Source: a virus
Lineage: Duplodnaviria > Heunggongvirae > Uroviricota > Caudoviricetes
Virus record (IMG/VR): IMGVR_UViG_3300037502_002518
Span: 5,712 to 69,711 of that record
Length of the DNA: 64,000 nucleotides
Direction: 5' to 3' (one strand)
A model generated the notes under the pieces. It worked only from the letters and a program-made list of their open reading frames with translations, ran no database searches and was not told the origin of the DNA. Positions within the stretch are counted from its first letter, which is position 1; every line of letters starts with the position of its first letter. The translations under genes were made by a program, and so were the position numbers. Below are positions 1 through 64,000 of the stretch, piece after piece.

Positions 1-13
1 GTAAATAAGTATA

Positions 14-55
14 TTGACAAGTTAAACCTTACATGGTACAATGTATCATGTAAGG
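14..55 (+). promoter_or_regulatory. early promoter unit: TTGACA(14-19)-17bp-TACAAT(37-42) with 9-bp inverted repeat CCTTACATG/CATGTAAGG flanking the -10
   Basis: consensus sigma-A hexamers with 17-bp spacer; perfect dyad read directly from the sequence; followed by conserved leader AAATCTGAAATGGAG. Confidence 0.6.
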
Positions 56-74
56 TGAACAAATAAAATCTGAA

Positions 75-647
75 ATGGAGACGATGAAAATGAGACAATT
101 AAACATTAAATTTTTAGAAGAGAATCACAAAGAAATTTTGGAAGTGAATGGTAAGCTATATCAAGAAGTAAAGGATAATTATATTGACGGTGAAATGATG
201 TTTATTTCAGACCAATTAGATATTTTAAGATATTCTTTGGCTGATTGGTCAATTGGTAGTTATAATCATAACTATTTAAATATTAGAGATTATGGTAAGT
301 TTATTCTAGCAGTAAAAGAAATGGAAGAGAGTATTCCTTCTTTAAACGATAGCTACAAGTCATTTATTGAGGATATGGTTGAAAAAGTTTATAAATGTCA
401 TGATACAGAAATGTATACAGAAGAATATGAAAGTTTGTACAGAGAGGTTAAAAATGGGTCTAAATATCTTGCTAATGAAATTGTAAAAAATTGGACTGAA
501 ATTTTAGAGCCAAGCCGAGAAACGATTAAACAATATTTCTATGAATTTTATATTGACGATTATTTTTCTGATAGAGTAGACGATTTTATGATTGACGACG
601 ATATGGTATTGTATGAAAATATTTTAAAATCTTATTCTTGTAAATAA
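75..647 (+). CDS. hypothetical early protein, strongly acidic (D/E-rich C-terminal half); true start may be ATG at 84 or 90
   Basis: 190-aa ORF directly downstream of promoter/RBS; no recognised domain. Confidence 0.5.
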   Translation: METMKMRQLNIKFLEENHKEILEVNGKLYQEVKDNYIDGEMMFISDQLDILRYSLADWSIGSYNHNYLNIRDYGKFILAVKEMEESIPSLNDSYKSFIEDMVEKVYKCHDTEMYTEEYESLYREVKNGSKYLANEIVKNWTEILEPSRETIKQYFYEFYIDDYFSDRVDDFMIDDDMVLYENILKSYSCK

Positions 648-662
648 ACTTTTAAAAAGGTA

Positions 663-707
663 TTGACAATAACGTGTTTCCTTGATATGATTAAGTCAAG
701 GAAACAC
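663..707 (+). promoter_or_regulatory. early promoter unit: TTGACA-17bp-TATGAT with 12-bp inverted repeat GTGTTTCCTTGA/TCAAGGAAACAC around the -10
   Basis: hexamers and perfect dyad seen in sequence. Confidence 0.6.
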
Positions 708-766
708 TGGGTCAAAAAATAAATAAAACGTATGTTTTATCAAAATATAAAAAGGGAGAGATTGAA

Positions 767-943
767 ATGAATAGATTGCAAGTTTTTATTAATAATAAAT
801 GGGAATATGTATTTTGCAGAAATGAATTAAAGAGTTTTCCAGTAATTACAGATGATAAATTAAAGGCTGTTAGGGGAGATGAATATAGTCTACAATATTT
901 TGAAAGCAATTTTGGCAACTTAAAATTTAAAATAAGCAAATGA
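767..943 (+). CDS. hypothetical small protein (58 aa)
   Basis: ORF with RBS AAAGGGAGAG 7 nt upstream, not in supplied track (<60 aa); fits between promoter unit and next gene. Confidence 0.4.
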   Translation: MNRLQVFINNKWEYVFCRNELKSFPVITDDKLKAVRGDEYSLQYFESNFGNLKFKISK

Positions 944-982
944 AAAATCTGTTTTATTAAAACTGAAAGGGAGCTGTTAAAA

Positions 983-1312
983 ATGATTAGCAACGATAGA
1001 AAATTAGAAATTTTAGAAGAGAATGGTCGTATTAGTTGGGAGACGTATATTTATTTGAATCACTTTAACACTAGAACGTGTGGAGTTGATGGTCTGAAAG
1101 AATTGATTAATATTTGCGACAAAAACAACATTGATTTTTATGGAGTATCAAGTTTTTCAAACGGTAAAGAAATAAATGAAATGACAAGATTGTATGGTGT
1201 AGATGAGCGCAAAGTAATTTATTTAGGCTCTTACTATGGCGATTCATTATTTGATGAATATGGCGATGAATCAATCATTGATGATGATAGAATTTATTTA
1301 ATTGTAAAGTAA
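983..1312 (+). CDS. hypothetical early protein (109 aa)
   Basis: ORF with RBS GAAAGGGAG; acidic C-terminus. Confidence 0.5.
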   Translation: MISNDRKLEILEENGRISWETYIYLNHFNTRTCGVDGLKELINICDKNNIDFYGVSSFSNGKEINEMTRLYGVDERKVIYLGSYYGDSLFDEYGDESIIDDDRIYLIVK

Positions 1313-1334
1313 ATAATAATATTTAAATAATGTA

Positions 1335-1382
1335 TTGACAATCACTTAACCTTGTGATAATATATAGTTACAAGGTTAAGTG
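1335..1382 (+). promoter_or_regulatory. early promoter unit: TTGACA-17bp-TAATAT with 13-bp perfect inverted repeat CACTTAACCTTGT/ACAAGGTTAAGTG around the -10
   Basis: seen in sequence. Confidence 0.6.
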
Positions 1383-1420
1383 ATACAAAATAAAACCAAA
1401 AACTGAAAGGAAGTATTAAA

Positions 1421-1744
1421 ATGTTAGAATTAAAAGCATATGAAAGCTTAAGTAAAAATGTAAAGAATGAGATTGAAGACAATCTAGAATTCATGTTTGA
1501 AAAATATGAATCAGTAGAATCATTAATTGAGCAAGGTGAAATTAGATTATTTAATAGAAGTCAATTAATTGAATTTCTATTCTTTGACGATAGCAATAGT
1601 GATAAGAAAACATTGTTAGAATTGTTAAGCACAACAGATACACAGTTTCAAGGCTATAATGATGGATTAGATTATATCGTTCACAATAATTACGACAACG
1701 TTTTTGAATTATCAAATGGCATGTATTTATTTGTATGGCACTAA
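1421..1744 (+). CDS. hypothetical early protein (107 aa)
   Basis: ORF after RBS GAAAGGAAG. Confidence 0.5.
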   Translation: MLELKAYESLSKNVKNEIEDNLEFMFEKYESVESLIEQGEIRLFNRSQLIEFLFFDDSNSDKKTLLELLSTTDTQFQGYNDGLDYIVHNNYDNVFELSNGMYLFVWH

Positions 1745-1788
1745 GATTGAACAATAAAAATAAAAATCTGAAAATGGAGATGTTAAAG

Positions 1789-2010
1789 ATGAAAATTAAA
1801 AACATGGAGTCAAATAAATTTTACGGTGAAGGGGTATATATTCTAGCATACAATGAAGATGGATTAGAAGTAAGGGAAAGACAATACTTTGATAGTCAAG
1901 AAGATTTTAAAGATTGCCTAAAATTTCATGAAAACAATTTTGATTTTGTAGAAATTTTTACAGAGGACTATGCAAAATATCATGGCATTGGCTTTCCAGA
2001 AGGAGATTGA
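1789..2010 (+). CDS. hypothetical early protein (73 aa; track ORF 1735-2010 trimmed to ATG with proper RBS spacing)
   Basis: conserved leader AAATCTGAAAATGGAG then ATG 9 nt after GGAG. Confidence 0.45.
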   Translation: MKIKNMESNKFYGEGVYILAYNEDGLEVRERQYFDSQEDFKDCLKFHENNFDFVEIFTEDYAKYHGIGFPEGD

Positions 2011-2215
2011 ATTTTATAAGTGCAGGCGATTCAATTATCGCTTGCACAAAGGATTATTCAATCCAAAAAAATCTGATAGGGAGATGTTAAAAATGGCAAT
2101 TGATAACAAAGTTTTTGATGAAATTAATTCACAAGCTAGAAAACGAGGTTGTGTTGTCCTAGCAATTAAAGATGATTTACTGGGTCAAGACAATATTAAG
2201 CAGGTAGTACTGTAG
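1970..2215 (+). CDS. hypothetical small protein; probable true start ATG 2083/2092 after RBS GATAGGGAG
   Basis: ORF overlapping previous gene in another frame; start uncertain. Confidence 0.3.
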   Translation: MQNIMALAFQKEIEFYKCRRFNYRLHKGLFNPKKSDREMLKMAIDNKVFDEINSQARKRGCVVLAIKDDLLGQDNIKQVVL

Positions 2216-2363
2216 GACATGAGTAAAGAGGAGTTTATTTATACTCTTTACAATGCGACTGAACAGGCTTTCTTTGGTGGAAAGTATTATAATTATCATT
2301 ACAATTATGACGTGAGTGAAGCTTATGTATTAGCTTTTAAAAACTTTAGGGGTGTGATGAACG

Positions 2364-2639
2364 ATGAATAAAAAAATGAAAGAATATGAATTAGAAAATA
2401 ATTTTAGATATTATGTAAAAGAAAAGCAAATAAGACTTAAAAGATTAGGTAGAAATGTAAAAGTATTTGAGATTTTTAATGACATTGAAAAAGAGACAGG
2501 AATGACGTTTTCTAACATTAAAAGCATTTATCACAATAAAACTAATCCTTCAATTTTTTCCGCACTGTTACTAGCAAAGTATTTTAGAGTAAATGTTGAA
2601 GATATATTTAATATTGAATATGAAAAGGAGAATGATTAA
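2364..2639 (+). CDS. putative helix-turn-helix (XRE-like) DNA-binding protein
   Basis: 91-aa ORF; central segment LKRLGRNVKVFEIFNDIEKETGMTFSNIKSIYHN resembles a Cro/C1-type HTH. Confidence 0.45.
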   Translation: MNKKMKEYELENNFRYYVKEKQIRLKRLGRNVKVFEIFNDIEKETGMTFSNIKSIYHNKTNPSIFSALLLAKYFRVNVEDIFNIEYEKEND

Positions 2640-2640
2640 G

Positions 2641-2802
2641 ATGAAAATGACAATGGAAGAAATTAGAAATAAAAAGAACAAACTATTTGAAATGATTATG
2701 ATTGAAAAGAAAAAAGGTAATGAGCCAAGTAAAGAGTTGGTTAAAGAATATCGCAAGGCACAAAAGCAACACAAACAGATTGTTAAAGAATTATATTATT
2801 AA
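2641..2802 (+). CDS. hypothetical small basic protein (53 aa)
   Basis: ATG preceded by AAGGAGAATGATTAAG; lysine-rich. Confidence 0.4.
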   Translation: MKMTMEEIRNKKNKLFEMIMIEKKKGNEPSKELVKEYRKAQKQHKQIVKELYY

Positions 2803-2817
2803 TTTAAAAAAAATGTA

Positions 2818-2846
2818 TTGACAATAACAATAATGCATGATATGAT
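2818..2846 (+). promoter_or_regulatory. early promoter TTGACA-17bp-TATGAT
   Basis: hexamers seen in sequence; same upstream context (TGTATTGACAATAAC) as other copies. Confidence 0.55.
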
Positions 2847-2883
2847 TAAGTCAAGTTAAAAAACACTTTAGGAGGAATTATAA

Positions 2884-3456
2884 ATGAGAGAAAACAAATT
2901 TATTTTAGGATTCAATGAGCAAGGAAGTTTAGTTTTAGGTAGCTTTAGAATTAGAGAAAATGATTCAAAAAAAGAGTTTTGTGCTTCTTTTGAAGAGGTT
3001 GAGCCTTTTGTCGCAACGGATTCATATATCTTAGAACGTTTAGAAAATTTAGTTGAGGGTATGGATTCAGATTTGAAGTTTGAGATTTGTGAAAGATTTG
3101 ATGTTAGACCTAGTGAGTTAGCTGAAACAATTTATCAATATGATGGAATTGAAAGTGCGGTAGACATATCACTTTTCCCATATTCTTTTGAAGTTGATGG
3201 TGCTGAAGATGATGTTTATTTTGAATCAGGGGGTTGTGGACAGGTGGATGTTTTTGAAGGCTTTGGTGATGGAGATTTATTTGTAAGTGAAGAGTTTTAT
3301 AATTTGATTAGAGACACATGGAAAGAATATCATTTAAATGAAATTCCAGAAGATAAGCTAGAAGAGATGATGGAGCTATATGAAAAAGAAAAAGAAAAAG
3401 ATACAGACAGTTTAATTGTAAAATATTTAGAAAAAAATATTGCTATAGAATTATAA
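2884..3456 (+). CDS. hypothetical early protein, very acidic (190 aa)
   Basis: RBS TTAGGAGGAATT; long D/E/F-rich segments. Confidence 0.5.
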   Translation: MRENKFILGFNEQGSLVLGSFRIRENDSKKEFCASFEEVEPFVATDSYILERLENLVEGMDSDLKFEICERFDVRPSELAETIYQYDGIESAVDISLFPYSFEVDGAEDDVYFESGGCGQVDVFEGFGDGDLFVSEEFYNLIRDTWKEYHLNEIPEDKLEEMMELYEKEKEKDTDSLIVKYLEKNIAIEL

Positions 3457-3475
3457 ATTAATTTTAAAAAATGTA

Positions 3476-3521
3476 TTGACAACAACCTAAGCTTATGATA
3501 TGATATAGTCATAAGCTTAGG
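3476..3521 (+). promoter_or_regulatory. early promoter unit: TTGACA-17bp-TATGAT with 13-bp perfect inverted repeat CCTAAGCTTATGA/TCATAAGCTTAGG
   Basis: seen in sequence. Confidence 0.6.
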
Positions 3522-3544
3522 AAACAATTTAGGAGGTTTTATAA

Positions 3545-3724
3545 ATGGCTAGTAGATATAAAAGAACGTTTAAGTTTTTCGATACAGAAGACCAAGCAAA
3601 AACATTTTGTGATAATGAGAATAAAAATAGTTATATCAAAAAGAATCATAAAGCGACTTATACAGACTGGACAAGTCAAGACGGAAGTGAAAGTAAATTT
3701 GTAGCATGGTACGTAACAAAATAA
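3545..3724 (+). CDS. hypothetical small protein (59 aa)
   Basis: RBS TTAGGAGGTTTT then ATG; not in supplied track (<60 aa). Confidence 0.45.
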   Translation: MASRYKRTFKFFDTEDQAKTFCDNENKNSYIKKNHKATYTDWTSQDGSESKFVAWYVTK

Positions 3725-3753
3725 AATGATGGTTTCATTAAAAATGTTAGAAG

Positions 3754-4014
3754 GTGGATTTTATGCAGAGGTTAAAAAATACTTTCTCTAAAAGATTAAA
3801 AATAGCAAGAAAACAAAGTGGGCTGTCATTAAGGAAATTAGCACCATTAGTTGGGACTACTTATGTTAGCTTAAATCTTTGGGAAAATGGTAAAGCATTC
3901 CCACAAGAGAGATTTATATACAAAATTTCAGAAGTATTGGATGTTAGTTCTGATTGGCTATTAGGTTTTGACAATGAGTATAATTACTGTCCTCATTGTG
4001 GTGAAAAATTGTAA
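3754..4014 (+). CDS. putative HTH XRE-family transcriptional regulator with C-terminal CxxC (alternative start ATG 3763)
   Basis: RLKIARKQSGLSLRKLAPLVGTTYVSLNLWENGKAFP is a classic XRE HTH. Confidence 0.55.
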   Translation: MDFMQRLKNTFSKRLKIARKQSGLSLRKLAPLVGTTYVSLNLWENGKAFPQERFIYKISEVLDVSSDWLLGFDNEYNYCPHCGEKL

Positions 4015-4058
4015 ATAAAAGGATAATTTGATTTGAATTTGAAAGGGGTTGAATTAAT

Positions 4059-4238
4059 ATGAATAAACTTTTGGTGCAAGTTAACTTAGATTACAATGGG
4101 GAGTATGACTTCAACAATTATGGAATGGAAGTCTACTGGGTAGACAAATATTCACAAGACTTGTATGGAATACAAGGAGAATTGACAAAAGGTGAAGTTG
4201 AAAGCATACCATTTGTCATTCATGTTGAATCTAAATAA
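4059..4238 (+). CDS. hypothetical small protein (59 aa)
   Basis: RBS GAAAGGGG then ATG; not in supplied track. Confidence 0.4.
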   Translation: MNKLLVQVNLDYNGEYDFNNYGMEVYWVDKYSQDLYGIQGELTKGEVESIPFVIHVESK

Positions 4239-4268
4239 TAAAACAATTCAAAAAAGGGAGATATTAAC

Positions 4269-4721
4269 ATGGGAAAATCATATGCAGTTTATTTAGTTGA
4301 TTTAGAAAATAATAGTGAAACGTGTATTGGATTCTTTAAGGACAAAGACGATGCAAAAAAGTACTTTAAAAGAGTTGAGCAAGATATTGAAAAAAACAAA
4401 GAACAGGATAAGTGCAAGGCTGTCATGAGGTTGGTGTGGATTATGGCAAAAAAAAGAAATGTGGGAAGCTTAAAAAGGGGTGACAATATGAATACAAACA
4501 AAGAGAAAGAATTCACTTATAATGGTATTAATTGCAAGGTGTCTTATAATAGAACGGTAAAAGAATTTATATTAGAAGTTGAACGGAAAGATGGGTTGCC
4601 AAAGATTGTACTACTTTTTGGAGCTAAAAGATTTAGCCAACGGTCGCTAAAAATTGCTTACGATGTTGCTAACAAACGTGTCCTGCCTTATATGTTTGGA
4701 GAAAAGAAATACTCTCTATGA
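4269..4721 (+). CDS. hypothetical basic protein (150 aa)
   Basis: RBS AAAGGGAG; no recognised domain. Confidence 0.5.
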   Translation: MGKSYAVYLVDLENNSETCIGFFKDKDDAKKYFKRVEQDIEKNKEQDKCKAVMRLVWIMAKKRNVGSLKRGDNMNTNKEKEFTYNGINCKVSYNRTVKEFILEVERKDGLPKIVLLFGAKRFSQRSLKIAYDVANKRVLPYMFGEKKYSL

Positions 4722-4796
4722 GCCTCTAATCGCCTCTGAGGGGCATGCTATTGTAAATAAAACTAAGATTTTATTTATAAATAGTAAACAATGTTG

Positions 4797-4824
4797 TTGA
4801 CAAACAAAATGGTTATGCTATAAT
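4797..4824 (+). promoter_or_regulatory. promoter TTGACA-16bp-TATAAT
   Basis: hexamers seen in sequence. Confidence 0.55.
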
Positions 4825-4846
4825 GATTATATAATCAAAAAAGGAG

Positions 4847-5041
4847 ATGACTTTTATGAATAGCAATAGAGAAGTTGAAAAAATTATAAAATCTATTCAA
4901 AGGGATTTAGAAAAAAACAAGCAGGAGATTAAAGAAGTTGAATATGGTCCAATAGAATACAACTTCATCAATGGCAAGATTAAACAGGCAGAAGATACAC
5001 TTACTTATATAGATATGATGTTAAATGACACTGTATCTTAA
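4847..5041 (+). CDS. hypothetical small protein (64 aa)
   Basis: RBS AAAGGAGATG. Confidence 0.4.
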   Translation: MTFMNSNREVEKIIKSIQRDLEKNKQEIKEVEYGPIEYNFINGKIKQAEDTLTYIDMMLNDTVS

Positions 5042-5068
5042 AATTAATAAAAAAAGTAAATAAGTCTA

Positions 5069-5097
5069 TTGACAAGTTAAAGATGATGTGTTATGCT
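5069..5097 (+). promoter_or_regulatory. early promoter TTGACA-17bp-TATGCT followed by 7-bp dyad TGCTTAA/TTAAGCA and leader AAATCTGAAAGGAAG
   Basis: seen in sequence. Confidence 0.5.
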
Positions 5098-5140
5098 TAA
5101 GTTGTAAGGTTAAGCAAGACAAATTAAATCTGAAAGGAAG

Positions 5141-5425
5141 ATGGTCACTATGATAAACAAAGAAAAGGTACTTAAAAAAGCAGGGGAATTGGGAATGGAG
5201 TTAGGTTGTTATTCAAAGTCGATTGATGACATGACACAACCTCAATTAAAGAAGGTTCTGGATAACATGGAATACGAAGCAGATACAGACGTTTCAATCA
5301 AACGTAAAAAACATGTTGTCCAGATTAGCATTGTAGACTTCAAGGACAGACAAGAGATTGACCTTCTGGCAATCACAAAAGATGAGTTCATTAGTCGATA
5401 CGGAAATGAAAGATACCTAGATTAA
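5141..5425 (+). CDS. hypothetical protein (94 aa; start may be ATG 5150)
   Basis: ORF after conserved leader. Confidence 0.5.
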   Translation: MVTMINKEKVLKKAGELGMELGCYSKSIDDMTQPQLKKVLDNMEYEADTDVSIKRKKHVVQISIVDFKDRQEIDLLAITKDEFISRYGNERYLD

Positions 5426-5452
5426 TTTCTAGGTATCTAAAATAAAAAGGAG

Positions 5453-5671
5453 ATGTTTGAGGTGAGTTTAGATTTTAACGATTTAAAGACAATTGAAATA
5501 ATTCTAAAAGAAGATAAACGTTTTGCACAAAATTCAATTGACTATCGATACAACAAAGCGGGTTCAATTCATTTGTCTGATTCAGATAGAAGGTATGTTG
5601 AATCACAAAAAAACAAGGTTGAATTGATTGATGACCTGTTATCAAAAATTAATACTATAAAGGTTTATTAA
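5453..5671 (+). CDS. hypothetical protein (72 aa)
   Basis: RBS AAAAGGAGATG. Confidence 0.45.
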   Translation: MFEVSLDFNDLKTIEIILKEDKRFAQNSIDYRYNKAGSIHLSDSDRRYVESQKNKVELIDDLLSKINTIKVY

Positions 5672-5685
5672 AAAATAAAAAGGAG

Positions 5686-5901
5686 ATGTTTAAAATGAAC
5701 AAAAATGAAAACAAAACAAACACGTTACTACTGGTAGTTATTGCAGGTGCAATCCTATTCTTTGGGATTTTTGCAATGAACAAGTTTAATGAAAGCGAAG
5801 AAGAAAAAGAACGAGAAGAACGATATGAACAGCTAGAAAAACAGAAAGAAGAGATTGATAAAGTTAACGAGTATTTAGACCTTAGAGAAGAGCTTGAATA
5901 G
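5686..5901 (+). CDS. small membrane protein (one TM helix followed by an E/K-rich tail)
   Basis: hydrophobic stretch LLLVVIAGAILFFGIFAM. Confidence 0.5.
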   Translation: MFKMNKNENKTNTLLLVVIAGAILFFGIFAMNKFNESEEEKEREERYEQLEKQKEEIDKVNEYLDLREELE

Positions 5902-5915
5902 AAGTTAACAATTAG

Positions 5916-5960
5916 TTTACAGCCTACCATTAAAATGTTATAATTTAAATGGTAGGCTGT
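5916..5960 (+). promoter_or_regulatory. promoter unit: TTTACA-17bp-TATAAT with 13-bp perfect inverted repeat ACAGCCTACCATT/AATGGTAGGCTGT spanning from the -35 region to beyond the -10
   Basis: seen in sequence. Confidence 0.55.
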
Positions 5961-5987
5961 ACACAATAAAGCAGGAGATGATGAGAA

Positions 5988-6188
5988 ATGGGAAACTATA
6001 TCTATGATGAGAAGACAGACTTATATTACAAGAAAGAAGTAGAAGACGTCAAAAGTATTGATGATTTATTAGATGAATATAACAATGCAAAAATGCTATA
6101 TAAAATCTTTAATGATGATTCATATCTTGAGAAAATGGAAGAGGTAAAAGAAGAGATGAAAGGGATGATTGATAATGAAAGAAATTAA
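5988..6188 (+). CDS. hypothetical small acidic protein
   Basis: RBS GCAGGAGATG. Confidence 0.45.
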   Translation: MGNYIYDEKTDLYYKKEVEDVKSIDDLLDEYNNAKMLYKIFNDDSYLEKMEEVKEEMKGMIDNERN

Positions 6189-6603
6189 TTTTGATGAGTT
6201 GAAAGAGTTTTTGTTATACAAGAGAATTGCAGAGTGGGACGAGAATACGCTTATCTTAGATGACTTCACATTTATCTCAATCGAATGTACCGATTGGGAT
6301 TGCTGTGCAGGTGCAGGTGGCACATTTTCTGATGTTGAGCTGGATGCAGTTATAACAGACATTAAGATTGGTGATGTAAAAAATATAAATGATTCAGATA
6401 CTGTCGTAAGAGAGATTGAAATGAAAATATTTCATAATCAAAATAAAGTGGTATCTGTAAATGCTGAAGCAAATGCAGGTAACGGTGGATATTATTATAG
6501 TGTAGCATCGGTTGTATTGAGAACAGTATCAAATGGAGAAATGAAATTCAAGTTGATAGGTGCAGATAGAACTTTAGAAGGCACAAAGGAGAGAGTTGGA
6601 TGA
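6169..6603 (+). CDS. hypothetical protein (144 aa)
   Basis: ORF overlapping neighbours by ATGA-type coupling. Confidence 0.5.
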   Translation: MIMKEINFDELKEFLLYKRIAEWDENTLILDDFTFISIECTDWDCCAGAGGTFSDVELDAVITDIKIGDVKNINDSDTVVREIEMKIFHNQNKVVSVNAEANAGNGGYYYSVASVVLRTVSNGEMKFKLIGADRTLEGTKERVG

Positions 6604-6863
6604 AAAAGATAACACCAAGAGAAAAACGAATCATTCACGTTTTGGAAATGAAAGCAAGCAATACAGTTGCATCATCTCACTTTGAGGAGACAGATGAATC
6701 AAGACAATCATACAAAGACTTTACAGAGATATATAGACGTATTATAATGGAAGATGGAGAGGGTTATTATTCAGATGAATTTTTAACGATCGTAGAAAAT
6801 ATTAAAAAACAATTAATCGAAGCATTGAAAGATGTGCATGGAAAAAGATTAGGGAAAAGGTGA
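6600..6863 (+). CDS. hypothetical protein (87 aa)
   Basis: translationally coupled ORF. Confidence 0.5.
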   Translation: MKKITPREKRIIHVLEMKASNTVASSHFEETDESRQSYKDFTEIYRRIIMEDGEGYYSDEFLTIVENIKKQLIEALKDVHGKRLGKR

Positions 6864-6868
6864 ATTAA

Positions 6869-7180
6869 GTGGACAAAGATAAGTTATATCAAGAGAGATT
6901 TGGAAATTATGTGAAAGAGAAATTAAAAATAAGAAATAATTTTATGACTGGAATAGTGAAAAAAATGTCTATTCCAGAATTTGCCAAAGAAGTTGGTGTC
7001 TCAAAGGTATGGATGTATGAAATTATTAATGGCAATAAAAAAGCTTCAGATGAAAACATTGTAAATATATCTAGGGTGTTAGAGTTAGATGAAGTTGAAT
7101 CATTTAAAGTTGCAGGCAGAATTCATCCAGATGATTTAGAAGATTACAAAAAGAAATATTTAAAAAAATATTATTTATAG
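6869..7180 (+). CDS. putative HTH DNA-binding protein
   Basis: segment MSIPEFAKEVGVSKVWMYEIINGNKKASDENIVNISRVL resembles an XRE-type HTH. Confidence 0.45.
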   Translation: MDKDKLYQERFGNYVKEKLKIRNNFMTGIVKKMSIPEFAKEVGVSKVWMYEIINGNKKASDENIVNISRVLELDEVESFKVAGRIHPDDLEDYKKKYLKKYYL

Positions 7181-7495
7181 GTGGTGGTGGTTATGAACAA
7201 ATATAAGATGAGTCCAGAAAAGTACAAAGAACTCAGAAATGTATCAATTAGCAATATAGACCAGAGAGATGATGTTAGACACATTGTAAAAAGAAAAGAT
7301 GATAGGTTTAAATTTGACCTATATCAAGGCAAAAATAATGAGTTTAAAGAGTTGGAATCCAACGAAGAGAAAGAATATAGCATTGTTGACAAATTGATTG
7401 CAAATGTTCTTATGTTCCCCCCTAATAGGGCAGTCAAACGATATTTGTTTTGGACTTTGATATTAGCATTTTTGGGGAATATGTTTTTATTTTAG
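7181..7495 (+). CDS. hypothetical protein with C-terminal TM helix
   Basis: ORF; hydrophobic C-terminus. Confidence 0.45.
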   Translation: MVVVMNKYKMSPEKYKELRNVSISNIDQRDDVRHIVKRKDDRFKFDLYQGKNNEFKELESNEEKEYSIVDKLIANVLMFPPNRAVKRYLFWTLILAFLGNMFLF

Positions 7496-7522
7496 ATAAA
7501 AAAATAAAAAATAATAATATAT

Positions 7523-7562
7523 ATTGACTTTTAAAGAATATTTCTGTATCATTTAGGGTATA
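7523..7562 (+). promoter_or_regulatory. promoter TTGACT-17bp-TATCAT (and a second TATAAT 7557-7562)
   Basis: seen in sequence. Confidence 0.5.
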
Positions 7563-7608
7563 ATAATTGTAAAGGAACAAAGGGGAAAAAAGAAAGGGAT
7601 GGGGGACA

Positions 7609-8568
7609 ATGTTTAATCAAGAATTCAAAAAATCATTCTTAGACACATTCGAGAATGTAAAAACAAAAGAAACGTATTCAAGAATTTTTAAAAATTCAAT
7701 GACACTAGAGACAAAACTAAACAAAGACCTTTACAATTTTTCAAAAGCAGAAATAAATACTTTTCTAAAAGAATATCTAGTAGCTAAAACAAAACAGTCA
7801 ATCAGAACTTACGTCAGTGTTATTTCAAGATATGTATATTTTGCAAACGTTCAAGGGGTGACGGATAACACTGGAGAATATGTAAGCAAAAATCAAAAAT
7901 ACTTCTTTAAATATTTAAACAAAGAGACACAAATATATTTGTCAAAAAGTGAAATAGATTCTATCATCTTAAGCTTAGTAAATGCTCAAGATGCTTTTAT
8001 CATCAGTGCTTTATTCGATGGAATCGAGGGGACTAAAGTTGAAGAGTTAACAAGATTAAAAATTCAAGATATAGATGTTTTATCCAGAGTAGCAAAGGTA
8101 AAAAGTAAAAAAGGGGAAAGAGAAGTATCTATATCAAAAAGAACTGTTGATTTGGCTTTGATGGCAAATGGAGAGGTAGAGTATTATAAAAAGAATGGTG
8201 AATCAGAGCATGAAAGAGACACCATAGAGCTTGTTGAAAATTCACCATATATTTTAAAACCATCGAATTCCAGACCATCAAACGAGGGTTATGTTAGTCA
8301 CTATACAGTTTATAATAGACTTGAGATGATTAAAAGCCTAGAAGAATTTGAAGAGTTAAAAGATGCTTTAACAACAAAAAATATAATGAGAAGTGGTATG
8401 ATTTATGAAGCAAGTAAGATTGTTCAAGAAAATGGTACGTTAAGTCTGGACGATGTGAAAGACATTTGTAAGAAGTATAACGTTAGATACGTTTGGTCAG
8501 TGAATGACTTCTTAAACAAAGATGTGGTTGAATCAATATATGGAACATTGACAAAAGAAGCTGTTTAA
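7609..8568 (+). CDS. hypothetical 319-aa protein; N-terminal part weakly resembles the integrase SAM-like core-binding fold (speculative)
   Basis: long ORF with RBS AAAGGGATGGGGGA; no clear catalytic motifs. Confidence 0.5.
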   Translation: MFNQEFKKSFLDTFENVKTKETYSRIFKNSMTLETKLNKDLYNFSKAEINTFLKEYLVAKTKQSIRTYVSVISRYVYFANVQGVTDNTGEYVSKNQKYFFKYLNKETQIYLSKSEIDSIILSLVNAQDAFIISALFDGIEGTKVEELTRLKIQDIDVLSRVAKVKSKKGEREVSISKRTVDLALMANGEVEYYKKNGESEHERDTIELVENSPYILKPSNSRPSNEGYVSHYTVYNRLEMIKSLEEFEELKDALTTKNIMRSGMIYEASKIVQENGTLSLDDVKDICKKYNVRYVWSVNDFLNKDVVESIYGTLTKEAV

Positions 8569-8607
8569 ATTACTTGTCTACCAAAAGTAGGCAAGTAATT
8601 TTTTTTC
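8569..8607 (+). terminator. rho-independent terminator (13-bp stem ATTACTTGtCTAC/GTAGgCAAGTAAT plus T8)
   Basis: hairpin followed by T-run, immediately after stop of 7609-8568. Confidence 0.75.
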
Positions 8608-8684
8608 AAATAAAGGGTTGCTTTTCCAACAGAGTAATGATAAGATATAAATATAAGTCATCAAATATTGAAAGGGCGGTTTTA

Positions 8685-9089
8685 ATGGAATTAACTTTAA
8701 AAGAGCTAGGGTTTGTAGGTAAAAATTATGAGAACATGAGTCATGTGTTAAGCCTATTAAATGACAATGAGTATTTTGAGTCATATCTGTTAGACAATAT
8801 AGATAATTTAAAAAGCCCACTTGACATTCATCAGTCGTTTAGGTTAGAATTAATTAAGAATAAGCGTTGCACTCAAAAACAGTTTAAAAAATACTTAGAA
8901 AAGGGGTGGGATATAATAGCATATGAGAGTGTGATGTTTTGTAAAATGAACCGCCTTGCAGAAAAGAAATTTAAAAAAATTATTAATTCTGATTTGACCA
9001 ACGATGATTTTTATGATAAGTTAGTAGAGAACAGTTTTGAGTACAGTCCGTTATTGTGTCTCAAAAAAATTGAACAAGAGTTAGCTTAA
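8685..9089 (+). CDS. hypothetical protein (134 aa; track ORF 8574-9089 trimmed to ATG after RBS GAAAGGGCGG)
   Basis: ORF begins downstream of the terminator. Confidence 0.45.
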   Translation: MELTLKELGFVGKNYENMSHVLSLLNDNEYFESYLLDNIDNLKSPLDIHQSFRLELIKNKRCTQKQFKKYLEKGWDIIAYESVMFCKMNRLAEKKFKKIINSDLTNDDFYDKLVENSFEYSPLLCLKKIEQELA

Positions 9090-9216
9090 TAAAATGTTTT
9101 TACTCACGAAAAATTGTGGGTAAAAACGCAACAGTGGAGTGCCAATTAAAATGGTACGTTGGTGAGTGGTTGGTTGGGTCATCAACAAAAATATAACTAA
9201 TGAGGTGGATTTAAAA

Positions 9217-10236
9217 ATGTCAGCAGAAAAAACAAATGGCAAGTTTAAGTTAGAAGGTTTTGTAGAAGGGTTAAATGGGGAATTTGCTTTTCGTGAGGGG
9301 TACACAAAGACAGACAAGCATTACAAGTCTTTATCTTTCTTTGTTCAAACGTCAAAGACAAACAAGATTCGAGTAGAACTGTTTGGTATGGTTCGTGACA
9401 AAGTTAAGGCTTACTCAAGTAAAGCAAAGAAAACAAAAGATGTTAGCTGGGAAGCACGAGACAAAGACCATAAAGATTACAAAGTAATGGGAACAAACAT
9501 TGAGGTAGAGGAAAACGAAAAAGGAAAGCTTGTACGAAAAGTTTTAGTTGAGTACGATGCAATTGATTACTTACGTAAAAATTTAAAAGATGGCGATGCA
9601 GTACGTGTCAATGGTGATGTAGATTTTCAATCATTTGAAGATAAAAACGGTGAAAAAAAATATTCAACAAAATTCCCGTTCCGATATATTAAAAAACTTA
9701 CAGAAGATGAAGCAAAAGAGATTGATTTAACTACTGACAACATTGTTGGAAAGTCAGTATTTGAACAAGACATTATTATCAATGAAGTCGAACGTGATGA
9801 TGATATGGGCAAGCTTTTAGTCCATGTATTTACTGTAAAATACAATGGGGATATTGTTCCTGCAACACTTGTTGTAAATACAGAAGACCTTCCTAAGCTT
9901 GCAAAGAATCTGGAGAAACGCTTAAACTTTGGTGACTTGTTAACTGTATATGGCAATGCAGTCAATATGGCAGTTACAGAGCCATCTGGAGAAGCAGAAT
10001 CAAGCCTAGAAGATGACGAATGGGGCGGAGATGAAGAGCTTGAAGATGAGTTTGACACAATCAATTCTTATGTCAATGAGCTTCAGATTCGTTCAGTCAA
10101 AAAAGGCTCTCACGAACCAAAAATGTATAACGAAGATGATTTAATTAGTAAAGACGAAGATGCATTCAATGGAGACATTGATGAAGATATTGACGAAGAT
10201 TTTGATGATGAAGATGATGAAGACCTTCCATTTTAA
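9217..10236 (+). CDS. ssb: single-stranded DNA-binding protein-like (long form, acidic C-terminal tail ending DEDDEDLPF)
   Basis: RBS AATGAGGTGG; C-terminal acidic tail with terminal hydrophobic-P-F typical of SSB; position before recombinase and helicase. Confidence 0.55.
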   Translation: MSAEKTNGKFKLEGFVEGLNGEFAFREGYTKTDKHYKSLSFFVQTSKTNKIRVELFGMVRDKVKAYSSKAKKTKDVSWEARDKDHKDYKVMGTNIEVEENEKGKLVRKVLVEYDAIDYLRKNLKDGDAVRVNGDVDFQSFEDKNGEKKYSTKFPFRYIKKLTEDEAKEIDLTTDNIVGKSVFEQDIIINEVERDDDMGKLLVHVFTVKYNGDIVPATLVVNTEDLPKLAKNLEKRLNFGDLLTVYGNAVNMAVTEPSGEAESSLEDDEWGGDEELEDEFDTINSYVNELQIRSVKKGSHEPKMYNEDDLISKDEDAFNGDIDEDIDEDFDDEDDEDLPF

Positions 10237-10255
10237 TTTTTAGACGGTGCTAAAT

Positions 10256-10282
10256 AAAATAGGGGATACCCCCCTATTTTAT
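10256..10282 (+). terminator. rho-independent terminator (AATAGGGG...CCCCTATTTT)
   Basis: GC-rich hairpin plus T-run after ssb. Confidence 0.65.
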
Positions 10283-10345
10283 GGCACTTAAACAAGGTAG
10301 GCAAACGCAACTTTTATAAAACAAACGAAAAGGATGAGTGATAAA

Positions 10346-10420
10346 ATGGGACTATTAGATTCAATTAAACCGAATGAACCAAAGGCAGACTTAAAAGATT
10401 ATTTTGTGCTAGTATATGGT
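10346..10420 (+). CDS. Sak4/RecA-like recombination ATPase, exon 1 (MGLLDSIKPNEPKADLKDYFVLVYG)
   Basis: short ORF with RBS AAAGGATGAG; ends in first half of a Walker A motif. Confidence 0.6.
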
Positions 10421-10738
10421 GAATAACTACGCCCCCTTATGTGGTGACATATAAGATGGACACCTGTAAGAATCGGGAAGGCTAAGTTGTAAGATACAAT
10501 ATGCTAATCCGAGCCGAAGTTACAGAGTAACGTTTGTAACAGGCGCAACGCATAGGAATGAAACTGACACAATATAAAAAAGGGTGTAAAATATGGATGT
10601 CAGAATATAAATTTTCCCACGAGACAGGTGCAACTCTATGAGTTGAAAAGATATGCTGAACTGAGGATGAAAAAACATCCTATAATGCGGTGAAAGCCCC
10701 AGAAGTAGAGGATAAAAAGCCTTTACGATAACATTATG
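10421..10738 (+). mobile_element. putative group I self-splicing intron (318 nt, no ORF)
   Basis: interrupts a conserved P-loop; 5' exon ends in U, element ends in G; candidate P7 pairing AACGCATAGG / CTATAATGCGG. Confidence 0.55.
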
Positions 10739-11737
10739 GTAGGAAAATCTGGAAAGACTACGCTTTTTTATGAATTAGCAAAAACAGATTATGTTGGTGG
10801 GCTAGATAAAGCCCTTTTGGTTGGATTTGAAGACGGATTCAAAGCATTACGTGGCATCAATGCAATTAGTATTAACACTTGGAAGGAATTCACAGAACTT
10901 GTAGATGAGTTATGCACTAACAAAAAAAGCCATACATTTGAGTGGATTGGACTAGACACTCTTGATTACCTTTACGATTATGCTACAGATTTTATCGTTA
11001 GACGTGAGCGTGTTGCACGTAAAGATGCAAAAATTAAACAAATTAGTGACATTCCATGGGGAGCTGGATATAAATTAGTTTCCGATGAAGTAGACTCTCA
11101 AATCAAAAAGCTTCAAGCACATGGCTTTGGCTTGTTCGCAATTACTCACGATAAAGAAAAGAAAATTGAACTTAAGAGTGGAGAGTCTTATGATAAGACT
11201 ACACTAACATTATCAAATCGTGCAAAAGATTTATTTGTCAACATGGCAGATTTTATTACCTATATTTCAATTGAAAAAGAAGTTGATGGAGATAATTCTG
11301 TAAAAGAAAATCGCTGGATTTACTTCCGTTCAGATGGAAATATTGAAGCTGGTTCACGATTCACAAATATTGTTGAGCGTGTACCATATGGGGCGGATAA
11401 CTTCTTGAAAGCTTTTGAAGATGCAGTATTGTCATCTTATGATGGAGATGAAGATGCTAAAGATGAAGCAAAGAAAGAACAAAAAGAAGAGAAGTTAAAA
11501 GAAATTGAAAAGATTGAAGACGAAGCAAAAGAAGAAATTGAAAAAGCAAAAGAAATTGAAGAATCTATGACTGATGCTGACATGATTGAATTAATTGGTA
11601 CTTTAATTAATGATATGGATGACACACAAAAAGATGATTTTAAAGTTAAAATCAAATCAGAGTTTGGTAAAATCAATTACAAAAAATACGACTCTGAACA
11701 GTTAGCACAAGCTTTACAAATTGCAAAAAATATCTAA
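10739..11737 (+). CDS. Sak4/RecA-like recombination ATPase, exon 2 (VGKSGKTTLF...)
   Basis: joined product gives Walker A GVGKSGKT; AAA/RecA-like fold features; acidic coiled C-terminal region. Confidence 0.6.
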   Translation, partial: VGKSGKTTLFYELAKTDYVGGLDKALLVGFEDGFKALRGINAISINTWKEFTELVDELCTNKKSHTFEWIGLDTLDYLYDYATDFIVRRERVARKDAKIKQISDIPWGAGYKLVSDEVDSQIKKLQAHGFGLFAITHDKEKKIELKSGESYDKTTLTLSNRAKDLFVNMADFITYISIEKEVDGDNSVKENRWIYFRSDGNIEAGSRFTNIVERVPYGADNFLKAFEDAVLSSYDGDEDAKDEAKKEQKEEKLKEIEKIEDEAKEEIEKAKEIEESMTDADMIELIGTLINDMDDTQKDDFKVKIKSEFGKINYKKYDSEQLAQALQIAKNI

Positions 11738-11750
11738 AAAAAAAACAAAA

Positions 11751-11781
11751 ATGACCGTAGTTTATCTATGGTCATTTTTTA
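11751..11781 (+). terminator. rho-independent terminator (ATGACCGTAG...CTATGGTCAT plus T6), flanked by A-run (possibly bidirectional)
   Basis: 10-bp stem and T-run seen in sequence. Confidence 0.75.
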
Positions 11782-11787
11782 TCTAGG

Positions 11788-11997
11788 GTGATTAATATGG
11801 AAAATTCTTACTATAATCTGGTAGAGGGCATGAATGGGAAAACAAAAATGTATCACATTGTTGATGACAAAGACAGTGAATATGTTAAAACGGTTGAAGT
11901 CGCAACATTTGAAGATGATATGCATGCAAAGATTATATGCGATTTAATGAATATGTGGAACGATGAAATGTTTCTTAGGGTGAGCAAAGATGATTAA
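11788..11997 (+). CDS. hypothetical small protein (69 aa)
   Basis: RBS AGGGTGATTAAT. Confidence 0.45.
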   Translation: MINMENSYYNLVEGMNGKTKMYHIVDDKDSEYVKTVEVATFEDDMHAKIICDLMNMWNDEMFLRVSKDD

Positions 11998-12538
11998 TTG
12001 TATTATAGGGGAAAGCTCAAGTGGAAAAAGCACGATTGAAAATGAGTTGTACAAACTAGGGCTAGATAAGATTACTTCATTCACCACAAGACCAAGAAGA
12101 GATGGAGAGGTTCATGGGATGGACTATTACTTTATTTCTTCTTATGAGTTCAATCTAATGGTGGAAAATGGTCTCTTTTCTGAATATGCTCAATATAGAG
12201 ACTGGATGTATGGACTAAGTTTAACAGACATTGATTATGAAAATATGGATTATGTTGCTGTTGTAACTTTTAAGGGTCTAAAGACGTTAATTGAGACAAT
12301 TGGAAGTGAATATATACGTTCTTTCTATATTGAAGTTCCAGAGAGGGAGCGCATAATCAGACAGCTTAATCGTGGAGACGATGTTGACGAGGTTTTTAGA
12401 CGGTTAAAAGCTGACAGAAAAGACTTTAAGAAAGCTAAAGAATATGTTGACCACATTATTTTGAATAATGATATTGACAAATCCACAAAAGAGATATACA
12501 ATATTATTGTTGATGAAAAGCCAAATAAAATATTATGA
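11990..12538 (+). CDS. guanylate kinase-like (d)NMP kinase
   Basis: P-loop GESSSGKST and the guanylate kinase signature TTRPRRDGEVHGMDYYFIS. Confidence 0.65.
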   Translation: MINCIIGESSSGKSTIENELYKLGLDKITSFTTRPRRDGEVHGMDYYFISSYEFNLMVENGLFSEYAQYRDWMYGLSLTDIDYENMDYVAVVTFKGLKTLIETIGSEYIRSFYIEVPERERIIRQLNRGDDVDEVFRRLKADRKDFKKAKEYVDHIILNNDIDKSTKEIYNIIVDEKPNKIL

Positions 12539-12547
12539 GGTGATTAC

Positions 12548-13168
12548 GTGGGACGACTATTAAAGTGTAAACAATGTGGAGTTAAGGATGTAGAGTATAA
12601 AGACAGGTTTGATAAGATGGAAATTGAATCATCATTAACAAGTGATGGTAAAACGAGGAACTTATACTTTCACAAAGGTGAATGTTGGGAAGAACGTTTA
12701 AAATATAAAGCATTCTTAGAGAAAGAAAAAAAAGATATGGATGACCTTAACTTAACCATAAAAAAGATTCACAGAAGAAAATCTGAAATCCCTGTTGACC
12801 ATTATGTAAAAATTCAAGACTTGAGAAATGGGACAGCACGTTATAGAAAATTTTGGGAGAAGAAGAAAAAAGAAGGTGTGCCTTATAAGGTTATAGAAGA
12901 GGCATACAGAATGTCAAAAGATAAGATTGAATATGCAAGAAGTGCTGGAAAATTTAGAGATACAAATCACGAGCTAGCATATTCTTTCAAGATTGTCTTA
13001 GGTAAAATTGAAGATGCATACAAAAAACTTTCAAAAAATGAAGATGCAGAAAAACGTGCAAAGGGAATGGAAAAACACATTGTCGAAGACATTAAAAATG
13101 ACAATGGTTATAGCTATAAAAAACAGAAAGATAAGTATGATATGAGTGACATTTTTGGTGATGATTGA
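12548..13168 (+). CDS. hypothetical protein with N-terminal CxxC...C zinc-ribbon-like motif
   Basis: 206-aa ORF; CKQCGV...HKGEC. Confidence 0.5.
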   Translation: MGRLLKCKQCGVKDVEYKDRFDKMEIESSLTSDGKTRNLYFHKGECWEERLKYKAFLEKEKKDMDDLNLTIKKIHRRKSEIPVDHYVKIQDLRNGTARYRKFWEKKKKEGVPYKVIEEAYRMSKDKIEYARSAGKFRDTNHELAYSFKIVLGKIEDAYKKLSKNEDAEKRAKGMEKHIVEDIKNDNGYSYKKQKDKYDMSDIFGDD

Positions 13169-13180
13169 GGGGGAATTTAA

Positions 13181-14776
13181 TTGAGTTTAAAGCGTTTAGC
13201 TGAAGAGTCATACAACAAAGAAGCCATGTTGGTGGGAATGTTGTGGAACAACCCAGAGCTTTTTGATTCATATAGTTCAGAGAAGTTAAACAAAAGCACT
13301 TTAGCAAATAAAGTGTGGAAATTTTACTTAGGTCTTGGAAGATATTTGTATGAAGAAAAGCATATCAAAATATTTGATGACATAATGACGATGAGTGTAA
13401 TCAAAGAGCTTGGTCTTGAAGATAAGTATGAGAAGTATGGTGACTTTGAAACAATTGAGTTACTAATGGAAGAAACAAAAGGCAAGGAAATGAATTTTGA
13501 TGGTATTTATGATGAAGTCAAAAAATATGCTCTATTAAGAGGTTATCATAAGTTATTTGGAGATAAAGTCATTGAGCAAAAAGAAGGGTATAACTACAAA
13601 TCAATGCCCAGAGAAGCAATATCAATGTATTGGAACGATATGATTAATGAGATTGATATAGAGCATAACGACTCACAAATTCAAACGTATAATCTTCTAG
13701 AGGGTCTAGATGAATATGTTAACTTGATGGATGAAGAGCCAGACATTGGTATGCCATTCCACCATGGAAAGAAAATGACAGACATGATTAATGGTTGGGC
13801 TTTTGGTACAGTTAGTATTCTTGGTGCTTTCTCTGGGAATGGGAAGTCAAGTATTACAGTAGAGAAGATTGTAATGTCTTGTATTCAAGAAGATGAAAAA
13901 CTTGCAATTATTGCGAATGAGATGGATGTAGACCAATATAGAAAACTACTTCTTATAACAGTAATGGGTGGAGAACTTTATTATAAGTTTAAAGATGAGT
14001 TTTCAAATCCAAGGTTCTCAAGAAAAAATATTAACAGAGGTAATTTTACACCAGAAGAGAAGAAGAAGTTAAAATATGCAGTAGAGTGGGTAAAGGATAA
14101 GATTCAAGGCAAAGAATCATTAATTAAACTTATTCCATTAGAAGATTATACAATGGATAATGTTGAAAAGGTTATGAGAAAGTATCGTAAACGTGGGTTC
14201 AGACGATGGATTGTTGATACAGCAAAGCCATCAGAGAGTGGGAATAAAGAGCGTTGGCAACAGTTTGTTGATGACTTTGATAGGCTTTACAAGATTTCAA
14301 GAAAAGATGCAGGTGGTCTTGATATTGCCACATTTACAACTATCCAACTTGCCGACCACTATGTAGGAAGATACTGGTTAAACGAACAAGCTATTGCAGA
14401 TGGTAAAAAAATTAAAAACGTTGTTGACTTAGTTTGGATGTTGAGACCTATATTCCCTACAGAGTATGAGGGTGCTGACAAAGAGTTACGTGTATATCAG
14501 TGGATTCCTTTTGGTCAAGATGAATTTAACGAAGACGAAAACTATGAAGGCAATGATGATGAAGAAGTCGTAGAAATGGGAGATAGTACAAAGCTTATCA
14601 AGAGACGTGTGAGGTTAAAACATGGGAAGGTTTATTATGCTTTGTTTACCCCTAAAAATAGACGTGGGCAATCGAACCTAACAGGATTAGATGTTTTAAT
14701 CCTAAGTGTTGACTTTAATAGCAATAGATGGACAGAAGTAGGGTATTGTAACAATATTTTTAGAGATGACATCTAG
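13181..14776 (+). CDS. replicative DNA helicase, DnaB-like
   Basis: Walker A GAFSGNGKSS, RecA-like core, size 531 aa, followed by primase. Confidence 0.6.
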   Translation: MSLKRLAEESYNKEAMLVGMLWNNPELFDSYSSEKLNKSTLANKVWKFYLGLGRYLYEEKHIKIFDDIMTMSVIKELGLEDKYEKYGDFETIELLMEETKGKEMNFDGIYDEVKKYALLRGYHKLFGDKVIEQKEGYNYKSMPREAISMYWNDMINEIDIEHNDSQIQTYNLLEGLDEYVNLMDEEPDIGMPFHHGKKMTDMINGWAFGTVSILGAFSGNGKSSITVEKIVMSCIQEDEKLAIIANEMDVDQYRKLLLITVMGGELYYKFKDEFSNPRFSRKNINRGNFTPEEKKKLKYAVEWVKDKIQGKESLIKLIPLEDYTMDNVEKVMRKYRKRGFRRWIVDTAKPSESGNKERWQQFVDDFDRLYKISRKDAGGLDIATFTTIQLADHYVGRYWLNEQAIADGKKIKNVVDLVWMLRPIFPTEYEGADKELRVYQWIPFGQDEFNEDENYEGNDDEEVVEMGDSTKLIKRRVRLKHGKVYYALFTPKNRRGQSNLTGLDVLILSVDFNSNRWTEVGYCNNIFRDDI

Positions 14777-14801
14777 TGCCAAATAAAAAGTTGGTGTAAT
14801 T

Positions 14802-15881
14802 ATGAGTGATTTGAATGAGATTCTAAAAAGAGTGTATGAAGAAGACAAGATTGAAGAAGTCTTGGTAGCTCTTGAATGTGAGAATATAAACAGAGTATCT
14901 GGTCGATTTGAAGCACAATTGCCAGAGAGATTTCATAGTGGAAATAAACGAGCAGTACAAGTTTATGATACAGAAAAACTTCAAAGTAGAGTTAGAAACA
15001 AAGGTGTTTCTGGAAACTTATTCATGCTTATTGGTTTCATTCTTTATGACATAGATGAATTTGAAGTTCTAAAAGATAATTTATTTCAAGTTAAAGCGTG
15101 GTTGTGTAACTTATTTGATTGGGATGAATATTTAGAATTAGGGTATGATTTCTCTGAAGAAAGAAAAGATTACCTACCATTCTTGTCGGAAATAAGAGAT
15201 AAGAGAAAAAAGAGAAAAAATATTTCAAAATCAACATTAAATAAAAAGAATGAACCAATTGATATAGATGTGCTATACCCCCACTTTGATAAGATGCCAC
15301 ATAAAAGATTTATAGAGGATGGCATCTTGGCAAAGACACAAGTTGAATATGGAGTAATGTTTGACAGAATGACAGAAAGAATTGTATTTCCTATCCATGA
15401 TAAAGATGGAAATGTAGTCAGTGTCAAAGGGAGATATGTGGGAAGTGACTTAATCACTTTAGATGAAAAGAAATATATGTTCTTACATTTTCCTTTTGAT
15501 AAACAGCTTGAATTATTTAATTACCACAAAGCTTATGAACACATACAAAAAATGGGAGAAGTTATTGTTTTTGAATCAGAAAAATCATGTATGTTGGCTT
15601 GGCAGTATGGATTTAAACATACTGTAAGCACGATGGGGTATGAAATATCTCCATATCAGTCATTCCTTTTAAGAAAACTAGGGGTCAATATAATTTATGC
15701 TTATGACAAAGGAATTGATTATGATTTTATTAGAAAACAAGCAAAGATAATAAAAACAAGAAAATGTTTTTATATTGATTCTAATGAATTTGAAGAACTA
15801 GATGACAAAGATGCCCCAGTAGACAAAGGAGTTAAATTATGGAAAAAGATTTACGAACAAGGGATGAAATCTATTACTTAA
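14802..15881 (+). CDS. putative DNA primase (Toprim-like region EVIVFESEKSCML)
   Basis: position immediately after helicase; Toprim-like acidic motif; weak. Confidence 0.45.
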   Translation: MSDLNEILKRVYEEDKIEEVLVALECENINRVSGRFEAQLPERFHSGNKRAVQVYDTEKLQSRVRNKGVSGNLFMLIGFILYDIDEFEVLKDNLFQVKAWLCNLFDWDEYLELGYDFSEERKDYLPFLSEIRDKRKKRKNISKSTLNKKNEPIDIDVLYPHFDKMPHKRFIEDGILAKTQVEYGVMFDRMTERIVFPIHDKDGNVVSVKGRYVGSDLITLDEKKYMFLHFPFDKQLELFNYHKAYEHIQKMGEVIVFESEKSCMLAWQYGFKHTVSTMGYEISPYQSFLLRKLGVNIIYAYDKGIDYDFIRKQAKIIKTRKCFYIDSNEFEELDDKDAPVDKGVKLWKKIYEQGMKSIT

Positions 15882-16519
15882 CTTTAGTTAAAATATTATT
15901 CATTTCATTGTTTGTATTTGCAATTTTGAATGCAATCTTATCTCAAAGAGTTGATAAACTGGAAGAAAAAGAAAGTGAGCTACTGTCCAGTGTGGAAACC
16001 AAAGACTTTCAATTAAAAAATTACAACGATGAACTGAACGATATTTACAGCTCATTTCAAGAAGTCAGTATGGAAAGGGACATTCTTGCCATTGAGAATG
16101 AAGAAATATCAAGAGAGAATGGCAAGCTTCAAGAAGCTATTGACATTGAAACAAAGAGAAAAGAAAGAGAAGCAAAAGCTAAAGAGGAGCTTAAAGCTAG
16201 CGGTTCGTGGAAAAACTTTGAGATGACCCATTATACAGCTAATTGTGAGGGATGCTCTGGTATCACCTATTCTGGTCATGATGCACGTCAATCAATATAT
16301 AAGAATGGAAAACGTGTCATTGCAACAGACCCAAATATCATACCTCAAGGTTCTATTGTTGAGATAAATGATGGAGGATTTGTTTTTAGAGCGCAAGCTT
16401 TAGACATTGGTTCAGCAATAAAGGGTAACATTGTAGACCTATTAGTTGATGGAAATCAAAACGCATTAGCCTTGGGTAGAAAAAATGTAAAAATTAGGGT
16501 GATTAGAAGTGGATGGTAA
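15839..16519 (+). CDS. membrane-anchored 3D-domain protein (N-terminal TM, coiled coil, C-terminal MltA/YuiC-like 3D domain)
   Basis: C-terminal motif block HYTANCEGCSGITYSGHDA...IVDLLVDG typical of 3D (Asp-rich) domains; overlaps primase 3' end by 43 nt. Confidence 0.5.
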   Translation: MEKDLRTRDEIYYLTLVKILFISLFVFAILNAILSQRVDKLEEKESELLSSVETKDFQLKNYNDELNDIYSSFQEVSMERDILAIENEEISRENGKLQEAIDIETKRKEREAKAKEELKASGSWKNFEMTHYTANCEGCSGITYSGHDARQSIYKNGKRVIATDPNIIPQGSIVEINDGGFVFRAQALDIGSAIKGNIVDLLVDGNQNALALGRKNVKIRVIRSGW

Positions 16520-16775
16520 AGAAGAGTTTGGACTCACATTTAAAGATGAATTTGACAAAATACTTACAACCTTAGAAGTTAAGTCAAATAATGGCTCTGA
16601 TGAGGGAAAGTATTTAAGCAATGCAAGAAAGAAAAGAATGTCAAAACCAATATTATTTTCAATTGGTGGTTTTGATGGCTCTTATAAAGCAACTAACTAT
16701 TCCGTTACTGTTGACGAGGCAAAAGAAATTGCCAGAGAGTTAAACAGAATGGTTGAATATTTAGAACAAATATAA
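16509..16775 (+). CDS. hypothetical protein, paralog A
   Basis: similar N- and C-terminal blocks to the next ORF. Confidence 0.45.
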   Translation: MDGKEEFGLTFKDEFDKILTTLEVKSNNGSDEGKYLSNARKKRMSKPILFSIGGFDGSYKATNYSVTVDEAKEIARELNRMVEYLEQI

Positions 16776-16794
16776 AACGAAAGTAGGAGAGAAA

Positions 16795-17052
16795 ATGGAA
16801 TTTATTAAATTTGGTGTAACAGTAGAAGATGAATTAGAAAACAAGGTGTCAGTTGGTTCAAATGTCGATTTAGTTGAGACAGGACTATTGACTAAAAAGT
16901 CAATGGATGATGTAAAATCAGAAGATGTATTTTATGTTCATATCAACAATCAGTTCTCAGATGCTTTAGCAGGACTGTCTGTAGAGGGTGCAAAAGCCTT
17001 AGTTGAAGAATTGAACAAAGGGATTGAATTTGTTGAAAAAGTCAATAAATAG
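16795..17052 (+). CDS. hypothetical protein, paralog B
   Basis: C-terminus LSVEGAKALVEELNKGIEFVEKV vs SVTVDEAKEIARELNRMVEYLEQ in preceding ORF. Confidence 0.45.
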   Translation: MEFIKFGVTVEDELENKVSVGSNVDLVETGLLTKKSMDDVKSEDVFYVHINNQFSDALAGLSVEGAKALVEELNKGIEFVEKVNK

Positions 17053-17326
17053 TATTTTGTTTTCGCTAAAAGAAATATTTAGCCTAGCAGTCATGCCTAT
17101 AGTTTTAATAGCTATAGGTGGACTGATTATGTTTGACAAGATTGACAATGTGGGAAACCACATTGTTGGGTTGTCTTTCATGCTTGTTGGCTATCTCTTT
17201 GCTGTTACTATGACATTAGATAGAAATTTAAGGGAAGCCCAAGAAACAAATGGAATACTGTTTAATGTTATAAAAGAAATGGCAGAGGGAAGCGATAATT
17301 ATAGAATTGAATATAAAGAAAAATAG
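17024..17326 (+). CDS. small membrane protein (two TM helices)
   Basis: hydrophobic segments. Confidence 0.45.
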   Translation: MNLLKKSINSILFSLKEIFSLAVMPIVLIAIGGLIMFDKIDNVGNHIVGLSFMLVGYLFAVTMTLDRNLREAQETNGILFNVIKEMAEGSDNYRIEYKEK

Positions 17327-17341
17327 TTGGGAGATTTTTAT

Positions 17342-19039
17342 ATGAAGTGGGTAAAGAAGAATCCTAAGTTGAACTTTGATAAAGATATGACGATTGTAGA
17401 GAAGTTAGCCAAGATAAACAAGGTGGACAATTTATCTGACTGGATGAATCCATCAAGTAAGTTTGAAAATTCACCACATTTGTTAAAAAATATTGATGAA
17501 GCAACACATCGTATTATGCAAGCTGTAAGAGACAATGAGAAAATAGTTATTGGGAGTGACATCGATTCAGACGGGCTTAACTCTGCATCAATCATGTATA
17601 ACTATTTAAAAAACATTTATGATATTGACAACGTTAGTATTGTTCATGCACAACGTTCTGATGGTCATGGACTTGAAACATTTAAAGATAAAGTTGATGA
17701 TGACACAGGGTTACTAATCATTGTCGATTCATCATCTAACTCAATTGATGCAAGTAAAGAAGTTTCAGAGAAAGGTATTGATATTGTTGTTATTGACCAC
17801 CACGATGTGGATGTTGACAATCCATATGTGACTTTAGTCAACTGTAAGATTGGTGACTATCCTAATCCAAACTTAAGTGGTAGTGCCATGGTCTACAAAG
17901 TTTGTCAAGTTATTGATGAGAAAATTGGAGAAGAGTTTGCAGATGATTTTCTTGACTTGGTAGCAATTGGTTTAATTGGTGATGTGATGAGTGTAAGAGA
18001 GATGGAGAACAGGTATCTGATTAACAAAGGAATTAGCCAAATCAACAATAAAGGGCTTAACATCCTTCTAAAGAAGGCAAAAGTTGATACGTATAGAGGA
18101 ATTAGCTCAACAGATATTAGTTTCAAAATATCGCCAATGATTAGTGCATGTTCGAGGTTTGACAAAATCGAGTTAGCAATTGAGTTGTTAACGACAGAAG
18201 ATGAAGACAGAATGAAAAAGCTATCAAAAGAAATGATTGAGTTGAATGAAAGACGTAAATCAGAACAAAAAGAGATGGTTGAGAGGTTTGCAGAAGGTCT
18301 GGATGATAGCAACAATATTATGATTGTTATTACAGATGAGATTGAGTCTGGATTTAGAGGTTTGATTGCATCAGAAGTTGCAAGCAAGTACAATAAGCCT
18401 GCTTTTGTACTTTACCCAATGAAAGATTCAAATGGGGATGTTTTTGAGTATAGTGGCAGTGCCAGAGGAGTTGGAAGCATTCCGCTTAAAGATTTATGCC
18501 AAGATTCTGGATTGTTTAACTTTGCAACTGGGCATCAACTCGCTTTTGGTCTATCATTTGATGCAGATAAATATGATGAAGTTGTAAAATACTTTAATGA
18601 AGTTCTTGACGATAGTGACTTTGAGAAAGTTATCTACTATGACTTAGAAGTTGATGCAAATGAGCTAGAAGAACTAGATTTAAAGGAAATTGAAAAATTC
18701 TCAAGGATTGTTGGAGAAGGATTCAAAGAGCCTAAGTTTAAGGTGACTGGATTGACTCTTGCAGAGAAGGAAACTAAAAAACTTGGCAGTCATGTGAGAG
18801 CAGTCATGGGTAAAAATAAGGATACAGTAAAAATTATTTGTGAGAATGATTTTGCCCTAATGAAGTTTAGAAGCAATGAGGATTTTGCTAAAGATTTAGA
18901 AGATGAATTTTATGGAGATGCATTCATGGTTGAAGTGGAGGCAGTAGGTAGTTTGAACCTAAATGTATTTTATAATTTTGGTACAAAAGTAACAGAGGTA
19001 ACTAAACAAGTTTTCATTGAAGATTATCGTCTGGTGTAA
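17342..19039 (+). CDS. DHH-family phosphoesterase, RecJ-like ssDNA exonuclease
   Basis: DHH motifs DIDSDGLNS and VIDHHD; RBS TTGGGAG. Confidence 0.65.
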   Translation: MKWVKKNPKLNFDKDMTIVEKLAKINKVDNLSDWMNPSSKFENSPHLLKNIDEATHRIMQAVRDNEKIVIGSDIDSDGLNSASIMYNYLKNIYDIDNVSIVHAQRSDGHGLETFKDKVDDDTGLLIIVDSSSNSIDASKEVSEKGIDIVVIDHHDVDVDNPYVTLVNCKIGDYPNPNLSGSAMVYKVCQVIDEKIGEEFADDFLDLVAIGLIGDVMSVREMENRYLINKGISQINNKGLNILLKKAKVDTYRGISSTDISFKISPMISACSRFDKIELAIELLTTEDEDRMKKLSKEMIELNERRKSEQKEMVERFAEGLDDSNNIMIVITDEIESGFRGLIASEVASKYNKPAFVLYPMKDSNGDVFEYSGSARGVGSIPLKDLCQDSGLFNFATGHQLAFGLSFDADKYDEVVKYFNEVLDDSDFEKVIYYDLEVDANELEELDLKEIEKFSRIVGEGFKEPKFKVTGLTLAEKETKKLGSHVRAVMGKNKDTVKIICENDFALMKFRSNEDFAKDLEDEFYGDAFMVEVEAVGSLNLNVFYNFGTKVTEVTKQVFIEDYRLV

Positions 19040-19071
19040 CTTAATAAATTAATTTTACAAAGTTATAGATG

Positions 19072-19101
19072 TTGACCAAATGCCAAATAAAATGTTATAA
19101 T
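19072..19101 (+). promoter_or_regulatory. promoter TTGACC-18bp-TATAAT with TGCCAAATAAAA motif in the spacer
   Basis: seen in sequence; precedes nrd cluster. Confidence 0.55.
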
Positions 19102-19179
19102 AATAAGTACACTCGACACTGCAACTACATATTGTGGTGTCGAGTTGTAAATAAATACAATATATAGGAGGATGGTAAA

Positions 19180-19425
19180 ATGGTAAAGGTTTTTACAAAA
19201 TACGGTTGTCCACAATGTGAGATGACAAAAAAGGTTTTGGATGAAAATGGAGTTGAATATGAGCTGTTTAATGTAGAAGACAATGAGGAAGACTTACACT
19301 ATGTGAAAGAGGTGTTGGGGTACTCGTCTATGCCAGTGGTCGAAATTCGAGATGGAGAAGATGGTTTCAATGAGGCTTTCTCTGGGTTTAGACCCGATAA
19401 ACTAATGTCGTTGAGTTGTAAATAA
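19180..19425 (+). CDS. nrdH: NrdH-type glutaredoxin-like redoxin
   Basis: CPQC active site near N-terminus, 81 aa, precedes nrdI-nrdE. Confidence 0.8.
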   Translation: MVKVFTKYGCPQCEMTKKVLDENGVEYELFNVEDNEEDLHYVKEVLGYSSMPVVEIRDGEDGFNEAFSGFRPDKLMSLSCK

Positions 19426-19426
19426 A

Positions 19427-19798
19427 ATGCTTCTTTTATATATGAGTTTGACTGGGAACGTGAGAGAGTTTGTTGAAAAAACAGGCTTGAAAAATAGAGA
19501 GATAGAGCCTACAAATCCATTCTTTGAAGTTAATGAGGACTTTGTAATTGTAGTTCCATCATATGAAGGATATATAAATGAAGAAGTTGAAGACTTTTTA
19601 TCATATAAAGACAATTCAAAGTTTTTGAGAGGTTTTGCATCAAGTGGAAATTTGAATTTTGATGAACTATTTTGTGTGAATGCAAAGCAGTTGTCAAAGA
19701 AGCTCAATAAACCTCTTTTTTTTAAGTTTGAATATAGTGGTACAGACAGAGATGTTAATTTGTTTTTAGAAAGGTTGGGAGAAATTGAAAAAGGTTGA
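19427..19798 (+). CDS. nrdI: NrdI flavodoxin-like protein
   Basis: N-terminal [13 protein letters not shown] (flavin-binding loop), size, position. Confidence 0.75.
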
Positions 19799-20525
19799 GC
19801 TAAAAAAGGGGAAAGAAAGTGAGAATTATTTTCACTTAAATAATTTGTTAAATATTCCAAAAGATGGAAAGATACAACTAAATAAAGACAAAGAGGCTGT
19901 AAAAGAATATTTCCTTGAGTACGTGAATCCAAATACAATGTTCTTTCATTCATTAGAAGAAAAGTTGGGATATTTGATTGAAAATGATTATATCGAAGAA
20001 GATATGATTAACAACTATAGCAAGGAATTCATTAAAGACTTATTTAAAAAGGCATATGACAAGAAGTTTAGGTTTAAAAGTTTTATGGGAGCATATAAGT
20101 TTTATTCCCAATATGCTATGAAGACAAATGATGGAAAGTGGTTCTTAGAACGATATGAAGACCGTGTTGTCTTTAACGCTTTAAAGCTTGCAATGGGAGA
20201 CGAAAGTTTAGCAGATTCGCTGGTTGAAGAAATGATAAACCAACGTTATCAACCTGCAACTCCAACATTTTTAAATGCAGGGAAAAAGAGACGTGGAGAA
20301 TTTATTTCATGTTTCCTGCTTACAATTGATGACTCTATGAATTCAATTGGACGTGCAATTAATTCTGCTTTGCAACTATCGAAGCGAGGTGGAGGGGTAG
20401 GAATCGGATTATCTAACATTCGTGCCAACAATGACCCAATCAAAGGTGTTGAAGGTTTATCGGACGGTGTTGTTCCTGTCATGAAGTTGTTAGAGGATTC
20501 GTTCTCATATGCCAATCAACTGGGT
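19785..20525 (+). CDS. nrdE: class Ib ribonucleotide reductase alpha subunit NrdE, exon 1
   Basis: [24 protein letters not shown] motifs; ends ...SYANQLG. Confidence 0.8.
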
Positions 20526-20848
20526 TGACATACAGGCTCAGTATAAAACGGGTTAACTGCTGGAACTTCTTTAGAGCTTAATGCGCCACAACGCAACTGG
20601 AAACGGTAATCGTAAAGGCTTAAAAAGTATTAAGATTAGAAAATCAGCATCCACTCCTCTAAGTGTTAAAACATAAGAGGAAGGTTCAACGACTAAGTGA
20701 CAGCAAAAGTGATTTTGTTGTCCGAATCCGTTAAATGTTTAATAAATAACACTCTTTATTAAATATGAAATATATAGTCTGTTCTTTAGGGAGACCTAAA
20801 GAGTGTAGCAGAAATGACTGCACCCCACGTTAGTGGAGTAACAAAAAG
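20526..20848 (+). mobile_element. group I intron 1 in nrdE (323 nt, no ORF)
   Basis: R-like AACGACTAAG and S-like ATATAGTCTG P7 elements; 5' exon ends U, intron ends G; splicing restores ANQLG|QRSGSGVTYL. Confidence 0.7.
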
Positions 20849-21265
20849 CAAAGGTCTGGTTCTGGAGTAACGTACTTGAATATCTTCCACCCAGATGTGA
20901 TTGACTTTCTTGCAGTAAGAAAAGAGAATGCAGATGAAAAGGTTAGAATTAAAACTTTATCTCTTGGTTTAGTTGTCCCAGACAAATATTATGAGCTTGT
21001 AAAAAACAATGAGAATATGTATCTTTTCTCTCCTTATGATGTTGAAAAAGAATATGGAAAACCTTTCTCATATATTGATATTACAAAAGAATATGACAAC
21101 ATGGTTAATAATAAAAATATTCGTAAATCTAAGATTAAAGCGAGAGAATTAGAAACTGAAATTAGTAATCTTCAAAATGAAAGTGGTTATCCTTATATTA
21201 TTAATATTGACCATGCAAACAAAGCCAACCCAGTTCATGGAAAAATTATCCAGAGTAACTTGTGT
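20849..21265 (+). CDS. nrdE: NrdE exon 2
   Basis: ...YLNIFHPDVIDFL ... SNLC. Confidence 0.75.
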
Positions 21266-21542
21266 AAACAAATGCACCTTTAAGTAGGAATGCTTATCGA
21301 AAATCCTGTTAAACGGGGAAACCCTCACTTGAGACAATCCCGTGCTAAATTTATTTGATACATTATGTTTTTTTAAATAATAAATGCCGAACGACTATCC
21401 CACTATGGGAGTACACTACAAGCCTTTGGTGGTGGAAAAGCAGGACATCCAGAACGGATGATGATATAGTCTGCTCTATATGGTGACATATAGCTGTGGT
21501 TAGCCCACGCTCTAATTTTAGCGAGATTAGAGGAACAAAAGG
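21266..21542 (+). mobile_element. group I intron 2 in nrdE (277 nt, no ORF)
   Basis: AACGACTATC and ATATAGTCTG elements; junction restores SNLC|VEIFQV... with the expected 23-residue spacing to DISCNLGS. Confidence 0.7.
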
Positions 21543-22571
21543 GTAGAAATTTTTCAAGTGCAAACGGAGTCAAAAATCAATGATGACCAAACTTATGAAG
21601 TTTTAGGTAGTGATATTTCTTGTAACCTTGGGTCAACCAATATCACAAATTTAATGGAGTCACCAAACTTTGGAAAATCAGTAGAGGTTATGACAAGAGC
21701 ATTAACAAATGTATCTGATATGTCAAGCATTGATTCAGTCCCATCAATAAAAAATGGTAATGATAGATACCACTCTATTGGTCTAGGAATGATGAACCTT
21801 GCTGGGTTCTTAGCAAAAAATCAAATTCATTATGGTAGTGATGAATCACTAGAGTTTGTTGACAAATACTCTATGCTTTTAAATTATTGGACTCTTGTTG
21901 CAAGTAATAAGATTGCAATTGAAAGAGATGAGAAGTTCTATGAATTTGACAAATCAAAGTATGCTAGTGGGGAATATTTTGATGAATACTTTAAGATTTT
22001 AGAACTTGATTTTAAACATGACAAGGTTAAAGGTTTGTTTGGAGGTGTCTATATTCCAACAATGAAAGATTGGAACGTGTTAAAGGATGCTGTTATGACT
22101 TATGGCTTATACTCAGCGTTTAGGCTTGCCACACCTCCGACAGGAAGTATCAGCTACATCAATGAAGCTACAGCTTCAATTCATCCAGTCATTTCAAGAA
22201 TTGAAGAAAGAGTTGAAGGTAAACGTGGTAAAGTTTATTATCCTGCTCCTTATCTTTCAGAAGAAACAATTCCATATTACAAGTCAGCATATGATATTGA
22301 CCAAAGAAAAATTATCGATGTGTATGCTACAGCACAAAATCATATTGACCAAGGTTTGAGTATGACATTATATACAAAATCAAATTTTAATGAAGGTCTT
22401 TATGAATGGAAAGTAGGAACAGCTTATCCTACAGAGAAAACGACAAGAGATTTAAACATTTTCAGAAACTACGCTTGGTCTAAAGGGATTAAGTCAATTT
22501 ACTACATTAGAACGTTTACCGAAGATGGCGATACAATTGGTGCAAACGAATGTGAAAGCTGTAGTGTATAA
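21543..22571 (+). CDS. nrdE: NrdE exon 3 (includes C-terminal CESC)
   Basis: DISCNLGS, C-terminal redox cysteines. Confidence 0.75.
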   Translation, partial: VEIFQVQTESKINDDQTYEVLGSDISCNLGSTNITNLMESPNFGKSVEVMTRALTNVSDMSSIDSVPSIKNGNDRYHSIGLGMMNLAGFLAKNQIHYGSDESLEFVDKYSMLLNYWTLVASNKIAIERDEKFYEFDKSKYASGEYFDEYFKILELDFKHDKVKGLFGGVYIPTMKDWNVLKDAVMTYGLYSAFRLATPPTGSISYINEATASIHPVISRIEERVEGKRGKVYYPAPYLSEETIPYYKSAYDIDQRKIIDVYATAQNHIDQGLSMTLYTKSNFNEGLYEWKVGTAYPTEKTTRDLNIFRNYAWSKGIKSIYYIRTFTEDGDTIGANECESCSV

Positions 22572-22584
22572 GGGGGGAAATGAT

Positions 22585-23538
22585 ATGACAGAAGTTTTTA
22601 AAAGTATTAATTGGAATGAAATTGAAGACCCAGTTGATAAAATGACTTGGGACAAACTGATTAGTCAATTTTGGATTGACACAAGAATGCCAATTTCCAA
22701 TGATTTACCAGACTGGAGAAAGTTAAGTGATAAAGAAAAAGATTTGTTCAATAAGGTATTTGGAGGGCTAACAGCCCTTGACACCTTGCAGTCAGAAGAT
22801 GGAAATGAGCAGATTAAACAAGATGCAAAGACAAAGCATGAAATTGCTGTTTACAACAATATTCAATTTTTTGAGACAATTCATGCTAAAAGTTATAGTT
22901 CAATTTTTAGTACACTTTGCACCCCTAAAGAAATCAAGGAAATTTTTAAATGGACTGAAGACAACGACATGTTGCAATACAAAGCAAAAAGAATTAAAGA
23001 CATCTACCTAAATGGAACTTCTATGCAGAAGAAAATTGCTTCAGTGTTTCTAGAGTCGTTCCTATTCTATAGTGGTTTTTATACACCATTATACTATTTT
23101 GGGAAAGGAAAAATGGTAAACGTTGCAGAAGTAATTAGATTAATCTTGCGAGATGAGTCATCACATGGTGTTTTTATCGGACACAAATTCAACTTAGAGT
23201 ATAAAAAAGCTTCAAAAGAAGAACAAGAAGAAATCAAAAATTGGGCTTACGAATTACTATATGACCTATATAATAATGAAGTTAAATATACAGAGTATCT
23301 TTATGACGAACTTGGATGGACAGAGGACGTTAAAACATTCTTAAGATATAATGCAAACAAAGCATTAATGAACTTAAAGTTGCCAGTTTTGTTTCCAGAT
23401 TCAGCAGAAGACGTTAATCCAATTGTCATGAACGGTATTTCAACCAGTACAAGCAATCAAGACTTCTTTAGTAGTGTGGGTAATGGTTACTTGTTAACAC
23501 CTGTAGAAGATATGAAAGATGAAGATTATAACTTTTAG
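22585..23538 (+). CDS. nrdF: class Ib ribonucleotide reductase beta subunit NrdF
   Basis: ferritin-like di-iron motifs (ESFLFYSGF, RDESSHG); RBS AAGGGGGGAAATGATATG. Confidence 0.8.
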   Translation: MTEVFKSINWNEIEDPVDKMTWDKLISQFWIDTRMPISNDLPDWRKLSDKEKDLFNKVFGGLTALDTLQSEDGNEQIKQDAKTKHEIAVYNNIQFFETIHAKSYSSIFSTLCTPKEIKEIFKWTEDNDMLQYKAKRIKDIYLNGTSMQKKIASVFLESFLFYSGFYTPLYYFGKGKMVNVAEVIRLILRDESSHGVFIGHKFNLEYKKASKEEQEEIKNWAYELLYDLYNNEVKYTEYLYDELGWTEDVKTFLRYNANKALMNLKLPVLFPDSAEDVNPIVMNGISTSTSNQDFFSSVGNGYLLTPVEDMKDEDYNF

Positions 23539-23577
23539 TTATAATCTTCAATATGTAAATATAAGGAGAGTGCTATT

Positions 23578-24228
23578 TTGGCATTAGTTATTAAAAAGGA
23601 CGGTTCAACAAATTACTGGGATAGTGAAAAAATTGTAGAAGCAATTATGAAATCAAGTGATAGAGTAAGCAAGAAAAAGCAACTGACAAAAGAGCAGATA
23701 AAATCCATTGTTGATGGAGTTGAAAAAAATGTATCATCATTTGATACGATTTATACATCAGATATTCACGACATGGTACTGTCTCAATTGCAAATTTTTA
23801 ACAAAAGTGTTTATAGAGAATATAAGATTTATCGTGACTATAAGAAAAAATTTAGCGATTCTTTTATAAATGTCACAGAGTATTCAAACAAGATTGTGTA
23901 CAGTGGGGACAAAGAGAATGCAAACAAAGATTCTACTTTAAATTCAACAAAACAAGCGTTAATTTCAGAGGGCATTATGCGTGAATTCATGAGAAACTTT
24001 GAGCTTAGAAAAGAGTGGGTAAAAGCTCATGATGATGGGTGGATTCACATTCATGATATGGCAAACAGATACCTTGGAGGTATTAATTGTTGCATTTTTG
24101 ATATGGACAATCTACTAAAAGATGGTTTTGAGATGAATGGTTCAAAATACTTTGAACCAAAATCAGCACAAACCGCTTGGGCTGTGATTGGAGATGTGAC
24201 ATTAAGTGCATCTGCGCAACAGTACGGT
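23578..24228 (+). CDS. nrdD: anaerobic (class III) ribonucleotide reductase NrdD, exon 1 (ATP-cone)
   Basis: N-terminal ATP-cone-like sequence; TTG start after RBS AAGGAGAG. Confidence 0.7.
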
Positions 24229-25095
24229 AAATAATTGCCGTAATAAAACCTGCTAACCAGCAAATGCTGGGTGTCTATTAAAAATAGGCTAACGGTGAAA
24301 CCTTAACAGATAATGCTGATGGCAATACCGTGCTTGACTCCATAAATAAATGAAAAGGGGGTGAAAATATGGAAGAAGTTTGGAAGAGTATAGACGATTT
24401 TGAAAATTATATGGTGAGTAACTATGGTAGAGTAAAATCCATCGATAGAATTATAAAAGAAAATGGTAAAAAAGGTTATTTTAAAAAAGGTGTTGTTTTA
24501 AAGGGTCAACCAAATAAAAACAATGGAAGAATATATGTTAACCTATACAACACTAGGGAAAAGAAAATTAAAAATGCGATTGTTGCCAGACTAGTTGCGA
24601 AAGCTTTTATAGACAATCCTAAAAATCTCAGAGAAGTTAATCATATAGATAGAGATGTAACAAATAACCATGTAGACAATTTAGAATGGGTAAGCCCTAA
24701 AGAAAACATGAAACACCTTGAAAATAAATATGGTTTTGATTTTGGCAGAATACCTGTTATTGGAAAACATAAAGAGACTGGGGAAGAAGTTTATTTTTCT
24801 TCAATAAAAAATGCCACTGATTGGCTTAGTGAAAAACAGGGAAAAATTGCTTATGCATCTGGAATAAGCAACTGTTGTAAAAGCACAAGAAAATCTTATA
24901 GAGGATATAAGTGGGAGTCAAGTTTAGAGACTATCGAAAGCATAGATTGACAACAAAAAGCTAGTTGACAATTGAAGAAGCGAGTAGAGTAGGATATGTG
25001 GTGAAATTCCCAATCCGAAACGGCAGGCAACGACTAGCAATCGTTGAAGATATAGTGCAAATAAGTAACCAGTAGGGAAACCTACATCTTATTTG
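24229..25095 (+). mobile_element. group I intron 1 in nrdD (867 nt) carrying an HNH homing endonuclease ORF
   Basis: AACGACTAGC element, structured flanks, internal HNH ORF. Confidence 0.7.
24369..24950 (+). CDS. intron-encoded HNH homing endonuclease (NUMOD4-like N-terminus YMVSNYGRVKS; HNH core EVNHIDRDVTNNHVDNLEWVSPKEN)
   Basis: HNH motif read directly from the sequence; RBS AAAGGGGGTG. Confidence 0.85.
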   Translation: MEEVWKSIDDFENYMVSNYGRVKSIDRIIKENGKKGYFKKGVVLKGQPNKNNGRIYVNLYNTREKKIKNAIVARLVAKAFIDNPKNLREVNHIDRDVTNNHVDNLEWVSPKENMKHLENKYGFDFGRIPVIGKHKETGEEVYFSSIKNATDWLSEKQGKIAYASGISNCCKSTRKSYRGYKWESSLETIESID

Positions 25096-25296
25096 GGTTT
25101 CAGTATTCCAAACATTGAATCAATCGTAGCTCGATATGCCGAAAAATCATATACAACACACTATGAATACTTTATTGACAAAGGTATTGATGATAACAAA
25201 GCTCAAGAGCTTGCTGAAGAAATGACTATTAGAGAGATTGAACAAGGGTATCAAGGGTTTGAAACCAAGTTGAACACTGTCTCAAATTCGCTGGGT
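25096..25296 (+). CDS. nrdD: NrdD exon 2
   Basis: in-frame segment between two introns. Confidence 0.6.
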
Positions 25297-25597
25297 TAGT
25301 TATATGGCTCACCTTACTGTAAACGGTAAGGATAATAGGTGGTGAACCTGCAAAAGCAGGGTGTGTATTAAATTAATATGCTAACGGTAGAACCTAAATC
25401 TTTTGACAAGGCAATACCGTGCCAAGTTTAAAGAGAAATCTTTTTAAAGGTGTAACGACTAAGATGTACGTCCTAAGTGTATACACATATGGATATGAAA
25501 TCTGTACAGACAGAGTGAAATTCTTTGTTTGGAAGCGCCACCCACCTAAAGCTTAAAGCTATGGTGAAGATATAGTCTACACTTATAGAAATATAAG
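25297..25597 (+). mobile_element. group I intron 2 in nrdD (301 nt, no ORF); 5' part closely resembles intron 1
   Basis: AACGACTAAG and GAAGATATAGTCTAC elements; shares AACCTGC-AAAGCAG...CTAACGGT...GGCAATACCGTGC block with intron 1. Confidence 0.7.
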
Positions 25598-26863
25598 GTT
25601 ATTGTGCAAATCCCTTTCGTCTCCATTTCATTTGGTTTAGACACGTCAAAATGGGGCAGAATCATTTCTAAGAAAATGTTGGAAATACGTGAACGTGGTA
25701 TAGGAAGAGACAGGATTTCAGCGGTGTTCCCGAAGCAAATTATGTTTATTCGTAGTGAAATCAACAAAAATGAAGACAGTCCAAATCATGACATTTATTT
25801 AAAAGCAATTGAATGTAGCAGAAAACGTTTGTATCCAGATTATTTAAGCTTAGACTCACCAGAGACGAATAATCTTGCAGAGATTTATGAACGCTCTGGA
25901 CAGGCAGTGATAGCAATGGGATGTAGAGCGTATTTAAGCCCTTATGAATATGAGGGTAAAGAGATTTACAACGGTCGTTTTAACATTGGAGCAGTCAGTT
26001 TAAACTTACCTAAAATGGCAATTGAAGCGAATGGCAACAAAAGTAAGTTTTTAAAATTGATTGATAAATATTCTGAAATGGTTTTTGAAATTCATGAAGA
26101 TTATTACCAAAGACTTTCACAGGTAAAGGCTTCAAGTAACCCACTTCTATTTATGGAAGGTGGCTCATTTAAAAAGCTAAAGGCAGATGAAACAATTGAA
26201 GAGTTACTAAAAGGAGCAACAGCATCATTAGGATACGTTGGTGTTGAAGAAGCAATGGTTGCATTAACTGGGGAAGGAATTACAAAGAATAAAGATTTCT
26301 CCATTGAGACAGTGCAAAGGCTAAAAGATAATGTCAATAAAGCATCAAACAAATACAATAGACTTGGGGCTTTGTACAGTACCCCCGCAGAAAATATTAT
26401 CTACCGTTTTAATAATATTAATCGTGAACAATATGGAGAAATTGACGGTGTAACAACGAGAGAATACATGACAAATTCTTTTCATGTCCCTGTTTTTGAA
26501 GATGTTTCAGTATTAGAGAAGATTGATTTTGAGTCGAACTTTCACTCTATCGCAACAGGTGGAAGAATTTCATATTGTGAGTTCCCTTACAATGTAGATT
26601 CAAAGATTTTAAAACAAGCCATTGATTTTGCAATGGAAAAAGGTTTATACTATGGTGTCAATGTTATTTCAGCAACATGTAATGATTGTTCTCACTCTGG
26701 TGATTTTGAGGATTGCCCAGAATGTGGTTCAGACAATGTGACATCAGTTTCTCGTGTATGTGGATATTTAAGTTTTGGAAAAATTAAAGGGGATTCACGA
26801 TATAACCTTGGTAAGCAAGCAGAGGTAAGAGAAAGAGTAAAACACACATTTGGAGGTTGCTAA
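25598..26863 (+). CDS. nrdD: NrdD exon 3 (glycyl-radical domain, RVCGYL motif, C-terminal Zn site CNDCSHSG...CPECG)
   Basis: glycyl radical motif SRVCGYLS. Confidence 0.75.
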   Translation, partial: VIVQIPFVSISFGLDTSKWGRIISKKMLEIRERGIGRDRISAVFPKQIMFIRSEINKNEDSPNHDIYLKAIECSRKRLYPDYLSLDSPETNNLAEIYERSGQAVIAMGCRAYLSPYEYEGKEIYNGRFNIGAVSLNLPKMAIEANGNKSKFLKLIDKYSEMVFEIHEDYYQRLSQVKASSNPLLFMEGGSFKKLKADETIEELLKGATASLGYVGVEEAMVALTGEGITKNKDFSIETVQRLKDNVNKASNKYNRLGALYSTPAENIIYRFNNINREQYGEIDGVTTREYMTNSFHVPVFEDVSVLEKIDFESNFHSIATGGRISYCEFPYNVDSKILKQAIDFAMEKGLYYGVNVISATCNDCSHSGDFEDCPECGSDNVTSVSRVCGYLSFGKIKGDSRYNLGKQAEVRERVKHTFGGC

Positions 26864-27379
26864 ATGGCTAGAATTCACCAACTGAAAGATGTAGATATGG
26901 ACAATGGTTACTGGGGCTTTTGCACATCAATATGGTTTAATGGTTGTGTTCATGAGTGCAAGGGGTGTTGGAATAGTGAAACATGGGCTGTCAATGACAG
27001 CCTCTATGTTCCTAATGAAGAGATAATTGAAAAAACTGTAGAATATCTTGATAACTACTTTCCAAAAGACTTGAGTATACTTGGGGGAGACCCACTAGCA
27101 CCTTTCAATGTGGATGACACATATGAAATATTGAGTGGAATATTAGAAAAGCGACCACAGACAAGAGTTGTATGTTGGACAGGATACATTTACGAAGCTT
27201 TAATTAAGCATGGATGGGCAGATAAAATTCTTCCAATGATTGATATTTTAATTGATGGTAGATATATTGAGAAGTTGCATGTTGAAGGAAAACCATATGG
27301 CTCTAGTAATCAAAGGATTATAAGATTAAAAGATTCACTAAAAAAAGGGAAGATTATACTCGATGAACAAAAAACATGA
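26864..27379 (+). CDS. nrdG: anaerobic RNR activating enzyme NrdG (radical SAM)
   Basis: CxxxCxxC-like cluster GCVHECKGCWN; coupled to nrdD stop. Confidence 0.75.
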   Translation: MARIHQLKDVDMDNGYWGFCTSIWFNGCVHECKGCWNSETWAVNDSLYVPNEEIIEKTVEYLDNYFPKDLSILGGDPLAPFNVDDTYEILSGILEKRPQTRVVCWTGYIYEALIKHGWADKILPMIDILIDGRYIEKLHVEGKPYGSSNQRIIRLKDSLKKGKIILDEQKT

Positions 27380-27403
27380 ATTTATTTTCATGTTTTTTGT
27401 TTT
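27371..27403 (+). terminator. rho-independent terminator (AAAACATGAA...TTCATGTTTT plus T-run)
   Basis: seen in sequence after nrdG. Confidence 0.65.
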
Positions 27404-27408
27404 ATCTC

Positions 27409-27437
27409 TTGACTTATATTTATTTTAGCATTAGAAT
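27409..27437 (+). promoter_or_regulatory. promoter TTGACT-17bp-TAGAAT
   Basis: hexamers seen in sequence. Confidence 0.5.
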
Positions 27438-27469
27438 GTATATATTGAATGATTTAAAGGAGGGTTTGA

Positions 27470-27814
27470 ATGATTGTAAATACAAGAATGTCTTTTGAAG
27501 TAAGGGAAGCAGGCTTTATCAGAGTTTCCTACTACATTCGCTCTAGGGTAAAAATAAAATTTGTCTTCAACAGTAAAGAGGTGGCTCTTGAAAGCATAAT
27601 AGACTTGTTTGAAGAGTTATCTCCTAAATTGTTGCATAGATATATTGAAAAAATTAAAAATGGTGATGAAAAGATGGTTAAAACAATCAAAAAGATTATA
27701 AGAAAGCGTGTGAAAAATTCTGTAAGTAATTACTTACACGAACAATCTGTTGAGGACATCAACAAAGATTTAGAAGATTATGAAATGAATTTTATTTTAG
27801 ATTATATAGAATAA
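27470..27814 (+). CDS. hypothetical protein (114 aa)
   Basis: RBS AAGGAGGGTTTGAATG. Confidence 0.5.
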   Translation: MIVNTRMSFEVREAGFIRVSYYIRSRVKIKFVFNSKEVALESIIDLFEELSPKLLHRYIEKIKNGDEKMVKTIKKIIRKRVKNSVSNYLHEQSVEDINKDLEDYEMNFILDYIE

Positions 27815-27829
27815 ATACTAAATAAAATA

Positions 27830-27858
27830 TTGACATATAGGCAAACTAGTGGTACAAT
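27830..27858 (+). promoter_or_regulatory. promoter TTGACA-17bp-TACAAT
   Basis: hexamers seen in sequence. Confidence 0.55.
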
Positions 27859-27884
27859 TAATATTGTAGTAAAAAATATAAAAG

Positions 27885-28136
27885 GTGGTAATATTAATGA
27901 CTGAACCAACAAAGTTGTATGTAAAAGACATTATTGATTTTTTGGATTATCGATGGACTATTATGGACGAACCGTTTGTGGTCGTTGGAGATGAGTATAT
28001 TCCTTCACTAAAAGAACATTATGAGAACAAAATTACAGAAATTGCAGAAGAAGAAGGGTATAATTATAAGATTGTGATTACTCCACATAATGATGAGAAA
28101 AAAGGCATGTCAGTATTTACACTAAAGGAATTATAA
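27885..28136 (+). CDS. hypothetical protein (83 aa)
   Basis: RBS AAAGGTGG. Confidence 0.5.
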   Translation: MVILMTEPTKLYVKDIIDFLDYRWTIMDEPFVVVGDEYIPSLKEHYENKITEIAEEEGYNYKIVITPHNDEKKGMSVFTLKEL

Positions 28137-28137
28137 T

Positions 28138-28323
28138 ATGGATTTAATCAAGCCTGTACAATCAATTTCTAGCAATCTATTAGATGTAAAAAATCCAATA
28201 GAATTGTTAAATGGACATGAAACCAAAGAGCCAGATGATATAGTAAAGATTGAATATGATGTTAATAAATATATGATACACAAGATTGTTGATGGGGTAA
28301 TAGAGCTAAAGAAAATCAAATGA
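28138..28323 (+). CDS. hypothetical protein (61 aa)
   Basis: tightly packed ORF. Confidence 0.4.
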   Translation: MDLIKPVQSISSNLLDVKNPIELLNGHETKEPDDIVKIEYDVNKYMIHKIVDGVIELKKIK

Positions 28324-28332
28324 GGTGAGAGC

Positions 28333-28524
28333 ATGAATATTCCAGAAAACGTGAAGAAGTATGCAAGCTATAACATGCATCTTGAATCAGATATGCTTTT
28401 AGAAATTATTAAAAAAAGAAGATTGAATATGGCATATCGAATGACTGACGAAGAAAAGTGGATTGTACAAAACAAAGAGTCTTTTGTAAAATATTTCAAT
28501 AGTGAAAAAGGAGATTCTCAATGA
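28333..28524 (+). CDS. hypothetical protein (63 aa)
   Basis: RBS GAGGTGAGAGCATG. Confidence 0.45.
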   Translation: MNIPENVKKYASYNMHLESDMLLEIIKKRRLNMAYRMTDEEKWIVQNKESFVKYFNSEKGDSQ

Positions 28525-30764
28525 GAAAACTAGTTGTCTTACGTGGCGCTCCTGCCTCTGGAAAAAGCACATTCGTTAAAAACCACAACTTGGAAGACTA
28601 TACAATTAGTACGGACGACATTAGATTACTCTATGGTAGTCCAATAATTGGAGAAGATGGAAATACGTCAATATCTCAAAAAAACAACAAGCAAGTTTTT
28701 GAGTTGATGTTTGATGTTTTAGAACATAGAATGTTGAATGGTGAATTTATTGTTGTTGATGCCACTCACTGCAATAAAAAAGACTTTAACAAGTACAAGT
28801 CATTGGCTAAGTTGCATCGTTACAGAGTTTATGTGGTGGATTTTAACAGAACCTTAGAAGAGTTAAAAGAAAATAACGAAAAGAGAAAATTTACATCTAA
28901 GTTTGTTCCCGAGCATGTAATCGAAAAAATGCACTTTAAACAACAATCTTGGGAGATTCCAAGCTGGGCAAATGTAATAAAGGAAGAAGATTTCCACGAG
29001 TCCATCATTGGAAGTAAGAGATTCAACTATAACAATTGGGAGGAAATTCACCATATTGGGGATATACATGGTTGTTATGATACACTTATGAATTTTGTTG
29101 GTGAATTTTTAAATCCAGAACACCTCTATATCTTTACTGGGGATTTATTTGACAGAGGAGAACAAAATAAGGAAGTTTTAAACTTTATGTTGAACAACTA
29201 TTACAAGGACAATGTTGTTTTTATCGAAGGAAATCATGATACTCCAATGAACTACTATGCTAACAACAGACCAGATTTAATTAAGAATAGAGTGTTCAAA
29301 GAGAGTACAATCCCTCAAATTGAAGAAGGGCTGTCCGACAAAGAGATTGTTGAAATGAAAAGGAAAATTAGACATGCAATGAGACACTTTAAAGATTATG
29401 TTCATTACACTTTTGGAGATGACGATGGAGATAACGTAAAAGTTTTTGTCTCACATGGAGGACTTTCTAACAACCCAATGGTATCAATGTCCATGATTCC
29501 CTCTGTTCAATTCATTAGAGGTGTTGGAGATTACAGTTTAGATATTGACAAGAATTGGTCAGAAAGTAATTCAAACATTTTGCAGATACATGGTCATCGA
29601 AATACTTTTGAACACCCTATTGTGGCAGGAAAGAAATCTGTCAATTTAGAGGGTGGTGTCGAATCTGGTGGAGATTTGCGAGTATACACACTATATAAGA
29701 ACGAGCATGGTCTTGTTTTTCAATATTGTGAAGAATACGATAGCCAAGTAGAATCAAAAAACGAGGTAAAAACAGATGAAGAAAATCTAGTTGATAAAAT
29801 GAGAAACAACAATTTTATTCAAGAAAAACAACTGGGTGACAACATCAGCTCTTTTAATTTTACTAGAAAGGCATTTAAAAAAGGTGTTTGGAATGACTTG
29901 ACAGTAAAGGCAAGAGGATTATTTATAAACACCCACTGTAATGAGATTGTGGCAAGGGGTTACGACAAGTTTTTCAATATAAATGAGGTTGAGTCTACAA
30001 AAGAGGAAAACCTAAAAAGAGGTTTAAAATTTCCTGTTCGTGTATATGAAAAACCAAATGGATACCTTGGTCTTCTTGGATATAATAGTGAAAAAGATGA
30101 GCTTGTATTTGCATCAAAATCACAAACGAATAGTCCTCATGCAAAATGGTTTAAAGAATTATTTTACAAAAAAACAACAGAAATGTCACGATATTATATT
30201 AAGAATTATTTAAAAGAGCATAATTCATCTTTAACGTTTGAAGTAATTTCATTTAATGACCCACACATCATAGAGTATTCAGAAGAGGATATAATCTTAC
30301 TCGATATTATTAAACGTGATATTGATTTTAGCAAAGAGCCTTATGGAAAAGCGGATGGAGATTATAGTTTGTCTGAATCTGTAACAACTCTTGCAGGTAT
30401 TATGGGTTGGAATTGTAAAAAATTACTTGCTATCTTTGGTAGTTATGAACAGTATCATAGTTGGTACAAAAGAGAAATGACCCAAACAACTAAGAAAATT
30501 GAGGGATATGTCATTGAAGACAGCAAAGGGTTTATGTTTAAAATTAAGATGCCATACTATAATTTTTGGAAGCAGATTAGGACAGCAAAAGATATGTATG
30601 CAAAAGGAAATTTGAATATAGATTCACTATATGAAAGAACTCATAATAGACTTGCTACAAAATGGATTATCAATGAATTTGAGAACATAAACAAAGAAGA
30701 ACTGAAGTCAATGTCAATTATTGATTTTAGAAACTATTTTAAAGAGAAAGAAGGAACATTTTAA
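28521..30764 (+). CDS. tri-domain polynucleotide kinase-phosphatase with C-terminal RNA/DNA ligase-like nucleotidyltransferase domain (Pnkp-like RNA repair enzyme)
   Basis: N-terminal P-loop GAPASGKST; calcineurin-type phosphoesterase GDIHGCYDTL, GDLFDRG, GNHD; nucleotidyltransferase motif I KPNGYLGL in C-terminal third. Confidence 0.6.
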   Translation: MRKLVVLRGAPASGKSTFVKNHNLEDYTISTDDIRLLYGSPIIGEDGNTSISQKNNKQVFELMFDVLEHRMLNGEFIVVDATHCNKKDFNKYKSLAKLHRYRVYVVDFNRTLEELKENNEKRKFTSKFVPEHVIEKMHFKQQSWEIPSWANVIKEEDFHESIIGSKRFNYNNWEEIHHIGDIHGCYDTLMNFVGEFLNPEHLYIFTGDLFDRGEQNKEVLNFMLNNYYKDNVVFIEGNHDTPMNYYANNRPDLIKNRVFKESTIPQIEEGLSDKEIVEMKRKIRHAMRHFKDYVHYTFGDDDGDNVKVFVSHGGLSNNPMVSMSMIPSVQFIRGVGDYSLDIDKNWSESNSNILQIHGHRNTFEHPIVAGKKSVNLEGGVESGGDLRVYTLYKNEHGLVFQYCEEYDSQVESKNEVKTDEENLVDKMRNNNFIQEKQLGDNISSFNFTRKAFKKGVWNDLTVKARGLFINTHCNEIVARGYDKFFNINEVESTKEENLKRGLKFPVRVYEKPNGYLGLLGYNSEKDELVFASKSQTNSPHAKWFKELFYKKTTEMSRYYIKNYLKEHNSSLTFEVISFNDPHIIEYSEEDIILLDIIKRDIDFSKEPYGKADGDYSLSESVTTLAGIMGWNCKKLLAIFGSYEQYHSWYKREMTQTTKKIEGYVIEDSKGFMFKIKMPYYNFWKQIRTAKDMYAKGNLNIDSLYERTHNRLATKWIINEFENINKEELKSMSIIDFRNYFKEKEGTF

Positions 30765-31462
30765 TGAATACAGATTTTATTAAAGGGTTAACGAAGCTAA
30801 GTTTTAGCGAAAATGACAATATATTATTTGAGGCAGATGCAAAAGATGTATCATTTGATGCAAATTTAACAAAAGGTTTTAGTATAGATGAATTCCTTGA
30901 GAGACTAACTCTAGTGGATAACCCTTCTAAAATTTCATCTGGTGATGATAGCATTGAAAAAAATGAGGACTACCCTTTTGTTGAAGAGATTTTCACTTAT
31001 GCTTTAAACAATAACATGCTATATTCTGAAGCATATAAAGAGAAATTTCTAAATAAAACACCAAAAAATAAAAAGAAGAACAAACTAAAGGTTTATCTGT
31101 CTGGAGACATGTTCTCTGGATGGCAAGACGATATGCCAGAGCATAAACATATCGAATATATCGACCCACGTAAAGCGCCTCAATCAAGTATGGATGATTT
31201 TGTTAACTGGGATTTAAACAAAGTCAAAGAAGCAGACATTGTATTTTGTCACATGGCATACAACAATCCAAGTGGATTAGGAGCATCTTGGGAATGTTCA
31301 ATCGCTAGTGAGTACGACATTCCAATTATTACTTCTTGGGAAAAGAATTATGTAGACCCATTTTTCGCTTCAAAATCATTATATTTATATCTTGATTTTC
31401 ATGCATCAACTCAAAGACTGATTGAGCTTGTAGAGAAAGAAGTGAAAGAAAAATGTTTCTAG
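30764..31462 (+). CDS. nucleoside 2-deoxyribosyltransferase-fold protein (Rcl/NDT-like), translationally coupled to Pnkp-like gene
   Basis: KVYLSGDMFSGW and NPSGLGASWECSIA resemble the NDT Rossmann-like core; TAATG overlap with upstream stop. Confidence 0.4.
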   Translation: MNTDFIKGLTKLSFSENDNILFEADAKDVSFDANLTKGFSIDEFLERLTLVDNPSKISSGDDSIEKNEDYPFVEEIFTYALNNNMLYSEAYKEKFLNKTPKNKKKNKLKVYLSGDMFSGWQDDMPEHKHIEYIDPRKAPQSSMDDFVNWDLNKVKEADIVFCHMAYNNPSGLGASWECSIASEYDIPIITSWEKNYVDPFFASKSLYLYLDFHASTQRLIELVEKEVKEKCF

Positions 31463-31591
31463 GACTCACATTTGTAGCTTTTATAGTATTTGTAGTTGCC
31501 ATCTTTTGGTTAGCACTAATTCAACTAGAGGTTCATGACAAAGCTAGCCAAAAGTTTGATAAGTTCAACAAAGAAAAATTAGAGGAAAAGG

Positions 31592-32422
31592 ATGATGAAA
31601 ATGTACGATAAGCGGATTAAGTGGGCAATTGGATTAGGTGTAGTATTATTAATTGGAGTAGTATTATTCTTTATGTCATTGACAACAGTTAAACAAGGTC
31701 ATGTTGGAGTTGTTTATTCTGCAAATGGTGGTGTTCAAGGAGAAGTTAAAACACAAGGTGTCCATTTTGTGAAGCCTTGGGAGAAAGTTACTGAATACCC
31801 TGTTGCATTAGAGACAGTCACTTTCGAGAATGTTCCTCTAGCAACACGAGATGGTAAGCCATTATCAATGGAATTGAATTTTAACTACAGCAACGACCCA
31901 CAAGAAGTCGTTAATATCTTTAATAAGTTTAAAGGTGCAACATCAACAGATATTGAACAGTCATTTTTATTATCACGAGCCAAAGATTCTGCACTTGAAG
32001 TGACATCTAAGTATACGATTTTAGAAATCTTCCAAAATCGTGGGGAGATTCAGACAGCAATCTCACAACATTTTACAGATGAGATTGCAAAATATGGTTT
32101 TGTGGTCAGTGATTTTGTAATTGGAACACCTACACCAGACCCACAAACTCAAGAAGCTATCCAACGTGTTGTTGATGCACAGCAAAAGCTTGAAGCCTTA
32201 CGTGTAGAAACACAACAAGCAGAAGAAGAAGCTAAACGCAAGTTGGTTGAGGCTGAGGGTCAAGCGGAGGCAGAGATTGCTCAAGCAAAAGGGACAGCAG
32301 AGTCAAACAAATTAATTCAAGAGTCAATTACACCAGAATTGCTTAAGAAGATGGAGATGGAAGCCAGACAAAAATTTGGATGGGTTGAAGTACAAGGTGC
32401 AGATGCAATTGTTGTAGAGTAA
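31592..32422 (+). CDS. SPFH/band-7 (prohibitin/stomatin-like) membrane protein
   Basis: N-terminal TM, SPFH core, C-terminal coiled-coil EA-rich region. Confidence 0.7.
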   Translation: MMKMYDKRIKWAIGLGVVLLIGVVLFFMSLTTVKQGHVGVVYSANGGVQGEVKTQGVHFVKPWEKVTEYPVALETVTFENVPLATRDGKPLSMELNFNYSNDPQEVVNIFNKFKGATSTDIEQSFLLSRAKDSALEVTSKYTILEIFQNRGEIQTAISQHFTDEIAKYGFVVSDFVIGTPTPDPQTQEAIQRVVDAQQKLEALRVETQQAEEEAKRKLVEAEGQAEAEIAQAKGTAESNKLIQESITPELLKKMEMEARQKFGWVEVQGADAIVVE

Positions 32423-32435
32423 AGGAGATGTTTTT

Positions 32436-33152
32436 ATGGACAAAATAATGGGATATGATAGAGCGCTTGTTGATGGTCTAGTTGCGGAAGAGAACTTTAC
32501 AGAGCTTGCTTATGCGTGGGGACACAAACAACCCGAAGAATTTGAAAAGATTCTACAAGAGTGGTTTGATAACAATATTCCTTTTAGATTGAAGTCAAAT
32601 TCAGAAAACTTCTTTAAAGAAGGGTTGTACTTTATGATAGATGCTCAAAAGGGTAAGACAGATGTTTTCCTATCTGAAGATAAAGATTTTGAAATTGAAG
32701 GGCGAGTATTAAGAAGATTTTTTGACAACAAGACGAATTTGTCTGACTCAATTAAAAATCAATTTGATAAAGAATATAGGGTTGTAACAATTCCCAGTGA
32801 AGTTGGAATGTACATCAATACATGCAAAGAGAATGAGTTAAGGTTAATTGAATCATTATATTATATTGGGAGACGAGCAGAGAGTAATTATTTAGACTTT
32901 GCTGACACTTGGATTATAAATAACCAAAGAGAGTACATTGTTGCCTTCATGATGAACAATTGGAACACTGATGTCCAATATGAATTAAGTGTCACAGAAG
33001 TTGTAGATGAAATTGTTGACAATGGAACACCATTAGGAATGTTTTATATTTCATTTGATGAAATATTGCACACTTTAGATAAAAAACTTTTATCTATGGC
33101 TATCGAAGAGACACGAGAAGAGAATGAAATAAAGTTTTATAAAAAGTTTTAA
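32436..33152 (+). CDS. hypothetical protein (238 aa)
   Basis: RBS AAAGGAGATG. Confidence 0.5.
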   Translation: MDKIMGYDRALVDGLVAEENFTELAYAWGHKQPEEFEKILQEWFDNNIPFRLKSNSENFFKEGLYFMIDAQKGKTDVFLSEDKDFEIEGRVLRRFFDNKTNLSDSIKNQFDKEYRVVTIPSEVGMYINTCKENELRLIESLYYIGRRAESNYLDFADTWIINNQREYIVAFMMNNWNTDVQYELSVTEVVDEIVDNGTPLGMFYISFDEILHTLDKKLLSMAIEETREENEIKFYKKF

Positions 33153-33159
33153 CTGAAAA

Positions 33160-33192
33160 ATACAGTCCAGATTGTGGGCTGTATTTTTTTTA
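33160..33192 (+). terminator. rho-independent terminator (ATACAGtCC...GGGCTGTAT plus T9)
   Basis: seen in sequence. Confidence 0.7.
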
Positions 33193-33212
33193 TTTTTATT
33201 TCAACAAAACAG

Positions 33213-33241
33213 TTGACACCTGCCAAAATAAATAGTATGAT
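33213..33241 (+). promoter_or_regulatory. promoter TTGACA-17bp-TATGAT with TGCCAAAATAAA in spacer
   Basis: seen in sequence. Confidence 0.55.
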
Positions 33242-33265
33242 TAACTTAACTTAAAAGAAAGCGAG

Positions 33266-33487
33266 ATGAAACCATTGAACAAACAAGACTTATTTAACTA
33301 TCATCTAGGTGGAATGAAAGAACAGATTGAATTAAAGAACCAATATGACAAATGGAGAGAAGAAAACGAAGGCGTTCACAATGTTTACTATCCATGGAAG
33401 CTACCAAATGCAACAGAGTTCAATCGGCACAGGGTTCTATTAAATAAGTTAACATTGGAAATTGAACGTGAATTATCTGGTAGGTAA
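33266..33487 (+). CDS. hypothetical protein (73 aa)
   Basis: ORF. Confidence 0.45.
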   Translation: MKPLNKQDLFNYHLGGMKEQIELKNQYDKWREENEGVHNVYYPWKLPNATEFNRHRVLLNKLTLEIERELSGR

Positions 33488-33512
33488 AAGAGTAGTGTAG
33501 AAGGAGAGAAAA

Positions 33513-33752
33513 ATGAAAATATTTATTCAATATGGAATGATAACAGAAGAATATAAAGTGGAATATAATGACTTTGGCAGGGTTAAGCAAGGCATATTGA
33601 AACGACTAGGAAATATAAGTGCATCAAAAAGAGCTGAAAAGGAAAGAACTGTATTAAAAAGAAGGATTAAAGAATCGAGTACGATGGATGATTTTATTTT
33701 TGGAATCGGCACTACGAGATGGAGAGTATGGGTTGAGGAGATGGATAAATGA
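33513..33752 (+). CDS. hypothetical protein (79 aa)
   Basis: RBS GAAGGAGAG. Confidence 0.45.
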   Translation: MKIFIQYGMITEEYKVEYNDFGRVKQGILKRLGNISASKRAEKERTVLKRRIKESSTMDDFIFGIGTTRWRVWVEEMDK

Positions 33753-33949
33753 TTAATAAATTTGAAAATATCTATCTGAAAGCTGAACAAGGAACGTTTG
33801 ACCAAGAATATGTTAGTTTATTAGGGGAAGGTAACTTTGTCACTATGTCAGTGGAGCTACTGGAATCAGAATGTGTAAAGCAAGGCGTGGATTTTAGGAT
33901 GTTTTTAGAATATGCAATAAACAGAAAAGAAGAGGAGATGAAGAAATGA
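33749..33949 (+). CDS. hypothetical protein (66 aa)
   Basis: coupled ORF. Confidence 0.45.
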   Translation: MINKFENIYLKAEQGTFDQEYVSLLGEGNFVTMSVELLESECVKQGVDFRMFLEYAINRKEEEMKK

Positions 33950-34176
33950 TTATAACCAATAAAGAAGCTATACGGTACGACTATAGTAATGACTGTCTGG
34001 TAATAGATGATGAATACCTTGTTGATGAAGATAGATATTCTGTATTAGATATAAAAGAACCTTTAGGAATGAAAGCATTAGGTAGGATTTATTTTCATTC
34101 ATACAGCAATCTTGATTACACGACAGGTGAACCAGTTGAAAAAGCAGTCATTTCTGGTGGAGAACGAGGGGGTTGA
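33946..34176 (+). CDS. hypothetical protein (76 aa)
   Basis: coupled ORF. Confidence 0.45.
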   Translation: MIITNKEAIRYDYSNDCLVIDDEYLVDEDRYSVLDIKEPLGMKALGRIYFHSYSNLDYTTGEPVEKAVISGGERGG

Positions 34177-34426
34177 GGGAAAATACTTAAAACATGGAGT
34201 TAGGGTATACACTGAGGAACAGGTTAAAACAATTATTTTAAAAGGTTTATGCGAAGACAATGAAGAATTAAATCCTAAATTGCCTAATGATGTTTGGGTA
34301 TTATTAGAAGAATTGTCTAACAACAAGGCTAAAAACAAGTCAAAAAGAGCTAAAGACATTCTTCAAAAATATTCAAAAATAGACTTTAGAACAGGAGAGA
34401 AGGATAGTGAATCTAGAAGATATTAA
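34112..34426 (+). CDS. hypothetical protein; start uncertain (overlaps upstream ORF by 65 nt)
   Basis: ORF. Confidence 0.35.
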   Translation: MITRQVNQLKKQSFLVENEGVEGKYLKHGVRVYTEEQVKTIILKGLCEDNEELNPKLPNDVWVLLEELSNNKAKNKSKRAKDILQKYSKIDFRTGEKDSESRRY

Positions 34427-34637
34427 AGATAGATATGTGGATTATGAGTACGATTTTAATTTAAAGAAAGAGCATGTGAATTGGCTCATTGAACAGGCAG
34501 AAAAGATTGAGCAAATCAAAAAGATTGTAATCGAGTCTACAGACACAGATAATTTGTATTTTAATGACGATGGGTCAATTAAGTATTTAGGCGAAAGAGA
34601 AGTTTTAAATGAGATTGAGAGGTTATCAAACAGTTAA
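34407..34637 (+). CDS. hypothetical protein (76 aa)
   Basis: ORF. Confidence 0.4.
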   Translation: MNLEDIKDRYVDYEYDFNLKKEHVNWLIEQAEKIEQIKKIVIESTDTDNLYFNDDGSIKYLGEREVLNEIERLSNS

Positions 34638-34646
34638 ATAAATATT

Positions 34647-35024
34647 GTGACGAAAGGTTGTGACGGAATGCAAAGAAATATTAAGTTTAGAGCATGGCAC
34701 AAAGCAGACAAGAAAATGTATGAGGTATATGGTTTTTCGCAAAATAAATGGTTTTTAAGGGGCAAGAACTTCCCTATGCCATTGGGAGCAATTGAACTAA
34801 TGCAATTTACAGAGCTTAAAGATGTTAATGTTGTTGAAATATATGAAGGTGATATATTAATAGATAGACACAATGAAGAGATTGGTAAAGTTGTTTTTGA
34901 AGATGGGTCGTATTTTTGGGAAACTGAAACATTTACTCAATTTTTAGGTGAGATAAATGATGAAGTAGAAGTCGTTGGGAACATTTGGGAAGATGACGAA
35001 TTGTTAGAGGGGCTAACAAAATGA
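34647..35024 (+). CDS. YopX-like protein
   Basis: N-terminal IKFRAWHK...KMY signature of the YopX family (SPbeta-type phage proteins). Confidence 0.55.
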   Translation: MTKGCDGMQRNIKFRAWHKADKKMYEVYGFSQNKWFLRGKNFPMPLGAIELMQFTELKDVNVVEIYEGDILIDRHNEEIGKVVFEDGSYFWETETFTQFLGEINDEVEVVGNIWEDDELLEGLTK

Positions 35025-35206
35025 GCCTAAACCTATATAGAGAATTAAAAAAGAAAGAAAACAAAACTGAATTAGAATGGTATTTTATCAGACATTATCA
35101 AGCTATAGTAACAATTTCTGAAACTATAATTTCAAATGAAAAATTTAATTTGTCTGATAAGGATGCGATTGAAGAAATTAAGGAATACTTAAGGAATAAT
35201 TTTTAA
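35021..35206 (+). CDS. hypothetical protein (61 aa)
   Basis: coupled ORF. Confidence 0.4.
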   Translation: MSLNLYRELKKKENKTELEWYFIRHYQAIVTISETIISNEKFNLSDKDAIEEIKEYLRNNF

Positions 35207-35219
35207 GAAGGAGTATACA

Positions 35220-35537
35220 ATGATAAAGTTTAAGTGTGAAATAGAAAGAACTGATGAGTTTACCATTGAGTTTGACGATAATGTTATGAATGATGAATGG
35301 CTAAAAGATTTTAAAGATACATTTTTTGATTTTGACACACTAGAAGAACATGCAGAATACATTTCAGAATACTTATCCAAGCATGGGAACGAATTTATCG
35401 AAGGTTATGGCATTCCTTTAGAATTTGGGAAGGAGCCACATTGGGCAGAGAAGAAGTATATTAATTACGCAATTAATATTGTGTATGGTGATAAAACTGT
35501 CCGTACAGATTTATATGAGAAGGTGAATGAGTCATGA
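35220..35537 (+). CDS. hypothetical protein (105 aa)
   Basis: RBS AAGGAGTATACAATG. Confidence 0.45.
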   Translation: MIKFKCEIERTDEFTIEFDDNVMNDEWLKDFKDTFFDFDTLEEHAEYISEYLSKHGNEFIEGYGIPLEFGKEPHWAEKKYINYAINIVYGDKTVRTDLYEKVNES

Positions 35538-35869
35538 GTAAAAAAGAAGAGTTAGCAAAATTAATTTTAGACAATCCAGAACATGAGTTAATCTTCATGT
35601 ATCCATACTCTGAGTCAGATTATGATTTAACTATGGGGACAATCTCATGGTTTGAACTAATAGAGTATTATGCTCCAGATGATAGAGTTTGGTTTAAAGA
35701 TGAAGAAGATGAACTGTTTGAAGAATGGAGCGAAAATATTTTTTTAGAAGAGTATAGCCCATTTGATGATGTTTCAGAGTATGAAATTGACTTGATAGAC
35801 AAAGAAGCACAAAAAATGATAGACAAGATAGAATGGACACCGTGCATTGTAGTCCACATTAGTTCATAA
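35534..35869 (+). CDS. hypothetical acidic protein (111 aa)
   Basis: coupled ORF. Confidence 0.45.
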   Translation: MSKKEELAKLILDNPEHELIFMYPYSESDYDLTMGTISWFELIEYYAPDDRVWFKDEEDELFEEWSENIFLEEYSPFDDVSEYEIDLIDKEAQKMIDKIEWTPCIVVHISS

Positions 35870-35880
35870 GGAGGGATAGT

Positions 35881-36423
35881 GTGAAAACAGAAGACAAAGA
35901 GTTTCTACAACAGCTTAAAGACGAGATGATTAATGGAGAACATGATTATCAAGCAAGTCCAAGGTTTTGGGTTATTATGGACTATAGAGACGAGGTAACA
36001 GCGGAAGGATTTCATAATGATGTTAGGTTGTATGATAACCACGCTTGTCACAAATTTGACAGTGTGGAAGATTATATTGAGGATGTTGAAGAGGCAATCG
36101 AAGATGGTGTCTTTCGTGAAAACTGCTTAGAGGAAATACGTGAATGTATAGATAAAATAAAATCAAGTAATTGTCTCACTGACTCAGACATAGAGGATTT
36201 GTTTGCGCTGGTTGGTGACGAAGAGAATATGGAAATTATCTACACAAAGCAAGAATCATATATTGTGCCTAATACATTATTTTTAACCAAAAAAGAAGCA
36301 AAAGGGTATTTGGAGCGATATGGTTATAATCATACAAATAAAGCCCATACGTATGCTATGACAGCATTAAGAAGTCCAAGTTATGAAAGGTTAATAAAAT
36401 TTATTGAAAATATTGAGGAGTGA
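35881..36423 (+). CDS. hypothetical protein (180 aa)
   Basis: RBS AAGGAGGGATAGTGTG. Confidence 0.45.
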   Translation: MKTEDKEFLQQLKDEMINGEHDYQASPRFWVIMDYRDEVTAEGFHNDVRLYDNHACHKFDSVEDYIEDVEEAIEDGVFRENCLEEIRECIDKIKSSNCLTDSDIEDLFALVGDEENMEIIYTKQESYIVPNTLFLTKKEAKGYLERYGYNHTNKAHTYAMTALRSPSYERLIKFIENIEE

Positions 36424-36770
36424 TAAAAATGGATTGGAAAATGTATATTTTAGTAAATCAAGATATTAAAATTGGGAAAGGTAAGCTTGCAGGTCAAGTA
36501 GGACACGCTGTAGCATCATTTATGTACAACTTTGCATTGGATTATGGGGTAGAAGAATTAGCAGATTATATGGAAAACGACCAGAAAAAAATCATTCTTA
36601 AATGCCCACAAGAAAAACTTGAAGAGCTTGAAGAAGGTGGGTATTTAGCCATTCGAGATAAAGGTTATACACAATTAGAGCCAGATACGTTAACATGTGT
36701 TAACTTTGGGATGTATAGTTGGACAGAAGATGATAAGCCAGACTGGATTAAGGAGCTTAAACTACTATGA
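36420..36770 (+). CDS. Pth2-family peptidyl-tRNA hydrolase-like protein
   Basis: YILVNQDIKIGKGKLAGQVGHAVAS matches the PTH2 core (V-R-DL-MGKGKIAAQC-HAA). Confidence 0.5.
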   Translation: MIKMDWKMYILVNQDIKIGKGKLAGQVGHAVASFMYNFALDYGVEELADYMENDQKKIILKCPQEKLEELEEGGYLAIRDKGYTQLEPDTLTCVNFGMYSWTEDDKPDWIKELKLL

Positions 36771-36866
36771 CAGACCAAGAATTCATTAAAACAATGGAGA
36801 CAATTGCAGGTCGAGAGCTGTCTGACTATGAAAAAATGTTTTGCTTGATGGTTAAGGAGGCGAACT

Positions 36867-37196
36867 TTGCAAATGTCGAAGTTGGCAAAGAGAATAAAAA
36901 GGAAATTTAAAATGTTTAAAGAGAAAATTCGTATCGAATATTTATTCCATAAAAGAATGATTAGAAACATTAGAAAAAACTCTTTACAAAGTAATAGACA
37001 AGTGCTAAAATATATACTAGAAAGAGTTGTTTTACGTAGATGCTCAAGATGTAAAAGCAAAGGACATCTAGAACATCAAAGTTGTGCATATACTGATGAG
37101 ATTAGTAATTATTTTTTTCTTTGTGATGAGTGTCATAAGGAGACGGAAGCTCTCTATCTAGAGATATGGGAAGAATATTGGAGTGGAAGATTATAA
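36867..37196 (+). CDS. hypothetical zinc-finger protein (CxxC...HxxxC...CxxC)
   Basis: ORF; cysteine/histidine pairs. Confidence 0.4.
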   Translation: MQMSKLAKRIKRKFKMFKEKIRIEYLFHKRMIRNIRKNSLQSNRQVLKYILERVVLRRCSRCKSKGHLEHQSCAYTDEISNYFFLCDECHKETEALYLEIWEEYWSGRL

Positions 37197-37346
37197 GGGT
37201 GAAGCTAAAGATTTCTTTGATAGTTTAACAATAGAAGAATTTGTTGAATTGCTAAAAAGTGTCGGACTTGAAGTTGTTGATGCAGTAGATGGTAAGGGTG
37301 GAGTTATTTTTTTAGACAAAATAAAAGACAAAGGAGACAATTAATT

Positions 37347-37730
37347 ATGACAAAAGAAAAAGTGAGAGTACTAAGAATTCTTGAGTATGTTGGAGATAGA
37401 GAATGGGTAGAAAAAACTTTAAAATCAAGCAGTGTGCCAATGAATGGCGATTCATCTATAAACACAGGCAGAGAAAATATTATCAAATCAGCTATTATTG
37501 ATAGTTTCCCAGAAATTTTGAACAATGTTGACAATGATATTGATTCAGACTTAATTGAAGTACACGATAGAGTTGCAATTTACAACAATCAAAAACGAGC
37601 AACACATTTAGGGACAGTTGTTAGTGTTAATGATTTTCGTCCACCAGAACAAAAATATGCTGTTGATGTAGATGGATATGATGATGATGTTTTATTTTTT
37701 GGTGAAGATGATTTGAAAGTTATTAAGTAG
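37347..37730 (+). CDS. hypothetical protein (127 aa)
   Basis: RBS AAAGGAGACAATTAATTATG. Confidence 0.45.
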   Translation: MTKEKVRVLRILEYVGDREWVEKTLKSSSVPMNGDSSINTGRENIIKSAIIDSFPEILNNVDNDIDSDLIEVHDRVAIYNNQKRATHLGTVVSVNDFRPPEQKYAVDVDGYDDDVLFFGEDDLKVIK

Positions 37731-37763
37731 GTGGAAAGTTTCATTAAGAGTAGGTGAAGAGAG

Positions 37764-37940
37764 ATGAGAGAAAAAGTTCTGTTTGATGAAGACCAGAAAA
37801 AGATTAATGGTTCAGTTGAGAATCATGCTATCGGCAGTTATCAAATTGGAGAAATTTCTAAATTAAGTGCAACTTTGTACGATAGTGGTGTAGATGTTGT
37901 TAAGGAATTACAGCGTTTAAAACGTTTTTATCAAGCATAA
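37764..37940 (+). CDS. hypothetical small protein (58 aa)
   Basis: RBS GTAGGTGAAGAGAGATG; not in track. Confidence 0.35.
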   Translation: MREKVLFDEDQKKINGSVENHAIGSYQIGEISKLSATLYDSGVDVVKELQRLKRFYQA

Positions 37941-38066
37941 GATTTCAAATAAAATACAAGTTTTATTGTTGATGATGAGACAACGACCGATGATGTCGAT
38001 AAATTAATTTCGTTTGTAACCAATTTCTTTGACCGAGTATCTGATTACTAGAAAAGGAGAGAAACA

Positions 38067-38453
38067 ATGATACAACCTTATGTTAGTCTACTTGCACAAC
38101 ACAAAAAGGGGAATATGCCCATTTACCGTGAGTTGTTAAAAGAAACGTTTGGGAAAGAATTGACATGGAAAGAGGTGCAAGCACTTGATGAAAGTGTTCA
38201 ACGAACTCTATGTTATGACCTAGAAGAACGAATAACCATTCATGAATCGCCTTATGATATCAAAAAACTAGCTCATGCTATTCAACATTCGAGAAGCGGG
38301 GTTGGCGGAAGTTCTATAACGGCTTTCACTTGTGCCTTTTGTGAGAAAGAAGAATGGTGGGAGAATACAGCCGTACCTAATATCTGTCAGGGTTGTGCAG
38401 AAAAGATGGCGAAAAAAATTGTCGTTAATAATATGACAATCACAAAGGTGTAG
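38067..38453 (+). CDS. hypothetical protein with C-terminal zinc ribbon (CAFC...CQGC)
   Basis: RBS AAAGGAGAG. Confidence 0.45.
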   Translation: MIQPYVSLLAQHKKGNMPIYRELLKETFGKELTWKEVQALDESVQRTLCYDLEERITIHESPYDIKKLAHAIQHSRSGVGGSSITAFTCAFCEKEEWWENTAVPNICQGCAEKMAKKIVVNNMTITKV

Positions 38454-38466
38454 AGGGGGTAATAAA

Positions 38467-38718
38467 ATGTATAGAAAAATAATAGAAATTAATGTAAAAG
38501 ATATTGTAAATATTAACTTTTCTGACCCGACAATTTATGCATTTATTGATGAAGATGCAGAGTATTGCTTTGAATTAAGAAAAGACCGTGCAACTTTGGT
38601 ATGCTTTGATACTAATGAATTACTAGTAAGTGGGGTTATGGAAGATTATAATGGTCTTTGCACTTGGGTAGAGTTTGTTTACTGGGCAGAGCAAAAAGGT
38701 GTATTAGTCAATTATTAG
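38467..38718 (+). CDS. hypothetical protein (83 aa)
   Basis: ORF. Confidence 0.45.
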   Translation: MYRKIIEINVKDIVNINFSDPTIYAFIDEDAEYCFELRKDRATLVCFDTNELLVSGVMEDYNGLCTWVEFVYWAEQKGVLVNY

Positions 38719-38748
38719 ATGGATAAAAGTTAAATTTTATTTAGAGGA

Positions 38749-39267
38749 GTGATTAACATGAAAGCAGAAATATTTGTCCGACAGCCAGTCAAGCTGATTA
38801 AGCCAGTAGTTGAAAGAGATATTTATGACAATACATTTAGGATACACTTATCTTTAGAAAATTCCTTTCAAAGTAAAAAACTTGATGGATATTTTGAAAC
38901 GGATAGACCTACAAATGGTGATTTACTTGAAGTTGGTTATATTATCAATGTATATGGAGAGGAATACAAGATTATAAATCATAAAAATTTTATTCTCCAA
39001 GGAAACAAAGATAACAATTTAAAACTATCTGCCATTGATGTTGAACCAATAAATAGTGAAATGGATGATGATTTTGAAATTAGTCGAGAAAGTTTAGAGT
39101 ATATTTGGAAATCTTTTGAAGAGGTGAATCATTACATTAGTGACTTGGAGAAAGATGTGAAGTTATTTAGAGAGAAAAACAAAGATTTAAGAAAAAGAAA
39201 TGAAAAACTAGAAAAAGAAAATGAAGAACTAGAAAGAGAAAGTTACAAAAAACTTAGATTTTGGTAG
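38749..39267 (+). CDS. hypothetical protein with C-terminal coiled coil (KNKDLRKRNEKLEKENEELERE)
   Basis: RBS TAGAGGAGTG. Confidence 0.45.
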   Translation: MINMKAEIFVRQPVKLIKPVVERDIYDNTFRIHLSLENSFQSKKLDGYFETDRPTNGDLLEVGYIINVYGEEYKIINHKNFILQGNKDNNLKLSAIDVEPINSEMDDDFEISRESLEYIWKSFEEVNHYISDLEKDVKLFREKNKDLRKRNEKLEKENEELERESYKKLRFW

Positions 39268-39662
39268 GTGAGACCATGAATGGTGAGATTGGAGTTATAA
39301 GCAATTCTAGCTACAGGTTGCGGAAAAAGATGGACGACATAATTAAAACAATGGGTGAGAAAGTTGTCGGAGTATACAACCAAGGAGATGTTGAAGTCAT
39401 CTCTCTTGGGAAAAATATGAACATTGTTGGATTTGTTGTAGAAGATACAATGCAAGCGCACCACAAACGTGGTATGAGATTTTCTAACTTGATGGTTGAC
39501 TCAGAAATGAAGTTCGAGAAGCCTCATGGTGATTTTTATGAAGATAATTTTCATAATCTTTCAGAGGTTGTTATCTTCATTATGCTTAGAAAGACTGAAC
39601 TGACTATGGTTGTTTCAAAAAGTACAGAATACAAGTGGAGTCCATACGTGCAATGGTTTTAA
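39261..39662 (+). CDS. hypothetical protein (133 aa)
   Basis: ORF. Confidence 0.45.
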   Translation: MVGETMNGEIGVISNSSYRLRKKMDDIIKTMGEKVVGVYNQGDVEVISLGKNMNIVGFVVEDTMQAHHKRGMRFSNLMVDSEMKFEKPHGDFYEDNFHNLSEVVIFIMLRKTELTMVVSKSTEYKWSPYVQWF

Positions 39663-39692
39663 TCTAATATTAAAATAAAAGGAGAATGTAAA

Positions 39693-40235
39693 ATGACAAA
39701 TAAACAATATTTAAAACTACATGTGGGATACTCTGGCTATTATAGTAATACAGAGATTGATGCCACAATTATTTTGCCAAAAGAATTTTGTGACATGCTT
39801 GAATTTGATTTCCTAAGAGATGGTAAGGAACACGTTGTTTATTCAGATACTGTTTACCTTGGAGAGATTGAAGGAAAATATTCAGAGGTTTATGGAGACC
39901 TAGATGTTGAATTAATCAATGACTCTTATTTAGAAAAAATGAATCAAGTTAAAATAAATGAATTGATAGAAGAAATGGAAGAAAGTTATGGATATTTTGA
40001 AAATTTTTTTGAGATTGCTATTGATGATTCAGACAATGAAGACGAAATTATCGAACAGCTAAATTTGAACGCAAAGAAAAATTGGTACATTTTTAGCGAA
40101 GTATTTGGTAGACAACTAGAAGAATTGAAAGAAAAATATTACAAAAAACTTAAAGTTATTAAAGTAGAAGAAAAGGATTTTGAAGATGCAATAGAAGCCC
40201 TTGAGGAAATTTATATTAAAACTTGGAGTGAGTAA
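39693..40235 (+). CDS. hypothetical acidic protein (180 aa)
   Basis: RBS AAAGGAGAATG. Confidence 0.45.
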   Translation: MTNKQYLKLHVGYSGYYSNTEIDATIILPKEFCDMLEFDFLRDGKEHVVYSDTVYLGEIEGKYSEVYGDLDVELINDSYLEKMNQVKINELIEEMEESYGYFENFFEIAIDDSDNEDEIIEQLNLNAKKNWYIFSEVFGRQLEELKEKYYKKLKVIKVEEKDFEDAIEALEEIYIKTWSE

Positions 40236-40236
40236 A

Positions 40237-40455
40237 ATGGAAGATAAGTACAAAGAAGAGTATACAAAAATGTTAGACAAAGGTTACATCGAAAAAGATG
40301 GCACACCACTTATATGTCCAAATTGTGGTAGTGATGACCTATATGACAAAAATCATCATTATGAAGATGGTAGATTTTTGGTTGAGTATACTGTTTATTG
40401 TGGAGATTGTGGTGAAGATTTTGTTACATGGTCATACGGAAGTTGGAGCATTTAA
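40237..40455 (+). CDS. small zinc-ribbon protein (CPNCG...CGDCG)
   Basis: trimmed to ATG after RBS TGGAGTGAGTAAAATG. Confidence 0.45.
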   Translation: MEDKYKEEYTKMLDKGYIEKDGTPLICPNCGSDDLYDKNHHYEDGRFLVEYTVYCGDCGEDFVTWSYGSWSI

Positions 40456-40465
40456 GGAGGACATA

Positions 40466-40720
40466 ATGAGATATTATAAAGTTAGCACAACAGAGAAGCA
40501 AGTTAAAATGTTTGCTGAAAAATACAATAAAGAATACCAAAAGATGTTGAATGCAGAAGTGCAAGGGAATGAGCCTATGCGACAACACTATAAAAGGGTT
40601 GTAGACACAATGAAAATGTCTTTATCTTTGCTTGGTGTTCATATTGATGGTGTTAATAGACCGACTGAACAAGAAAAAGATTTAGGATTTTCTATTTTAA
40701 AGTTGTGGAGACATGAGTAA
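40466..40720 (+). CDS. hypothetical protein (84 aa; trimmed to ATG after TAAGGAGGACATAATG)
   Basis: strong RBS. Confidence 0.45.
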   Translation: MRYYKVSTTEKQVKMFAEKYNKEYQKMLNAEVQGNEPMRQHYKRVVDTMKMSLSLLGVHIDGVNRPTEQEKDLGFSILKLWRHE

Positions 40721-40791
40721 TGGGTTATCTTTTGAAGGGTAAAACGGTTTATCGTGAAGATGCATTGACATATTAAGGGAGGAAATTTAAA

Positions 40792-41061
40792 ATGTATTAT
40801 TTTGAAGCTAATGAACCGTATTACGCTTTAGGCAAAGCTGATAGTGCAGAGGATTTTATGAAGATTTACAAAGAGGTTGTTTTAGACATTGATGACGAAC
40901 AGAATTTCTTGGCAACAGTTGCAGTCGTTTCTGAGAAATACGCTTGTGTAAAACACGCTCAAGCACTAAAAAAAGATGGTAGTCTCGTTTGGGCTAAAGA
41001 GGTTTTAAAACAACTTGACCAAAATAATGTCATCTTAGTAATTGATGGATGTTTGTCATAG
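40792..41061 (+). CDS. hypothetical protein (89 aa)
   Basis: RBS AAGGGAGGAAATTTAAAATG. Confidence 0.45.
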   Translation: MYYFEANEPYYALGKADSAEDFMKIYKEVVLDIDDEQNFLATVAVVSEKYACVKHAQALKKDGSLVWAKEVLKQLDQNNVILVIDGCLS

Positions 41062-41121
41062 AATGACACCAGAACAGATTATTATTTTAGAAGAATTATT
41101 AAAAGATGAAAGGGAGAATGG

Positions 41122-41601
41122 GTGATGAGTGAAAAAGTAAAAGTCCCAAAATGGTTTGATGAATGGTATAAGAGTTTTGAAGAATCGTGGAGAGGAAGTG
41201 ATGATATAAGACTTTATTACATTTCCAGAATAGGTTTTGGATTTCTTTTCCATGATGGAGAAGACAAAGAGATGCCTATAGAATATTTTGACTATGTTTA
41301 TGAAAATAGAGAAAGGCTTATTAGAGCCATTTTTGACGGTTATGAGATAGAACAAGAGTATATTGAAGTATCTCCTGTCAGAGCATATGAATTTTTCTTT
41401 AATAAAAGCTTTGAAGTTTATTGCAAATATGAAGGCGAGTCAAAGTACCATAGCGTAACTACAGGTGACTTCATTCCTGCCGATATTATAGATTTCAATA
41501 AGAAATTTTACATTAAAAAAGAAGAAAAATCTTTAGAAAAAGCTACGTTTTTCAACATACATTCAAATTATACAGACCTTAGTTTTGGGAAGGAGAAATA
41601 A
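41122..41601 (+). CDS. hypothetical protein (159 aa)
   Basis: RBS AAAGGGAGAATGGGTG. Confidence 0.45.
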   Translation: MMSEKVKVPKWFDEWYKSFEESWRGSDDIRLYYISRIGFGFLFHDGEDKEMPIEYFDYVYENRERLIRAIFDGYEIEQEYIEVSPVRAYEFFFNKSFEVYCKYEGESKYHSVTTGDFIPADIIDFNKKFYIKKEEKSLEKATFFNIHSNYTDLSFGKEK

Positions 41602-41602
41602 T

Positions 41603-41815
41603 ATGCCTAAATATTTTGATTTTCGAGATTATGCAATTAACGACTTTGGAGATTTGGCTTACATGCTAAATGATATTGGTGATAAGTTTGAAGAAGCGGA
41701 AAAAGAGAGAGAAGAAATGACTCAAGAGATTGATAGTTTAGAAAGTGAACTTGAGATGCTAGGAAGTGAAAATTTTGAATTAAGAGAAAAGCTTGAAGAA
41801 CTGGGTGTTTTATAA
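41603..41815 (+). CDS. hypothetical protein with coiled-coil C-terminus
   Basis: trimmed to ATG after GGGAAGGAGAAATAATATG. Confidence 0.4.
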   Translation: MPKYFDFRDYAINDFGDLAYMLNDIGDKFEEAEKEREEMTQEIDSLESELEMLGSENFELREKLEELGVL

Positions 41816-41923
41816 AATGCTAAAATAAATATAAAAAATGCTTCCATTGTGAGTGAAGTTATGATAGAATGTTTGTATAGTAAAAATATGTGAACATTCT
41901 ATTTTTAATGAGGAGGGAAAGTT

Positions 41924-42241
41924 ATGGGGAAAGTAGCAGTTAGCATTTATCATACTTATGGCAAAGGTGATGGCGAAGAGTTGTTTGATAGATATATTAT
42001 TAACAATACAAAAGAAGAACGTGAGGGCATTTTTGAAACTTTTGGCTACGATGATGCCTTAGATAATAAAGAGGATTTCACCAGTGGCAAAATTGACTAT
42101 TTTAGCTTTGATAAGTTCGGAGGAGATTGGGACGAACCAACAGGCGGATGTGTTACACTCGATACAAAAGAAGACCTTATTTCTTACGCAGAAGATGATT
42201 ATAAAAAAGAATTAGCTAAAATTAATGAGCTGTTCGGGTGA
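41924..42241 (+). CDS. hypothetical acidic protein (105 aa)
   Basis: RBS GAGGAGGGAAAG. Confidence 0.45.
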   Translation: MGKVAVSIYHTYGKGDGEELFDRYIINNTKEEREGIFETFGYDDALDNKEDFTSGKIDYFSFDKFGGDWDEPTGGCVTLDTKEDLISYAEDDYKKELAKINELFG

Positions 42242-42272
42242 AAAAATAAAACAATTAAAAGGTGGTAAAATT

Positions 42273-42812
42273 ATGGAAAAAACAAAATTTATTGTCGAGA
42301 GTGTAGAGTTAAAATTTAGTCCTAATATTTACGAAAACCCACCACACATATTAGTTCGCAACTCATATGCTGTAAATCTGTCCGACTCACATCATGTAAA
42401 TCTGTATGAATCACATGTTGAAGAAAATGAGATAAAATTGAATATTGACTCTGACAATTTAAAGGTTAGAGACAAAATAAAAGTTGTAGAAGATGATGGT
42501 TCAACTACAAATTACTTTGTAAAAAATATTGAATCATTTCATATCGCTCCAAAGCATAATGAGCCATATTTAGAAACAGTGGTTTATCTTGAGCCTGCAA
42601 TTTCACGTTATGACGAAAAAGAGATAGTCTTGACTTATCATGAGCTGTGTGACCTTGAAGAAAGAATTATAAGTGAATTAAACAAGCAGAATAAAAAATG
42701 TCAAGAATTGTATCAAAAAAATGGGGATTTGAATCAAAAATTACAAAAACTCAGCAAACAGGCTGAAAAACGCAAGCGAATTTTATCTTTTTGGAAAAAA
42801 CCAAAATTTTGA
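42273..42812 (+). CDS. hypothetical protein with C-terminal coiled coil
   Basis: trimmed to ATG after AAAAGGTGGTAAAATTATG. Confidence 0.45.
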   Translation: MEKTKFIVESVELKFSPNIYENPPHILVRNSYAVNLSDSHHVNLYESHVEENEIKLNIDSDNLKVRDKIKVVEDDGSTTNYFVKNIESFHIAPKHNEPYLETVVYLEPAISRYDEKEIVLTYHELCDLEERIISELNKQNKKCQELYQKNGDLNQKLQKLSKQAEKRKRILSFWKKPKF

Positions 42813-42835
42813 CCCAGTGATTTACTGGGTCAAAC
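42808..42835 (+). terminator. hairpin GACCCAGT...ACTGGGTC (possible terminator; T-run weak)
   Basis: 8-bp perfect stem immediately after stop. Confidence 0.3.
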
Positions 42836-42858
42836 ATGTGTGATTTTGTAAATAAAAG

Positions 42859-44196
42859 ATGGATTTTATTTCGTTGGTAGAAAATGGAGAAAAAGGAGAG
42901 GTTATTTTGAATTTAAACAAAAATGAACTAGAAGCTATTATGATTTTAGATGAGATTAAAAGCACATCATCAAGAAATGACAAAGAGACAATCTTAAAAG
43001 AGCATCAACATCATCAAGAATTTAGACAGATGATTGAATTCTTGCTAGACGATTCAATCACAACAGGTATCAAAACAAAGAAGTTGTCAAAATTTATTGA
43101 CAAGTCAGAAAAAGAAAATGGCATGGGAGGTATTCTTGAAGTTATAGACTACCTAAGAGTTAATAATACAGGTAGTGATAATGACGTTATAGTCGTTACA
43201 AGCTTCCTTCAAGATTTAGAAGATGACTATGACAACCTACAAGAGACCTTATCTCAATTGTTTTGCAAACAGCTTAAAATTGGAGTCACTGTTAAAACTT
43301 TAAATAAAGTATATGGCAAAGGCACTGTCAAAAAGATTGAAGTCATGCTTGCTAAAAAATATGAGGAAGACAAACATAACCTTGACAGCTTTACTTTGAC
43401 AACAAAGCTTGATGGAATCCGATGCATTGCTTTAAAGTTGGACAGTGGTGATGTAAAATTCTTTACACGTCAAGGAAAGCCAATTTTAGGTCTAACAGAA
43501 TTGGAAACGAGTTATGAAATTATGCCAAATGGTTACGCTTATGATGGTGAACTATTACTGAATGAAGACCTACCAAGCGATGAACTCTTCAGAAAGACAC
43601 AAAAGGTTGTCCGTAAAGATGGAGAGAAAAAGAATGTTAAGCACATTCTTTTTGATATGATTCCATTGGTAGAATTTGAAGCTGGTGAATCCACACTAGA
43701 TTATGAAAGTCGAAGAACAATTTTAGAAGCAATGTTTACAGAAGAAAACATTGAAGTAACACCAGTTCTGTATTCTGGCAGTGACAAATCAATGATTGAT
43801 TTTTACCTTAGAGAAGCAGTCCTTGACCAGAAAGAAGGTATTATGATTAACAAAAATGATGGTCTTTACAAAACAAAACGTACAGACGACTTGCTAAAGG
43901 TTAAAGTGTTCCATACGGTTGATTTAGAAATAACTGGATATGGAGAAGGTGAGGGGAAATACAGGGACATGCTAGGTTATCTTGTTGTTGACTACAAAGG
44001 AAACCCTTTACGTGTTGGCTCTGGACTGTCTGATGAAGAGCGTATAATTCTCTTCCGATATGCAGATGAATTAGTTGGAAGAATTGTTGAAGTGTCCTAC
44101 TTTGAGGAATCACAGAATGAAGATGGCAAGTTATCATTGAGATTTCCTGTATTTAAAGGGTTTAGAGATGACAAAGATGAGCCAAGTCATAACTAA
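42859..44196 (+). CDS. ATP-dependent DNA ligase
   Basis: adenylation motif I KLDGIRC (KxDG), size 445 aa, OB-fold C-terminus. Confidence 0.7.
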   Translation: MDFISLVENGEKGEVILNLNKNELEAIMILDEIKSTSSRNDKETILKEHQHHQEFRQMIEFLLDDSITTGIKTKKLSKFIDKSEKENGMGGILEVIDYLRVNNTGSDNDVIVVTSFLQDLEDDYDNLQETLSQLFCKQLKIGVTVKTLNKVYGKGTVKKIEVMLAKKYEEDKHNLDSFTLTTKLDGIRCIALKLDSGDVKFFTRQGKPILGLTELETSYEIMPNGYAYDGELLLNEDLPSDELFRKTQKVVRKDGEKKNVKHILFDMIPLVEFEAGESTLDYESRRTILEAMFTEENIEVTPVLYSGSDKSMIDFYLREAVLDQKEGIMINKNDGLYKTKRTDDLLKVKVFHTVDLEITGYGEGEGKYRDMLGYLVVDYKGNPLRVGSGLSDEERIILFRYADELVGRIVEVSYFEESQNEDGKLSLRFPVFKGFRDDKDEPSHN

Positions 44197-44239
44197 TACA
44201 AGTTTCAAATAAAATTTTTAATAAATGCCAAATAAAAGG

Positions 44240-44268
44240 TTGACTTTTGTTTGGCATTTCGCTATACT
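44240..44268 (+). promoter_or_regulatory. promoter TTGACT-17bp-TATACT preceded by TGCCAAATAAAA (44226-44237), which forms a near-perfect dyad with TTTTGTTTGGCA (44246-44257)
   Basis: seen in sequence. Confidence 0.55.
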
Positions 44269-44306
44269 AAAAGAGTAGTAAAAAACAAGCAAAACAGGAG
44301 GATAAA

Positions 44307-45002
44307 ATGAAAAAACAATATTTTAAAAAAGGTGAAAAAGTTTGGGTAAAGAGCGAAAAGAAAGCAGGAATTGTAAAAGAACTTATTATCAACCCAAATA
44401 AAAAAGAGTTTAAGGCTGAAGTTGAAATCAAAGTTGATGAGAACACAAAGCTTAACAAAAAGGTTGAGTTGAAAGACTTAGAAAAAACATTTGGTAGTAA
44501 AAATCACACTCCTCGACCAACAATTTTAATTGCAAAGACAAGATATGATGCTGTCATTCCAAGTAAAGAGAATGAAGATGCAGGCTATGATGTTTATGCT
44601 TGTTTTGAGGAAGATGAGGTTGTGATTATGCCAAATGAAGTTGCCATGATTGGCACTGGGATTGCAACTTCAATTACAGATGACTGGGTTCTTGTAGTTA
44701 AAGAGCGTGGCTCAACAGGGACTAAAGCAATGTCTGTCCGAGCAGGAATTATCGACTCATCATTCCGAGGTGAGATTTTTGTTCCTATCAATAACACATC
44801 AGACAAGCGTATTGTGATTACAAAATCTGTAGACCAAGTAGAAAAGCATGAGGACAGAATCTTATATCCTTACTCTAAAGCTATTGCACAAATGCTACTA
44901 CTACCTGTTCCAAAGACGAATATTAAAGAGATTTCTTACGAAGATTTACAAAAGATTCCATCTAAACGTGGAACTGGTGCATTAGGAAGCTCAAACAAAT
45001 AA
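44307..45002 (+). CDS. dut: dUTP diphosphatase (long form with N-terminal extension)
   Basis: dUTPase motifs AGYDV, VVKERGSTG, RAGIIDSSFRGEI. Confidence 0.75.
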   Translation: MKKQYFKKGEKVWVKSEKKAGIVKELIINPNKKEFKAEVEIKVDENTKLNKKVELKDLEKTFGSKNHTPRPTILIAKTRYDAVIPSKENEDAGYDVYACFEEDEVVIMPNEVAMIGTGIATSITDDWVLVVKERGSTGTKAMSVRAGIIDSSFRGEIFVPINNTSDKRIVITKSVDQVEKHEDRILYPYSKAIAQMLLLPVPKTNIKEISYEDLQKIPSKRGTGALGSSNK

Positions 45003-45013
45003 GGAGGGATGGC

Positions 45014-45316
45014 ATGAGTAAAACTATTGTTGAAAATGTTAAACATATATTATCAAACAGTGTTGAAGCTAGAAATTCAGATAAAGAACTTATGGTAAAA
45101 TATTGGGAAAAGTTTGACAATATTAACATGTCTGAGGGGAAGATGAGTGTTAAAGCATTTGTTCTCCTCTCAACACCACCAGAGTCAATTGTTCGCTCAA
45201 GACGTTTGATTCAAAGCAATGGGGAGTTTTTACCAACAGAAGAAAGTGTTATTAGAATGAGAAAACTAAGAGAAGTTGCCATGATGGTAGCTACAACAAA
45301 AGGGGAAGTGGTATAA
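45014..45316 (+). CDS. hypothetical protein (100 aa)
   Basis: RBS AAGGAGGGATGGCATG. Confidence 0.45.
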   Translation: MSKTIVENVKHILSNSVEARNSDKELMVKYWEKFDNINMSEGKMSVKAFVLLSTPPESIVRSRRLIQSNGEFLPTEESVIRMRKLREVAMMVATTKGEVV

Positions 45317-45567
45317 TGGCAAGCGTGACAAAAAACAAAGGTAACAAGAAGAACAAATTGATGGTGACGAATGAAGAGTTGAATACAATTCATATTGCTT
45401 TAGCAATTCTGGATTATGAGACTTTTGGTGATGAAATTGAAGAAAAAGGGTTTACTCGTGAAGATTTAGCTGACCCATACAATGTATTCCTTGACCTAGA
45501 CAAAGCAACAAAACTTTACCCATCACCACAAGTTCTTAGCGACATTATTGAGGTAGAAGAGGACTAG
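45316..45567 (+). CDS. hypothetical protein (83 aa)
   Basis: coupled ORF. Confidence 0.45.
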   Translation: MASVTKNKGNKKNKLMVTNEELNTIHIALAILDYETFGDEIEEKGFTREDLADPYNVFLDLDKATKLYPSPQVLSDIIEVEED

Positions 45568-45570
45568 TTT

Positions 45571-45798
45571 ATGACAACAGATGAAGAACTATTAGAAATC
45601 AATTGGGACAGCTTTGATGTCTGTCCCAATTGTAAAAGCAAGAGGGTTAATGACTTAAGACTAAATGATAATATAGCGAATCCAGCGAGTGTAAAAAGTC
45701 ACTCAACAAATAAAAATTCATATTGTATGAATTGTGGGACTGAATGGATTCAAAAAAGAGGAAAAGTTTACCAGATAATCTGGGAACAAATAGATTAG
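45571..45798 (+). CDS. zinc-ribbon protein (CPNCKS...CMNCGTEW)
   Basis: two CxxC pairs. Confidence 0.45.
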   Translation: MTTDEELLEINWDSFDVCPNCKSKRVNDLRLNDNIANPASVKSHSTNKNSYCMNCGTEWIQKRGKVYQIIWEQID

Positions 45799-45810
45799 GA
45801 GTTGAAAAAC

Positions 45811-46698
45811 ATGAGTCAATATGACGTTCAATATGATGCACTATTAAAAGATATTCTTGAAAATGGTTATTCAAACGAGGGTGAATATACAGATGCAAAA
45901 TGGAAAGATGGAACACCTGCTTACACCAAGTCTTTAATTGGGAGACAATTCCGATTTGACAATTCAGAGATTCCTATCCTTACAACAAAGCGTGTTGCAT
46001 GGAAGACAGCTATTGCAGAGATGCTTTGGATTTGGAATATGCGCTCAAATGTTGTACAAGACTTAAGAAACTTAAACATGACATTTAATGGTGGAAAAAA
46101 CAAATCTGTTTGGGATGAATGGGAAAATAAACAAGGTACTATTGGTTTAGCATATGGACACCAACTTGGAGAGATTCACTCAACAATTCCTGTAGAAACA
46201 AAGCTTGGAGTTTTCAACATGGGTGCTGACCAAGTTGACCAATTAATTTGGGGGTTAAAAAACAAGCCTCATTCTAGACGTCATGTTACAGAGATTTGGA
46301 ATGTTAGAGATTTGGATAGAATGATGTTGCCACCATGTGTTCATTTGACCCAATGGCATGTAAAAGGTGGAAAGTTGCATCTAGAAGTAAGAGCTAGAAG
46401 TAGTGATGTAATTTTAGGCAATCCATTTAATGTTACACAATACAGTGTTTTACATCGTATGATTGCACAGGTGACTGGTTATGAATTAGGAGAATTTATC
46501 TTCTATATGGGGGATGTTCATATTTATGACCGACACATTGACCTTGCAAAAGAACAAATGGAACGTGAACAACATCCTGCACCAAAATTATGGATTAATC
46601 CAGAAGTTAAAAACTTTGAGGACTTCCGAATTGAAGACTTTGATTTAATTGATTATAAGCACAGTGGAGACTTAAAAGCGGAGATTGCTATATCATGA
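45811..46698 (+). CDS. thyA: thymidylate synthase (ThyA family)
   Basis: LPPCVH..QWHV and RSSDVILGNPFNVTQY correspond to ThyA active-site regions (Asn retained, uracil-type); followed by DHFR. Confidence 0.75.
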   Translation: MSQYDVQYDALLKDILENGYSNEGEYTDAKWKDGTPAYTKSLIGRQFRFDNSEIPILTTKRVAWKTAIAEMLWIWNMRSNVVQDLRNLNMTFNGGKNKSVWDEWENKQGTIGLAYGHQLGEIHSTIPVETKLGVFNMGADQVDQLIWGLKNKPHSRRHVTEIWNVRDLDRMMLPPCVHLTQWHVKGGKLHLEVRARSSDVILGNPFNVTQYSVLHRMIAQVTGYELGEFIFYMGDVHIYDRHIDLAKEQMEREQHPAPKLWINPEVKNFEDFRIEDFDLIDYKHSGDLKAEIAIS

Positions 46699-47201
46699 TT
46701 GAGATTATTGTAGCTTGTGGGAAACAAGGAGAAATCGGTAAAGACGGAAAGCTTTTGTGGAGCTTAAAGGATGATTTAAAATATTTCAAAGAAGTAACAG
46801 ATGGTCATACTGTAGTAATGGGTTATGAAACATACAAAAGTATTGGCAAGCCATTACCAAATAGAAGAAACATCGTTATAAGTAAGAAACACAAAGATGA
46901 ACTAAAAGAGGGGTCTGGTGTAACATGCATATCTGAAAATGCTGTTAACCAAATTTTGAAGATTAACAATATGTTCCCATCTGAAAAAATCTTTATCATC
47001 GGTGGTCAATCTATATATAATATGTTTGCTGATGTTGCATCTAAACTTCACATTACAATTGTAAATGCTGTATTTAAAGATGCAGACAGGCACTTCCCTG
47101 TATATAGATTAAAACATGCGGACATTAAAGCTGTATTAAAAAAAGAAAAAGATGAAAATAACGAATATGATTTCACAACTTATCTAATAGAGAGGAAGTA
47201 A
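46695..47201 (+). CDS. folA: dihydrofolate reductase
   Basis: IVACGKQGEIGKDGKLLWSLKDDLKYFKEVT and GG..IY motifs; overlaps thyA stop. Confidence 0.75.
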   Translation: MIEIIVACGKQGEIGKDGKLLWSLKDDLKYFKEVTDGHTVVMGYETYKSIGKPLPNRRNIVISKKHKDELKEGSGVTCISENAVNQILKINNMFPSEKIFIIGGQSIYNMFADVASKLHITIVNAVFKDADRHFPVYRLKHADIKAVLKKEKDENNEYDFTTYLIERK

Positions 47202-47204
47202 TGT

Positions 47205-47990
47205 ATGTCTAAAATTCAAGAAGCTTACATTGGAGCTATAGGAACAATGCTTATCCTGTCTCATAATATGGTCGATATTGATGACTCAGAAGTTGATAAG
47301 CTTATGTTGGGACTAAGAAAATCTTTTAAAGAAGATGAAAAAGAAGCCTTAAACTTTACAAAGAAAATGTTTAACACCTATATGGAAGAAATTAACAACT
47401 ATAACACAGAGAAAGATAGCACATCAAACAAAAAAGAAAAAACAGTGCCAAATAAAAAGCCTTCAGTCGGTAAAGAAGTTCACATATGGACTGACGGAAG
47501 CTCAATAAACAATGGCAAAGATGTTGGAGCAGGTGGATGTGGATATGTCATGTTGTTTGGTGATTTTAGAGATATTGACATAGAGACAGAATATGCTGAT
47601 GAAAGTAATGTTGTAACAGGCTATCATGCATCAAAAGAGACTACTAACCAAAGAGAAGAGATTAAAGCTGTAATCTATGGGCTTCAAAAAGTTAAGACAA
47701 ACAAATATCCAATTAAAGTTATGTCTGACAGTGCTTACCTTGTCAATTGTATGAATGATGGTTGGTACAAAAAATGGAAGAAGAATGGTTGGAAAAACTC
47801 TAAGGGTCAAGGTGTTGCAAACAAAGACCTTTGGGAAGATTTGCTTAACATTATAAAAGAGAAGAAACTATCAAGTAAGCTTGAATTTGTAAAAGTAAAG
47901 GGACATAACAAAATCTTTTACAATGAACTTGCTGATGAGATGGCTGGTAAAGCATTAAAAGAATCACGAGAGAATATGAATAAGGAGTGA
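47205..47990 (+). CDS. ribonuclease H (RNase HI-like) with N-terminal extension
   Basis: HIWTDGS...E...D..Y..N core. Confidence 0.6.
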   Translation: MSKIQEAYIGAIGTMLILSHNMVDIDDSEVDKLMLGLRKSFKEDEKEALNFTKKMFNTYMEEINNYNTEKDSTSNKKEKTVPNKKPSVGKEVHIWTDGSSINNGKDVGAGGCGYVMLFGDFRDIDIETEYADESNVVTGYHASKETTNQREEIKAVIYGLQKVKTNKYPIKVMSDSAYLVNCMNDGWYKKWKKNGWKNSKGQGVANKDLWEDLLNIIKEKKLSSKLEFVKVKGHNKIFYNELADEMAGKALKESRENMNKE

Positions 47991-47994
47991 GTTA

Positions 47995-48435
47995 ATGCAT
48001 TATAGTATTGTAAGATTTTACAATGGTAGACTTGCACTCAATCATAGCTGTGAGTTTTGTGAGAACATCCCCTTAGAAAATGTTGATGAACCATGTTTTA
48101 ACTGTGGGATTTCTCAAAGTGAACTTGCTCAAGTTGAAGGTATGATTACAAAAGTAAATAGATATATCGACTTAGCCCAAAAGTTTGATATTCATGGCTT
48201 GCAAGAGTCAGATTACCACAATAAGCCTGTTGAGTTTCAAGCAAGATTAACCAACTTAAGGCTTGGTGATGTAGATGATGTTAAATTTGTTGATGAATAT
48301 CATACAGGGGAACTCAGAGAGCTTAACAAGGTTGCAGGTCAACCATGCCATGTAGTTGTGTACCCACAATATGTCAATAACACTTACGAAGAATACGATG
48401 ATGAGGAGTGGCTTCAAGATGACAGTGAATGGTGA
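47995..48435 (+). CDS. hypothetical protein with CxxC...CxxC
   Basis: ORF. Confidence 0.45.
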   Translation: MHYSIVRFYNGRLALNHSCEFCENIPLENVDEPCFNCGISQSELAQVEGMITKVNRYIDLAQKFDIHGLQESDYHNKPVEFQARLTNLRLGDVDDVKFVDEYHTGELRELNKVAGQPCHVVVYPQYVNNTYEEYDDEEWLQDDSEW

Positions 48436-48451
48436 TGAGAAAGTTTTAGTC

Positions 48452-48742
48452 ATGTCGGAAACGGAATTAGAAGATGGTGTAAGCATTGTATCTTATGAAA
48501 TATTGTTGCAAAAAGACTTAGAGTTACTACAAACACTAATCAAACGTGAGTTCACATTTGAATACACTTTAGGTAAATCAAAATATGTTATCACCCTAGA
48601 TGAAGATGATTTTAAAGTTCTTGGTGATTGTGAAGTTGTAGATAACTTTATAAAATTATTTAATAAAGATTGGATTGGAAATGAAAGATGGTCAGAGATT
48701 GTGTTCTCTGAATATGATAGAATAGAATATATTGGAGAGTAA
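48452..48742 (+). CDS. hypothetical protein (start uncertain; track ORF 48356-48742)
   Basis: ORF. Confidence 0.35.
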   Translation: MSETELEDGVSIVSYEILLQKDLELLQTLIKREFTFEYTLGKSKYVITLDEDDFKVLGDCEVVDNFIKLFNKDWIGNERWSEIVFSEYDRIEYIGE

Positions 48743-48757
48743 AACTCCCCAGAAAGG

Positions 48758-49324
48758 TTGTTTAATTATATGTTAAAAGGTTATTTGGCAAGTCCACTGT
48801 TTACAATTGGAGAACGTTATTTGAATGAAGAGATTGCAAAAATTTTACGAGGAAGTATTAAAGATTTAGAGTTACATGTTCCACAAGAGAATGAAAACAT
48901 TAACGACAAGACACAACATGCTTCATCAATGGAGGTTGCTGAAGCGGATTTAAAACCATTGTCTGATTCTAATTTTGTTATTGCAGTTCTCGATGGAAGT
49001 GAAATCGACTCTGGTGTAAGTGCAGAGATTGGTGTGGCACATGCACTTGGAATCCCAGTAATTGCTTTATTTTCTGACATTCGTCAAGAGGGCAATAAAA
49101 ACAAAGATAAAATTCAAGCATTAGTTTATGACTCAACAGAATCAAGCTTTGCATACAGAAACTTGTTTACCATTGGTCTGATAAAACTTGGCAATGGCAT
49201 CATTGTAAAAACTCTAGAAGAGCTTGAATATGCTGTACGACTTATGTTTGAAGCAAATGAATATGCAGATGATATTAAAGAGTATATTGAAACAAAGAGA
49301 GTGATTCTAAATGAAGAAAAATGA
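48758..49324 (+). CDS. nucleoside 2-deoxyribosyltransferase
   Basis: GYLASPLFT...LDGSEIDSGVSAEIGVAHALGIPVIAL matches the NDT family core. Confidence 0.6.
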   Translation: MFNYMLKGYLASPLFTIGERYLNEEIAKILRGSIKDLELHVPQENENINDKTQHASSMEVAEADLKPLSDSNFVIAVLDGSEIDSGVSAEIGVAHALGIPVIALFSDIRQEGNKNKDKIQALVYDSTESSFAYRNLFTIGLIKLGNGIIVKTLEELEYAVRLMFEANEYADDIKEYIETKRVILNEEK

Positions 49325-49943
49325 AGAGATTGAGATGGAGTTTTTAAAGAAATTAAACAAAATTAGAGGCACAATGTCTGATAGTGACCTCTTGAATAAC
49401 TTGAGTGCTATTCAAGAAATGAATTGGGACAGTGACTACTCTATCTTGAATAACATCTCTCATTCACGACTAGAAAAAATCCTCAATGGTGAGTATGAGA
49501 TTGCAGGGTCAAAATTTAAACGAGATGACTGGGTTACAGTTGAATGGTCTGATTTTGAACACACTACACACAAAGTAAATTCTTGTGTGAATGAACTTGT
49601 TTCAATCAATTTAGCTTACCATTCTGGTGTGTCTAACCATTTACCCCCTGCAGATATTGTAAGATATGCAACAAGTGAAGAAATTAAACAAGAGAAATCT
49701 AGAGCTTTTTGGTATCAGATTGGAAGAAAACCATATGAATATAAAGTCGGTGATATTGTTAAATATAAAGGGTATATTCGTATAGTTAAAGAAGTGAAAA
49801 CGGGTGGTCATGGGAATACAGACCTCATTTTGTCTGAGAGTAATGAAAAACACAATTTTTCATATCACATTGAGAATGTATACTCTGATGATTTAAAGAT
49901 TGTTTCTACAGCAGAAAGACGTTTGGATTGGGAGGAGAAATAA
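49311..49943 (+). CDS. hypothetical protein (210 aa)
   Basis: ORF. Confidence 0.45.
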   Translation: MKKNEEIEMEFLKKLNKIRGTMSDSDLLNNLSAIQEMNWDSDYSILNNISHSRLEKILNGEYEIAGSKFKRDDWVTVEWSDFEHTTHKVNSCVNELVSINLAYHSGVSNHLPPADIVRYATSEEIKQEKSRAFWYQIGRKPYEYKVGDIVKYKGYIRIVKEVKTGGHGNTDLILSESNEKHNFSYHIENVYSDDLKIVSTAERRLDWEEK

Positions 49944-50002
49944 TGGCTAAATTAATATTTAGATATGGAAGTATGAATTCTGCAAAGTCAGCAAATTTAA
50001 TT
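49943..50002 (+). CDS. tdk: thymidine kinase, 5' fragment/exon (MAKLIFRYGSMNSAKSANLI; P-loop), boundary approximate
   Basis: TK N-terminal P-loop read directly; ATG overlaps upstream stop (TAATG); frame terminates 12 codons later. Confidence 0.6.
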
Positions 50003-51517
50003 ATCTCCCGAAAGAAGTCGCCCTCTTCAAGCGTGTAAAAGGCGCATTCAGACGGTAAGGGGGGAGATGAATTTAGGTCAAGCGGTAGATTAAAACTATC
50101 TTTCAATACTTTTTGTGTCAGTTCATAAATTGTACCAGAAAAGCTATTGATATAATTTTTTATTTGACACTTATCAATCACTTCTACTAAGATATTTGGG
50201 AATTCGATTAACTTGGGAACTATTTCCACTGATGTTCTCATCTAATTAGTATATACTAAGAATATGACAAAGGAGGTGACATATAAAATGTTAAAAGCCT
50301 ACAAATATCGACTATATCCAACCGAAAGTCAGAAAGAGTATTTTTCCAATTGTTTTGGTTGCGCTCGATTCATTTACAACAAAATGCTCAGCGACAAAAT
50401 CGACCACTATAAAGAAAACAAGAAAATGCTTTATACCACGCCTGCTAAGTACAAGAAAGAGTTCCCGTTTTTGAAAGAGGTGGACAGTCTAGCATTGGCA
50501 AATGCTAGACAAAATCTGGAAAGAGCTTATAAAAACTTTTTCCGAGACACGTCCGTCGGTTTTCCAAAGTTCAAATCCAAGCACAAGTCGAAATCGAGCT
50601 ACACCACTAACAATCAAGGTGGAAACATTCGTATAGAATACGGAAAAATCAAACTTCCGAAAATCGGATTCGTAAAACTGAAGCAACATAGAATGTTTGA
50701 TGGGGTTATCAAATCTTGTACGATTTCTATGAATAAGTCAGAAAAGTATTTCATTTCTATTCTAGTAAAATCAGAAGAGAAAGAAATGGAAATCACCGAA
50801 AGAAAAATTGGGATTGATTTAGGTATTTCTGATTTTGCGATTACCACGAACGATTTAGGAGAATCCGTTAAATATGATAACCCAAAGTATTTATATAAAT
50901 CAGAAAAGAAACTAAAAAAATACCAACGTTCTTTGTCTCGCAAACAAAAAGGCGGAAAAAACCGCAATAAAGCTCGTATTTAAGTCGCCAAAAAACACGA
51001 AAAGATTGCCAATCAAAGGAAGGACTTCTTGCACAAACTAACTAAACAGATTACGGACGAAAACCAAGTCATCGTAATCGAAACGCTGTCCAGTAAGAAC
51101 CTGATGAAGAACCACAAACTGGCAAAAAGCATTGGTGATGTCAGTTGGTTTGAATTCGTCCGTCAACTTGAATATAAAGCGGAACAAAAAGGTCGTACAA
51201 TTATCAAAGCGGACAGATTCTATCCATCCAGTCAGATTTGTTCCGCCTGTGGACATCGAGATGGAAAAAAAGGCATTGCATATACGAGAATGGGATTGTC
51301 CTAGTTGTGGTGAACACCTTGACCGAGACATCAATGCCAGTAAGAACCTCTTGGCATTAGCCAAGTAAAAGAAAACATATGAGGCAGGGACTGCCTTTTG
51401 AGCCTACCCCATATCCGATTCCTCTGTCTACATGACATTCGTGCAGACAAGAATGGAGTTAGTAGGAAGCCCCACTTTAAAATTTTAAGAATTTAAGTAG
51501 TGGGCAGTTCACTCATG
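50003..51517 (+). mobile_element. IS200/IS605-family (IS1341-like, tnpB-only) element or IStron-like intron inserted in tdk (boundaries approximate)
   Basis: 1.5-kb insert between tdk halves: 260-nt 5' non-coding, TnpB ORF, 150-nt 3' hairpin-rich non-coding; no TnpA. Confidence 0.6.
50264..51368 (+). pseudogene. tnpB: tnpB (OrfB, RuvC-like RNA-guided nuclease family) disrupted by an in-frame TAA (50981-50983) and a frameshift at an A7 run (51265-51271)
   Basis: N-terminal YKYRLYPT; RuvC-I GIDLGI, RuvC-II VIVIETL, zinc finger CSACGH...CPSCG, Ruv[13 protein letters not shown]. Confidence 0.75.
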
Positions 51518-52027
51518 CAACATTACAACTATGAAAGCGGTGGAAAAAACACATTAGTTTTCAAACCATCTGTTGATACAAGAAGTGACAAAGTAACATC
51601 TCGTGCTTTATATACCGAGATAGAAACAGATTATATTGTTGGACAGAAGGAATATAACTCAATGTTGCCTATTGTCTTACATCATATGCCTAGAGTTGTA
51701 TTTGTTGATGAATCCCACTTCTTAGACAAGCAACAGATTGAAGAATTAGCTATCATAGTTGACAAAATTGGTGTAACCGTCCAAGCTTTTGGTCTTATGA
51801 CAAACTTTAAAGGAGAACTCTTTGAAGGAAGTAAAAGACTTGTTGAATTATCAGATGTTGTAGAAAGGGTTCGTTCTGAGTGTACAGAGTGTTCTAATGA
51901 GGGAATTATGAATGCAAGATATATTGGTGGCAAACTACAGACAGATGGAGATACAGTTATGATTGGTGCTGAAGAAAAGTACAAAGTCTTATGTAGACGT
52001 TGCTACATGAAAGCTATGCAAGAATAA
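51518..52027 (+). CDS. tdk: thymidine kinase, 3' fragment/exon (...YNYESGGKNTLVFKP ... C-terminal zinc ribbon CTECS...CRRC), boundary approximate
   Basis: TK core and C-terminal Zn ribbon. Confidence 0.6.
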   Translation, partial: QHYNYESGGKNTLVFKPSVDTRSDKVTSRALYTEIETDYIVGQKEYNSMLPIVLHHMPRVVFVDESHFLDKQQIEELAIIVDKIGVTVQAFGLMTNFKGELFEGSKRLVELSDVVERVRSECTECSNEGIMNARYIGGKLQTDGDTVMIGAEEKYKVLCRRCYMKAMQE

Positions 52028-52031
52028 ATTA

Positions 52032-52075
52032 AAAGGTAAAGTTTGTGAGATAATCATAGACTTTACCTTTTTGTT
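52032..52075 (+). terminator. terminator hairpin AAAGGTAAAG...CTTTACCTTT (19-nt loop) plus TTTTTGTT
   Basis: seen in sequence after tdk. Confidence 0.55.
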
Positions 52076-52076
52076 A

Positions 52077-52085
52077 TGGTATAAT
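52077..52085 (+). promoter_or_regulatory. extended -10 promoter TGgTATAAT followed by TGCCAAATAAAA (52093-52104)
   Basis: seen in sequence upstream of polymerase. Confidence 0.45.
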
Positions 52086-52123
52086 GTAATTGTGCCAAAT
52101 AAAATACTAAGGAGGAATTATTA

Positions 52124-55100
52124 TTGTTAGATTCAAGTAATTTTGCAAGCCTGCATTGCCACTCGCATTTTTCGCTTCTCGACTCAATCATGAGTCCAGA
52201 AGACATTGTAAAACAAGCAAAAGAATTGGGCTATAAGGCTGTGGCTGTAACGGAACACGGAAATATGCATTCATTTATTGATGGATACAAAGAAGCTAAA
52301 AAGCAGGGGATTAAGTATATCTTTGGGTCTGAAGTTTATGAGACAGACGACATGGATTATAAAGAGTCAGATGCAAGTCGATACCACTTGCTTTTGTTAG
52401 CTAAAAATGAGACAGGATTAAAAAACTTATTCAAAGTTGTGTCTGAGGGTTCGACAAGAGGTTTCTATGGTAAGCCTCGTATTGATAGAGAACTACTATC
52501 GGAACACTCAGAAGGTCTTATTGCAACAAGCGCTTGCCTTGCGAGTAGATTGATGAGGTTGCTTCAACAGGGCTATTGTCCATGTTGCAAACAAAGCAAT
52601 GGTGAACATAAAGAGTCGTGCGACAACGATGAAGTGTTTGAACCAAAGTGGGAAGAAGCCAAAGAAGAATTACAAAAATATAAAGACATTTTTGGTGACG
52701 ATTTCTACATTGAAATTCAATCACATGATACTCACGACCAAAAGATTGGGAATCAGCGTATTCTTCAATTGGCAAAAGAAACGGATACAAAATTTATTTT
52801 GACATTTGATGCTCACATGCCAGATGGCAGTGAAAAAACGCTTGATATTCATAGACGTTTTATTGAAGTTAGTCAAAAAGGTCGTGAAGTTGGAGAGACT
52901 TATATTGGTTGCTACCAACAAGATATGGAAACGGTTTATGATACCTTAGTCCCTCAAATTGGACAAGAAGATTTAGAGCAAGCTATTTTAAATACTGGAG
53001 CTTTAGCAGATTCATGTGAAGACATTGAATTGGACTTAAACAGACCACCAATTATGCCTCATATTGAATTCCCAAAAGAGTATAAGTCAGATGTTGACTA
53101 CTTAAAAAAGCTTGTCAATGATGGGTGGAAAGAAAGGGAAATCCACAAAAAAACAAAAGAAGAACAAAAGGTTTATAAAGAACGTGTTCTTCATGAGATG
53201 GACATTTTAGAAAAGCTTGATTATGCAGGTTATTTCCTTATCATTCACAAATTTATGAATGAATTTAGAAAGCAAGGTATTCCATTAGGCTGGGGACGTG
53301 GGAGTGCGGCTGGGTCTTTAGTCCTGTATTTAATTGGTGTAACCAATGTAGATAGTGTTTATTGGGATTTAGATTTCTCTAGGTTTGCCAACTTAGGAAG
53401 GCGACAAATGGCTGATGTTGATATTGATATTTCAAAAGCCAAACGTGGAGAAGCCTTAAAAATAACAGATGATTTATTTGGAAATAAAAAAGTTGCACAC
53501 TTGTGTACATTTAATTCTTTCTCACCAAAAGTAGCAATTAAAGACTTGGGGAAAGTATTTGACCAAAGCGAAGATAGTCCATATTTTGGAAAGATTCCAT
53601 ATTCAATGAGGGAACGTGCATCTGGACTAATCACTGATGGTTCTAACATTGAAGACGTTTTAGAAGCATCTGGTGAGCTTAGAAGAATCAAGGAAAAGTT
53701 TCCACTGTGGATTGAATATGCACAAGAACTTCAAAACTTACCTAAATCTGTAGGTTCTCATGCTTCTGCAATCATCATTGCCAACGAAGACATTGTAAAT
53801 TATGCACCTGTTATGTATAACAAAGATGGTCGTGTAATGATGCAAGTTGAAATGGGGAATGCAGAAAAAGACTTGGGACTGGTGAAGTTTGATTATCTTG
53901 GACTTGAGAGTTTAGACGTGGTAAATGAGACTTTATCTCTTTTAGGAAAAGGGTGGGAAGATTTATTTGACATTCCATTTGACGATATAAGTACATTAAA
54001 AAACATTTATGCGAAAGGTAACACACTAGGAGTTTTTCAAATGGAATCACAAACCCCAAGAAAAATATTTGAAGACATGTATGAGGGGATTCCAGAAGAT
54101 AAATTTTCTATCAATGATGTTGTTGCTGTAAATGCTTTAAACAGACCTGCTGTATTGAGTCTTGGAATGCACAACAACTACATCAAAGGGAAAAGAGACG
54201 AATCAGAAGTGTCATACATTCACGAAGACCTTAGACCTATCTTAAATGAGACATATGGTGTTCTCTTATATCAAGAAGAAGCTTTGAATGTTTTTAGACT
54301 TGCAGGATTCCCAGAAGAAGAGGTAGACGTTGCCAGAAGGTGTCTGCGTGAGGACACAATGGTACACATGTCTGACGGAACACAGAAAAAGATAAAAGAT
54401 ATTAAAGTTGGAGATTATGTGTTGAGTTACAATGAGCGTGGAGTATCTGAACCAAAAAGAGTTAACAAAGTTTTTTTCAATGGGAAAAAGTATGTAAACA
54501 GATATTTGACAGAAGAAGGACATGAGATATTTTCAACAAAAGACCATCACGTTTTAGGTCTTAATGGATTCGACAGGATTGAAAATTTTAAAGTTGGTGA
54601 CTGTTTAATGACACCAAAAGAAAGTGTTCTCCCCCAATATGTTCCAACAATAATAAAAAATATCGAAAACAGCATTGAATTTTGTGATGTATATGACATT
54701 GAAGTTGAAGATAACCACAATTATATTGCGAATGATATAATTGTTCACAACTCAATTGGTAAGAAGATTCCAGAAGAGATGGACAAACTATACGACAAAT
54801 TTTCTAGTGGTCTTAAAAAAATAGGATGGAATAAGTTGCAAATAAAGGAAACTTGGGAATTGATTGCTTCACAAGCGACTTACAGCTTTAATAAATCACA
54901 TTCCGCCAGCTATGCAATTCTGTCCTTTGTTATGGCTTATCTAAAAAACCACCATCCAAAAGAGTTTATAACCGCCTTATTGACAGATAAAAGGGGAAAC
55001 TTTGAAGATACATCTCTGTATATTGATGAGGCAAACAGAATGGGGATAAAGGTTTTAGAACCAAATATAAACACATCCAATTTGGCATACACTATATCTG

Positions 55101-55939
55101 ATGAAGGTATTGTATTTGGACTAAGCTCAATTAAGGGTGTTGGCTCTAGTGCAGAGACAATTGTCGAAGAACGAAATACAAACGGTGAATTTAAAGATTT
55201 AGAAGACTTTCTTTCTAGAGTCAAGTCAGACAAGACAGTCACAATCGCACTAATTAAATCTGGTGCTTTTGGACAGGAGAAAAATGAGCTTTTAAAAAGA
55301 TACTTTGAATTTATTTACACTCCTACTTTGTGGAAAGAGAGAAAAACATCTCCATCTAGGAAAGAGTTGCAGAAATTCATTCCAGACTTATCACTAGAGG
55401 ACTTTAAATCTATGACAAAAGAGGATAGAATGGACACATTCAATAAATATAAACATGAGGTTTACAAAAAGTCTGAAGAAAAAAGAAAAATGAACCAATG
55501 GAATGACTTTAAAGACAAGTATATCTCTCATGATGAGTCTATGTATGAGTATGAAACATTGTCAATATTCATCAATGGTAATCCATTTGACCCATACAAA
55601 AACATTATCAAACCATTTGATAAATTTAAAGATGGTTCAGATAAAATACTTGTGGCAGGAACTATTACTGATATACAGAAAAAGAAAGATAAAAACAATA
55701 ACCAATTTGCTTACATTAGCCTATTGACTCCATATGATGGAATTATAGAAGGTCTTGTGTTTGCAGGAGTATATTCAGAAGTTTCTGACATGATTAAAAA
55801 GGGGAACAATATTGTATGTATCTCTAAAAAGAGTGGAAGTCAATTCATACCCAAGAAGATGAAATCTTTTGATGACTGGAAAGAGGTGATAAGACGAAAG
55901 AAGGAAAGAAAAGAAAAGATTGAAAAACTTAAGAAGTAG
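52124..55939 (+). CDS. DNA polymerase III alpha-like (DnaE-type, N-terminal PHP domain) replicative polymerase, contains a mini-intein
   Basis: PHP motif HCHSHFSLLDS...VTEHGNM; DnaE motifs; TTG start after AAGGAGGAATT. Confidence 0.75.
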   Translation: MLDSSNFASLHCHSHFSLLDSIMSPEDIVKQAKELGYKAVAVTEHGNMHSFIDGYKEAKKQGIKYIFGSEVYETDDMDYKESDASRYHLLLLAKNETGLKNLFKVVSEGSTRGFYGKPRIDRELLSEHSEGLIATSACLASRLMRLLQQGYCPCCKQSNGEHKESCDNDEVFEPKWEEAKEELQKYKDIFGDDFYIEIQSHDTHDQKIGNQRILQLAKETDTKFILTFDAHMPDGSEKTLDIHRRFIEVSQKGREVGETYIGCYQQDMETVYDTLVPQIGQEDLEQAILNTGALADSCEDIELDLNRPPIMPHIEFPKEYKSDVDYLKKLVNDGWKEREIHKKTKEEQKVYKERVLHEMDILEKLDYAGYFLIIHKFMNEFRKQGIPLGWGRGSAAGSLVLYLIGVTNVDSVYWDLDFSRFANLGRRQMADVDIDISKAKRGEALKITDDLFGNKKVAHLCTFNSFSPKVAIKDLGKVFDQSEDSPYFGKIPYSMRERASGLITDGSNIEDVLEASGELRRIKEKFPLWIEYAQELQNLPKSVGSHASAIIIANEDIVNYAPVMYNKDGRVMMQVEMGNAEKDLGLVKFDYLGLESLDVVNETLSLLGKGWEDLFDIPFDDISTLKNIYAKGNTLGVFQMESQTPRKIFEDMYEGIPEDKFSINDVVAVNALNRPAVLSLGMHNNYIKGKRDESEVSYIHEDLRPILNETYGVLLYQEEALNVFRLAGFPEEEVDVARRCLREDTMVHMSDGTQKKIKDIKVGDYVLSYNERGVSEPKRVNKVFFNGKKYVNRYLTEEGHEIFSTKDHHVLGLNGFDRIENFKVGDCLMTPKESVLPQYVPTIIKNIENSIEFCDVYDIEVEDNHNYIANDIIVHNSIGKKIPEEMDKLYDKFSSGLKKIGWNKLQIKETWELIASQATYSFNKSHSASYAILSFVMAYLKNHHPKEFITALLTDKRGNFEDTSLYIDEANRMGIKVLEPNINTSNLAYTISDEGIVFGLSSIKGVGSSAETIVEERNTNGEFKDLEDFLSRVKSDKTVTIALIKSGAFGQEKNELLKRYFEFIYTPTLWKERKTSPSRKELQKFIPDLSLEDFKSMTKEDRMDTFNKYKHEVYKKSEEKRKMNQWNDFKDKYISHDESMYEYETLSIFINGNPFDPYKNIIKPFDKFKDGSDKILVAGTITDIQKKKDKNNNQFAYISLLTPYDGIIEGLVFAGVYSEVSDMIKKGNNIVCISKKSGSQFIPKKMKSFDDWKEVIRRKKERKEKIEKLKK
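54341..54751 (+). mobile_element. mini-intein (137 aa, no endonuclease domain) in the polymerase: CLREDTMVH...IIVHN followed by S
   Basis: N-terminal Cys, block B TKDHH, C-terminal VHN+Ser; flanking extein ARR|SIGKKIPEEM matches the conserved DnaE RRAMGKKKPEEM region. Confidence 0.75.
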
Positions 55940-55985
55940 GTAAATTCCATTTAATTTTTCTACCCCTCCAGCCTAGATTGATTAA

Positions 55986-56609
55986 ATGGGAGATGTTATT
56001 TTGAAAGAAGAATTATCATTTGTTGCACCACTTCCTATAAGTGTAAATGCAATGTATATAAACCAATCGTTCTACAACAAGAAAACAAAACAATACCAAC
56101 CTACAGGAAAACGAATTTTAACAAAGAAAGGTAAAGAAATTAAGTCAAAGATTAGAGCTAAGGCAATTATGGCTGTAAAAGAGTCTACTTGGGACAAAGA
56201 AGTTTTATCTGATACAAAAGTATACATGGATGTTGTTGTTTACTTTAACAAGAAAGGTAGAGATGCTGACAACATCCTAAAATCTTTGCAAGATTCTCTC
56301 CAAGGAGTTGTATTTAACAATGACAGTCAAGTATTGCCTAGAGTTGTGAGAGTCCTTTACAGTAAAAAGAATCCTAGAGTAAAAGTTAAATTTAGACCTG
56401 TTAAATATATTGGGATGTTTGATAATGAAGAGCAATTGGAAGAATTTGAAACAAGGTGTAAAATTGGGGAAGAACTTGGATGTTCAAGATATAGGGATGG
56501 CTCTTGCTCTATATTAAAAGAACTTAAAGAAGGGTTTGAAAGAGAAGAATACGACAAGAAGAGTAATGTATGTTCCTCTTTTAAAGCAAGAAAAACACCT
56601 AAAAAATAA
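55986..56609 (+). CDS. rusA: RusA-family Holliday junction resolvase
   Basis: GRDADNILKSLQDSLQGVVFNNDSQV matches the RusA catalytic region. Confidence 0.6.
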   Translation: MGDVILKEELSFVAPLPISVNAMYINQSFYNKKTKQYQPTGKRILTKKGKEIKSKIRAKAIMAVKESTWDKEVLSDTKVYMDVVVYFNKKGRDADNILKSLQDSLQGVVFNNDSQVLPRVVRVLYSKKNPRVKVKFRPVKYIGMFDNEEQLEEFETRCKIGEELGCSRYRDGSCSILKELKEGFEREEYDKKSNVCSSFKARKTPKK

Positions 56610-56617
56610 TATGTATA

Positions 56618-56647
56618 AAGAGTAGGCATATGCCTACTCTTTTGTTT
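56618..56647 (+). terminator. terminator hairpin AGAGTAGGCA ta TGCCTACTCT at the point of convergent transcription
   Basis: 10-bp perfect stem, T-run on + side. Confidence 0.65.
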
Positions 56648-56897
56648 CTTCAATAATATTTTGAACCAAGTCAATTACAGATGCAACAATCATAGCAATT
56701 TGCTTTGAAGTTACTACTTTTTTTACATCTATAGGGAGTCCATTATAGAGACCTTTTACAATTTCTGCTTCATTCTTAACTAGATTGTTTGTAACTGCAT
56801 CTGCCAAGAATTTATATACTTGCTTTGGTCTAAAGAAATACATTGCTAAACCGATTAACACTACCAGTCCATAACCTACATATTCCATAAAAAACAC
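56634..56897 (-). CDS. small membrane protein (N-terminal TM), possibly holin-associated
   Basis: hydrophobic N-terminus; adjacent to endolysin. Confidence 0.45.
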   Translation of the reverse strand: MFFMEYVGYGLVVLIGLAMYFFRPKQVYKFLADAVTNNLVKNEAEIVKGLYNGLPIDVKKVVTSKQIAMIVASVIDLVQNIIEETKE

Positions 56898-56910
56898 TCC
56901 ATTCTTTTTA

Positions 56911-57978
56911 TTATTTTACTCTAATATTTTGATTTGGATAAATAATATACTTTGGAGCTTTAACCTGTGGGTTAAGCTTCTTAATTTCATCTAAACTAAT
57001 GTTGTGTTTTTCTGCAATCTTTCCTAATGAGTCGCCAGATTTTACAACATAATTTTTGACTTTACTTCCTTTGATTTTAAGCTTTTGACCAACTCTAATG
57101 ATATTAGGGTTTGCAATTTTATTATCTCTAGCAATCTTTGCTGTTTTCACTCCAAAGTCTTGAGCAATTTTAGATAATGAATCTCCTGCTCTAACTACAT
57201 AGATAACTTCGTCACTATCTTTTTTGGCATCTTCAATCATATTTTTTAAAGCTTTTTTAGAGTTAGCACCATATAAACCATCAACAGCAATTTTAGCTTT
57301 CTTTTGCATAGCTTTTAGGGCATCTTCACTTTCATTTCCAAAATGACCATCTGCACCAAATTTAGGTAATTTAAACCCTGCTTTGATTAGGAGTTCTTGC
57401 ATTTCTTTTACGTCTTCGCCTTTGTCTCCGTTTTCTAAATACCCTTTAGATGTTGAAGCTGGAGCTTTAGATGGGTTTTGACCCATCTCTTCTTTGACCA
57501 TATTAATGAAATCTGTCCAACTAATACCATCTTTATTTGCACGAATTTCTCTTGGACAATTTTTTCCACTCCAGTCATTATGTTGCTTGATGTTTTCTAC
57601 TGGAATATTCTCCTGTTTTGCAATTTGAGCTACAACGTTAGCTGTATTTTCAATTGCTTTCTTGTAATTTCCATCCGAGTTAACACATGCTTCTACAGCA
57701 ATAGAATGCATATTACCGTCTCCACGACCGTCTCCAGCATGGAAGCAACTTACATCATAATCAAATGATTGAATTGCCTCTTTGTCATCAACTTGTAAAT
57801 GCCAAGATGCCACCCTTACACCATTTCTTGATTGTAAATTTGCATGTGCTTGAGCATCTGCACCTTTGGATGTATTCCCAGTTGTGTGAACTGTAATATA
57901 TTTCTTTTTATTTAGACGACCATATGACTTATCTTTAACTACACTCTCTGGAACAATTTGCTTTTTAATTTTAACCAT
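56911..57978 (-). CDS. endolysin: N-acetylmuramoyl-L-alanine amidase (amidase_2/PGRP), PG_binding_1 and two LysM domains
   Basis: amidase_2 core (ITVHTTGN...ASWH...CFHAG), PG-binding DKGEDVKEMQELL, LysM repeats YVVRAGDSLSKIA and YVVKSGDSLGKIA. Confidence 0.85.
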   Translation of the reverse strand: MVKIKKQIVPESVVKDKSYGRLNKKKYITVHTTGNTSKGADAQAHANLQSRNGVRVASWHLQVDDKEAIQSFDYDVSCFHAGDGRGDGNMHSIAVEACVNSDGNYKKAIENTANVVAQIAKQENIPVENIKQHNDWSGKNCPREIRANKDGISWTDFINMVKEEMGQNPSKAPASTSKGYLENGDKGEDVKEMQELLIKAGFKLPKFGADGHFGNESEDALKAMQKKAKIAVDGLYGANSKKALKNMIEDAKKDSDEVIYVVRAGDSLSKIAQDFGVKTAKIARDNKIANPNIIRVGQKLKIKGSKVKNYVVKSGDSLGKIAEKHNISLDEIKKLNPQVKAPKYIIYPNQNIRVK

Positions 57979-57995
57979 AAAAACATCTCCTTTTT

Positions 57996-58259
57996 TTATT
58001 TTTCTTTTGTATATCCTTCACGCTTATGAGCTAGTTCAAACAGTCCTGTACCTGCCAATCCTGCAATTGCACCAGCCCAAGCCCTTGAAGCTAAATCTAA
58101 ATCCCCAATTGGGTAAGCTAAAACACCAATAATAATGCCAACAAAAAAGCTTACTGAGGGGACAATATTCTTTCTGATGTTGAATGTTTTTTTTATCAGC
58201 TCTACTACTGCTGTTACTACAGGAAGTAGAACAGTTCCAAACATTAAAACCTCATTCAT
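57996..58259 (-). CDS. holin (two TM helices, charged C-terminus)
   Basis: 87 aa, TM topology, immediately upstream of endolysin. Confidence 0.65.
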   Translation of the reverse strand: MNEVLMFGTVLLPVVTAVVELIKKTFNIRKNIVPSVSFFVGIIIGVLAYPIGDLDLASRAWAGAIAGLAGTGLFELAHKREGYTKEK

Positions 58260-58609
58260 TAATATTCACTCCTATCTTTTTTGAACCTCATTAGCTCTAC
58301 TTTCAACTCTTGATTTACTTGTTGAAGTCTATTAACTTCTCTACTTAATTTTCCTATTTCTCTATTTGCTTGAGAAAGCTCTTTGTGTAAACTTGCTATC
58401 TCGAACCTGTACGAAGCTAGCTCATTTTTATAGCCATCTATTGTCTCCCTTAACTCAGCTCTAAATTGCTTTTCGTCCTCAGATAGTTGTTGTCTATCGT
58501 TTATTGCCAAATCTTTATCGTTGTTGTTTTTTGATATAAAAAAAGTAAAAACAGATGACACTAGACCAACTAAAGCTGGGACAAAAACGCTGATTAAGTC
58601 TTCATTCAT
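58259..58609 (-). CDS. membrane-anchored coiled-coil protein (possible lysis accessory/spanin-like)
   Basis: N-terminal TM then heptad-rich sequence. Confidence 0.4.
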   Translation of the reverse strand: MNEDLISVFVPALVGLVSSVFTFFISKNNNDKDLAINDRQQLSEDEKQFRAELRETIDGYKNELASYRFEIASLHKELSQANREIGKLSREVNRLQQVNQELKVELMRFKKDRSEY

Positions 58610-58986
58610 TGTGTTTTTTGACCTCCTATCTTATATGAGAGCCAAAAAGCAAAGAGTGACGTAACATAATAAGTGATTCCAGTGCTGTAAATTCCCGATT
58701 GAATACTAGATATTAAAAACATTGTGGCTACACCAGACCAAACAAACGATGTAATTGACAAACTTGCAATTTTTAGCTTCTTCTCTTTTTGAATCATTGA
58801 ATATAACTGGAATAAACTTACCAGTATTAATGCAATCCCCCAAATCTCTTCTCTTGCTACCAGACTCATTGGCTCATAAGCTCTATTATCAAATGTATTA
58901 TTTGGCAATAGTAGAATTAAGCCAAAAACAAACATTTGGGAAATAAAGTATGTTTCAATAGGTCGAAAACTCTTTAACAAATTCAT
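58606..58986 (-). CDS. polytopic membrane protein (about 4 TM)
   Basis: hydrophobic segments. Confidence 0.4.
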   Translation of the reverse strand: MNLLKSFRPIETYFISQMFVFGLILLLPNNTFDNRAYEPMSLVAREEIWGIALILVSLFQLYSMIQKEKKLKIASLSITSFVWSGVATMFLISSIQSGIYSTGITYYVTSLFAFWLSYKIGGQKTQ

Positions 58987-59088
58987 ATTTCTACCCTCCT
59001 TTGTAAAAAAGCCCTTACACTATAATAGTGGCTTCTATAGAAAAATGTGAAAGACTCAATCCTTTGTGAAGACTAAGCCTTTCTCTAT

Positions 59089-61032
59089 CTACATAATGAA
59101 GTAGTATCCTGTTCTAGTTGAGCTTGCATCTACTGCAATTCTAGCATTTAAGTCGCTAACTCCAACCACCCTTGGATAGAATATTGCATCTATGTCTTTC
59201 CAATCAATTGCTCTAGGAGCAAAAGTCCCATCAATGTCCCTTCTAGATATACCTAACATTGCTGATAAGTCATCATGAATTCTAGGTTGGACAAAAGCAT
59301 CAATTTCTGGTCTAGAAGTTAAGAATATTGCATTGACAACATCTGTTTCATTTCTTCGGACAACAAATGTTGCATCAATATTGTCGTGATATTTTACTTC
59401 TAATTTAGCATCAATTTTTGGTCTAGAAGTTAAGAAGACTGCACCAATGTCTGACTTGCCTAAAGCTCTAACATAGAATGTTGACTCAATATCGTCTTCT
59501 GCATAAATCATAGCTCTAAATGTCGCATCAATTTCTGGTTTTGTTGATACTAAAATAGAAGAAAGGTCTTCATTTTCTCTTTGTCTAACAATGAATGTCG
59601 CATCTATATTACTATGTGATTTAACTTCTAATATTGAATCAACCTCTTGTCTTGACACTCCAAATGTTGCATCAATATCTTCTGTTTCTGCTTGTTGCAC
59701 AACAAATGTACCATCTAAATGCTTATAGAATCTAACTTCAAGCATTGAATCAATTTCTGGTCTAGAAGTTAAGAACCTCGCACCTAAGTCGGACTCTCCT
59801 AACGCTCTAACATGGAGTGTTGCATCAATATTTTCATGATGTTTTACTTCAAATGTTGACTCCAAATCTGGTTTAGATACATTTAACATAGAATCTAAGA
59901 AGTCAAATCTTGGAATCTTTGTAAGTAAAGTACCATCTAAATCAGAATTTCCTGTTGCATAGTTAAAGAATATTGATGTTAAATCTGGTCTACTAACATA
60001 GAAGAAAGCTTGCAAATCAGTAGGATATGGTGTATCATATCTATGAGCATAGAAAGTTGCACTTAAATCATCAAATCCATATGTTGAATGAACTTCAAAT
60101 GTTGCATCCAAATCTGACGTTCCTGTTCCTACAGCAAATAACGTTGCATCTAATGTGTCATCGCCATAACTTTGAACTCTACTGTCATAGTATTTAAGAT
60201 ATAGATGAGAAGGGTTGTGATTTTCTTTTGTTAAGAAAGTGTTTGTCTTGTTGAATTGACCGACTTCAAATATTGCGAATCCAAAGTCTTCCTCTTCATC
60301 TCTTACAATTCTATTAACATAGTCCATGAAGTCAAATTCAATATATTTATCTTCTTTGTTATGGATAAATGTATCAGAAATTACTTCGCTTGAAGCAGGT
60401 CTACTTGCATAAGTGATACCTGTTTCTGTCCACATTCTTGTAACTTTTCTTAACTCAATTTGAGTGCCATCTTTTAATGTACCAGCATAATTAAGTCTTA
60501 ATTTCGCTTCTTCAAATACAGTTGACGGTTCAAATTGTTCTAAGTCAAAATCAACATATGAAATAAAGTCTTCTCCGTAACCTCTACCAACTTCCATACC
60601 ATTAATTGTACCAAAGTTAACATAAGTGTATTCGTTACTATTTCTAACATTGGCATCTTTTATTGGCGGTAGGTCAACTTCAATTCTTGGTGGTTCATAA
60701 AGGTCAAACAAACCAAACATTCTTGCACTAGGTCTAACCTCTAAAGTTGCAGGAATATCTGAAGGAGACATAATCATAATTGTAGAGTCTAGACTGGACT
60801 CACTTCCGTACATGACTTCAAATGTTGCATCTAAATCTTCATATCTCTCTACTCTTGGACTAAATATTGCATCTAAATCATTATTTCTAGGAAGATAAAC
60901 AGTAAAGAAAGCATTTAGTGTGTCATCTCCTAGTGCATATAAAGTAAAATCCCCAAACATTTTATTGTTTGGGGATACGAATAGGAGACTATTTAAATCA
61001 TTACTATCATCTTTCCAAATAATCTCACTCAA
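59089..61032 (-). CDS. putative tail fibre/receptor-binding protein with about 26 tandem 12-residue repeats (consensus x-D-[IL]-D-A-T-F-x-V-x-x-x)
   Basis: 647-aa ORF; repeat visible in protein and as a degenerate 36-nt DNA periodicity 59.3-60.2 kb. Confidence 0.55.
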   Translation of the reverse strand: MSEIIWKDDSNDLNSLLFVSPNNKMFGDFTLYALGDDTLNAFFTVYLPRNNDLDAIFSPRVERYEDLDATFEVMYGSESSLDSTIMIMSPSDIPATLEVRPSARMFGLFDLYEPPRIEVDLPPIKDANVRNSNEYTYVNFGTINGMEVGRGYGEDFISYVDFDLEQFEPSTVFEEAKLRLNYAGTLKDGTQIELRKVTRMWTETGITYASRPASSEVISDTFIHNKEDKYIEFDFMDYVNRIVRDEEEDFGFAIFEVGQFNKTNTFLTKENHNPSHLYLKYYDSRVQSYGDDTLDATLFAVGTGTSDLDATFEVHSTYGFDDLSATFYAHRYDTPYPTDLQAFFYVSRPDLTSIFFNYATGNSDLDGTLLTKIPRFDFLDSMLNVSKPDLESTFEVKHHENIDATLHVRALGESDLGARFLTSRPEIDSMLEVRFYKHLDGTFVVQQAETEDIDATFGVSRQEVDSILEVKSHSNIDATFIVRQRENEDLSSILVSTKPEIDATFRAMIYAEDDIESTFYVRALGKSDIGAVFLTSRPKIDAKLEVKYHDNIDATFVVRRNETDVVNAIFLTSRPEIDAFVQPRIHDDLSAMLGISRRDIDGTFAPRAIDWKDIDAIFYPRVVGVSDLNARIAVDASSTRTGYYFIM

Positions 61033-61095
61033 TTTAATTCACTTCCTATCCATTGTATTGGATGGAGATAATACTAGCTTCCACTAGTATCTTCT

Positions 61096-62586
61096 TCATA
61101 TTTTATTTGCAAATACAGCAATCTCAAACTCGCCACCCATTTTGGGTTGTGCATCAATTCTTGTTGCCAATCTTACCCAGAAGTTTACACTTTCACCACT
61201 TTGTAAGATAGTTCCATCCCATTTTAGTTCTGGACTCGCAACAAATGGGCTTTCATTTTTGCTTAATTCAACAGTTACACCTTCATGACCTACGAATGAT
61301 GTGATTCTTGGGTCACTTACAGCATAGCCATGATTGTTTTTCATTACAACATTATAAGCTTGTGTAACTTGACCTGCTGTGATAGCTCCCATCTTCAGAT
61401 ACTTAAGGACTTCTCCAACGTTAGTTGAGTATTGTCCACCCAATGGGTCAGTAAATACAAGACCATAATACGTACCGATGAAGCTTGTATTCCAAAAATC
61501 ACTTCTGCCCCATGCATCTTTGAACTCAATTTCAATTGTGTTGTTTACATCAAAATTAATCAGATGGTTTGGAATCGTATAAGAGATACTTAATGGAGAA
61601 TTTTCCAGCTCTGTAAACTCTTCTACACCCATTGTTGGAAATACTACTTGACCATTCAGACGGATAAGATATTGCACTTTTCCACTATCTGCATCATCAA
61701 TTTGGGCAAGTAAGTTACCACCAGAATATTCCACATTAATTGTTGACACTGTATTTAAAATATATAAACTCATGTTATCAATTTTTGGAGTAGAATCAGC
61801 AACATACTGGTCAACACTTACACTGTGGATTTCAGATACATTATAGGTGTGAACGTCCTCTTCTAGATAGAACGCAATTGTCATACCATCTCTTCCAAAC
61901 TTGTCTCCAATGTTTGGAATCAACTCTAGGTCACTCAAGTTCATACCTTTTTGTTTGACCTCATCTGGAATGTTGATATTAACTGAATCCCACACCCCTC
62001 TATCGAAATCATAATATGTCCACGATGTGCCACCAGTAAATGAAACTACCGTTTTATTTACCGAATTTGACGATTCTGTGAACTCTGAGGAAATTTTGTC
62101 AACATAGGAAATAACCTGTGTTGGACTGGATAAAACTGCTACTTGAGGATTTGGTAAAGCACCCAAATTTAGTGTCCTAGTAGAATTTTCTTCGTCTGTC
62201 CACGTCACGAGGTCAAAATCTCCATCAATTTCATCTAATGGCGAATAATTCGCATCAAATTCAATTTTTGTCGGTTCAGTCACCCCTAAATTATCAGTAT
62301 AATACATGATGTTCATGCTGTCGCCCATTTCGTCATATAGCGTGAATGGGTTAGTTTCTACAGTAAATAAAACCTCTGTTTTATTTACATCCTCTGTATA
62401 GAATGAGATTGTTGGACTGTCTAATTCCTGCCATGCTGACTCTGGAATTGCTTCTACGACTACAAGTTCCATACCAAAATCAATATAGTCCTGTTCAGTT
62501 GGGGTTGTACCTATTGACTGCCAAGTTGTACCATCATAGTACTTGTAGTCAGAGCTGGACGAAATTAATACTTTATTTACTGCCAT
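61096..62586 (-). CDS. putative tail/baseplate structural protein (496 aa)
   Basis: large ORF between two fibre-like genes, shared leader AGATAGGAAGGTGATT. Confidence 0.45.
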   Translation of the reverse strand: MAVNKVLISSSSDYKYYDGTTWQSIGTTPTEQDYIDFGMELVVVEAIPESAWQELDSPTISFYTEDVNKTEVLFTVETNPFTLYDEMGDSMNIMYYTDNLGVTEPTKIEFDANYSPLDEIDGDFDLVTWTDEENSTRTLNLGALPNPQVAVLSSPTQVISYVDKISSEFTESSNSVNKTVVSFTGGTSWTYYDFDRGVWDSVNINIPDEVKQKGMNLSDLELIPNIGDKFGRDGMTIAFYLEEDVHTYNVSEIHSVSVDQYVADSTPKIDNMSLYILNTVSTINVEYSGGNLLAQIDDADSGKVQYLIRLNGQVVFPTMGVEEFTELENSPLSISYTIPNHLINFDVNNTIEIEFKDAWGRSDFWNTSFIGTYYGLVFTDPLGGQYSTNVGEVLKYLKMGAITAGQVTQAYNVVMKNNHGYAVSDPRITSFVGHEGVTVELSKNESPFVASPELKWDGTILQSGESVNFWVRLATRIDAQPKMGGEFEIAVFANKI

Positions 62587-62653
62587 TAAATCACCTTCCT
62601 ATCTTGTCTTAAATCTAAATAAAATTCAGCTTTTATTTAGATTTATATTTTTT

Positions 62654-63901
62654 CTACTTTACATTTAAACTCTTAATGTATTTGTCTACTGGTTGTTCAA
62701 ATACTTTTCCATTACCTAGTGTGGCTGATGTGTTGTTAATGTATTGTTTTTGTGCCATTTTCTCTTGTGGGTTGATTACTTGTGTTGTCACCATGCCATG
62801 ATTGATGAAGTCTTGTTCTGTTTTGGAAGGAAGTTGTTTTAATGTAGTATTTTGACCAAACATCTCTAATTCTTGCACAACAACATAAGATGCAAACCCA
62901 TTATTAGAATTTATATTTAACCTATACATTTTATATTTTGTAAAGTTAATAAAACTAAATTCTCTCGTTTCTGCTTGCGACCAATTAGTTTCATCTATCA
63001 CTGTGTGTAAAGTATTAATATCATCAACAAAACCATCATTACTTCCTTCGAATGTCCAGTTTTTTGGAGATTCCCCAACACTTGTTCCTCTTGATGTTAC
63101 TTTATATTTGTTTATAATTGTAGGATTTTCAAATTCATATTGCAACCATCCTGTATTTACTCCTTCTGATGAAGCCCATCCACTAGCAGGACCAGAGCCT
63201 TTTATTTTGTCAAATGCCTTCCATGCAAAATAATCAGAACTATATTCAGAGCTTGCACTAGCTATACCTTTTGGTGCAGTATTGCTTGTCATTGTTGGTA
63301 CTAAATTGACTTCTTCAACCTTTTCTAAACTCAACGAATTGCCAGAGCTTGATGAAATCAATATTTTTTTTTGAAATCCATAAGGTTTGTATCCCTCTGG
63401 AATAGTGTAATTTAAATTGTCTTCATTGGTTAATATCGTTGCCCCAACACCTCGGGTAGAAGAACCAGATGTTAAAAAAGGGTAAACTGCATCATATTGA
63501 CTATAATCATCACCCGTATATACTCCTTGAGGTACACCATTTTTAAAAAATTCTATTTTATTATTGTCTATATCAATAGCAACGCCAATCACATCAGATG
63601 TTGTAAAAGACATACCATAACTTATATTTTCTGGATAGATGTTACCACTTGTATAATATGATGTTGATTTTGGATATAAAAATTTAGAATCACTATGTGT
63701 TAAAACTCCACTGTCTGACACTCCAATAAGGTGGAGATTTCCACCAGATAAGTTAGATATTTCCCAATACCATTTGCCAGACGTTAATCCAACACTACCT
63801 AAAACAGCATTACTCAGATTGGGAACACTTGCTGTCATATTATTATTACTCAGAGTGACATTACTCGTTTTCAAATCAGCACTCCATGAATATTCTTCCA
63901 T
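62654..63901 (-). CDS. putative receptor-binding protein with SPRY-like and discoidin (F5/8 type C)-like domains
   Basis: GKWYWEISNLSGG...HLIGVS (SPRY signature) and C-terminal NWTFEGSNDG...WSQAE block. Confidence 0.5.
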   Translation of the reverse strand: MEEYSWSADLKTSNVTLSNNNMTASVPNLSNAVLGSVGLTSGKWYWEISNLSGGNLHLIGVSDSGVLTHSDSKFLYPKSTSYYTSGNIYPENISYGMSFTTSDVIGVAIDIDNNKIEFFKNGVPQGVYTGDDYSQYDAVYPFLTSGSSTRGVGATILTNEDNLNYTIPEGYKPYGFQKKILISSSSGNSLSLEKVEEVNLVPTMTSNTAPKGIASASSEYSSDYFAWKAFDKIKGSGPASGWASSEGVNTGWLQYEFENPTIINKYKVTSRGTSVGESPKNWTFEGSNDGFVDDINTLHTVIDETNWSQAETREFSFINFTKYKMYRLNINSNNGFASYVVVQELEMFGQNTTLKQLPSKTEQDFINHGMVTTQVINPQEKMAQKQYINNTSATLGNGKVFEQPVDKYIKSLNVK

Positions 63902-64000
63902 TCAATCACCTTCCTATCTTCAATAAATTACTACACTTATAGCTAAATAAAATCTTTATTTTATAAAATGCACTTAATCGCCTGCATTTAAAATTTATAG

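Follow-up and report, generated by a model that had tools for sequence, protein, structure and literature searches.

A recurrent 12-mer in an uncultured siphovirus as the predicted operator of an MrpR-like repressor

The DNA analyzed here, a window of 64 kb, is part of an uncultured large siphovirus, and its most frequent 12-mer is TGCCAAATAAAA, a word that recurs in front of replication and nucleotide-metabolism operons. This locus raises the question of what reads the word, and to what effect. The first-pass annotation had considered it an activator or middle-gene regulator box, comparable to the MotA boxes of phage T4, rather than a core promoter element. Our analysis supports a regulatory protein-binding box at these operons, distinct from the core promoter, but not the activator or MotA type. 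By analogy with the phages SPbeta and phi3T, the TGCCAAATAAAA boxes are probably operators at which an MrpR-like protein encoded in the same window represses the replication and nucleotide-metabolism operons.

Distribution of the box in the window

The window contains five exact copies of TGCCAAATAAAA, all on the + strand; dinucleotide shuffles gave an expectation of 0.03, and not one of 100 shuffled sequences contained five or more. For the intergenic DNA alone, a Markov-1 model gave an expectation of 0.004 copies. Four of the five copies are intergenic in a window whose intergenic share is 9.1% by our own gene calls (binomial P 3e-4). Allowing up to one mismatch yielded 12 matches (1.5 expected), while allowing up to two yielded 39 against 20.5 expected, so that about half of the latter matches are noise. 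The sequences flanking the exact copies are unrelated from copy to copy.

All four exact copies listed previously (14777-14788, 19081-19092, 44226-44237 and 52093-52104) were recovered, and the genes named downstream of them do encode a DnaG-type primase, an NrdH glutaredoxin, a dUTPase and a DnaE-type polymerase; the total was one short, as a fifth exact copy at 47446-47457 had been missed. The described promoter contexts also held, with the 19081 copy inside the 18-nt spacer (TTGACC/TATAAT) of the nrdH promoter, the 33221 copy inside a 17-nt spacer (TTGACA/TATGAT), and a dyad across the -35 at dut, where the 44226 copy ends 2 nt before TTGACT and its inverted partner at 44245-44256 occupies the beginning of the spacer. 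Placement relative to the -35 and -10 varies as claimed, with no fixed distance of the box to the -10. The sequence at 33221-33232 had been called a one-base variant; TGCCAAAATAAA is instead a one-base register shift (two Hamming mismatches), not a substitution. The features are collected in Table 1.

Table 1. Box copies and the predicted reader gene in the 64-kb window
Feature	Position	Strand	Context
Sigma-A-like promoter, TTGACT-17-TATCAT	7524-7552	+	Upstream of mrpR-like gene; without box
MrpR/YopR/SroF-family integrase-fold repressor gene, 319 aa	7609-8568	+	Pfam, PDB and tblastn matches; predicted box reader
Box variant TGCCAATTAAAA	9140-9151	+	Intergenic, upstream of yorF-like gene; found by search with up to 1 mismatch
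Box variant TGCTAAATAAAA	10248-10259	+	11 nt past yorF-like stop codon, directly before GC-rich hairpin
Box variant AGCCAAATAAAA	12519-12530	+	Guanylate-kinase/yorH-like junction; 17 nt after -10 of promoter-like site 12474-12502
Exact box	14777-14788	+	Directly 3' of helicase stop codon, 13 nt before primase ATG
One-mismatch copy TGCCACATAAAA	15295-15306	+	Within primase coding sequence; doubtful member
Exact box	19081-19092	+	Spacer of nrdH-operon promoter, TTGACC 19072-19077, TATAAT 19096-19101
Two-mismatch copy TACTAAATAAAA	27816-27827	+	Adjoins -35 of promoter 27830; tentative member
Register-shifted box TGCCAAAATAAA	33221-33232	+	Spacer of TTGACA (33213)/TATGAT; small-ORF cluster downstream
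Exact box	44226-44237	+	Upstream of -35 TTGACT 44240-44245, dut-operon promoter
Inverted one-mismatch copy (TGCCAAACAAAA)	44245-44256	-	Spacer of dut promoter
Exact box	47446-47457	+	Inside ORF 47205-47990; border of 80-aa N-terminal extension and RNase H domain
Exact box	52093-52104	+	Starts 8 nt after -10 (TAGACT-17-TATAAT, 52057-52085), about +1 of DnaE polymerase transcript, 19 nt before TTG start

No promoter was recognized at the 14777 copy, which follows the helicase stop codon and precedes the primase ribosome-binding site, and several copies in the window and its relatives lack any promoter. At dut, the two copies form a dyad with 12-nt arms 7 nt apart, extendable to 16 pairs.

An MrpR-like protein as the predicted reader

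The product of the gene at 7609-8568 scored above the gathering score with both Pfam models of the family, MrpR_N_CB (70 bits) and MrpR_C_cat (62.7 bits), and reached 17 bits with the ordinary Phage_integrase model, whose cut-off is 27. It matched the YopR/MrpR structures PDB 8BJV, 8BJ6 and 8A0A over its full length (E about 1e-25), as well as PDB 9RD5, which is annotated only as a core-binding-domain protein (3e-23), and tblastn aligned it with SPbeta yopR at 27% identity (E 9e-25). Overall, the protein is 25-29% identical to MrpR and SroF (25% for the SPbeta protein), and its homologues carry the NCBI name 'phage lytic cycle repressor MrpR family protein'. The mrpR-like gene has no box upstream.

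Two members of this family have known operators. The Bacillus subtilis prophage SPbeta carries SPBRE, the SPbeta repeated element (Lazarevic et al. 1999, as cited in PMC10516654), which is read by MrpR/YopR/SroF (Kohm et al. 2023, PMC10516654). This protein, in which recombinase function is lost, shifts SPBRE DNA in EMSA, and the PaimR and PyosX reporters were about 5-fold repressed (PMC10516654). In a co-crystal for phi3T, an SroF monomer reads 24 of the 26 bp of an asymmetric box whose core is AAAAATAAAA (Chmielowska et al. 2025, bioRxiv 10.1101/2025.11.27.690993). The operator is the most frequent 11-13-mer in both the SPbeta and the phi3T genome. The boxes of both phages are asymmetric, rich in A-tracts and co-oriented with the genes, and they lie in or adjoining sigma-A promoters, a short way ahead of ribosome-binding sites, or close behind stop codons. 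These experimental operators have the same mixed positioning as the boxes of the window.

The window combines a homologous integrase-fold repressor with a top over-represented 12-mer that is asymmetric, A/T-rich with an A-tract, and co-oriented with the genes; its boxes lie in promoter spacers, next to a -35 or before ribosome-binding sites, and precede replication and nucleotide-metabolism operons. TGCCAAATAAAA is thus most likely, by this analogy, the phage's version of SPBRE and the SroF box, and a further example of an already described system. SPBRE is arranged at the SPbeta yosX, yorE, yorM, yorZ and yonP promoters as the box is at 19081, and -35-adjoining boxes like that at 44226 occur in phi3T, Sundance, SPbeta aimR and two metagenomic relatives (L042 and L051). 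The phi3T genome has about 20-28 copies, almost all co-oriented and many adjoining a TTGAC -35 or a ribosome-binding site, and the single asymmetric sites of the window are, as in phi3T, consistent with binding by a monomer.

At the sequence level, the window box has only an A-tract core in common with SPBRE and the phi3T box. The SPbeta box, (TAG)ACAAATACAAAWAATATGTATATA, shares only a CAAATA..AAA stretch with TGCCAAATAAAA, and it overlaps the -35, whereas the spacer boxes of the window start 2-3 nt after it. The phi3T box, CAGTAATTTTATTTTTATTCTTAATG, has the core AAAAATAAAA where the window has AAATAAAA, and its flanks are AGAAT...TTACT rather than TGCC...; conservation among the window copies extends over only about 12 bp, compared with the 24 bp read in phi3T. 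In the protein, T22 and Y26, the phi3T residues of the core-binding domain that read the A-tract, are conserved, whereas the catalytic-domain readers K233, F234, H237, R238, Q300 and K304 are replaced by H, Y, Y, N, W and D.

The regulatory surroundings differ as well. The SPbeta companions yopM-Q operon, AimR/AimP and SprA are without a homologue in the window, where tblastn with phi3T and SPbeta queries returned nothing significant for SroE (YopQ), SroD (YopP), AimR, Sar (phi3T_99), YopS, YonO, YosL or SprA, and no LexA box (CGAACN4GTTCG, up to one mismatch) was found. The parts of an arbitrium-type switch (sroA-F operon, AimR/AimP/AimX, Sar under LexA) were thus not recognized within the 64 kb, and about 30 of the roughly 110 window ORFs gave no Pfam match to a true integrase.

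On the model of SPbeta MrpR and phi3T SroF, one repressor monomer would wrap each box, with the N-terminal core-binding domain reading the A-tract core and the degenerate catalytic domain reading the flanks. Boxes within the spacer (19081, 33221), the -35-adjoining box at 44226 with its inverted partner in the spacer, and boxes over the transcription start (52093, 12519) would all block the host sigma-A RNA polymerase, while those between genes (9140, 10248, 14777, 47446) would probably halt read-through transcription or add to higher-order binding. The net effect would be that the operons for replication and nucleotide metabolism lying downstream of the repressor gene stay silent, most plausibly in lysogeny or a carrier state. 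Binding of the box by the 7609-8568 protein, its negative effect and the life-cycle context are what we infer from these parallels.

Conservation of the box among relatives

The replication module of the window is related to that of SPbeta and syntenic with that of Brevibacillus phage Sundance (NC_028749), the closest cultured relative, whose MrpR homologue is 41% identical. The synteny comprises the mrpR-like gene, yorF-like, sak4, guanylate kinase, yorH, helicase, primase, RecJ, NrdI/E/F, ligase and dut. The top repeats of Sundance and of about ten metagenomic relatives are variants of the box (GCCAAATAAAGTA and others) that return at syntenic sites. In Sundance, AAAGCCAAATAAAGTA occurs 12 times in 49 kb, always on the coding strand; one copy, at the guanylate-kinase/yorH junction, matches the 12519 site of the window, and a variant of the box immediately precedes the primase gene, as at 14777. 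The two boxes have GCCAAATAAA and these gene junctions in common; that of Sundance differs by a conserved GTA(CT) 3' extension and by an A, not a T, before GCC. The motif described in the 2016 genome paper is a different one, found in Jenst and SecTim467 and stated to be absent from Sundance (PMC4909266); as far as we found, the Sundance element has no earlier description in the literature.

Individual sites can be followed across the metagenomic genomes. The sequence at 9140 is the same in sister strains L037-L041, and relatives likewise have a box at the syntenic place in front of their yorF-like gene, while sister strain L041 has an exact TGCCAAATAAAA at the position equivalent to 10248. 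A box follows the yorF-like stop codon in six of eight phages and the sak4-like stop codon in seven of the eight, with diverged flanking sequence in both cases. L032 carries a promoter near-identical to that at 33221, TTGACAagTGCCAAATAAAtagTATGAT, and its box equivalent to 47446 overlaps the GTG with which a separate RNase H gene begins. The box is (A/G)TGCCAAATAAAGTA in L032, L042, L050, L051 and L054, and ATGCTTAAATAAATAG in L030 and L031, with 7-8 copies in 23 kb.

The form of the box was compared with the dipeptide at the positions of phi3T K233/F234, in the predicted alpha-13 reading helix. Across about 12 phages, four box classes correspond to four variants of this dipeptide: HY with GCYAAATAAA (eight phages, including the window), YY with GCCAAAGAAAG (L055), HH with GCCGAAGAAAG (L067), and FY with ACWAAATAAAGTACT (L056 and L070). 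T22, Y26 and the A-tract of the box are conserved. That box and reader evolve together is only suggested by this sequence comparison, because the lineages are few and related phages share both traits by descent. In L057-L063, MrpR homologues with the same reading residues are present, yet no box was identified. As a separate observation, TACTAAATAAAA at 27816 is similar to the ACTAAATAAAGTACT box class of L070.

Alternative readings and wider meaning

A phage activator that binds the box to switch on middle genes, like T4 MotA, would account for a short recurrent box of variable position near the promoters of genes for replication and nucleotide metabolism, functions typical of the middle class, and the variant TGCTTAAATAAA of L030 and L031 has a superficial likeness to TGCTT, the core of the MotA box. 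MotA boxes, however, take the place of the -35, at a constant distance of 11-13 bp to the -10, and activate together with AsiA, whereas in the window the -35 hexamers (TTGACC, TTGACA, TTGACT, TAGACT) are intact and the box is at a variable distance or far from a promoter. The -35 and -10 hexamers of the promoters with a box are close to consensus, so that no activator is needed. The box is situated in the spacer, adjoins the -35 or covers +1, and is neither at -40 to -70 nor in place of the -35; these are the positions of a repressor, so that an activator reading is not supported. Many copies have no downstream -10, the homologous SPbeta elements are repressor-bound with repressed reporters, and a Pfam scan of about 30 of the roughly 110 ORFs found no MotA/AsiA-like protein. 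We consider an activator very improbable. A MotA-dependent middle promoter does not fit these sites, where a -35 is present and the box is found within the spacer, 5' of the -35, over +1 or away from any promoter.

A role in RNA or in transcription itself (processing, translation control, termination or antitermination) rather than as a DNA operator would fit the orientation of the box, since the well-supported copies are co-oriented with transcription in the window and every relative, the exceptions being inverted dyad partners (44245 and one in Sundance). Many copies also end 10-25 nt before a ribosome-binding site, or are found past a stop codon, either immediately ahead of a terminator-like hairpin or within its loop, and the dut dyad (44223-44259) folds well as a single strand (-19.6 kcal/mol, z -7.0). 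Nevertheless, the transcript of the adjacent promoter does not include copies in spacers or 5' of the -35, as at 19081, 33221 and 44226 and at many sites of L030, L031 and Sundance. The box has no Rfam family match, and the phi3T box, which is distributed and oriented in the same biased way, is bound as a DNA duplex in the crystal structure; a role in RNA is accordingly rated very unlikely. We assign a similarly low probability to another DNA-binding protein, either a host factor or a phage product such as the XRE-type HTH protein encoded at 3754-4014, an HTH_3 protein homologous to SPbeta YonR. Binding by the MrpR-like protein is itself a prediction, but XRE-type HTH dimers usually read short palindromes, whereas all boxes but one are single asymmetric sites. 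Moreover, the box tracks the MrpR gene in about 12 phages, its variants track those of the MrpR reading helix, and because related phages differ in their boxes, no one conserved site of a host factor fits them all. Chance or composition in AT-rich intergenic DNA, or the duplication of promoter cassettes, has next to no likelihood: the G+C content is 33%, AAATAAAA is common and about half of the two-mismatch matches are expected by chance, but the exact copies far exceed both expectations given above, their flanks are unrelated, and the box is kept at syntenic sites in distant relatives.

Reading the boxes as operators of the MrpR-like protein assigns a function to the most repeated word of an uncultured phage genome and links that word to the gene at 7609-8568. 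It suggests that the integrase-fold repressor system of SPbeta and phi3T, characterized only in 2023-2025, extends with recognizable operators to more large siphoviruses, including Brevibacillus phage Sundance, Paenibacillus-associated elements and metagenomic phages. The boxes may offer a practical means of predicting the repressed regulon in new genomes, and the pairing of box variants with helix variants (HY, YY, HH, FY) a starting point for a recognition code of monomeric, DNA-encircling repressors. In the DNA at hand, the Sundance-like lineage is without arbitrium, Sar or LexA control. It is conceivable, though unlikely, that the repressor of this lineage does more than occlude promoters in lysogeny: it might be a polar roadblock or termination helper that splits a long co-directional transcription unit into separately silenced blocks, or equally a regulator of timing in a phage that does not integrate and has a plasmid-prophage or lytic life cycle. 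Behind this reading stand, besides the missing controls, the co-orientation of all boxes but the inverted dyad partners and their recurrence directly behind stop codons, at or within the loops of terminator hairpins, and shortly ahead of ribosome-binding sites.

The core site of a tyrosine recombinase consists of two inverted arms of 11-13 bp around a 6-8-bp spacer and is used by an active recombinase. The window has one arrangement of this kind, the dut dyad (44226-44256, 12-nt arms and a 7-nt gap), while the other boxes are single and the protein fits MrpR, not the active integrase model. This dyad could be a relic, or a working synapsis site, of recombinase ancestry.

Recurrence and placement of the box

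The word TGCCAAATAAAA, hereafter the box, is the commonest 12-mer of the window, where it occurs five times without mismatch and always on the + strand, against a mean of 0.03 copies in dinucleotide-preserving shuffles, 0 of 100 of which reach five. Allowing one mismatch raises the count to 12, where 1.5 would be expected, and allowing two raises it to 39 against 20.5, so that about half of the two-mismatch set is noise. Intergenic DNA makes up 9.1% of the window by our own gene calls yet holds four of the five exact copies (binomial P = 3e-4), and a first-order Markov model predicts 0.004 copies for the intergenic DNA alone. The first-pass annotation had listed four exact copies, all of which are confirmed here, but had missed the one at 47446; the genes that it had placed downstream were recovered as described, namely those for a DnaG-type primase, an NrdH glutaredoxin followed by NrdI, a dUTPase and a DnaE-type polymerase. 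The count against expectation that it had proposed, taken here over the window, lies far above expectation, and the equal frequency in coding and intergenic DNA and on both strands that it had regarded as fatal to the motif was not observed, so the motif is real and a chance repeat is excluded.

Downstream of the mrpR-like repressor gene (7609-8568), almost all credible intergenic sigma-A promoters carry a box, namely those at 12474, 19072, 33213, 44240 and 52057; the promoter at 27830 perhaps carries one as well, through a two-mismatch copy, and that at 27409 is the exception, being credible and intergenic yet without a box. In L032, a related phage locus, the same box as that at 47446 shares bases with the GTG start codon of an RNase H gene that stands on its own, which places the 47446 copy at an ancestral gene boundary. 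No box was found 5' of 9140 in the window, nor in the extra 2.4 kb upstream covered by locus L037. Window positions 1-7600 form a box-free early region with strong sigma-A promoters, and the repressor gene stands at its distal end.

Positions of the box and other elements in the window, and box forms in related phages (percentages are protein identities to the window's MrpR homologue or polymerase)
Feature	Genome	Position	Strand	Context
Exact box	Window	14777	+	No promoter; helicase stop codon on one side, primase ribosome-binding site on the other
Exact box	Window	19081	+	Within 18-nt spacer of TTGACC...TGtTATAAT
Exact box	Window	44226	+	Ends 2 nt ahead of -35 TTGACT
Exact box	Window	47446	+	Within ORF 47205-47990, precisely where the RNase H domain starts
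Exact box	Window	52093	+	Starts 8 nt past -10 of TAGACT-17-TATAAT, approximately at the transcription start
Box variant, register-shifted	Window	33221		17-nt spacer of TTGACA...TATGAT
Box variant	Window	12519		Starts 17 nt past -10 of TTGACA-17-TACAAT
Box, inverted one-mismatch copy	Window	44245-44256		Occupies spacer start of TTGACT promoter at 44240
Early-promoter inverted repeats	Window	14-56, 663-707, 1335-1384, 3476-3521, 5915-5964		
Early-promoter inverted repeat	L037	444		
TTGTAAATAAA(A) copies	Window	4751-4780, 42847-42875, 62389 (- strand); also 639, 4010, 19146, 19417		
Group I introns (RF00028)	Window	20507-20801, 21256-21493		52.5 and 84 bits; interrupt nrdE region
Box AAAGCCAAATAAAGTA	Sundance (MrpR 41%)		All coding strand	12 copies in 49 kb
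Box AAGTGCCAAATAAARTA	L042-L044 (MrpR 50%)			
Box AGTGCCAAATAAAGTA	L050 (MrpR 46%)			
Box (A/G)TGCCAAATAAAGTA	L051 (MrpR 40%)			Phage-sized contig, Paenibacillus odorifer assembly
Box TGCTAAATAAAGTA	L049 (MrpR 42%)			
Box (A/G)TGCCAAATAAAG	L054 (MrpR 42%)			
Box AGTGCCAAATAAA	L032 (polymerase 66%)			
Box ATGCTTAAATAAATAG	L030, L031 (polymerase 57-59%)			7-8 copies in 23 kb

The repressor gene and the operators of its family

The product of 7609-8568 belongs to the MrpR/YopR/SroF family and is full-length. It exceeds the cut-offs of the Pfam models MrpR_N_CB (70 bits) and MrpR_C_cat (62.7 bits), reaches only 17 bits with the ordinary Phage_integrase model, and matches the solved SPbeta MrpR/YopR structures over its entire length (E ~1e-25). 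In SPbeta, MrpR acts as the master repressor; it shifts DNA carrying its operator, SPBRE, in vitro, and represses PaimR and PyosX reporters about five-fold (PMC10516654). SroF of phi3T binds as a monomer to a 26-bp asymmetric box, CAGTAATTTTATTTTTATTCTTAATG, of which it reads 24 bp, including a AAAAATAAAA core touched by both domains (bioRxiv 10.1101/2025.11.27.690993). The window protein also matches PDB 9RD5/9RGL (E 3e-23), which may be the phi3T co-crystal.

SPBRE, whose sequence we derived from the SPbeta genome, takes the form (TAG)ACAAATACAAAWAATATGTATATA(AT). It occupies the TAGACA-TATAAT spacer at yorE, yorM, yorZ, yosX and yonP, lies immediately 5' of TTGACT at aimR, and stands directly ahead of the ribosome-binding site at yopM, yopV and one yonX copy; words derived from it are among the commonest 11-mers of SPbeta and are its commonest 12-mers. 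The published phi3T box, in its coding-strand form AAGAATAAAAATAAAATTACT, is the commonest 11-13-mer of that genome (18-20 copies), with nearly all copies co-oriented with genes and many adjoining a TTGAC -35 or a ribosome-binding site. The window box resembles both operators in being the top 12-mer and in showing the same positional mix and the same strand bias. The promoters at 19072 and 33213 have the architecture of SPbeta PyosX and that at 44240 the architecture of PaimR, both of which have been shown to be repressed. Because the same mix is present in SPbeta and phi3T, a variable position is normal for MrpR/SroF operators, and the earlier argument that this variability points to an activator is not borne out.

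A GmrSD_N (DUF262) protein of 450-540 aa is encoded directly 5' of the MrpR homologue in the related loci L042, L043, L044, L049, L050 and L051; the gene is present in every relative with gene calls and absent from the window. The gene 3' of mrpR was considered as a DNA-mimic antirepressor, a role that finds no support since its product is not acidic.

Box and predicted reader in related phages

From gene content and order, we identify the window as part of a large siphovirus with a replication module related to that of SPbeta. Homologues of SPbeta YopR, YonR, YorI, YorJ, YorK, YorL and NrdI/E/F were detected by tblastn, and the nrdE/nrdF region (19785 to ~25300) consists of several ORF pieces, like SPbeta bnrdE/bnrdF. 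The replication module is syntenic with that of Brevibacillus phage Sundance, the closest cultured relative, in the order mrpR-like, yorF-like, sak4, guanylate kinase, yorH-like, helicase, primase, RecJ, NrdI/E/F, ligase and dut. Deposited phages include no near match, since megablast of 43-56 kb against INPHARED returned weak thymidylate-synthase matches only. Polymerase searches found no relatives among viral contigs and, among genome contigs, cellular DnaE only (~30% identity), which was not informative; usable relatives were gathered by searching for protein homologues and then for the contigs encoding them. Metagenome contigs of up to 117 kb, from JGI and elsewhere, encode the same MrpR protein; the overlap between the 117-kb JGI contig Ga0310129_0000135 and the window is only partial.

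The exact 12-mer is absent from the first 36 loci examined, and a per-genome k-mer approach was therefore adopted. The Sundance boxes include the site preceding primase (window 14777) and the guanylate-kinase/yorH junction (window 12519). Those of L030 and L031 are co-oriented with genes on both strands and end 3 nt ahead of the -10 or just before the ribosome-binding site, and L041, a sister strain with identical MrpR, carries the consensus without mismatch at the site of the window's one-mismatch copy, 10248. A box follows the stop codon of the yorF-like gene in 6 of 8 phages and that of the sak4-like gene in 7 of 8, the latter being lost in the window; in neither place is the surrounding sequence conserved. 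As far as our literature search went, there is no earlier description of the box in Sundance or its relatives; the motif given in the Sundance genome paper is another one and belongs to other phages (PMC4909266).

We aligned the MrpR homologues to phi3T SroF and compared the residues at the base-contact positions of the crystal structure. T22 and Y26 of the core-binding helix, which read the central A-tract in phi3T, are conserved throughout, as is the AAATAAA core. At the recognition-helix positions K233/F234, H-Y accompanies the box GCYAAATAAA in eight phages including the window, Y-Y accompanies GCCAAAGAAAG in L055, H-H accompanies GCCGAAGAAAG in L067, and F-Y accompanies ACWAAATAAAGTACT in L056 and L070; phi3T (KF..HR) and SPbeta (KF..TN) each have their own box. 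Relative to its clade, the window protein has N for K/R in the alpha-18-equivalent helix and T for V at position 25, and the window box lacks the clade's GTA 3' extension. These pairings are suggestive of box and MrpR reader changing together, within few lineages that are related by descent. The TGCTTAAATAAATAG box class of L030 and L031, being without a reader sequence, was kept outside the pairing, and no box was found in L057-L063, which carry the H-Y residues.

The top k-mers of L057, L062, L063 and L064 proved to be tandem or dispersed repeats and were rejected as boxes. Near the MrpR homologue of these more distant relatives, L064 has ~22-bp iterons (TTTTATGCACGATACTGTCCC; 5915-6070), L057 has ~55-bp tandem units (5921-6040) and L062 has a conserved element, 40 nt or longer, in four dispersed copies (14489-18830); these repeats may be origins or other elements and are not MrpR-type boxes.

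The box may be read by another DNA-binding protein, for example the XRE-type HTH protein encoded at 3754-4014, but the way in which the box tracks MrpR across phages would then be left unexplained. An activator or MotA-type site, which the first-pass annotation had favored, is unlikely given that the -35 hexamers are intact, that the box overlaps core promoter positions, that its spacing is not fixed and that many copies have no promoter. Strict co-orientation and nearness to ribosome-binding sites and terminator hairpins suggest a role at the RNA level; against this, a copy in a spacer or upstream of a promoter is not part of the transcript which that promoter starts, and the phi3T box, whose distribution is the same, is recognised as double-stranded DNA.

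The box set is best explained as predicted operators of the MrpR/SroF-family repressor. Monomers of the 7609-8568 protein would occupy each box and block RNA polymerase at the box-bearing promoters, both the binding and the sign of the effect being predictions, and intergenic boxes would stop read-through transcription. On this reading the system already known from SPbeta and phi3T gains a further member, whose recognition sequence is new. For specialists in SPbeta-like phages this is an ordinary result; its use lies in widening the clade in which the system is seen and in supplying natural variants of box and reader.

No homologues of SroE, SroD, AimR, Sar, YonO or SprA and no LexA box were found in the window. 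Sundance has a ParA-like gene, and a temperate lifestyle was suggested from its MrpR-homologous 'integrase' (PMC4909266). MrpR homologues also occur on phage-sized contigs within bacterial-isolate assemblies, which would fit a plasmid-like prophage.

Promoter repeats, a second word and other genome features

Inverted repeats, each unique and with arms of 12-22 nt, occur at six strong sigma-A promoters of the box-free early region. They bracket or include the -10 hexamer, placing it in the loop, and their predicted single-strand folds reach -19 to -26 kcal/mol (z scores -5 to -9). Comparable promoter repeats were not seen 3' of the repressor gene, nor in Sundance, L030, L042, L049, L050 or L051; L031 has one promoter with a similar score (3495, z -5.2). 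Such repeats might serve RNase III-type processing of read-through RNA, or might make the promoters prone to cruciform formation. A loose parallel is offered by the box dyad of the dut promoter (44223-44259), which extends to 16 pairs with the -35 hexamer in the loop (-19.6 kcal/mol, z -7.0). In the early region of L051 (799-6310), a promoter-like element of the form (C)GTGTGATTTC...N...ATATAACTATA occurs six times, always a short way 5' of a ribosome-binding site, and its ATATAACTATA word is common to L067; this relative thus has early promoters of a different and undescribed type.

Another word that recurs in the window, TTGTAAATAAA(A), has six copies on the + strand and two on the - strand. 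Three form AT-only hairpins (TGTAAATAAAA-N5/6-TTTTATTTA), and among the others are copies that run across stop codons; a similar motif, TCTAAATAAAA-N6-TTTTA, likewise occurs in phi3T apart from its box. The word was considered as a second box class, but since most copies are stop-codon overlaps or AT-only hairpins they were left out of the box counts.

An Rfam search of the window returned two group I introns and nothing else, and no tRNAs were found there. The DnaE-type polymerase (52124-55939) has 1271 aa against ~1100-1180 aa in its closest relatives, with ~58% covered by the best local alignment, and intein or Hint domains are present in other homologues; an intein-like insertion in the window's enzyme is probable. 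Directly 5' of the polymerase promoter lies a TnpB/IS605 OrfB-type fragment (50288-50983, with ORF fragments to 52027), comprising HTH_OrfB_IS605 and the N-terminal part of OrfB_IS605, which has the look of an insertion that has decayed. The segments 25604-27379 and 28521-30764 belong to a stretch that encodes an anaerobic ribonucleotide reductase NrdD, lacking the first ~154 Pfam-profile positions and perhaps split, then its activase NrdG and, farther 3', a three-domain kinase-phosphatase-RNA ligase (Pnkp-like, 747 aa).

Follow-up and report, generated by a model that had tools for sequence, protein, structure and literature searches.

The DNA analysed here is a stretch of 64 kb from a virus of the class Caudoviricetes, referred to below as the window, and carries a ribonucleotide reductase gene cluster in the order nrdH-nrdI-nrdE-nrdF-nrdD-nrdG. 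Judged by its domains and neighbourhood, the segment from 19785 to 22571 on the plus strand is one class Ib ribonucleotide reductase α-subunit gene (nrdE), flanked by glutaredoxin-like, NrdI and small-subunit genes and divided into three exons on that strand. Exon 1 (19785–20525; 247 codons, TTG start), delimited from the list of open reading frames (ORFs) and from Pfam matches of the spliced product, ends in ANQLG (GCC AAT CAA CTG GGT) with T20525 as its last base. Exon 2 (20849–21265; 139 codons), placed by translation, opens with CAA AGG TCT, the start of QRSGSGVTYL, and its last codon is the Cys of SNLC. Exon 3 (21543–22571; 342 codons and a stop), likewise placed by translation, opens with GTA GAA ATT, the start of VEIFQV, and closes with CESCSV. 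All three exon lengths are divisible by three, and we refer to the two points of interruption, after ANQLG and after SNLC, as site A and site B.

Excision of 20526–20848 (323 nt) and 21266–21542 (277 nt) yields a 728-aa NrdE with the Pfam domains PF08343, PF00317 and PF02867 (RNR_N, Ribonuc_red_lgN and Ribonuc_red_lgC); the last of these already begins in exon 1, and the barrel domain is unbroken over residues 175–708 of the spliced product. The solved NrdE structures 9l6o and 1pem align with it from end to end, gap-free at both junctions (PDB match, E = 2e-257), and the best of 8000 database homologues is also 728 aa long, with 100% coverage from residue 1. In an alignment with 116 uninterrupted NrdE homologues, the 10 residues on either side of each junction are free of gaps in all of them, and all keep G247 and C386 of the joined protein. 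A preliminary description of this DNA had proposed a single nrdE in three exons with junctions at 20525/20849 and 21265/21543, and had argued that joining them restores a 23-residue spacing between SNLC and DISCNLGS; the junctions agree with the gap-free alignments, and the spacing is present in the 728-aa product and identical in Salmonella NrdE (1pem). In the comparison with intron-less nrdE that it had recommended, intron-less NrdE of Bacillus phages aligns with the spliced product in one piece at ~72% identity.

The two intervening stretches match the group I intron family. When the whole window was searched with Rfam, the group I model RF00028, whose curated gathering score is 50 bits, matched intron 2 with 84 bits (E = 6e-20, 21256–21493) and intron 1 with 52.5 bits (E = 2e-10, 20507–20801), the latter only 2.5 bits over the threshold and with a P1 that Rfam draws wrongly. 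No other Rfam family, including group II domain V/VI, matched the window at E ≤ 0.1; with RF00028 as the only match at that level and no ORF in either intron, a group II intron was rejected, as was an intein, because the reading frame meets a TGA at the very first codon of intron 1 and a TAA six codons after the start of intron 2. The core helices P3, P4, P5, P6, P7 and P8, together with the P3/P7 pseudoknot, can be drawn in both introns with canonical pairs only, a complete P1–P9 fold was drawn for each, and the P7 and J8/7 regions agree with the family consensus. The motif AACGACTA lies at 20688–20695 in intron 1 and at 21390–21397 in intron 2, and ATATAGTC at 20772–20779 and 21464–21471, respectively. 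Over the 64-kb window, AACGACTA occurs six times against 0.77 copies expected from shuffles (four of the six within group I introns) and ATATAGTC seven times against 1.96 (three of the seven within group I introns). A search for a fifth intron near the AACGACTA copy at 33601 gave none at E ≤ 0.01, and a further copy lies at 43190 on the minus strand.

Each intron is preceded by a U that pairs with a guide G, and terminates in G (G20848 and G21542). P10, the pairing of the guide with the 3' exon, amounts by inspection to 1 bp in intron 1 and 2 bp in intron 2, so that reading frame and terminal G, not RNA pairing, set the 3' splice sites here. Stops are present in all three frames of both introns, the longest internal ORF being 43 codons from a TTG start, and the hallmark of a homing intron, an endonuclease gene of its own, is found in neither. 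The features that the preliminary description had listed for both introns (the two P7 motifs, a start after U, an end in G and no homing endonuclease gene) were all recovered, and the covariance model that it had named as a check places both introns above the gathering score.

Intron 1 (20526–20848, plus strand) is ORF-less and starts with the in-frame TGA. Its P1 (20519–20542), taken from the minimum free energy fold, pairs exon ACUGGGU and the adjoining U (20519–20526) with the guide GGCUCAGU (20535–20542), giving 8 bp with U20525·G20536 as the splice-site pair; in phage A9, an exon G-to-C change in this helix (CUGGGU to CUCGGU) is matched by a C-to-G change in the guide, and same-site homologues retain the U·G pair. 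P7 (20691–20779) pairs GACUA (20691–20695) with UAGUC (20775–20779) and encloses P7.1 (20699–20722, with a GUGA loop), the 3' strand of P3 (20725–20732) and P8 (20735–20766). Helices P1, P3–P9, P7.1, P9.1 and P9.2 are all canonical, and the fold has a z-score of −5.7. In its periphery, P9.1 and P9.2 are present, P7.1 stands without a P7.2, P2 is absent, and the P5 arm is extended and capped by a GAAA loop.

In introns of subgroup IA2, the type of T4 td and Twort, P7.1 and P7.2 lie between P7 and the 3' strand of P3, and P9.1 and P9.2 follow P9. Intron 2 (21266–21542, plus strand), also ORF-less and with its in-frame TAA at 21281–21283, is IA2-like; helices P1–P9, P7.1, P7.2, P9.1 and P9.2 are all canonical, and these four peripheral hairpins are all present. 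The subgroup criteria were partly drawn from PMC2504315. P1 (21262–21277) pairs exon GUGU and the adjoining A (21262–21266) with the guide UGCAC (21273–21277), giving 5 bp; the splice-site pair U21265·G21274 is kept as U·G in all six homologues, and two adjoining P1 pairs co-vary in relatives that reside in thyA (UA to CG and GC to AU). P7 (21393–21471) pairs GACUA (21393–21397) with UAGUC (21467–21471) and encloses P7.1, P7.2, the 3' strand of P3 (21439–21445) and P8 (21446–21460). By thermodynamics alone, the fold of intron 2 does not differ significantly from those of shuffles (z = −1.9).

Covariation was scored for the hand-drawn structures on MAFFT alignments. For intron 1 (with A9, AM1, L020 and L018), 88.3% of cells are paired and 36 of 69 pairs are compensated, against 6–12 in slid controls; another run gave 88.2% and 40 compensated pairs. 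For intron 2 (six homologues), the values are 87.3% and 41 of 79, against 7–12. Across the controls, slid structures reached 33–46% paired cells and 4–12 compensated pairs, and none of 500 shuffles reached the observed values. P7.1 of intron 1 is compensated in nine of ten pairs and P3 of intron 2 in five of seven. P7 is identical in 5/5 homologues of intron 1 and in 6/6 of intron 2, so covariation is neutral on this helix.

On this evidence we consider it highly probable (roughly 0.93) that nrdE is interrupted by two mutually unrelated group I introns of subgroup IA and spliced to a 728-aa NrdE, splicing itself being what we infer from the sequence. The three exons and two introns would be transcribed as a single pre-mRNA, in which each intron would fold to a ribozyme core of P3–P8 and P4–P6 domains with the P3/P7 pseudoknot. 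The last exon bases and the internal guide sequence would form P1 with a U·G wobble at the splice site, P7 would bind a free guanosine that attacks 3' of the splice-site U, and the released exon 3'-OH would then attack past the terminal intron G, joining the exons in frame. Unspliced, the message would be read only as far as the TGA of intron 1 or the TAA of intron 2.

A gene in decay would look similar in some respects: one or both inserts could derive from group I introns and no longer splice, with nrdE a pseudogene and the host reductase or the phage's own nrdD used instead. The narrow Rfam score of intron 1, the weak P10 of both introns and the presence of a class III reductase (nrdD/nrdG) on the phage all lean that way, but the core helices are intact and fit the consensus at P7 and J8/7, and the three exons are open, with conserved residues kept at 69–76% identity to functional homologues, where a dead gene should gather frameshifts and stops; we regard such decay as improbable. 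Separate translation of the three ORFs, with assembly of the polypeptides but no RNA splicing, is less probable again. It has a precedent in the split nrdA of Aeromonas phage Aeh1, a functional intron-free split reductase (PMC3653736), and conceivable starts in a TTG at 20876, the ninth codon or so of exon 2, and a GTG at 21558, five codons into exon 3. However, exons 2 and 3 have no start codon at their beginning, the inserts fold as complete ribozymes, and taking them out rebuilds the protein with codon precision, and the split would part the conserved Cys of SNLC from the next Glu of the same motif; in Aeh1, moreover, the nrdA halves are separated by an endonuclease gene, not an intron. That the likeness to group I introns arose by chance in AT-rich sequence between three unrelated reductase fragments finds nothing in its favour but the low G+C of the region (37–39%) and is refuted by the Rfam E-values, by covariation far above both kinds of control and by the hundreds of phage records that share intron-like similarity; its probability is negligible.

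The preferred reading of two spliced introns gains context from other phages. Homologous introns occupy sites A and B in Brochothrix phage A9, Lactococcus 949-group phages, Staphylococcus Twort-like phages and uncultivated viral contigs. Relatives of intron 1 were gathered with a three-block sequence pattern; seven loci from a first version of the pattern were dropped, as they lacked nrdE and had almost no similarity to intron 1. At its gathering score, Rfam found only three introns in 14 comparison loci and missed those of A9, P1048, S2G3 and pSco-10, and was therefore not used for the intron census.

Staphylococcus phage Twort, like the window, has a class Ib nrdE in three exons with two group I introns; their lengths as derived here are 429 nt (I1) and 1087 nt (I2), reportedly also the published values. 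The core of Twort I2 (P3–P5) is 77% identical to that of intron 1 over 97 nt, but its site (AP/TQSISY) lies ~200 codons downstream of site B, and that of I1 (NQG/GKR) precedes site A by one codon. I1 and the upstream intron of phage pSco-10 were accordingly rejected as site-A introns, both being one codon upstream and unrelated to intron 1 in sequence. Twort I2, unlike both window introns, has an endonuclease gene; this encodes the HNH nicking endonuclease I-TwoI, according to the accounts of Landthaler et al. 2002 in PMC3653736 and PMC3984707. In the literature, the Twort nrdE introns are described as self-splicing (PMC3653736, PMC2504315).

For Brochothrix phage A9, three nrdE introns and one intein have been reported (PMC3653736). 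Exactly at site A (SNQLG/QRNGAG), A9 has an ORF-less intron of 327 nt that is a whole-length homologue of intron 1 with many compensatory changes, identity being only ~50–78% by segment; its further introns lie after GGGVG and after LAP, and at SNL/C it has an intein where the window has an intron after the Cys codon. In the Lactococcus 949 group (AM1–AM12, P1048, LW81), nrdE is split in the GenBank annotation. AM1 has a homologue of intron 1 exactly at site A, with an HNH gene that fills P8 and extends into the 3' strand of P7, whereas intron 1 has no gene; in P1048, a homologue of intron 2, 356 nt long and ORF-less, sits exactly at site B. None of the mapped phages of this group has both sites filled, and other sites are used too, after HSIGL or after the Pro preceding TGSISY.

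The Twortvirinae phages S2G3 and pSco-10 of Staphylococcus have an nrdE intron exactly at site B (941 nt, the P6 loop containing an endonuclease gene), of which P1–P2 is 89–93% identical to intron 2 and the rest of the ribozyme only ~45–65%; the other pSco-10 intron is the one upstream of site A. The same IA2-type ribozyme family as intron 2 is found in the thyA introns of Bacillus phages KKP_4047 and PJN02, which we place alongside the introns of phage beta22 and T4 td. That of KKP_4047 aligns over 83% of intron 2, and that of PJN02, with an endonuclease gene in P6, is 79–96% identical to it from P8 to the 3' end; the host gene differs and P1 is re-matched (exon GCGU with guide GCGC, against GUGU with GCAC in the window). 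Both window sites are filled in one nrdE of the uncultivated IMG/VR virus UViG_3300006139_000018 (L076), which reads ADQLG/1018 nt/QRPGA and MSNLC/253 nt/TEIFQ; its site-A intron is open over 233 codons, which presumably represent an endonuclease gene, and its NrdE is only 41–45% identical to that of the window. Chromosomal nrdE genes of the Bacillus cereus group also have in-frame, phage-like group IA/IB introns (IVS2–IVS5) in a class Ib nrdE, with a stop codon at or near the start and often no full endonuclease gene, but one intron per strain (PMC2504315, PMC2248736). Such introns generally have a stop at their beginning or close to it (PMC2504315), and splicing in vivo has been demonstrated for nrdE, nrdF and recA introns of this group (PMC3653736, PMC2504315). 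The comparison confirms sites A and B as recurrent insertion hot spots, where related introns recur across Brochothrix, Lactococcus and Staphylococcus phages and uncultivated viruses.

From the missing endonuclease genes, the preliminary description had concluded that the introns are old and streamlined. This is not established either way: same-site homologues include introns with such genes (Lactococcus AM1, Staphylococcus S2G3 and pSco-10, and L076) and without them (Brochothrix A9, Lactococcus P1048, L020 and, again, L076). No intron-less allele of the present phage was found, so gain or loss is not directly demonstrable. Megablast of nrdE and of window positions 1–25000 gave no related phage, with fragments of intron 2 alone matching at the DNA level; no related loci were found for the spliced NrdE in IMG/VR, and no record matched NrdF when it was looked up as an exact protein.

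Segments of intron 2 share 79–96% identity with introns of Staphylococcus and Bacillus phages, and the intron is a mosaic: its ends resemble introns of distant phages far more than the host genes resemble each other. In IMG/VR, relatives number more than 119. Its P1–P2 ‘address’ module is 93% identical to the same-site intron of Staphylococcus phage nrdE genes, and the part from P8 to the 3' end matches a thymidylate-synthase intron of a Bacillus subtilis phage at 79–96% identity. Such a pattern is at least as compatible with an exchange of intron modules, or with strong constraint, as with great age. We suggest, tentatively and as an idea that may well prove wrong, that intron 2 is a recent recombinant that took its ‘address’ module and its catalytic module (P8 to the 3' end) from different introns. 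As neither intron has an endonuclease gene, their spread must need recombination between co-infecting genomes or an endonuclease acting in trans, possibly one encoded in a neighbouring nrdD intron.

Elsewhere in the window, nrdD, downstream in the operon, has two further group I introns, one of which carries an endonuclease ORF at 24369–24950, and the Pol III α gene gives an intein match. For the second nrdD intron, a 3' splice site at 25597 (Rfam match end 25598) left three surplus residues relative to an uninterrupted homologue and was moved to G25606. Of the four introns of the operon, two were missed by the standard Rfam scan, as were most of those mapped in the comparison phages; a targeted intron search is merited wherever a phage gene is split. 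For annotation, the three reductase ORFs become one 728-aa NrdE, and nrdD needs joining likewise. Ribonucleotide reductase genes are the phage genes most often interrupted by introns (PMC3653736), and the nrdE introns of the window are an ordinary example of this well-described phenomenon; they establish no new principle and add two new sequence variants to the catalogue of phage reductase introns. If the mosaic origin of intron 2 is true, ORF-less introns could pass by exchange of modules from one nucleotide-metabolism gene to another, and from phage to phage across host genera, with no endonuclease of their own.

Each of three same-strand open reading frames in the window (19785-20528, 20876-21283 and 21558-22571) encodes one fragment of the class Ib ribonucleotide reductase large subunit, and the evidence supports their being one nrdE gene (19785-22571) split by two group I introns that would be spliced out. 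Exon 1 ends at 20525 (..CAA CTG GGT), exon 2 runs from 20849 (CAA AGG) to 21265 (..TTG TGT) and exon 3 starts at 21543 (GTA GAA), which are exactly the junctions of the preliminary description; all three exon lengths are divisible by three, and joining them restores an in-frame NrdE of 728 amino acids. Pfam recognizes the RNR_N, all-alpha and barrel domains in this product, the barrel being continuous over residues 175-708, and solved NrdE structures align with it end to end, gap-free at ANQLG/QRSGSG and SNLC/VEIFQV. The expected 23-residue spacing from SNLC to DISCNLGS is present, and identical in Salmonella NrdE. In tblastn comparisons, large Bacillus phages whose NrdE gene has no intron match the spliced product in a single piece at ~72% identity. 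In 116 uninterrupted homologues, the 10 residues to either side of each junction are free of gaps, and neither G247 nor C386 ever varies. Among NrdE proteins, the nearest come from Bacillaceae and from large phages infecting them. Of 8000 database homologues, the best reach at most 76% identity, are mostly from Bacillaceae and are in many cases exactly 728 amino acids long. No close relative of the phage itself was found in the phage collection, IMG/VR or the exact-protein index.

Intron 1 (20526-20848, 323 nt) and intron 2 (21266-21542, 277 nt) are the only Rfam matches in the window, scoring 52.5 and 84 bits, respectively, against the group I catalytic intron model RF00028, whose gathering score is 50. 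Other features ascribed to them earlier also hold: a U precedes and a G ends each intron, stops in all frames leave both without an ORF, and both contain the R- and S-like motifs of P7. Such motifs are far commoner in the window than expected from shuffling. A complete secondary structure was derived for each intron from a minimum-free-energy fold, with the P3/P7 pseudoknot added. The intron 1 fold lacks P2 and has an 8-bp P1 with the pair U20525.G20536, P3, P4, a long P5 arm with a GAAA loop at its tip, P6 and P7 (GACUA/UAGUC), followed by a single P7.1 hairpin (GUGA loop), an AU-rich 12-bp P8, P9, P9.1 and P9.2. The intron 2 fold comprises a 5-bp P1 (U21265.G21274), P2-P9, P7.1, P7.2, P9.1 and P9.2, a layout that we take to be the one associated with subgroup IA2 (compare PMC2504315). 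In both, P10 amounts to at most 1-2 bp. Reading on in frame from the preceding exon, one meets TGA as the very first intron 1 codon and TAA six codons into intron 2; such early stops are described as a general trait of group I introns in phages and Bacillus (PMC2504315, PMC3984707).

These structures were scored against aligned homologous introns from other phages, with endonuclease genes excised if present. For intron 2 (six sequences), 87.3% of cells were paired (slid controls, 34-46%) and 41 of 79 pairs had changed on both sides (controls, 7-12 compensated); for intron 1, the values were 88.2% (35-40%) and 40 of 103 (4-7) with three sequences, and 88.3% (33-44%) and 36 of 69 (6-12) with five. 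For both introns, the percentages favour the unshifted register because the structures derive from the window sequences; the compensated-pair counts are less biased in this way. In each run, all 500 shuffles fell short of the observed values. Covariation extends to P1: in Brochothrix phage A9, the Leu codon CTG has become CTC and the guide sequence GCUCAGU has become GCUGAGU, and relatives of intron 2 residing in thyA have a guide altered to pair with the thyA exon.

Both insertion points, ANQLG| for intron 1 and SNLC| for intron 2, are known hot spots. The SNLC cysteine presumably carries the thiyl radical, and QLG.R presumably belongs to the specificity loop. Exon boundaries mapped by tblastn place introns at exactly the ANQLG position in A9 (327 nt) and IMG/VR locus L020, both without an ORF, in the Lactococcus AM1 group (1019 nt, with an HNH gene inside P8) and in the uncultivated viral IMG/VR contig UViG_3300006139_000018 (1018 nt, ORF-bearing); one codon upstream of this point lie Twort I1 and the first of the pSco-10 introns, whose sequences are unrelated. 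At exactly the SNLC position are ORF-less introns in Lactococcus P1048 (356 nt) and UViG_3300006139_000018 (253 nt), and 941-nt introns with an endonuclease gene in the P6 loop in Staphylococcus S2G3 and pSco-10. Close by are an A9 intein at SNL|C, a ~840-nt insertion in locus L027 and, in L050, the 3' end of an intron 2 relative directly upstream of exon 3. In UViG_3300006139_000018, nrdE (minus strand, 2683-6062) is interrupted at both positions (ADQLG|QRPGA, with a 233-codon open stretch in the intron; MSNLC|TEIFQ), so the three-exon layout of the window is already present there. Among phage genes, those for reductases are interrupted most often, introns and inteins inserting into conserved codons such as these; there are two self-splicing introns in Twort nrdE, and three introns plus an intein in A9 nrdE (PMC3653736). 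In the Bacillus cereus group, nrdE introns occupy four sites and often lack a full endonuclease gene (PMC2504315, PMC2248736).

The introns may, but need not, be old and streamlined as in the earlier view: the data do not establish age, and the mosaic pattern of intron 2 fits alternatives at least as well. Neither intron is a copy of the other: they share only ~30 nt around J8/7-P7, and no full-length relative of either exceeds ~70% identity. In intron 2, P1-P2 matches the same-site nrdE intron of S2G3 at 93% identity, the part from P8 to the 3' end matches the PJN02 (Bacillus phage) thyA intron at 79-96%, and the middle segments (P3 to P3') are ~55-73% identical to each. When positions 1-25000 were compared by megablast with 50,697 phage records, 13 matched, and all 12 of the matches listed were intron 2 fragments of 36-108 nt (from 21253-21323 and 21433-21542) in phages of Staphylococcus, Bacillus, Proteus and Aeromonas. 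Since these fragments are the only DNA-level matches listed and Staphylococcus NrdE proteins are only ~40% identical to that of the window, the sequences argue that the pattern may reflect intron modules being exchanged, or strong constraint, rather than age alone. Endonuclease genes of relatives occupy P8 (intron 1 type) or the P6 loop (intron 2 type), and plain hairpins at exactly these places in the window introns fit an endonuclease gene that was lost or never present. ORF-less introns can be moved by endonucleases encoded elsewhere, termed ‘collaborative homing’ (PMC3984707).

The reductase genes are ordered nrdH (glutaredoxin-like), nrdI, nrdE, nrdF, nrdD and nrdG. nrdD (23578-26863, +) also has three exons (23578-24228, 25096-25296 and 25607-26863) and two more predicted group I introns: intron A (24229-25095, 867 nt) with a 193-amino-acid NUMOD4 (HNH-type) ORF at 24369-24950, and the ORF-less intron B (25297-25606, 310 nt; RF00028 48 bits, just below threshold). 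Once joined, NrdD can be aligned as a single piece with its uninterrupted counterpart from Enterococcus phage VRE9_3, with which the junctions SAQQYG|GFSIP and NSLG|QIPFV are consistent. Neighbouring genes encode a Pnkp-like RNA repair enzyme, DNA ligase and Pol III alpha. The first, a 747-amino-acid ORF just downstream of the reductase cluster (28521-30764, +), combines kinase-like P-loop, metallophosphatase and T4-type RNA ligase domains, a Pnkp/RNA-repair-like arrangement. The DNA polymerase III alpha-like gene (52124-55939, +) has a Pfam Intein_splicing match (E = 4e-11; ~54368-54751, +; residues 749-876) between its finger and HHH domains, which suggests a mini-intein. With four introns and a putative mini-intein, self-splicing elements are abundant in this part of the genome.

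Default scans find too few phage IA introns, above all too few of those with endonuclease genes. Whole-window Rfam scans missed both nrdD introns, and RF00028 at its gathering score found only three introns across 14 comparison loci (L001-L007, L008-L014), missing those of A9, P1048, S2G3 and pSco-10, which are evident from split genes and homology. In IMG/VR, over 119 viral contigs (a lower bound) contain the intron-2-type core pattern (TAAATGCCNAACGACTA...ATATAGTCT), and only three contain the intron-1-type three-block pattern, one being A9 itself and another (L018) carrying it in a gene other than nrdE. The R-like motif AACGACTA also occurs outside the reductase genes at 33601-33608 (+), where Rfam, targeted at 32800-34600, detected no intron, and at 43190-43197 (-), inside the DNA ligase ORF.

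Two nrdE introns here are not expected to surprise specialists: the sequence variants and the phage are new, the sites known. They are of value for correct annotation and as one more example of intron hot spots and of mosaic introns.

Follow-up and report, generated by a model that had tools for sequence, protein, structure and literature searches.

The nrdD gene of the phage described here is very probably interrupted by two group I introns that belong to one widespread phage family and that were acquired independently of each other. This reading rests on sequence comparison and includes the splicing of both introns, the mobility of the first one (I1) and the likeness of a structural module found in I1 and in the second intron (I2). 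The window, which is the whole analysed stretch of 64,000 nucleotides, comes from a metagenomic phage with a 117-kb contig, which also encodes nrdE and nrdF (Pfam). The phage has no close cultured relative, as the megablast search of the whole region against phage genomes returned 0 matches. Each intron would self-splice out of the nrdD transcript as a ribozyme. Its 5′ splice site would follow a U that pairs with G in P1, its 3′ splice site would follow the terminal G, and the joined exons would again encode the 702-aa NrdD. I1 would act as a mobile intron, whose P6 loop encodes a NUMOD4-HNH endonuclease of the I-HmuI-like kind that would nick or cut the intron-less nrdD alleles of co-infecting relatives between QQ[Y/H]G and GF. 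The repair would then copy I1 along with the exon sequence beside it, which is homing with co-conversion. I2 is ORF-less and presumably stable in this phage lineage; the orthologous intron of a phage that is 60% identical retains a GIY-YIG endonuclease. The coordinates of all features are collected in Table 1.

The three pieces of nrdD are all in frame, and the spliced product aligns colinearly with phage NrdD proteins from intron-less genes and gives a single, full-length match to Pfam NRDD (E 2.3e-136). Exon 1 ends with CAG TAC GGT, whose last six bases, TACGGT (24223-24228), form the exon side of P1, and an in-frame stop is met two codons after the start of I1. The joint between exons 1 and 2 reads QQYG followed by GF in the colinear alignment of intron-less homologues. 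A 97.8% identical metagenome contig (L021) connects 24228 directly to 25096, so the placement of the first two exons and the limits of I1 proposed in the earlier note are confirmed. Its start of exon 3, at 25598, lies 9 nt too early and would bring in a spurious VIV. The intron-less homologues read NSLG followed by QIPFV, and the orthologous intron of a distant phage (L005) is in frame only with a start at 25607. I2 therefore has a length of 310 nt and not the 301 nt assumed before.

Table 1. Features of the nrdD locus, in positions of the window
Feature	Position	Strand	Remarks
nrdD exon 1	23578-24228	+	aa 1-217; ATP-cone and start of NRDD domain; from ORF list and Pfam on spliced protein
Intron I1	24229-25095	+	867 nt; group I, IA2-like phage family; last base G
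I1 IGS	24237-24242	+	GCCGTA; pairs with exon TACGGT
I1 5′ module	24245-24337	+	P3 5′ strand, P3.1, P3.2, J3/4, P4, P5, P4′; CM R1 73.8 bits, E 5e-13
I1 P3	24249-24254 with 25022-25027	+	
I1 P3.1	24257-24270	+	
I1 P3.2	24273-24289	+	
I1 P4	24292-24297 with 24326-24331	+	
I1 P6	24332-24338 with 24917-24923	+	ORF in P6 loop
I1 homing endonuclease ORF	24369-24950	+	193 aa; NUMOD4 and HNH_3; I-HmuI-like
I1 P7, 5′ strand	24927-24933	+	G[A]GACTA (GAGACTA); inside end of HNH ORF
I1 P7.1	24946-24972	+	
I1 P8	25028-25046	+	hairpin CAACGA/TCGTTG
I1 P7, 3′ strand	25053-25058	+	TAGTGC
I1 P9	25058-25095	+	
nrdD exon 2	25096-25296	+	aa 218-284; ends TCG CTG GGT
Intron I2	25297-25606	+	310 nt; ORF-less group I; same broad family as I1; last base G25606
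I2 IGS	25307-25311	+	GCTCA
I2 P2	25312-25331	+	
I2 5′ module	25335-25426	+	CM R1 81.3 bits, E 1.3e-14
I2 P3	25338-25344 with 25536-25542	+	
I2 P3.1	25347-25360	+	
I2 P3.2	25363-25381	+	
I2 P4	25384-25389 with 25415-25420	+	
I2 P6	25421-25451	+	
I2 P7	25455-25461 with 25573-25578	+	
I2 P7.2	25507-25531	+	
I2 P8	25543-25566	+	
I2 P9	25582-25597	+	
nrdD exon 3	25607-26863	+	aa 285-702, including glycyl-radical domain; starts CAA ATC CCT (QIP)
Empty intron site	25732-25733	+	aa 326/327, between TTCCCG and AAG; filled in near-identical relative L019
nrdG	26864-27379	+	activating radical-SAM enzyme, uninterrupted; Pfam Fer4_12 / Radical_SAM

Both introns have the splice sites of group I introns, with a U/G pair in P1, a terminal G and a restored reading frame. 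In I1, the exon ends in TACGGT, the IGS is GCCGTA and the intron closes with ATTTG, while in I2 these elements are TGGGT, GCTCA and ATTGTG, and the frame continues from NSLG to QIPF. Both introns have the helices P1, P3, P3.1, P3.2, P4, P6, P8 and P9, for which 11 members of the family show covariation. Together with the Pfam and covariance-model matches, these core helices confirm the earlier view of two group I introns of one broad family in nrdD, one of them with an HNH/NUMOD4 homing endonuclease. Around 88 nt in I1 and 74 nt in I2, holding P7.1/P7.2, lie between P7 and P3′, which is an IA2-like arrangement, within a subgroup described as heterogeneous (PMC11878797). P7.1 covaries between I1 (ATTGACAAC/GTTGACAAT) and the EmilHeitz intron (GCGCCAA/TTGGTGC), and P7.2 is closed by GTGAAATTC. 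The short J3/4 that directly joins the P3 5′ strand to P4, in the style of T4 td and Twort, is absent from I1, I2 and all the relatives; two covarying hairpins, named P3.1 and P3.2 here, separate the P3 5′ strand from J3/4-P4. For P3 of I2, the pairing TAGGTGG/CCACCTA from an automatic helix search gave way to GGTGGTG/CGCCACC, which agrees with the homologous introns of L005 and others.

The Rfam model RF00028 handles P3.1 and P3.2 as an insertion. In a local search it gave I2 48 bits (E 9.5e-11), 2 bits short of the gathering score of 50, and on the whole window, with gathering and E-value thresholds, only two nrdE introns were reported (84 and 52.5 bits). I1 was not found by this model, because an ORF of around 580 nt interrupts P6. 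The Rfam group I model thus under-detects a phage intron family in which two additional hairpins separate P3 from P4 and loops hold ORFs.

The P7 elements of I1 named earlier had to be replaced. The sequence AACGACTA (25029-25036) was rejected as P7, since the 13 nt that separate it from P7′ are too short for P3′ and P8; it is part of the P8 hairpin, and the homologues put P7 at GAGACTATCGAAAGC. The 5′ strand, GAGACTA, aligns to AACGACTATCGAAAGC / AGAGACTATCGAAAGC in the introns of CS07, phiEF17H, BSP10, EF1 and EmilHeitz. The second proposed element had been read as ATATAGTC, but positions 25050-25057 of I1 are ATATAGTG.

In the 3′ strand of this P7, I1 has G25057, whereas every relative compared and the Rfam consensus have C. 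We take this position to be equivalent to Tetrahymena C311, the guanosine-binding pair being Tetrahymena G264-C311. Because G25057 replaces the invariant C, a G.G mismatch is predicted at the binding pair of I1 (GAGACTA / TAGTGC) unless G25057 bulges out, while P7 of I2 is canonical (ACGACTA / TAGTCT). With G25057, the splicing of I1 may be inefficient or fail altogether; an error in the assembly of the metagenomic contig may also explain the base. The decay of I1 is an unlikely explanation, in which the C-to-G change disables the ribozyme and disrupts nrdD with the HNH gene left intact, a disruption that the phage could bear thanks to class Ib nrdEF. It would agree with the loss of an otherwise invariant base at the site of C311, with nrdE and nrdF in the same phage and with a P7.2 that is weaker in I1 than in its relatives. 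However, all three exons of nrdD are conserved and intact, every other core helix of I1 is intact too, and one base of a metagenome assembly may simply be wrong. Moreover, the G-C pair would be retained in a register with a bulged G (GACTA / TAGT[G]C), and the divergent, co-conversion-like flanks described below argue for a recent functional acquisition. If G25057 is real and I1 is functional, the intron would have an unusual G-binding site.

The ORF located in the P6 loop of I1 is preceded by the Shine-Dalgarno sequence GGGGGTG, and its last 34 nt or so overlap the 3′ strand of P6, J6/7, the 5′ strand of P7 and the first part of P7.1. Its assignment as an HNH/NUMOD endonuclease is borne out by Pfam, with NUMOD4 at E 2.8e-13 and HNH_3 at E 1.5e-5, the latter with 25.0 bits against a cutoff of 24.8. 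An intron-encoded protein with an HNH motif and a NUMOD-type DNA-binding module belongs with the I-HmuI-like HNH homing endonucleases; the match to I-HmuI itself (PDB 1U3E) is weak (E 0.0039), with an alignment that spans the H..N..N motif. The protein is 33-40% identical to the intron HNH ORFs of phiEF17H nrdE, CS07 nrdD and L030 nrdD, the last being the closest homologue found (40%). No relative exceeded 47% identity in IMG/VR or 35% in GTDB genomes. A look-up of the exact protein returned the contig of the window and a second contig with the same HNH protein. The intron-less site of the L021 type, GCGCAACAGCATGGC followed by GGTTTCAGT, is a natural candidate substrate for this enzyme.

The resemblance between I1 and I2 had been interpreted as two copies of one intron produced by duplication or homing within nrdD. 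The similarity is real (81% over 54 nt, E around 1e-8 in the 64-kb window by blastn, the best non-self match of each intron), but it is confined to a 5′ module of around 90 nt. CM R1, a covariance model of 93 positions built from introns that other phages carry in nrdE, DNA-polymerase genes and nrdD, with I1 and I2 left out, detects this module in both introns (Table 1) and also in nrdE, polA and nrdD introns of other phages. The modelled structure is paired in 98% of cells and has compensatory changes in 12 of its 20 pairs, values that none of 500 shuffles reached. Matches by blastn extend to introns of Enterococcus, Bacillus, Staphylococcus, Enterocloster and rV5-like phages; the 5′ part of I1 matches Bacillus phage DNA-polymerase introns (E 4e-7), and its 3′ part matches rV5-like phage polymerase introns (E 7e-6).

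Paralogous introns should be nearest relatives and similar over the full length, and I1 and I2 are neither. Their modules are 68% identical, compared with 67-75% between either of them and introns of other genes (75% for I2 and the EF5 nrdE intron). Their 3′ domains are of two types, GACTATCGAAAGC...GAGTAGAGTA in I1 and GACTAAGATGTAC...ATGAAATCTGTAC in I2, and are 45% identical; I2 reaches 70% with the L005 or Enterocloster introns, and I1 reaches 55-58% with those of EF1, BSP10, phiAGATE or CS07. The earlier note had named a similarity restricted to generic core elements as the outcome that would speak against duplication. In substance this is what was observed, as the module occurs equally in nrdE, DNA-polymerase and other nrdD introns of unrelated phages. 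Duplication within the gene is therefore not supported, because the shared sequence is a family-wide module, and because each site has its own orthologous introns in distant phages, which sets I1 and I2 apart as separate lineages. A copy of one intron at the second nrdD site, with I2 having lost the endonuclease, is accordingly most improbable, even with the significant local match and an overall architecture that agrees down to the unusual P3.1 and P3.2 hairpins. In addition to the identities given above, the P1/IGS sequences differ (TACGGT/GCCGTA and TGGGT/GCTCA), the orthologue at the I2 site carries a GIY-YIG ORF in P5 and not an HNH ORF in P6, and a near-identical relative keeps I2 without I1. 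Judged from the sequences, the resemblance is that of a conserved 5′ structural module of the family, with no within-gene duplication. The module may have been exchanged between introns by recombination.

There is hardly any chance that the insertions are not introns but free-standing endonuclease insertions or spacers between genes, which would divide nrdD into fragments translated on their own. Gene callers do give three separate ORFs, and split RNR genes without splicing exist, such as nrdA split by mobE in Aeromonas phage Aeh1 (PMC3653736). However, each insertion has a complete group I core with covariation and the U/G splice-site hallmarks, the in-frame junctions match intron-less homologues to the codon, exon 2 has just 67 aa, and exon 3 offers no plausible start where the homology sets in; moreover, splicing was demonstrated for related family members in Bastillevirinae (PMC11878797).

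In a 95-98% identical metagenomic relative, I1 is precisely absent, I2 is kept and a third intron is present. The I2 copy in the relatives L021 and L019 is 98% identical, and the third intron, seen in L019 at aa 326/327, is an ORF-less member of the same family of around 390 nt, the corresponding site being empty in the window. Between L021 and the window, three of the six P1 exon bases are substituted and the tracts flanking the intron sites are 8-9% divergent, compared with 0 mismatches in most 100-nt bins of the backbone. The polymorphism of I1 could be a gain in the phage of the window or a loss in the relative. The gain and loss of introns at this locus, proposed earlier from the pair of I1 and I2, is thus shown by the relative without I1 and with the third intron, and not by the pair itself. 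Across the relatives, at least six nrdD intron sites are occupied (aa 217, 284, 326, 389, ~547 and ~671). The locus is a case of natural intron turnover in a phage nucleotide-metabolism gene, in which near-identical phages differ by I1 and the third intron, and it offers an intron-plus and intron-minus pair ready for homing assays. No new mechanism is revealed.

A more speculative extension, which we regard as rather doubtful, is that introns of this family moved between polA, nrdE and nrdD by ectopic transposition limited by P1 pairing (reverse-splicing-like, with 4-6 nt of 5′ exon complementing the IGS) and not by endonuclease target recognition, and that I1 is a natural variant with a G.G guanosine-binding pair. 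The P1 of I1 (TACGGT/GCCGTA) recurs unchanged in Bacillus phage polymerase introns, the P1 GGGT/GCTCAC is common to I2 and an Enterococcus phage nrdE intron, and the six or more occupied nrdD sites of this phage group point the same way.

Among the known systems, the DNA-polymerase introns of SPO1-type phages and Bastillevirinae (such as phiAGATE, BSP10 and Crookii) have the same exon TACGGT and IGS GCCGTA as I1, a 5′ part 71-74% identical to it over around 105 nt, a 3′ domain of the I1 type (GACTATCGAAAG...GAGTAGAGTA) and an ORF in the P6 loop for an I-HmuI-like HNH/NUMOD-type nuclease. They differ in the gene, which is polA and not nrdD, and G25057 in P7 is peculiar to I1. The HNH protein of I1 gave no significant blastp match to phiAGATE gp056 or BSP10 HNH1 and is only their distant kin. 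At the site of I1 (aa 217/218, between QQ[Y/F]G and G), HNH introns are found in Clostridium sporogenes phages (the CS07 group) and in IMG/VR L030/L031. These belong to the I1 family, carry the HNH ORF in P6 and have a covarying P1 (TTCGGT/GCCGAA), but their core identity to I1 is only 53-55% and NrdD is around 42% identical; the backbones of the CS07 group, which are 48-kb Clostridium phages, are unrelated to the phage of the window.

The site of I2 (aa 284/285, between NSLG and QIPF) is occupied in the nrdD of L005 (IMG/VR UViG_2832702071), which has no intron at 217/218. The L005 intron and that of Enterocloster phage CB457P2, located in a different, unannotated gene, have the 3′ domain type of I2 with 70% identity, and the L005 intron also has IGS, P2 and P9 in common with I2. 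Their P5 loops hold ORFs, for a GIY-YIG protein in L005 and an HNH-like protein of 250 aa in the Enterocloster intron, and I2 is without one, as was reported earlier. The sunY intron of phage T4, which carries I-TevII, likewise interrupts nrdD, is of group IA and serves as a paradigm of endonuclease-mediated homing (PMC2988022, PMC1865063). It differs in its GIY-YIG ORF and was ruled out as an orthologue of I2, with a site around 11 codons upstream and no CM R1 module match (L036).

Several introns within one gene are known from Herelleviridae, with two in nrdE of Twort, three in nrdE of Brochothrix A9 and up to three in polA of Bastillevirinae; only some of them carry endonuclease ORFs, and the nuclease type is decoupled from the ribozyme clade (PMC3653736, PMC11878797). 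The phage of the window likewise has more than one group I intron in a single gene, here nrdD, so that nrdD of Firmicutes-type large phages joins the list of multi-intron genes.

The nrd cluster of this phage lies in a window with a G+C content of around 33%, which matches exactly part of the 117-kb metagenomic phage contig Ga0310129_0000135 (JGI 3300035670). Two introns split nrdE and two split nrdD, and therefore the 7 kb of the cluster contain four introns. Joining of the three nrdD exons results in a 702-aa protein, which matches the full Pfam NRDD model in one stretch (E 2.3e-136), contains the ATP-cone and the glycyl-radical domain, and is colinear with two uninterrupted homologues, from Enterococcus phage VRE9_3 (54% identity) and Clostridium phage phi8074-B1.

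Positions of the nrd genes and of the intron elements in the window
Feature	Position	Description
nrdE	19785-22571	three pieces, two ORF-less group I introns
nrdE intron 1	20507-20801	ORF-less group I, 52.5 bits, above Rfam threshold
nrdE intron 2	21256-21493	ORF-less group I, 84 bits, above Rfam threshold
nrdF	22525-23538	
nrdD exons	23578-24228, 25096-25296, 25607-26863	three pieces
I1, first nrdD intron	24229-25095	867 nt
I1 P1	24223-24242	TACGGT/GCCGTA
I1 P3.1/P3.2	24255-24290	
I1 ORF	24369-24950	NUMOD4 and HNH_3, 193 aa
I1 P7 5′ strand	24927-24933	GAGACTA
I2, second nrdD intron	25297-25606	310 nt
I2 P1	25292-25311	GGGT/GCTCAC
I2 P3.1/P3.2	25345-25381	
nrdG	26864-27379	

The limits of I1 given in an earlier note, made from the sequence alone, are exact, as contig L021 of a near-identical metagenome relative (97.8% identical to the window) joins 24228 to 25096; in the intron-less homologues the junction lies between QQYG and GF. 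For I2, the 5′ end in that note stands, but its start of exon 3 at 25598 would insert a spurious Val-Ile-Val. In every intron-less homologue compared, the junction lies between NSLG and QIPFV, and the orthologous intron of the IMG/VR contig L005 is in frame only if it ends with GGAATG, followed by CAAATT; the last intron nucleotide is therefore G25606. Both introns have a stop codon at most two codons past the 5′ splice site. The HNH/NUMOD reading frame noticed in I1 was recovered by Pfam, and its product aligns weakly to I-HmuI (1U3E, E 0.0039), the nicking HNH enzyme from the SPO1 polymerase intron.

Compared with ten related introns, I1 and I2 each possess a complete core, with a U.G pair of P1 at the splice site. 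The 3′ strand of the long-range helix P3 adjoins P8, and two hairpins, named here P3.1 and P3.2, are located between the P3 5′ strand and J3/4. J3/4 is followed by P4, P5, P6, P7, P7.1 and P7.2, the P3 3′ strand, P8, and P9; the position of P7.1/P7.2 ahead of the P3 3′ strand is the IA arrangement. P3 covaries freely among the family members, from CCTGCT/GGCAGG in I1 and GGTGGTG/CGCCACC in I2 to CCACGTG/TGCGTGG in CS07 and CTACGTG/CGCGTAG in phiEF17H. In the 5′ module (P3 5′ strand to P4′), 98% of the cells are paired and compensatory changes occur in 12 of 20 pairs, values matched by none of 500 shuffles. The P3.1 and P3.2 hairpins covary and are present in all family members, and no description of their layout between P3 and J3/4-P4 was found in the literature consulted on such introns. 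I2 remains under the Rfam gathering score partly because the Rfam group I model takes both hairpins as an insertion. The two nrdE introns have the canonical P3-J3/4-P4 layout.

The P7 assignment of I1 required correction. The element AACGACTA (25029-25036), previously considered part of P7, lies within the P8 hairpin CAACGA-CTAGCAA-TCGTTG, and the 3′ strand had been misread as ATATAGTC where the sequence is ATATAGTG. The actual 5′ strand falls within the final codons of the HNH ORF and aligns with GACTATCGAAAGC in the introns of CS07, phiEF17H, BSP10, EF1, and one rV5-like phage. In the 3′ strand, G25057 stands in place of a C that every relative compared has, as does the Rfam consensus. The P7 of Tetrahymena is CAGACUA/UAGUCG, and from the P7 alignment we take G25057 to be the equivalent of C311 in the guanosine-binding pair. 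The substitution could be an assembly error; it could be bulged out and tolerated, with the next C pairing instead; or it could be inactivating, in which case I1 would splice poorly. An exact-protein look-up reported the identical HNH protein on a second contig.

The earlier note read I1 and I2 as two copies of one intron family in nrdD, suggesting duplication or homing within the gene. Their similarity is statistically real (blastn, 81% over 54 nt, E ~1e-8), each being the best non-self match of the other within the window, but it is not specific to the pair, as the same module occurs in introns of other phages. The shared part of I2 matches introns of Enterococcus Kochikohdavirus nrdE, Bacillus phage polymerase, and Staphylococcus phages. 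In I1, the 5′ part matches polymerase introns of Bacillus phages over 106 nt, and the 3′ part matches those of rV5-like coliphages. A covariance model of the 5′ module (R1, 93 positions), built solely from eight introns of other phages, has exactly two strong matches in the window, I2 (81.3 bits) and I1 (73.8 bits), and, in the other loci, scores 54-95 bits against introns of nrdD, nrdE, and polA. The nrdE introns of the window, where R1 reaches only 26 bits (21265-21349), are placed by this comparison outside the family. A further weak match at 55178-55270 (23 bits, E 0.03), inside a 1271-aa ORF (52124-55939), is probably due to chance. In the 5′ module, I1 is 68% identical to I2 and 67% to phiEF17H nrdE, and I2 is 75% identical to EF5 nrdE and 72% to phiEF17H. 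In the 3′ domain (P7 to the 3′ splice site), I1 and I2 share 45%, I2 shares 70% with L005 and the Enterocloster phage, and I1 shares 55-58% with EF1, BSP10, phiAGATE, and CS07. I1 and I2 are therefore members of one family but of different sub-lineages, and these figures do not support a duplication within nrdD.

The snapshot of intron gain and loss proposed earlier is instead found as a polymorphism between genomes. L021 and L019, contigs from another metagenome representing one phage, have a backbone nearly identical to the window, with 0 mismatches in most 100-nt bins. This phage is without I1, retains I2 at 98% identity, and contains a third nrdD intron of the same family (L019 377-760, ~390 nt, ORF-less), located after ATT TTC CCT, between AIFP and KQIMF. 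The corresponding site of the window (25732/25733, between TTCCCG and AAG) is empty; P1 of the third intron is CCCT/GGGG, and the window has G, not T, at -1. At the I1 site, L021 reads CAG CAT GGC before GGT, versus CAG TAC GGT in the window, so that 3 of 6 P1 exon bases differ; the intron-less site of the L021 type is GCGCAACAGCATGGC followed by GGTTTCAGT. Mismatches are clustered, reaching 5-14% within ~400 nt on each side of I1. Further patches surround nrdE intron 2 and occupy the third-intron site and 26200-26900. Homing with co-conversion of the flanking exons would be expected to leave this pattern, as would recombinational intron loss. The patch at 26200-26900, in exon 3 of nrdD, diverges by up to 28% (peak 26300-26400) and is close to aa ~547, the position of the HNH intron in EF1; it may be a scar left when an intron was gained or lost, or a patch of recombination unconnected with introns.

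I1 has exactly the P1 of Bacillus phage DNA-polymerase introns, and P1 of I2 is the same as in an Enterococcus phage nrdE intron (compared loci: L009, L011, L014, L004). In 10 of the 12 family members compared, the insertion follows a GGT glycine codon, the other sites being those of the Enterocloster phage (after GGATT) and of the third intron of L019 (after CCCT). Because of these matches and the GGT preference, P1 pairing is suggested to constrain the choice of site, and the P1 matches hint that the family may colonise new genes at guide-matching sites.

By analogy with well-studied phage group I introns, I1 and I2 would be removed by self-splicing. The I1 protein would nick the intron-less allele in the manner of I-HmuI-type enzymes, and I1 homing is likewise predicted from both precedents.

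Orthologous introns are known at both nrdD sites. HNH introns lie exactly at the I1 site in Clostridium sporogenes CS07-group phages and in the IMG/VR contigs L030 and L031, with a covarying P1 (TTCGGT/GCCGAA), and the endonuclease most closely related to that of I1 is encoded in L030 (40% identity). In L005 (NrdD 60% identical), the I1 site is without an intron, and a 1257-nt intron with a GIY-YIG ORF in its P5 loop is located exactly at the I2 site. On this distribution, the two sites have separate histories. Other nrdD introns are inserted at aa 389/390 (L023, L024, L028), aa ~547 (Enterococcus phage EF1), and aa ~671 (L023). Enterocloster phage CB457P2 has a further member of the family, a group I intron missing from its annotation (L003 1572-2696), between the hypothetical genes CB457P2_00001 and _00003, with CB457P2_00002, annotated as 'hypothetical protein' (250 aa, HNH-like), in its P5 loop. 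The T4 nrdD intron, inserted ~11 codons upstream of the I2 site, has no match to the R1 module. Splicing has been demonstrated for related Bastillevirinae introns; there, one gene may hold up to three introns, and nuclease type does not follow ribozyme clade (PMC11878797). Among phage genomes, nrdD is reported to be the RNR gene most often split (PMC3653736). The nrdD introns described here therefore fall within an already known kind.
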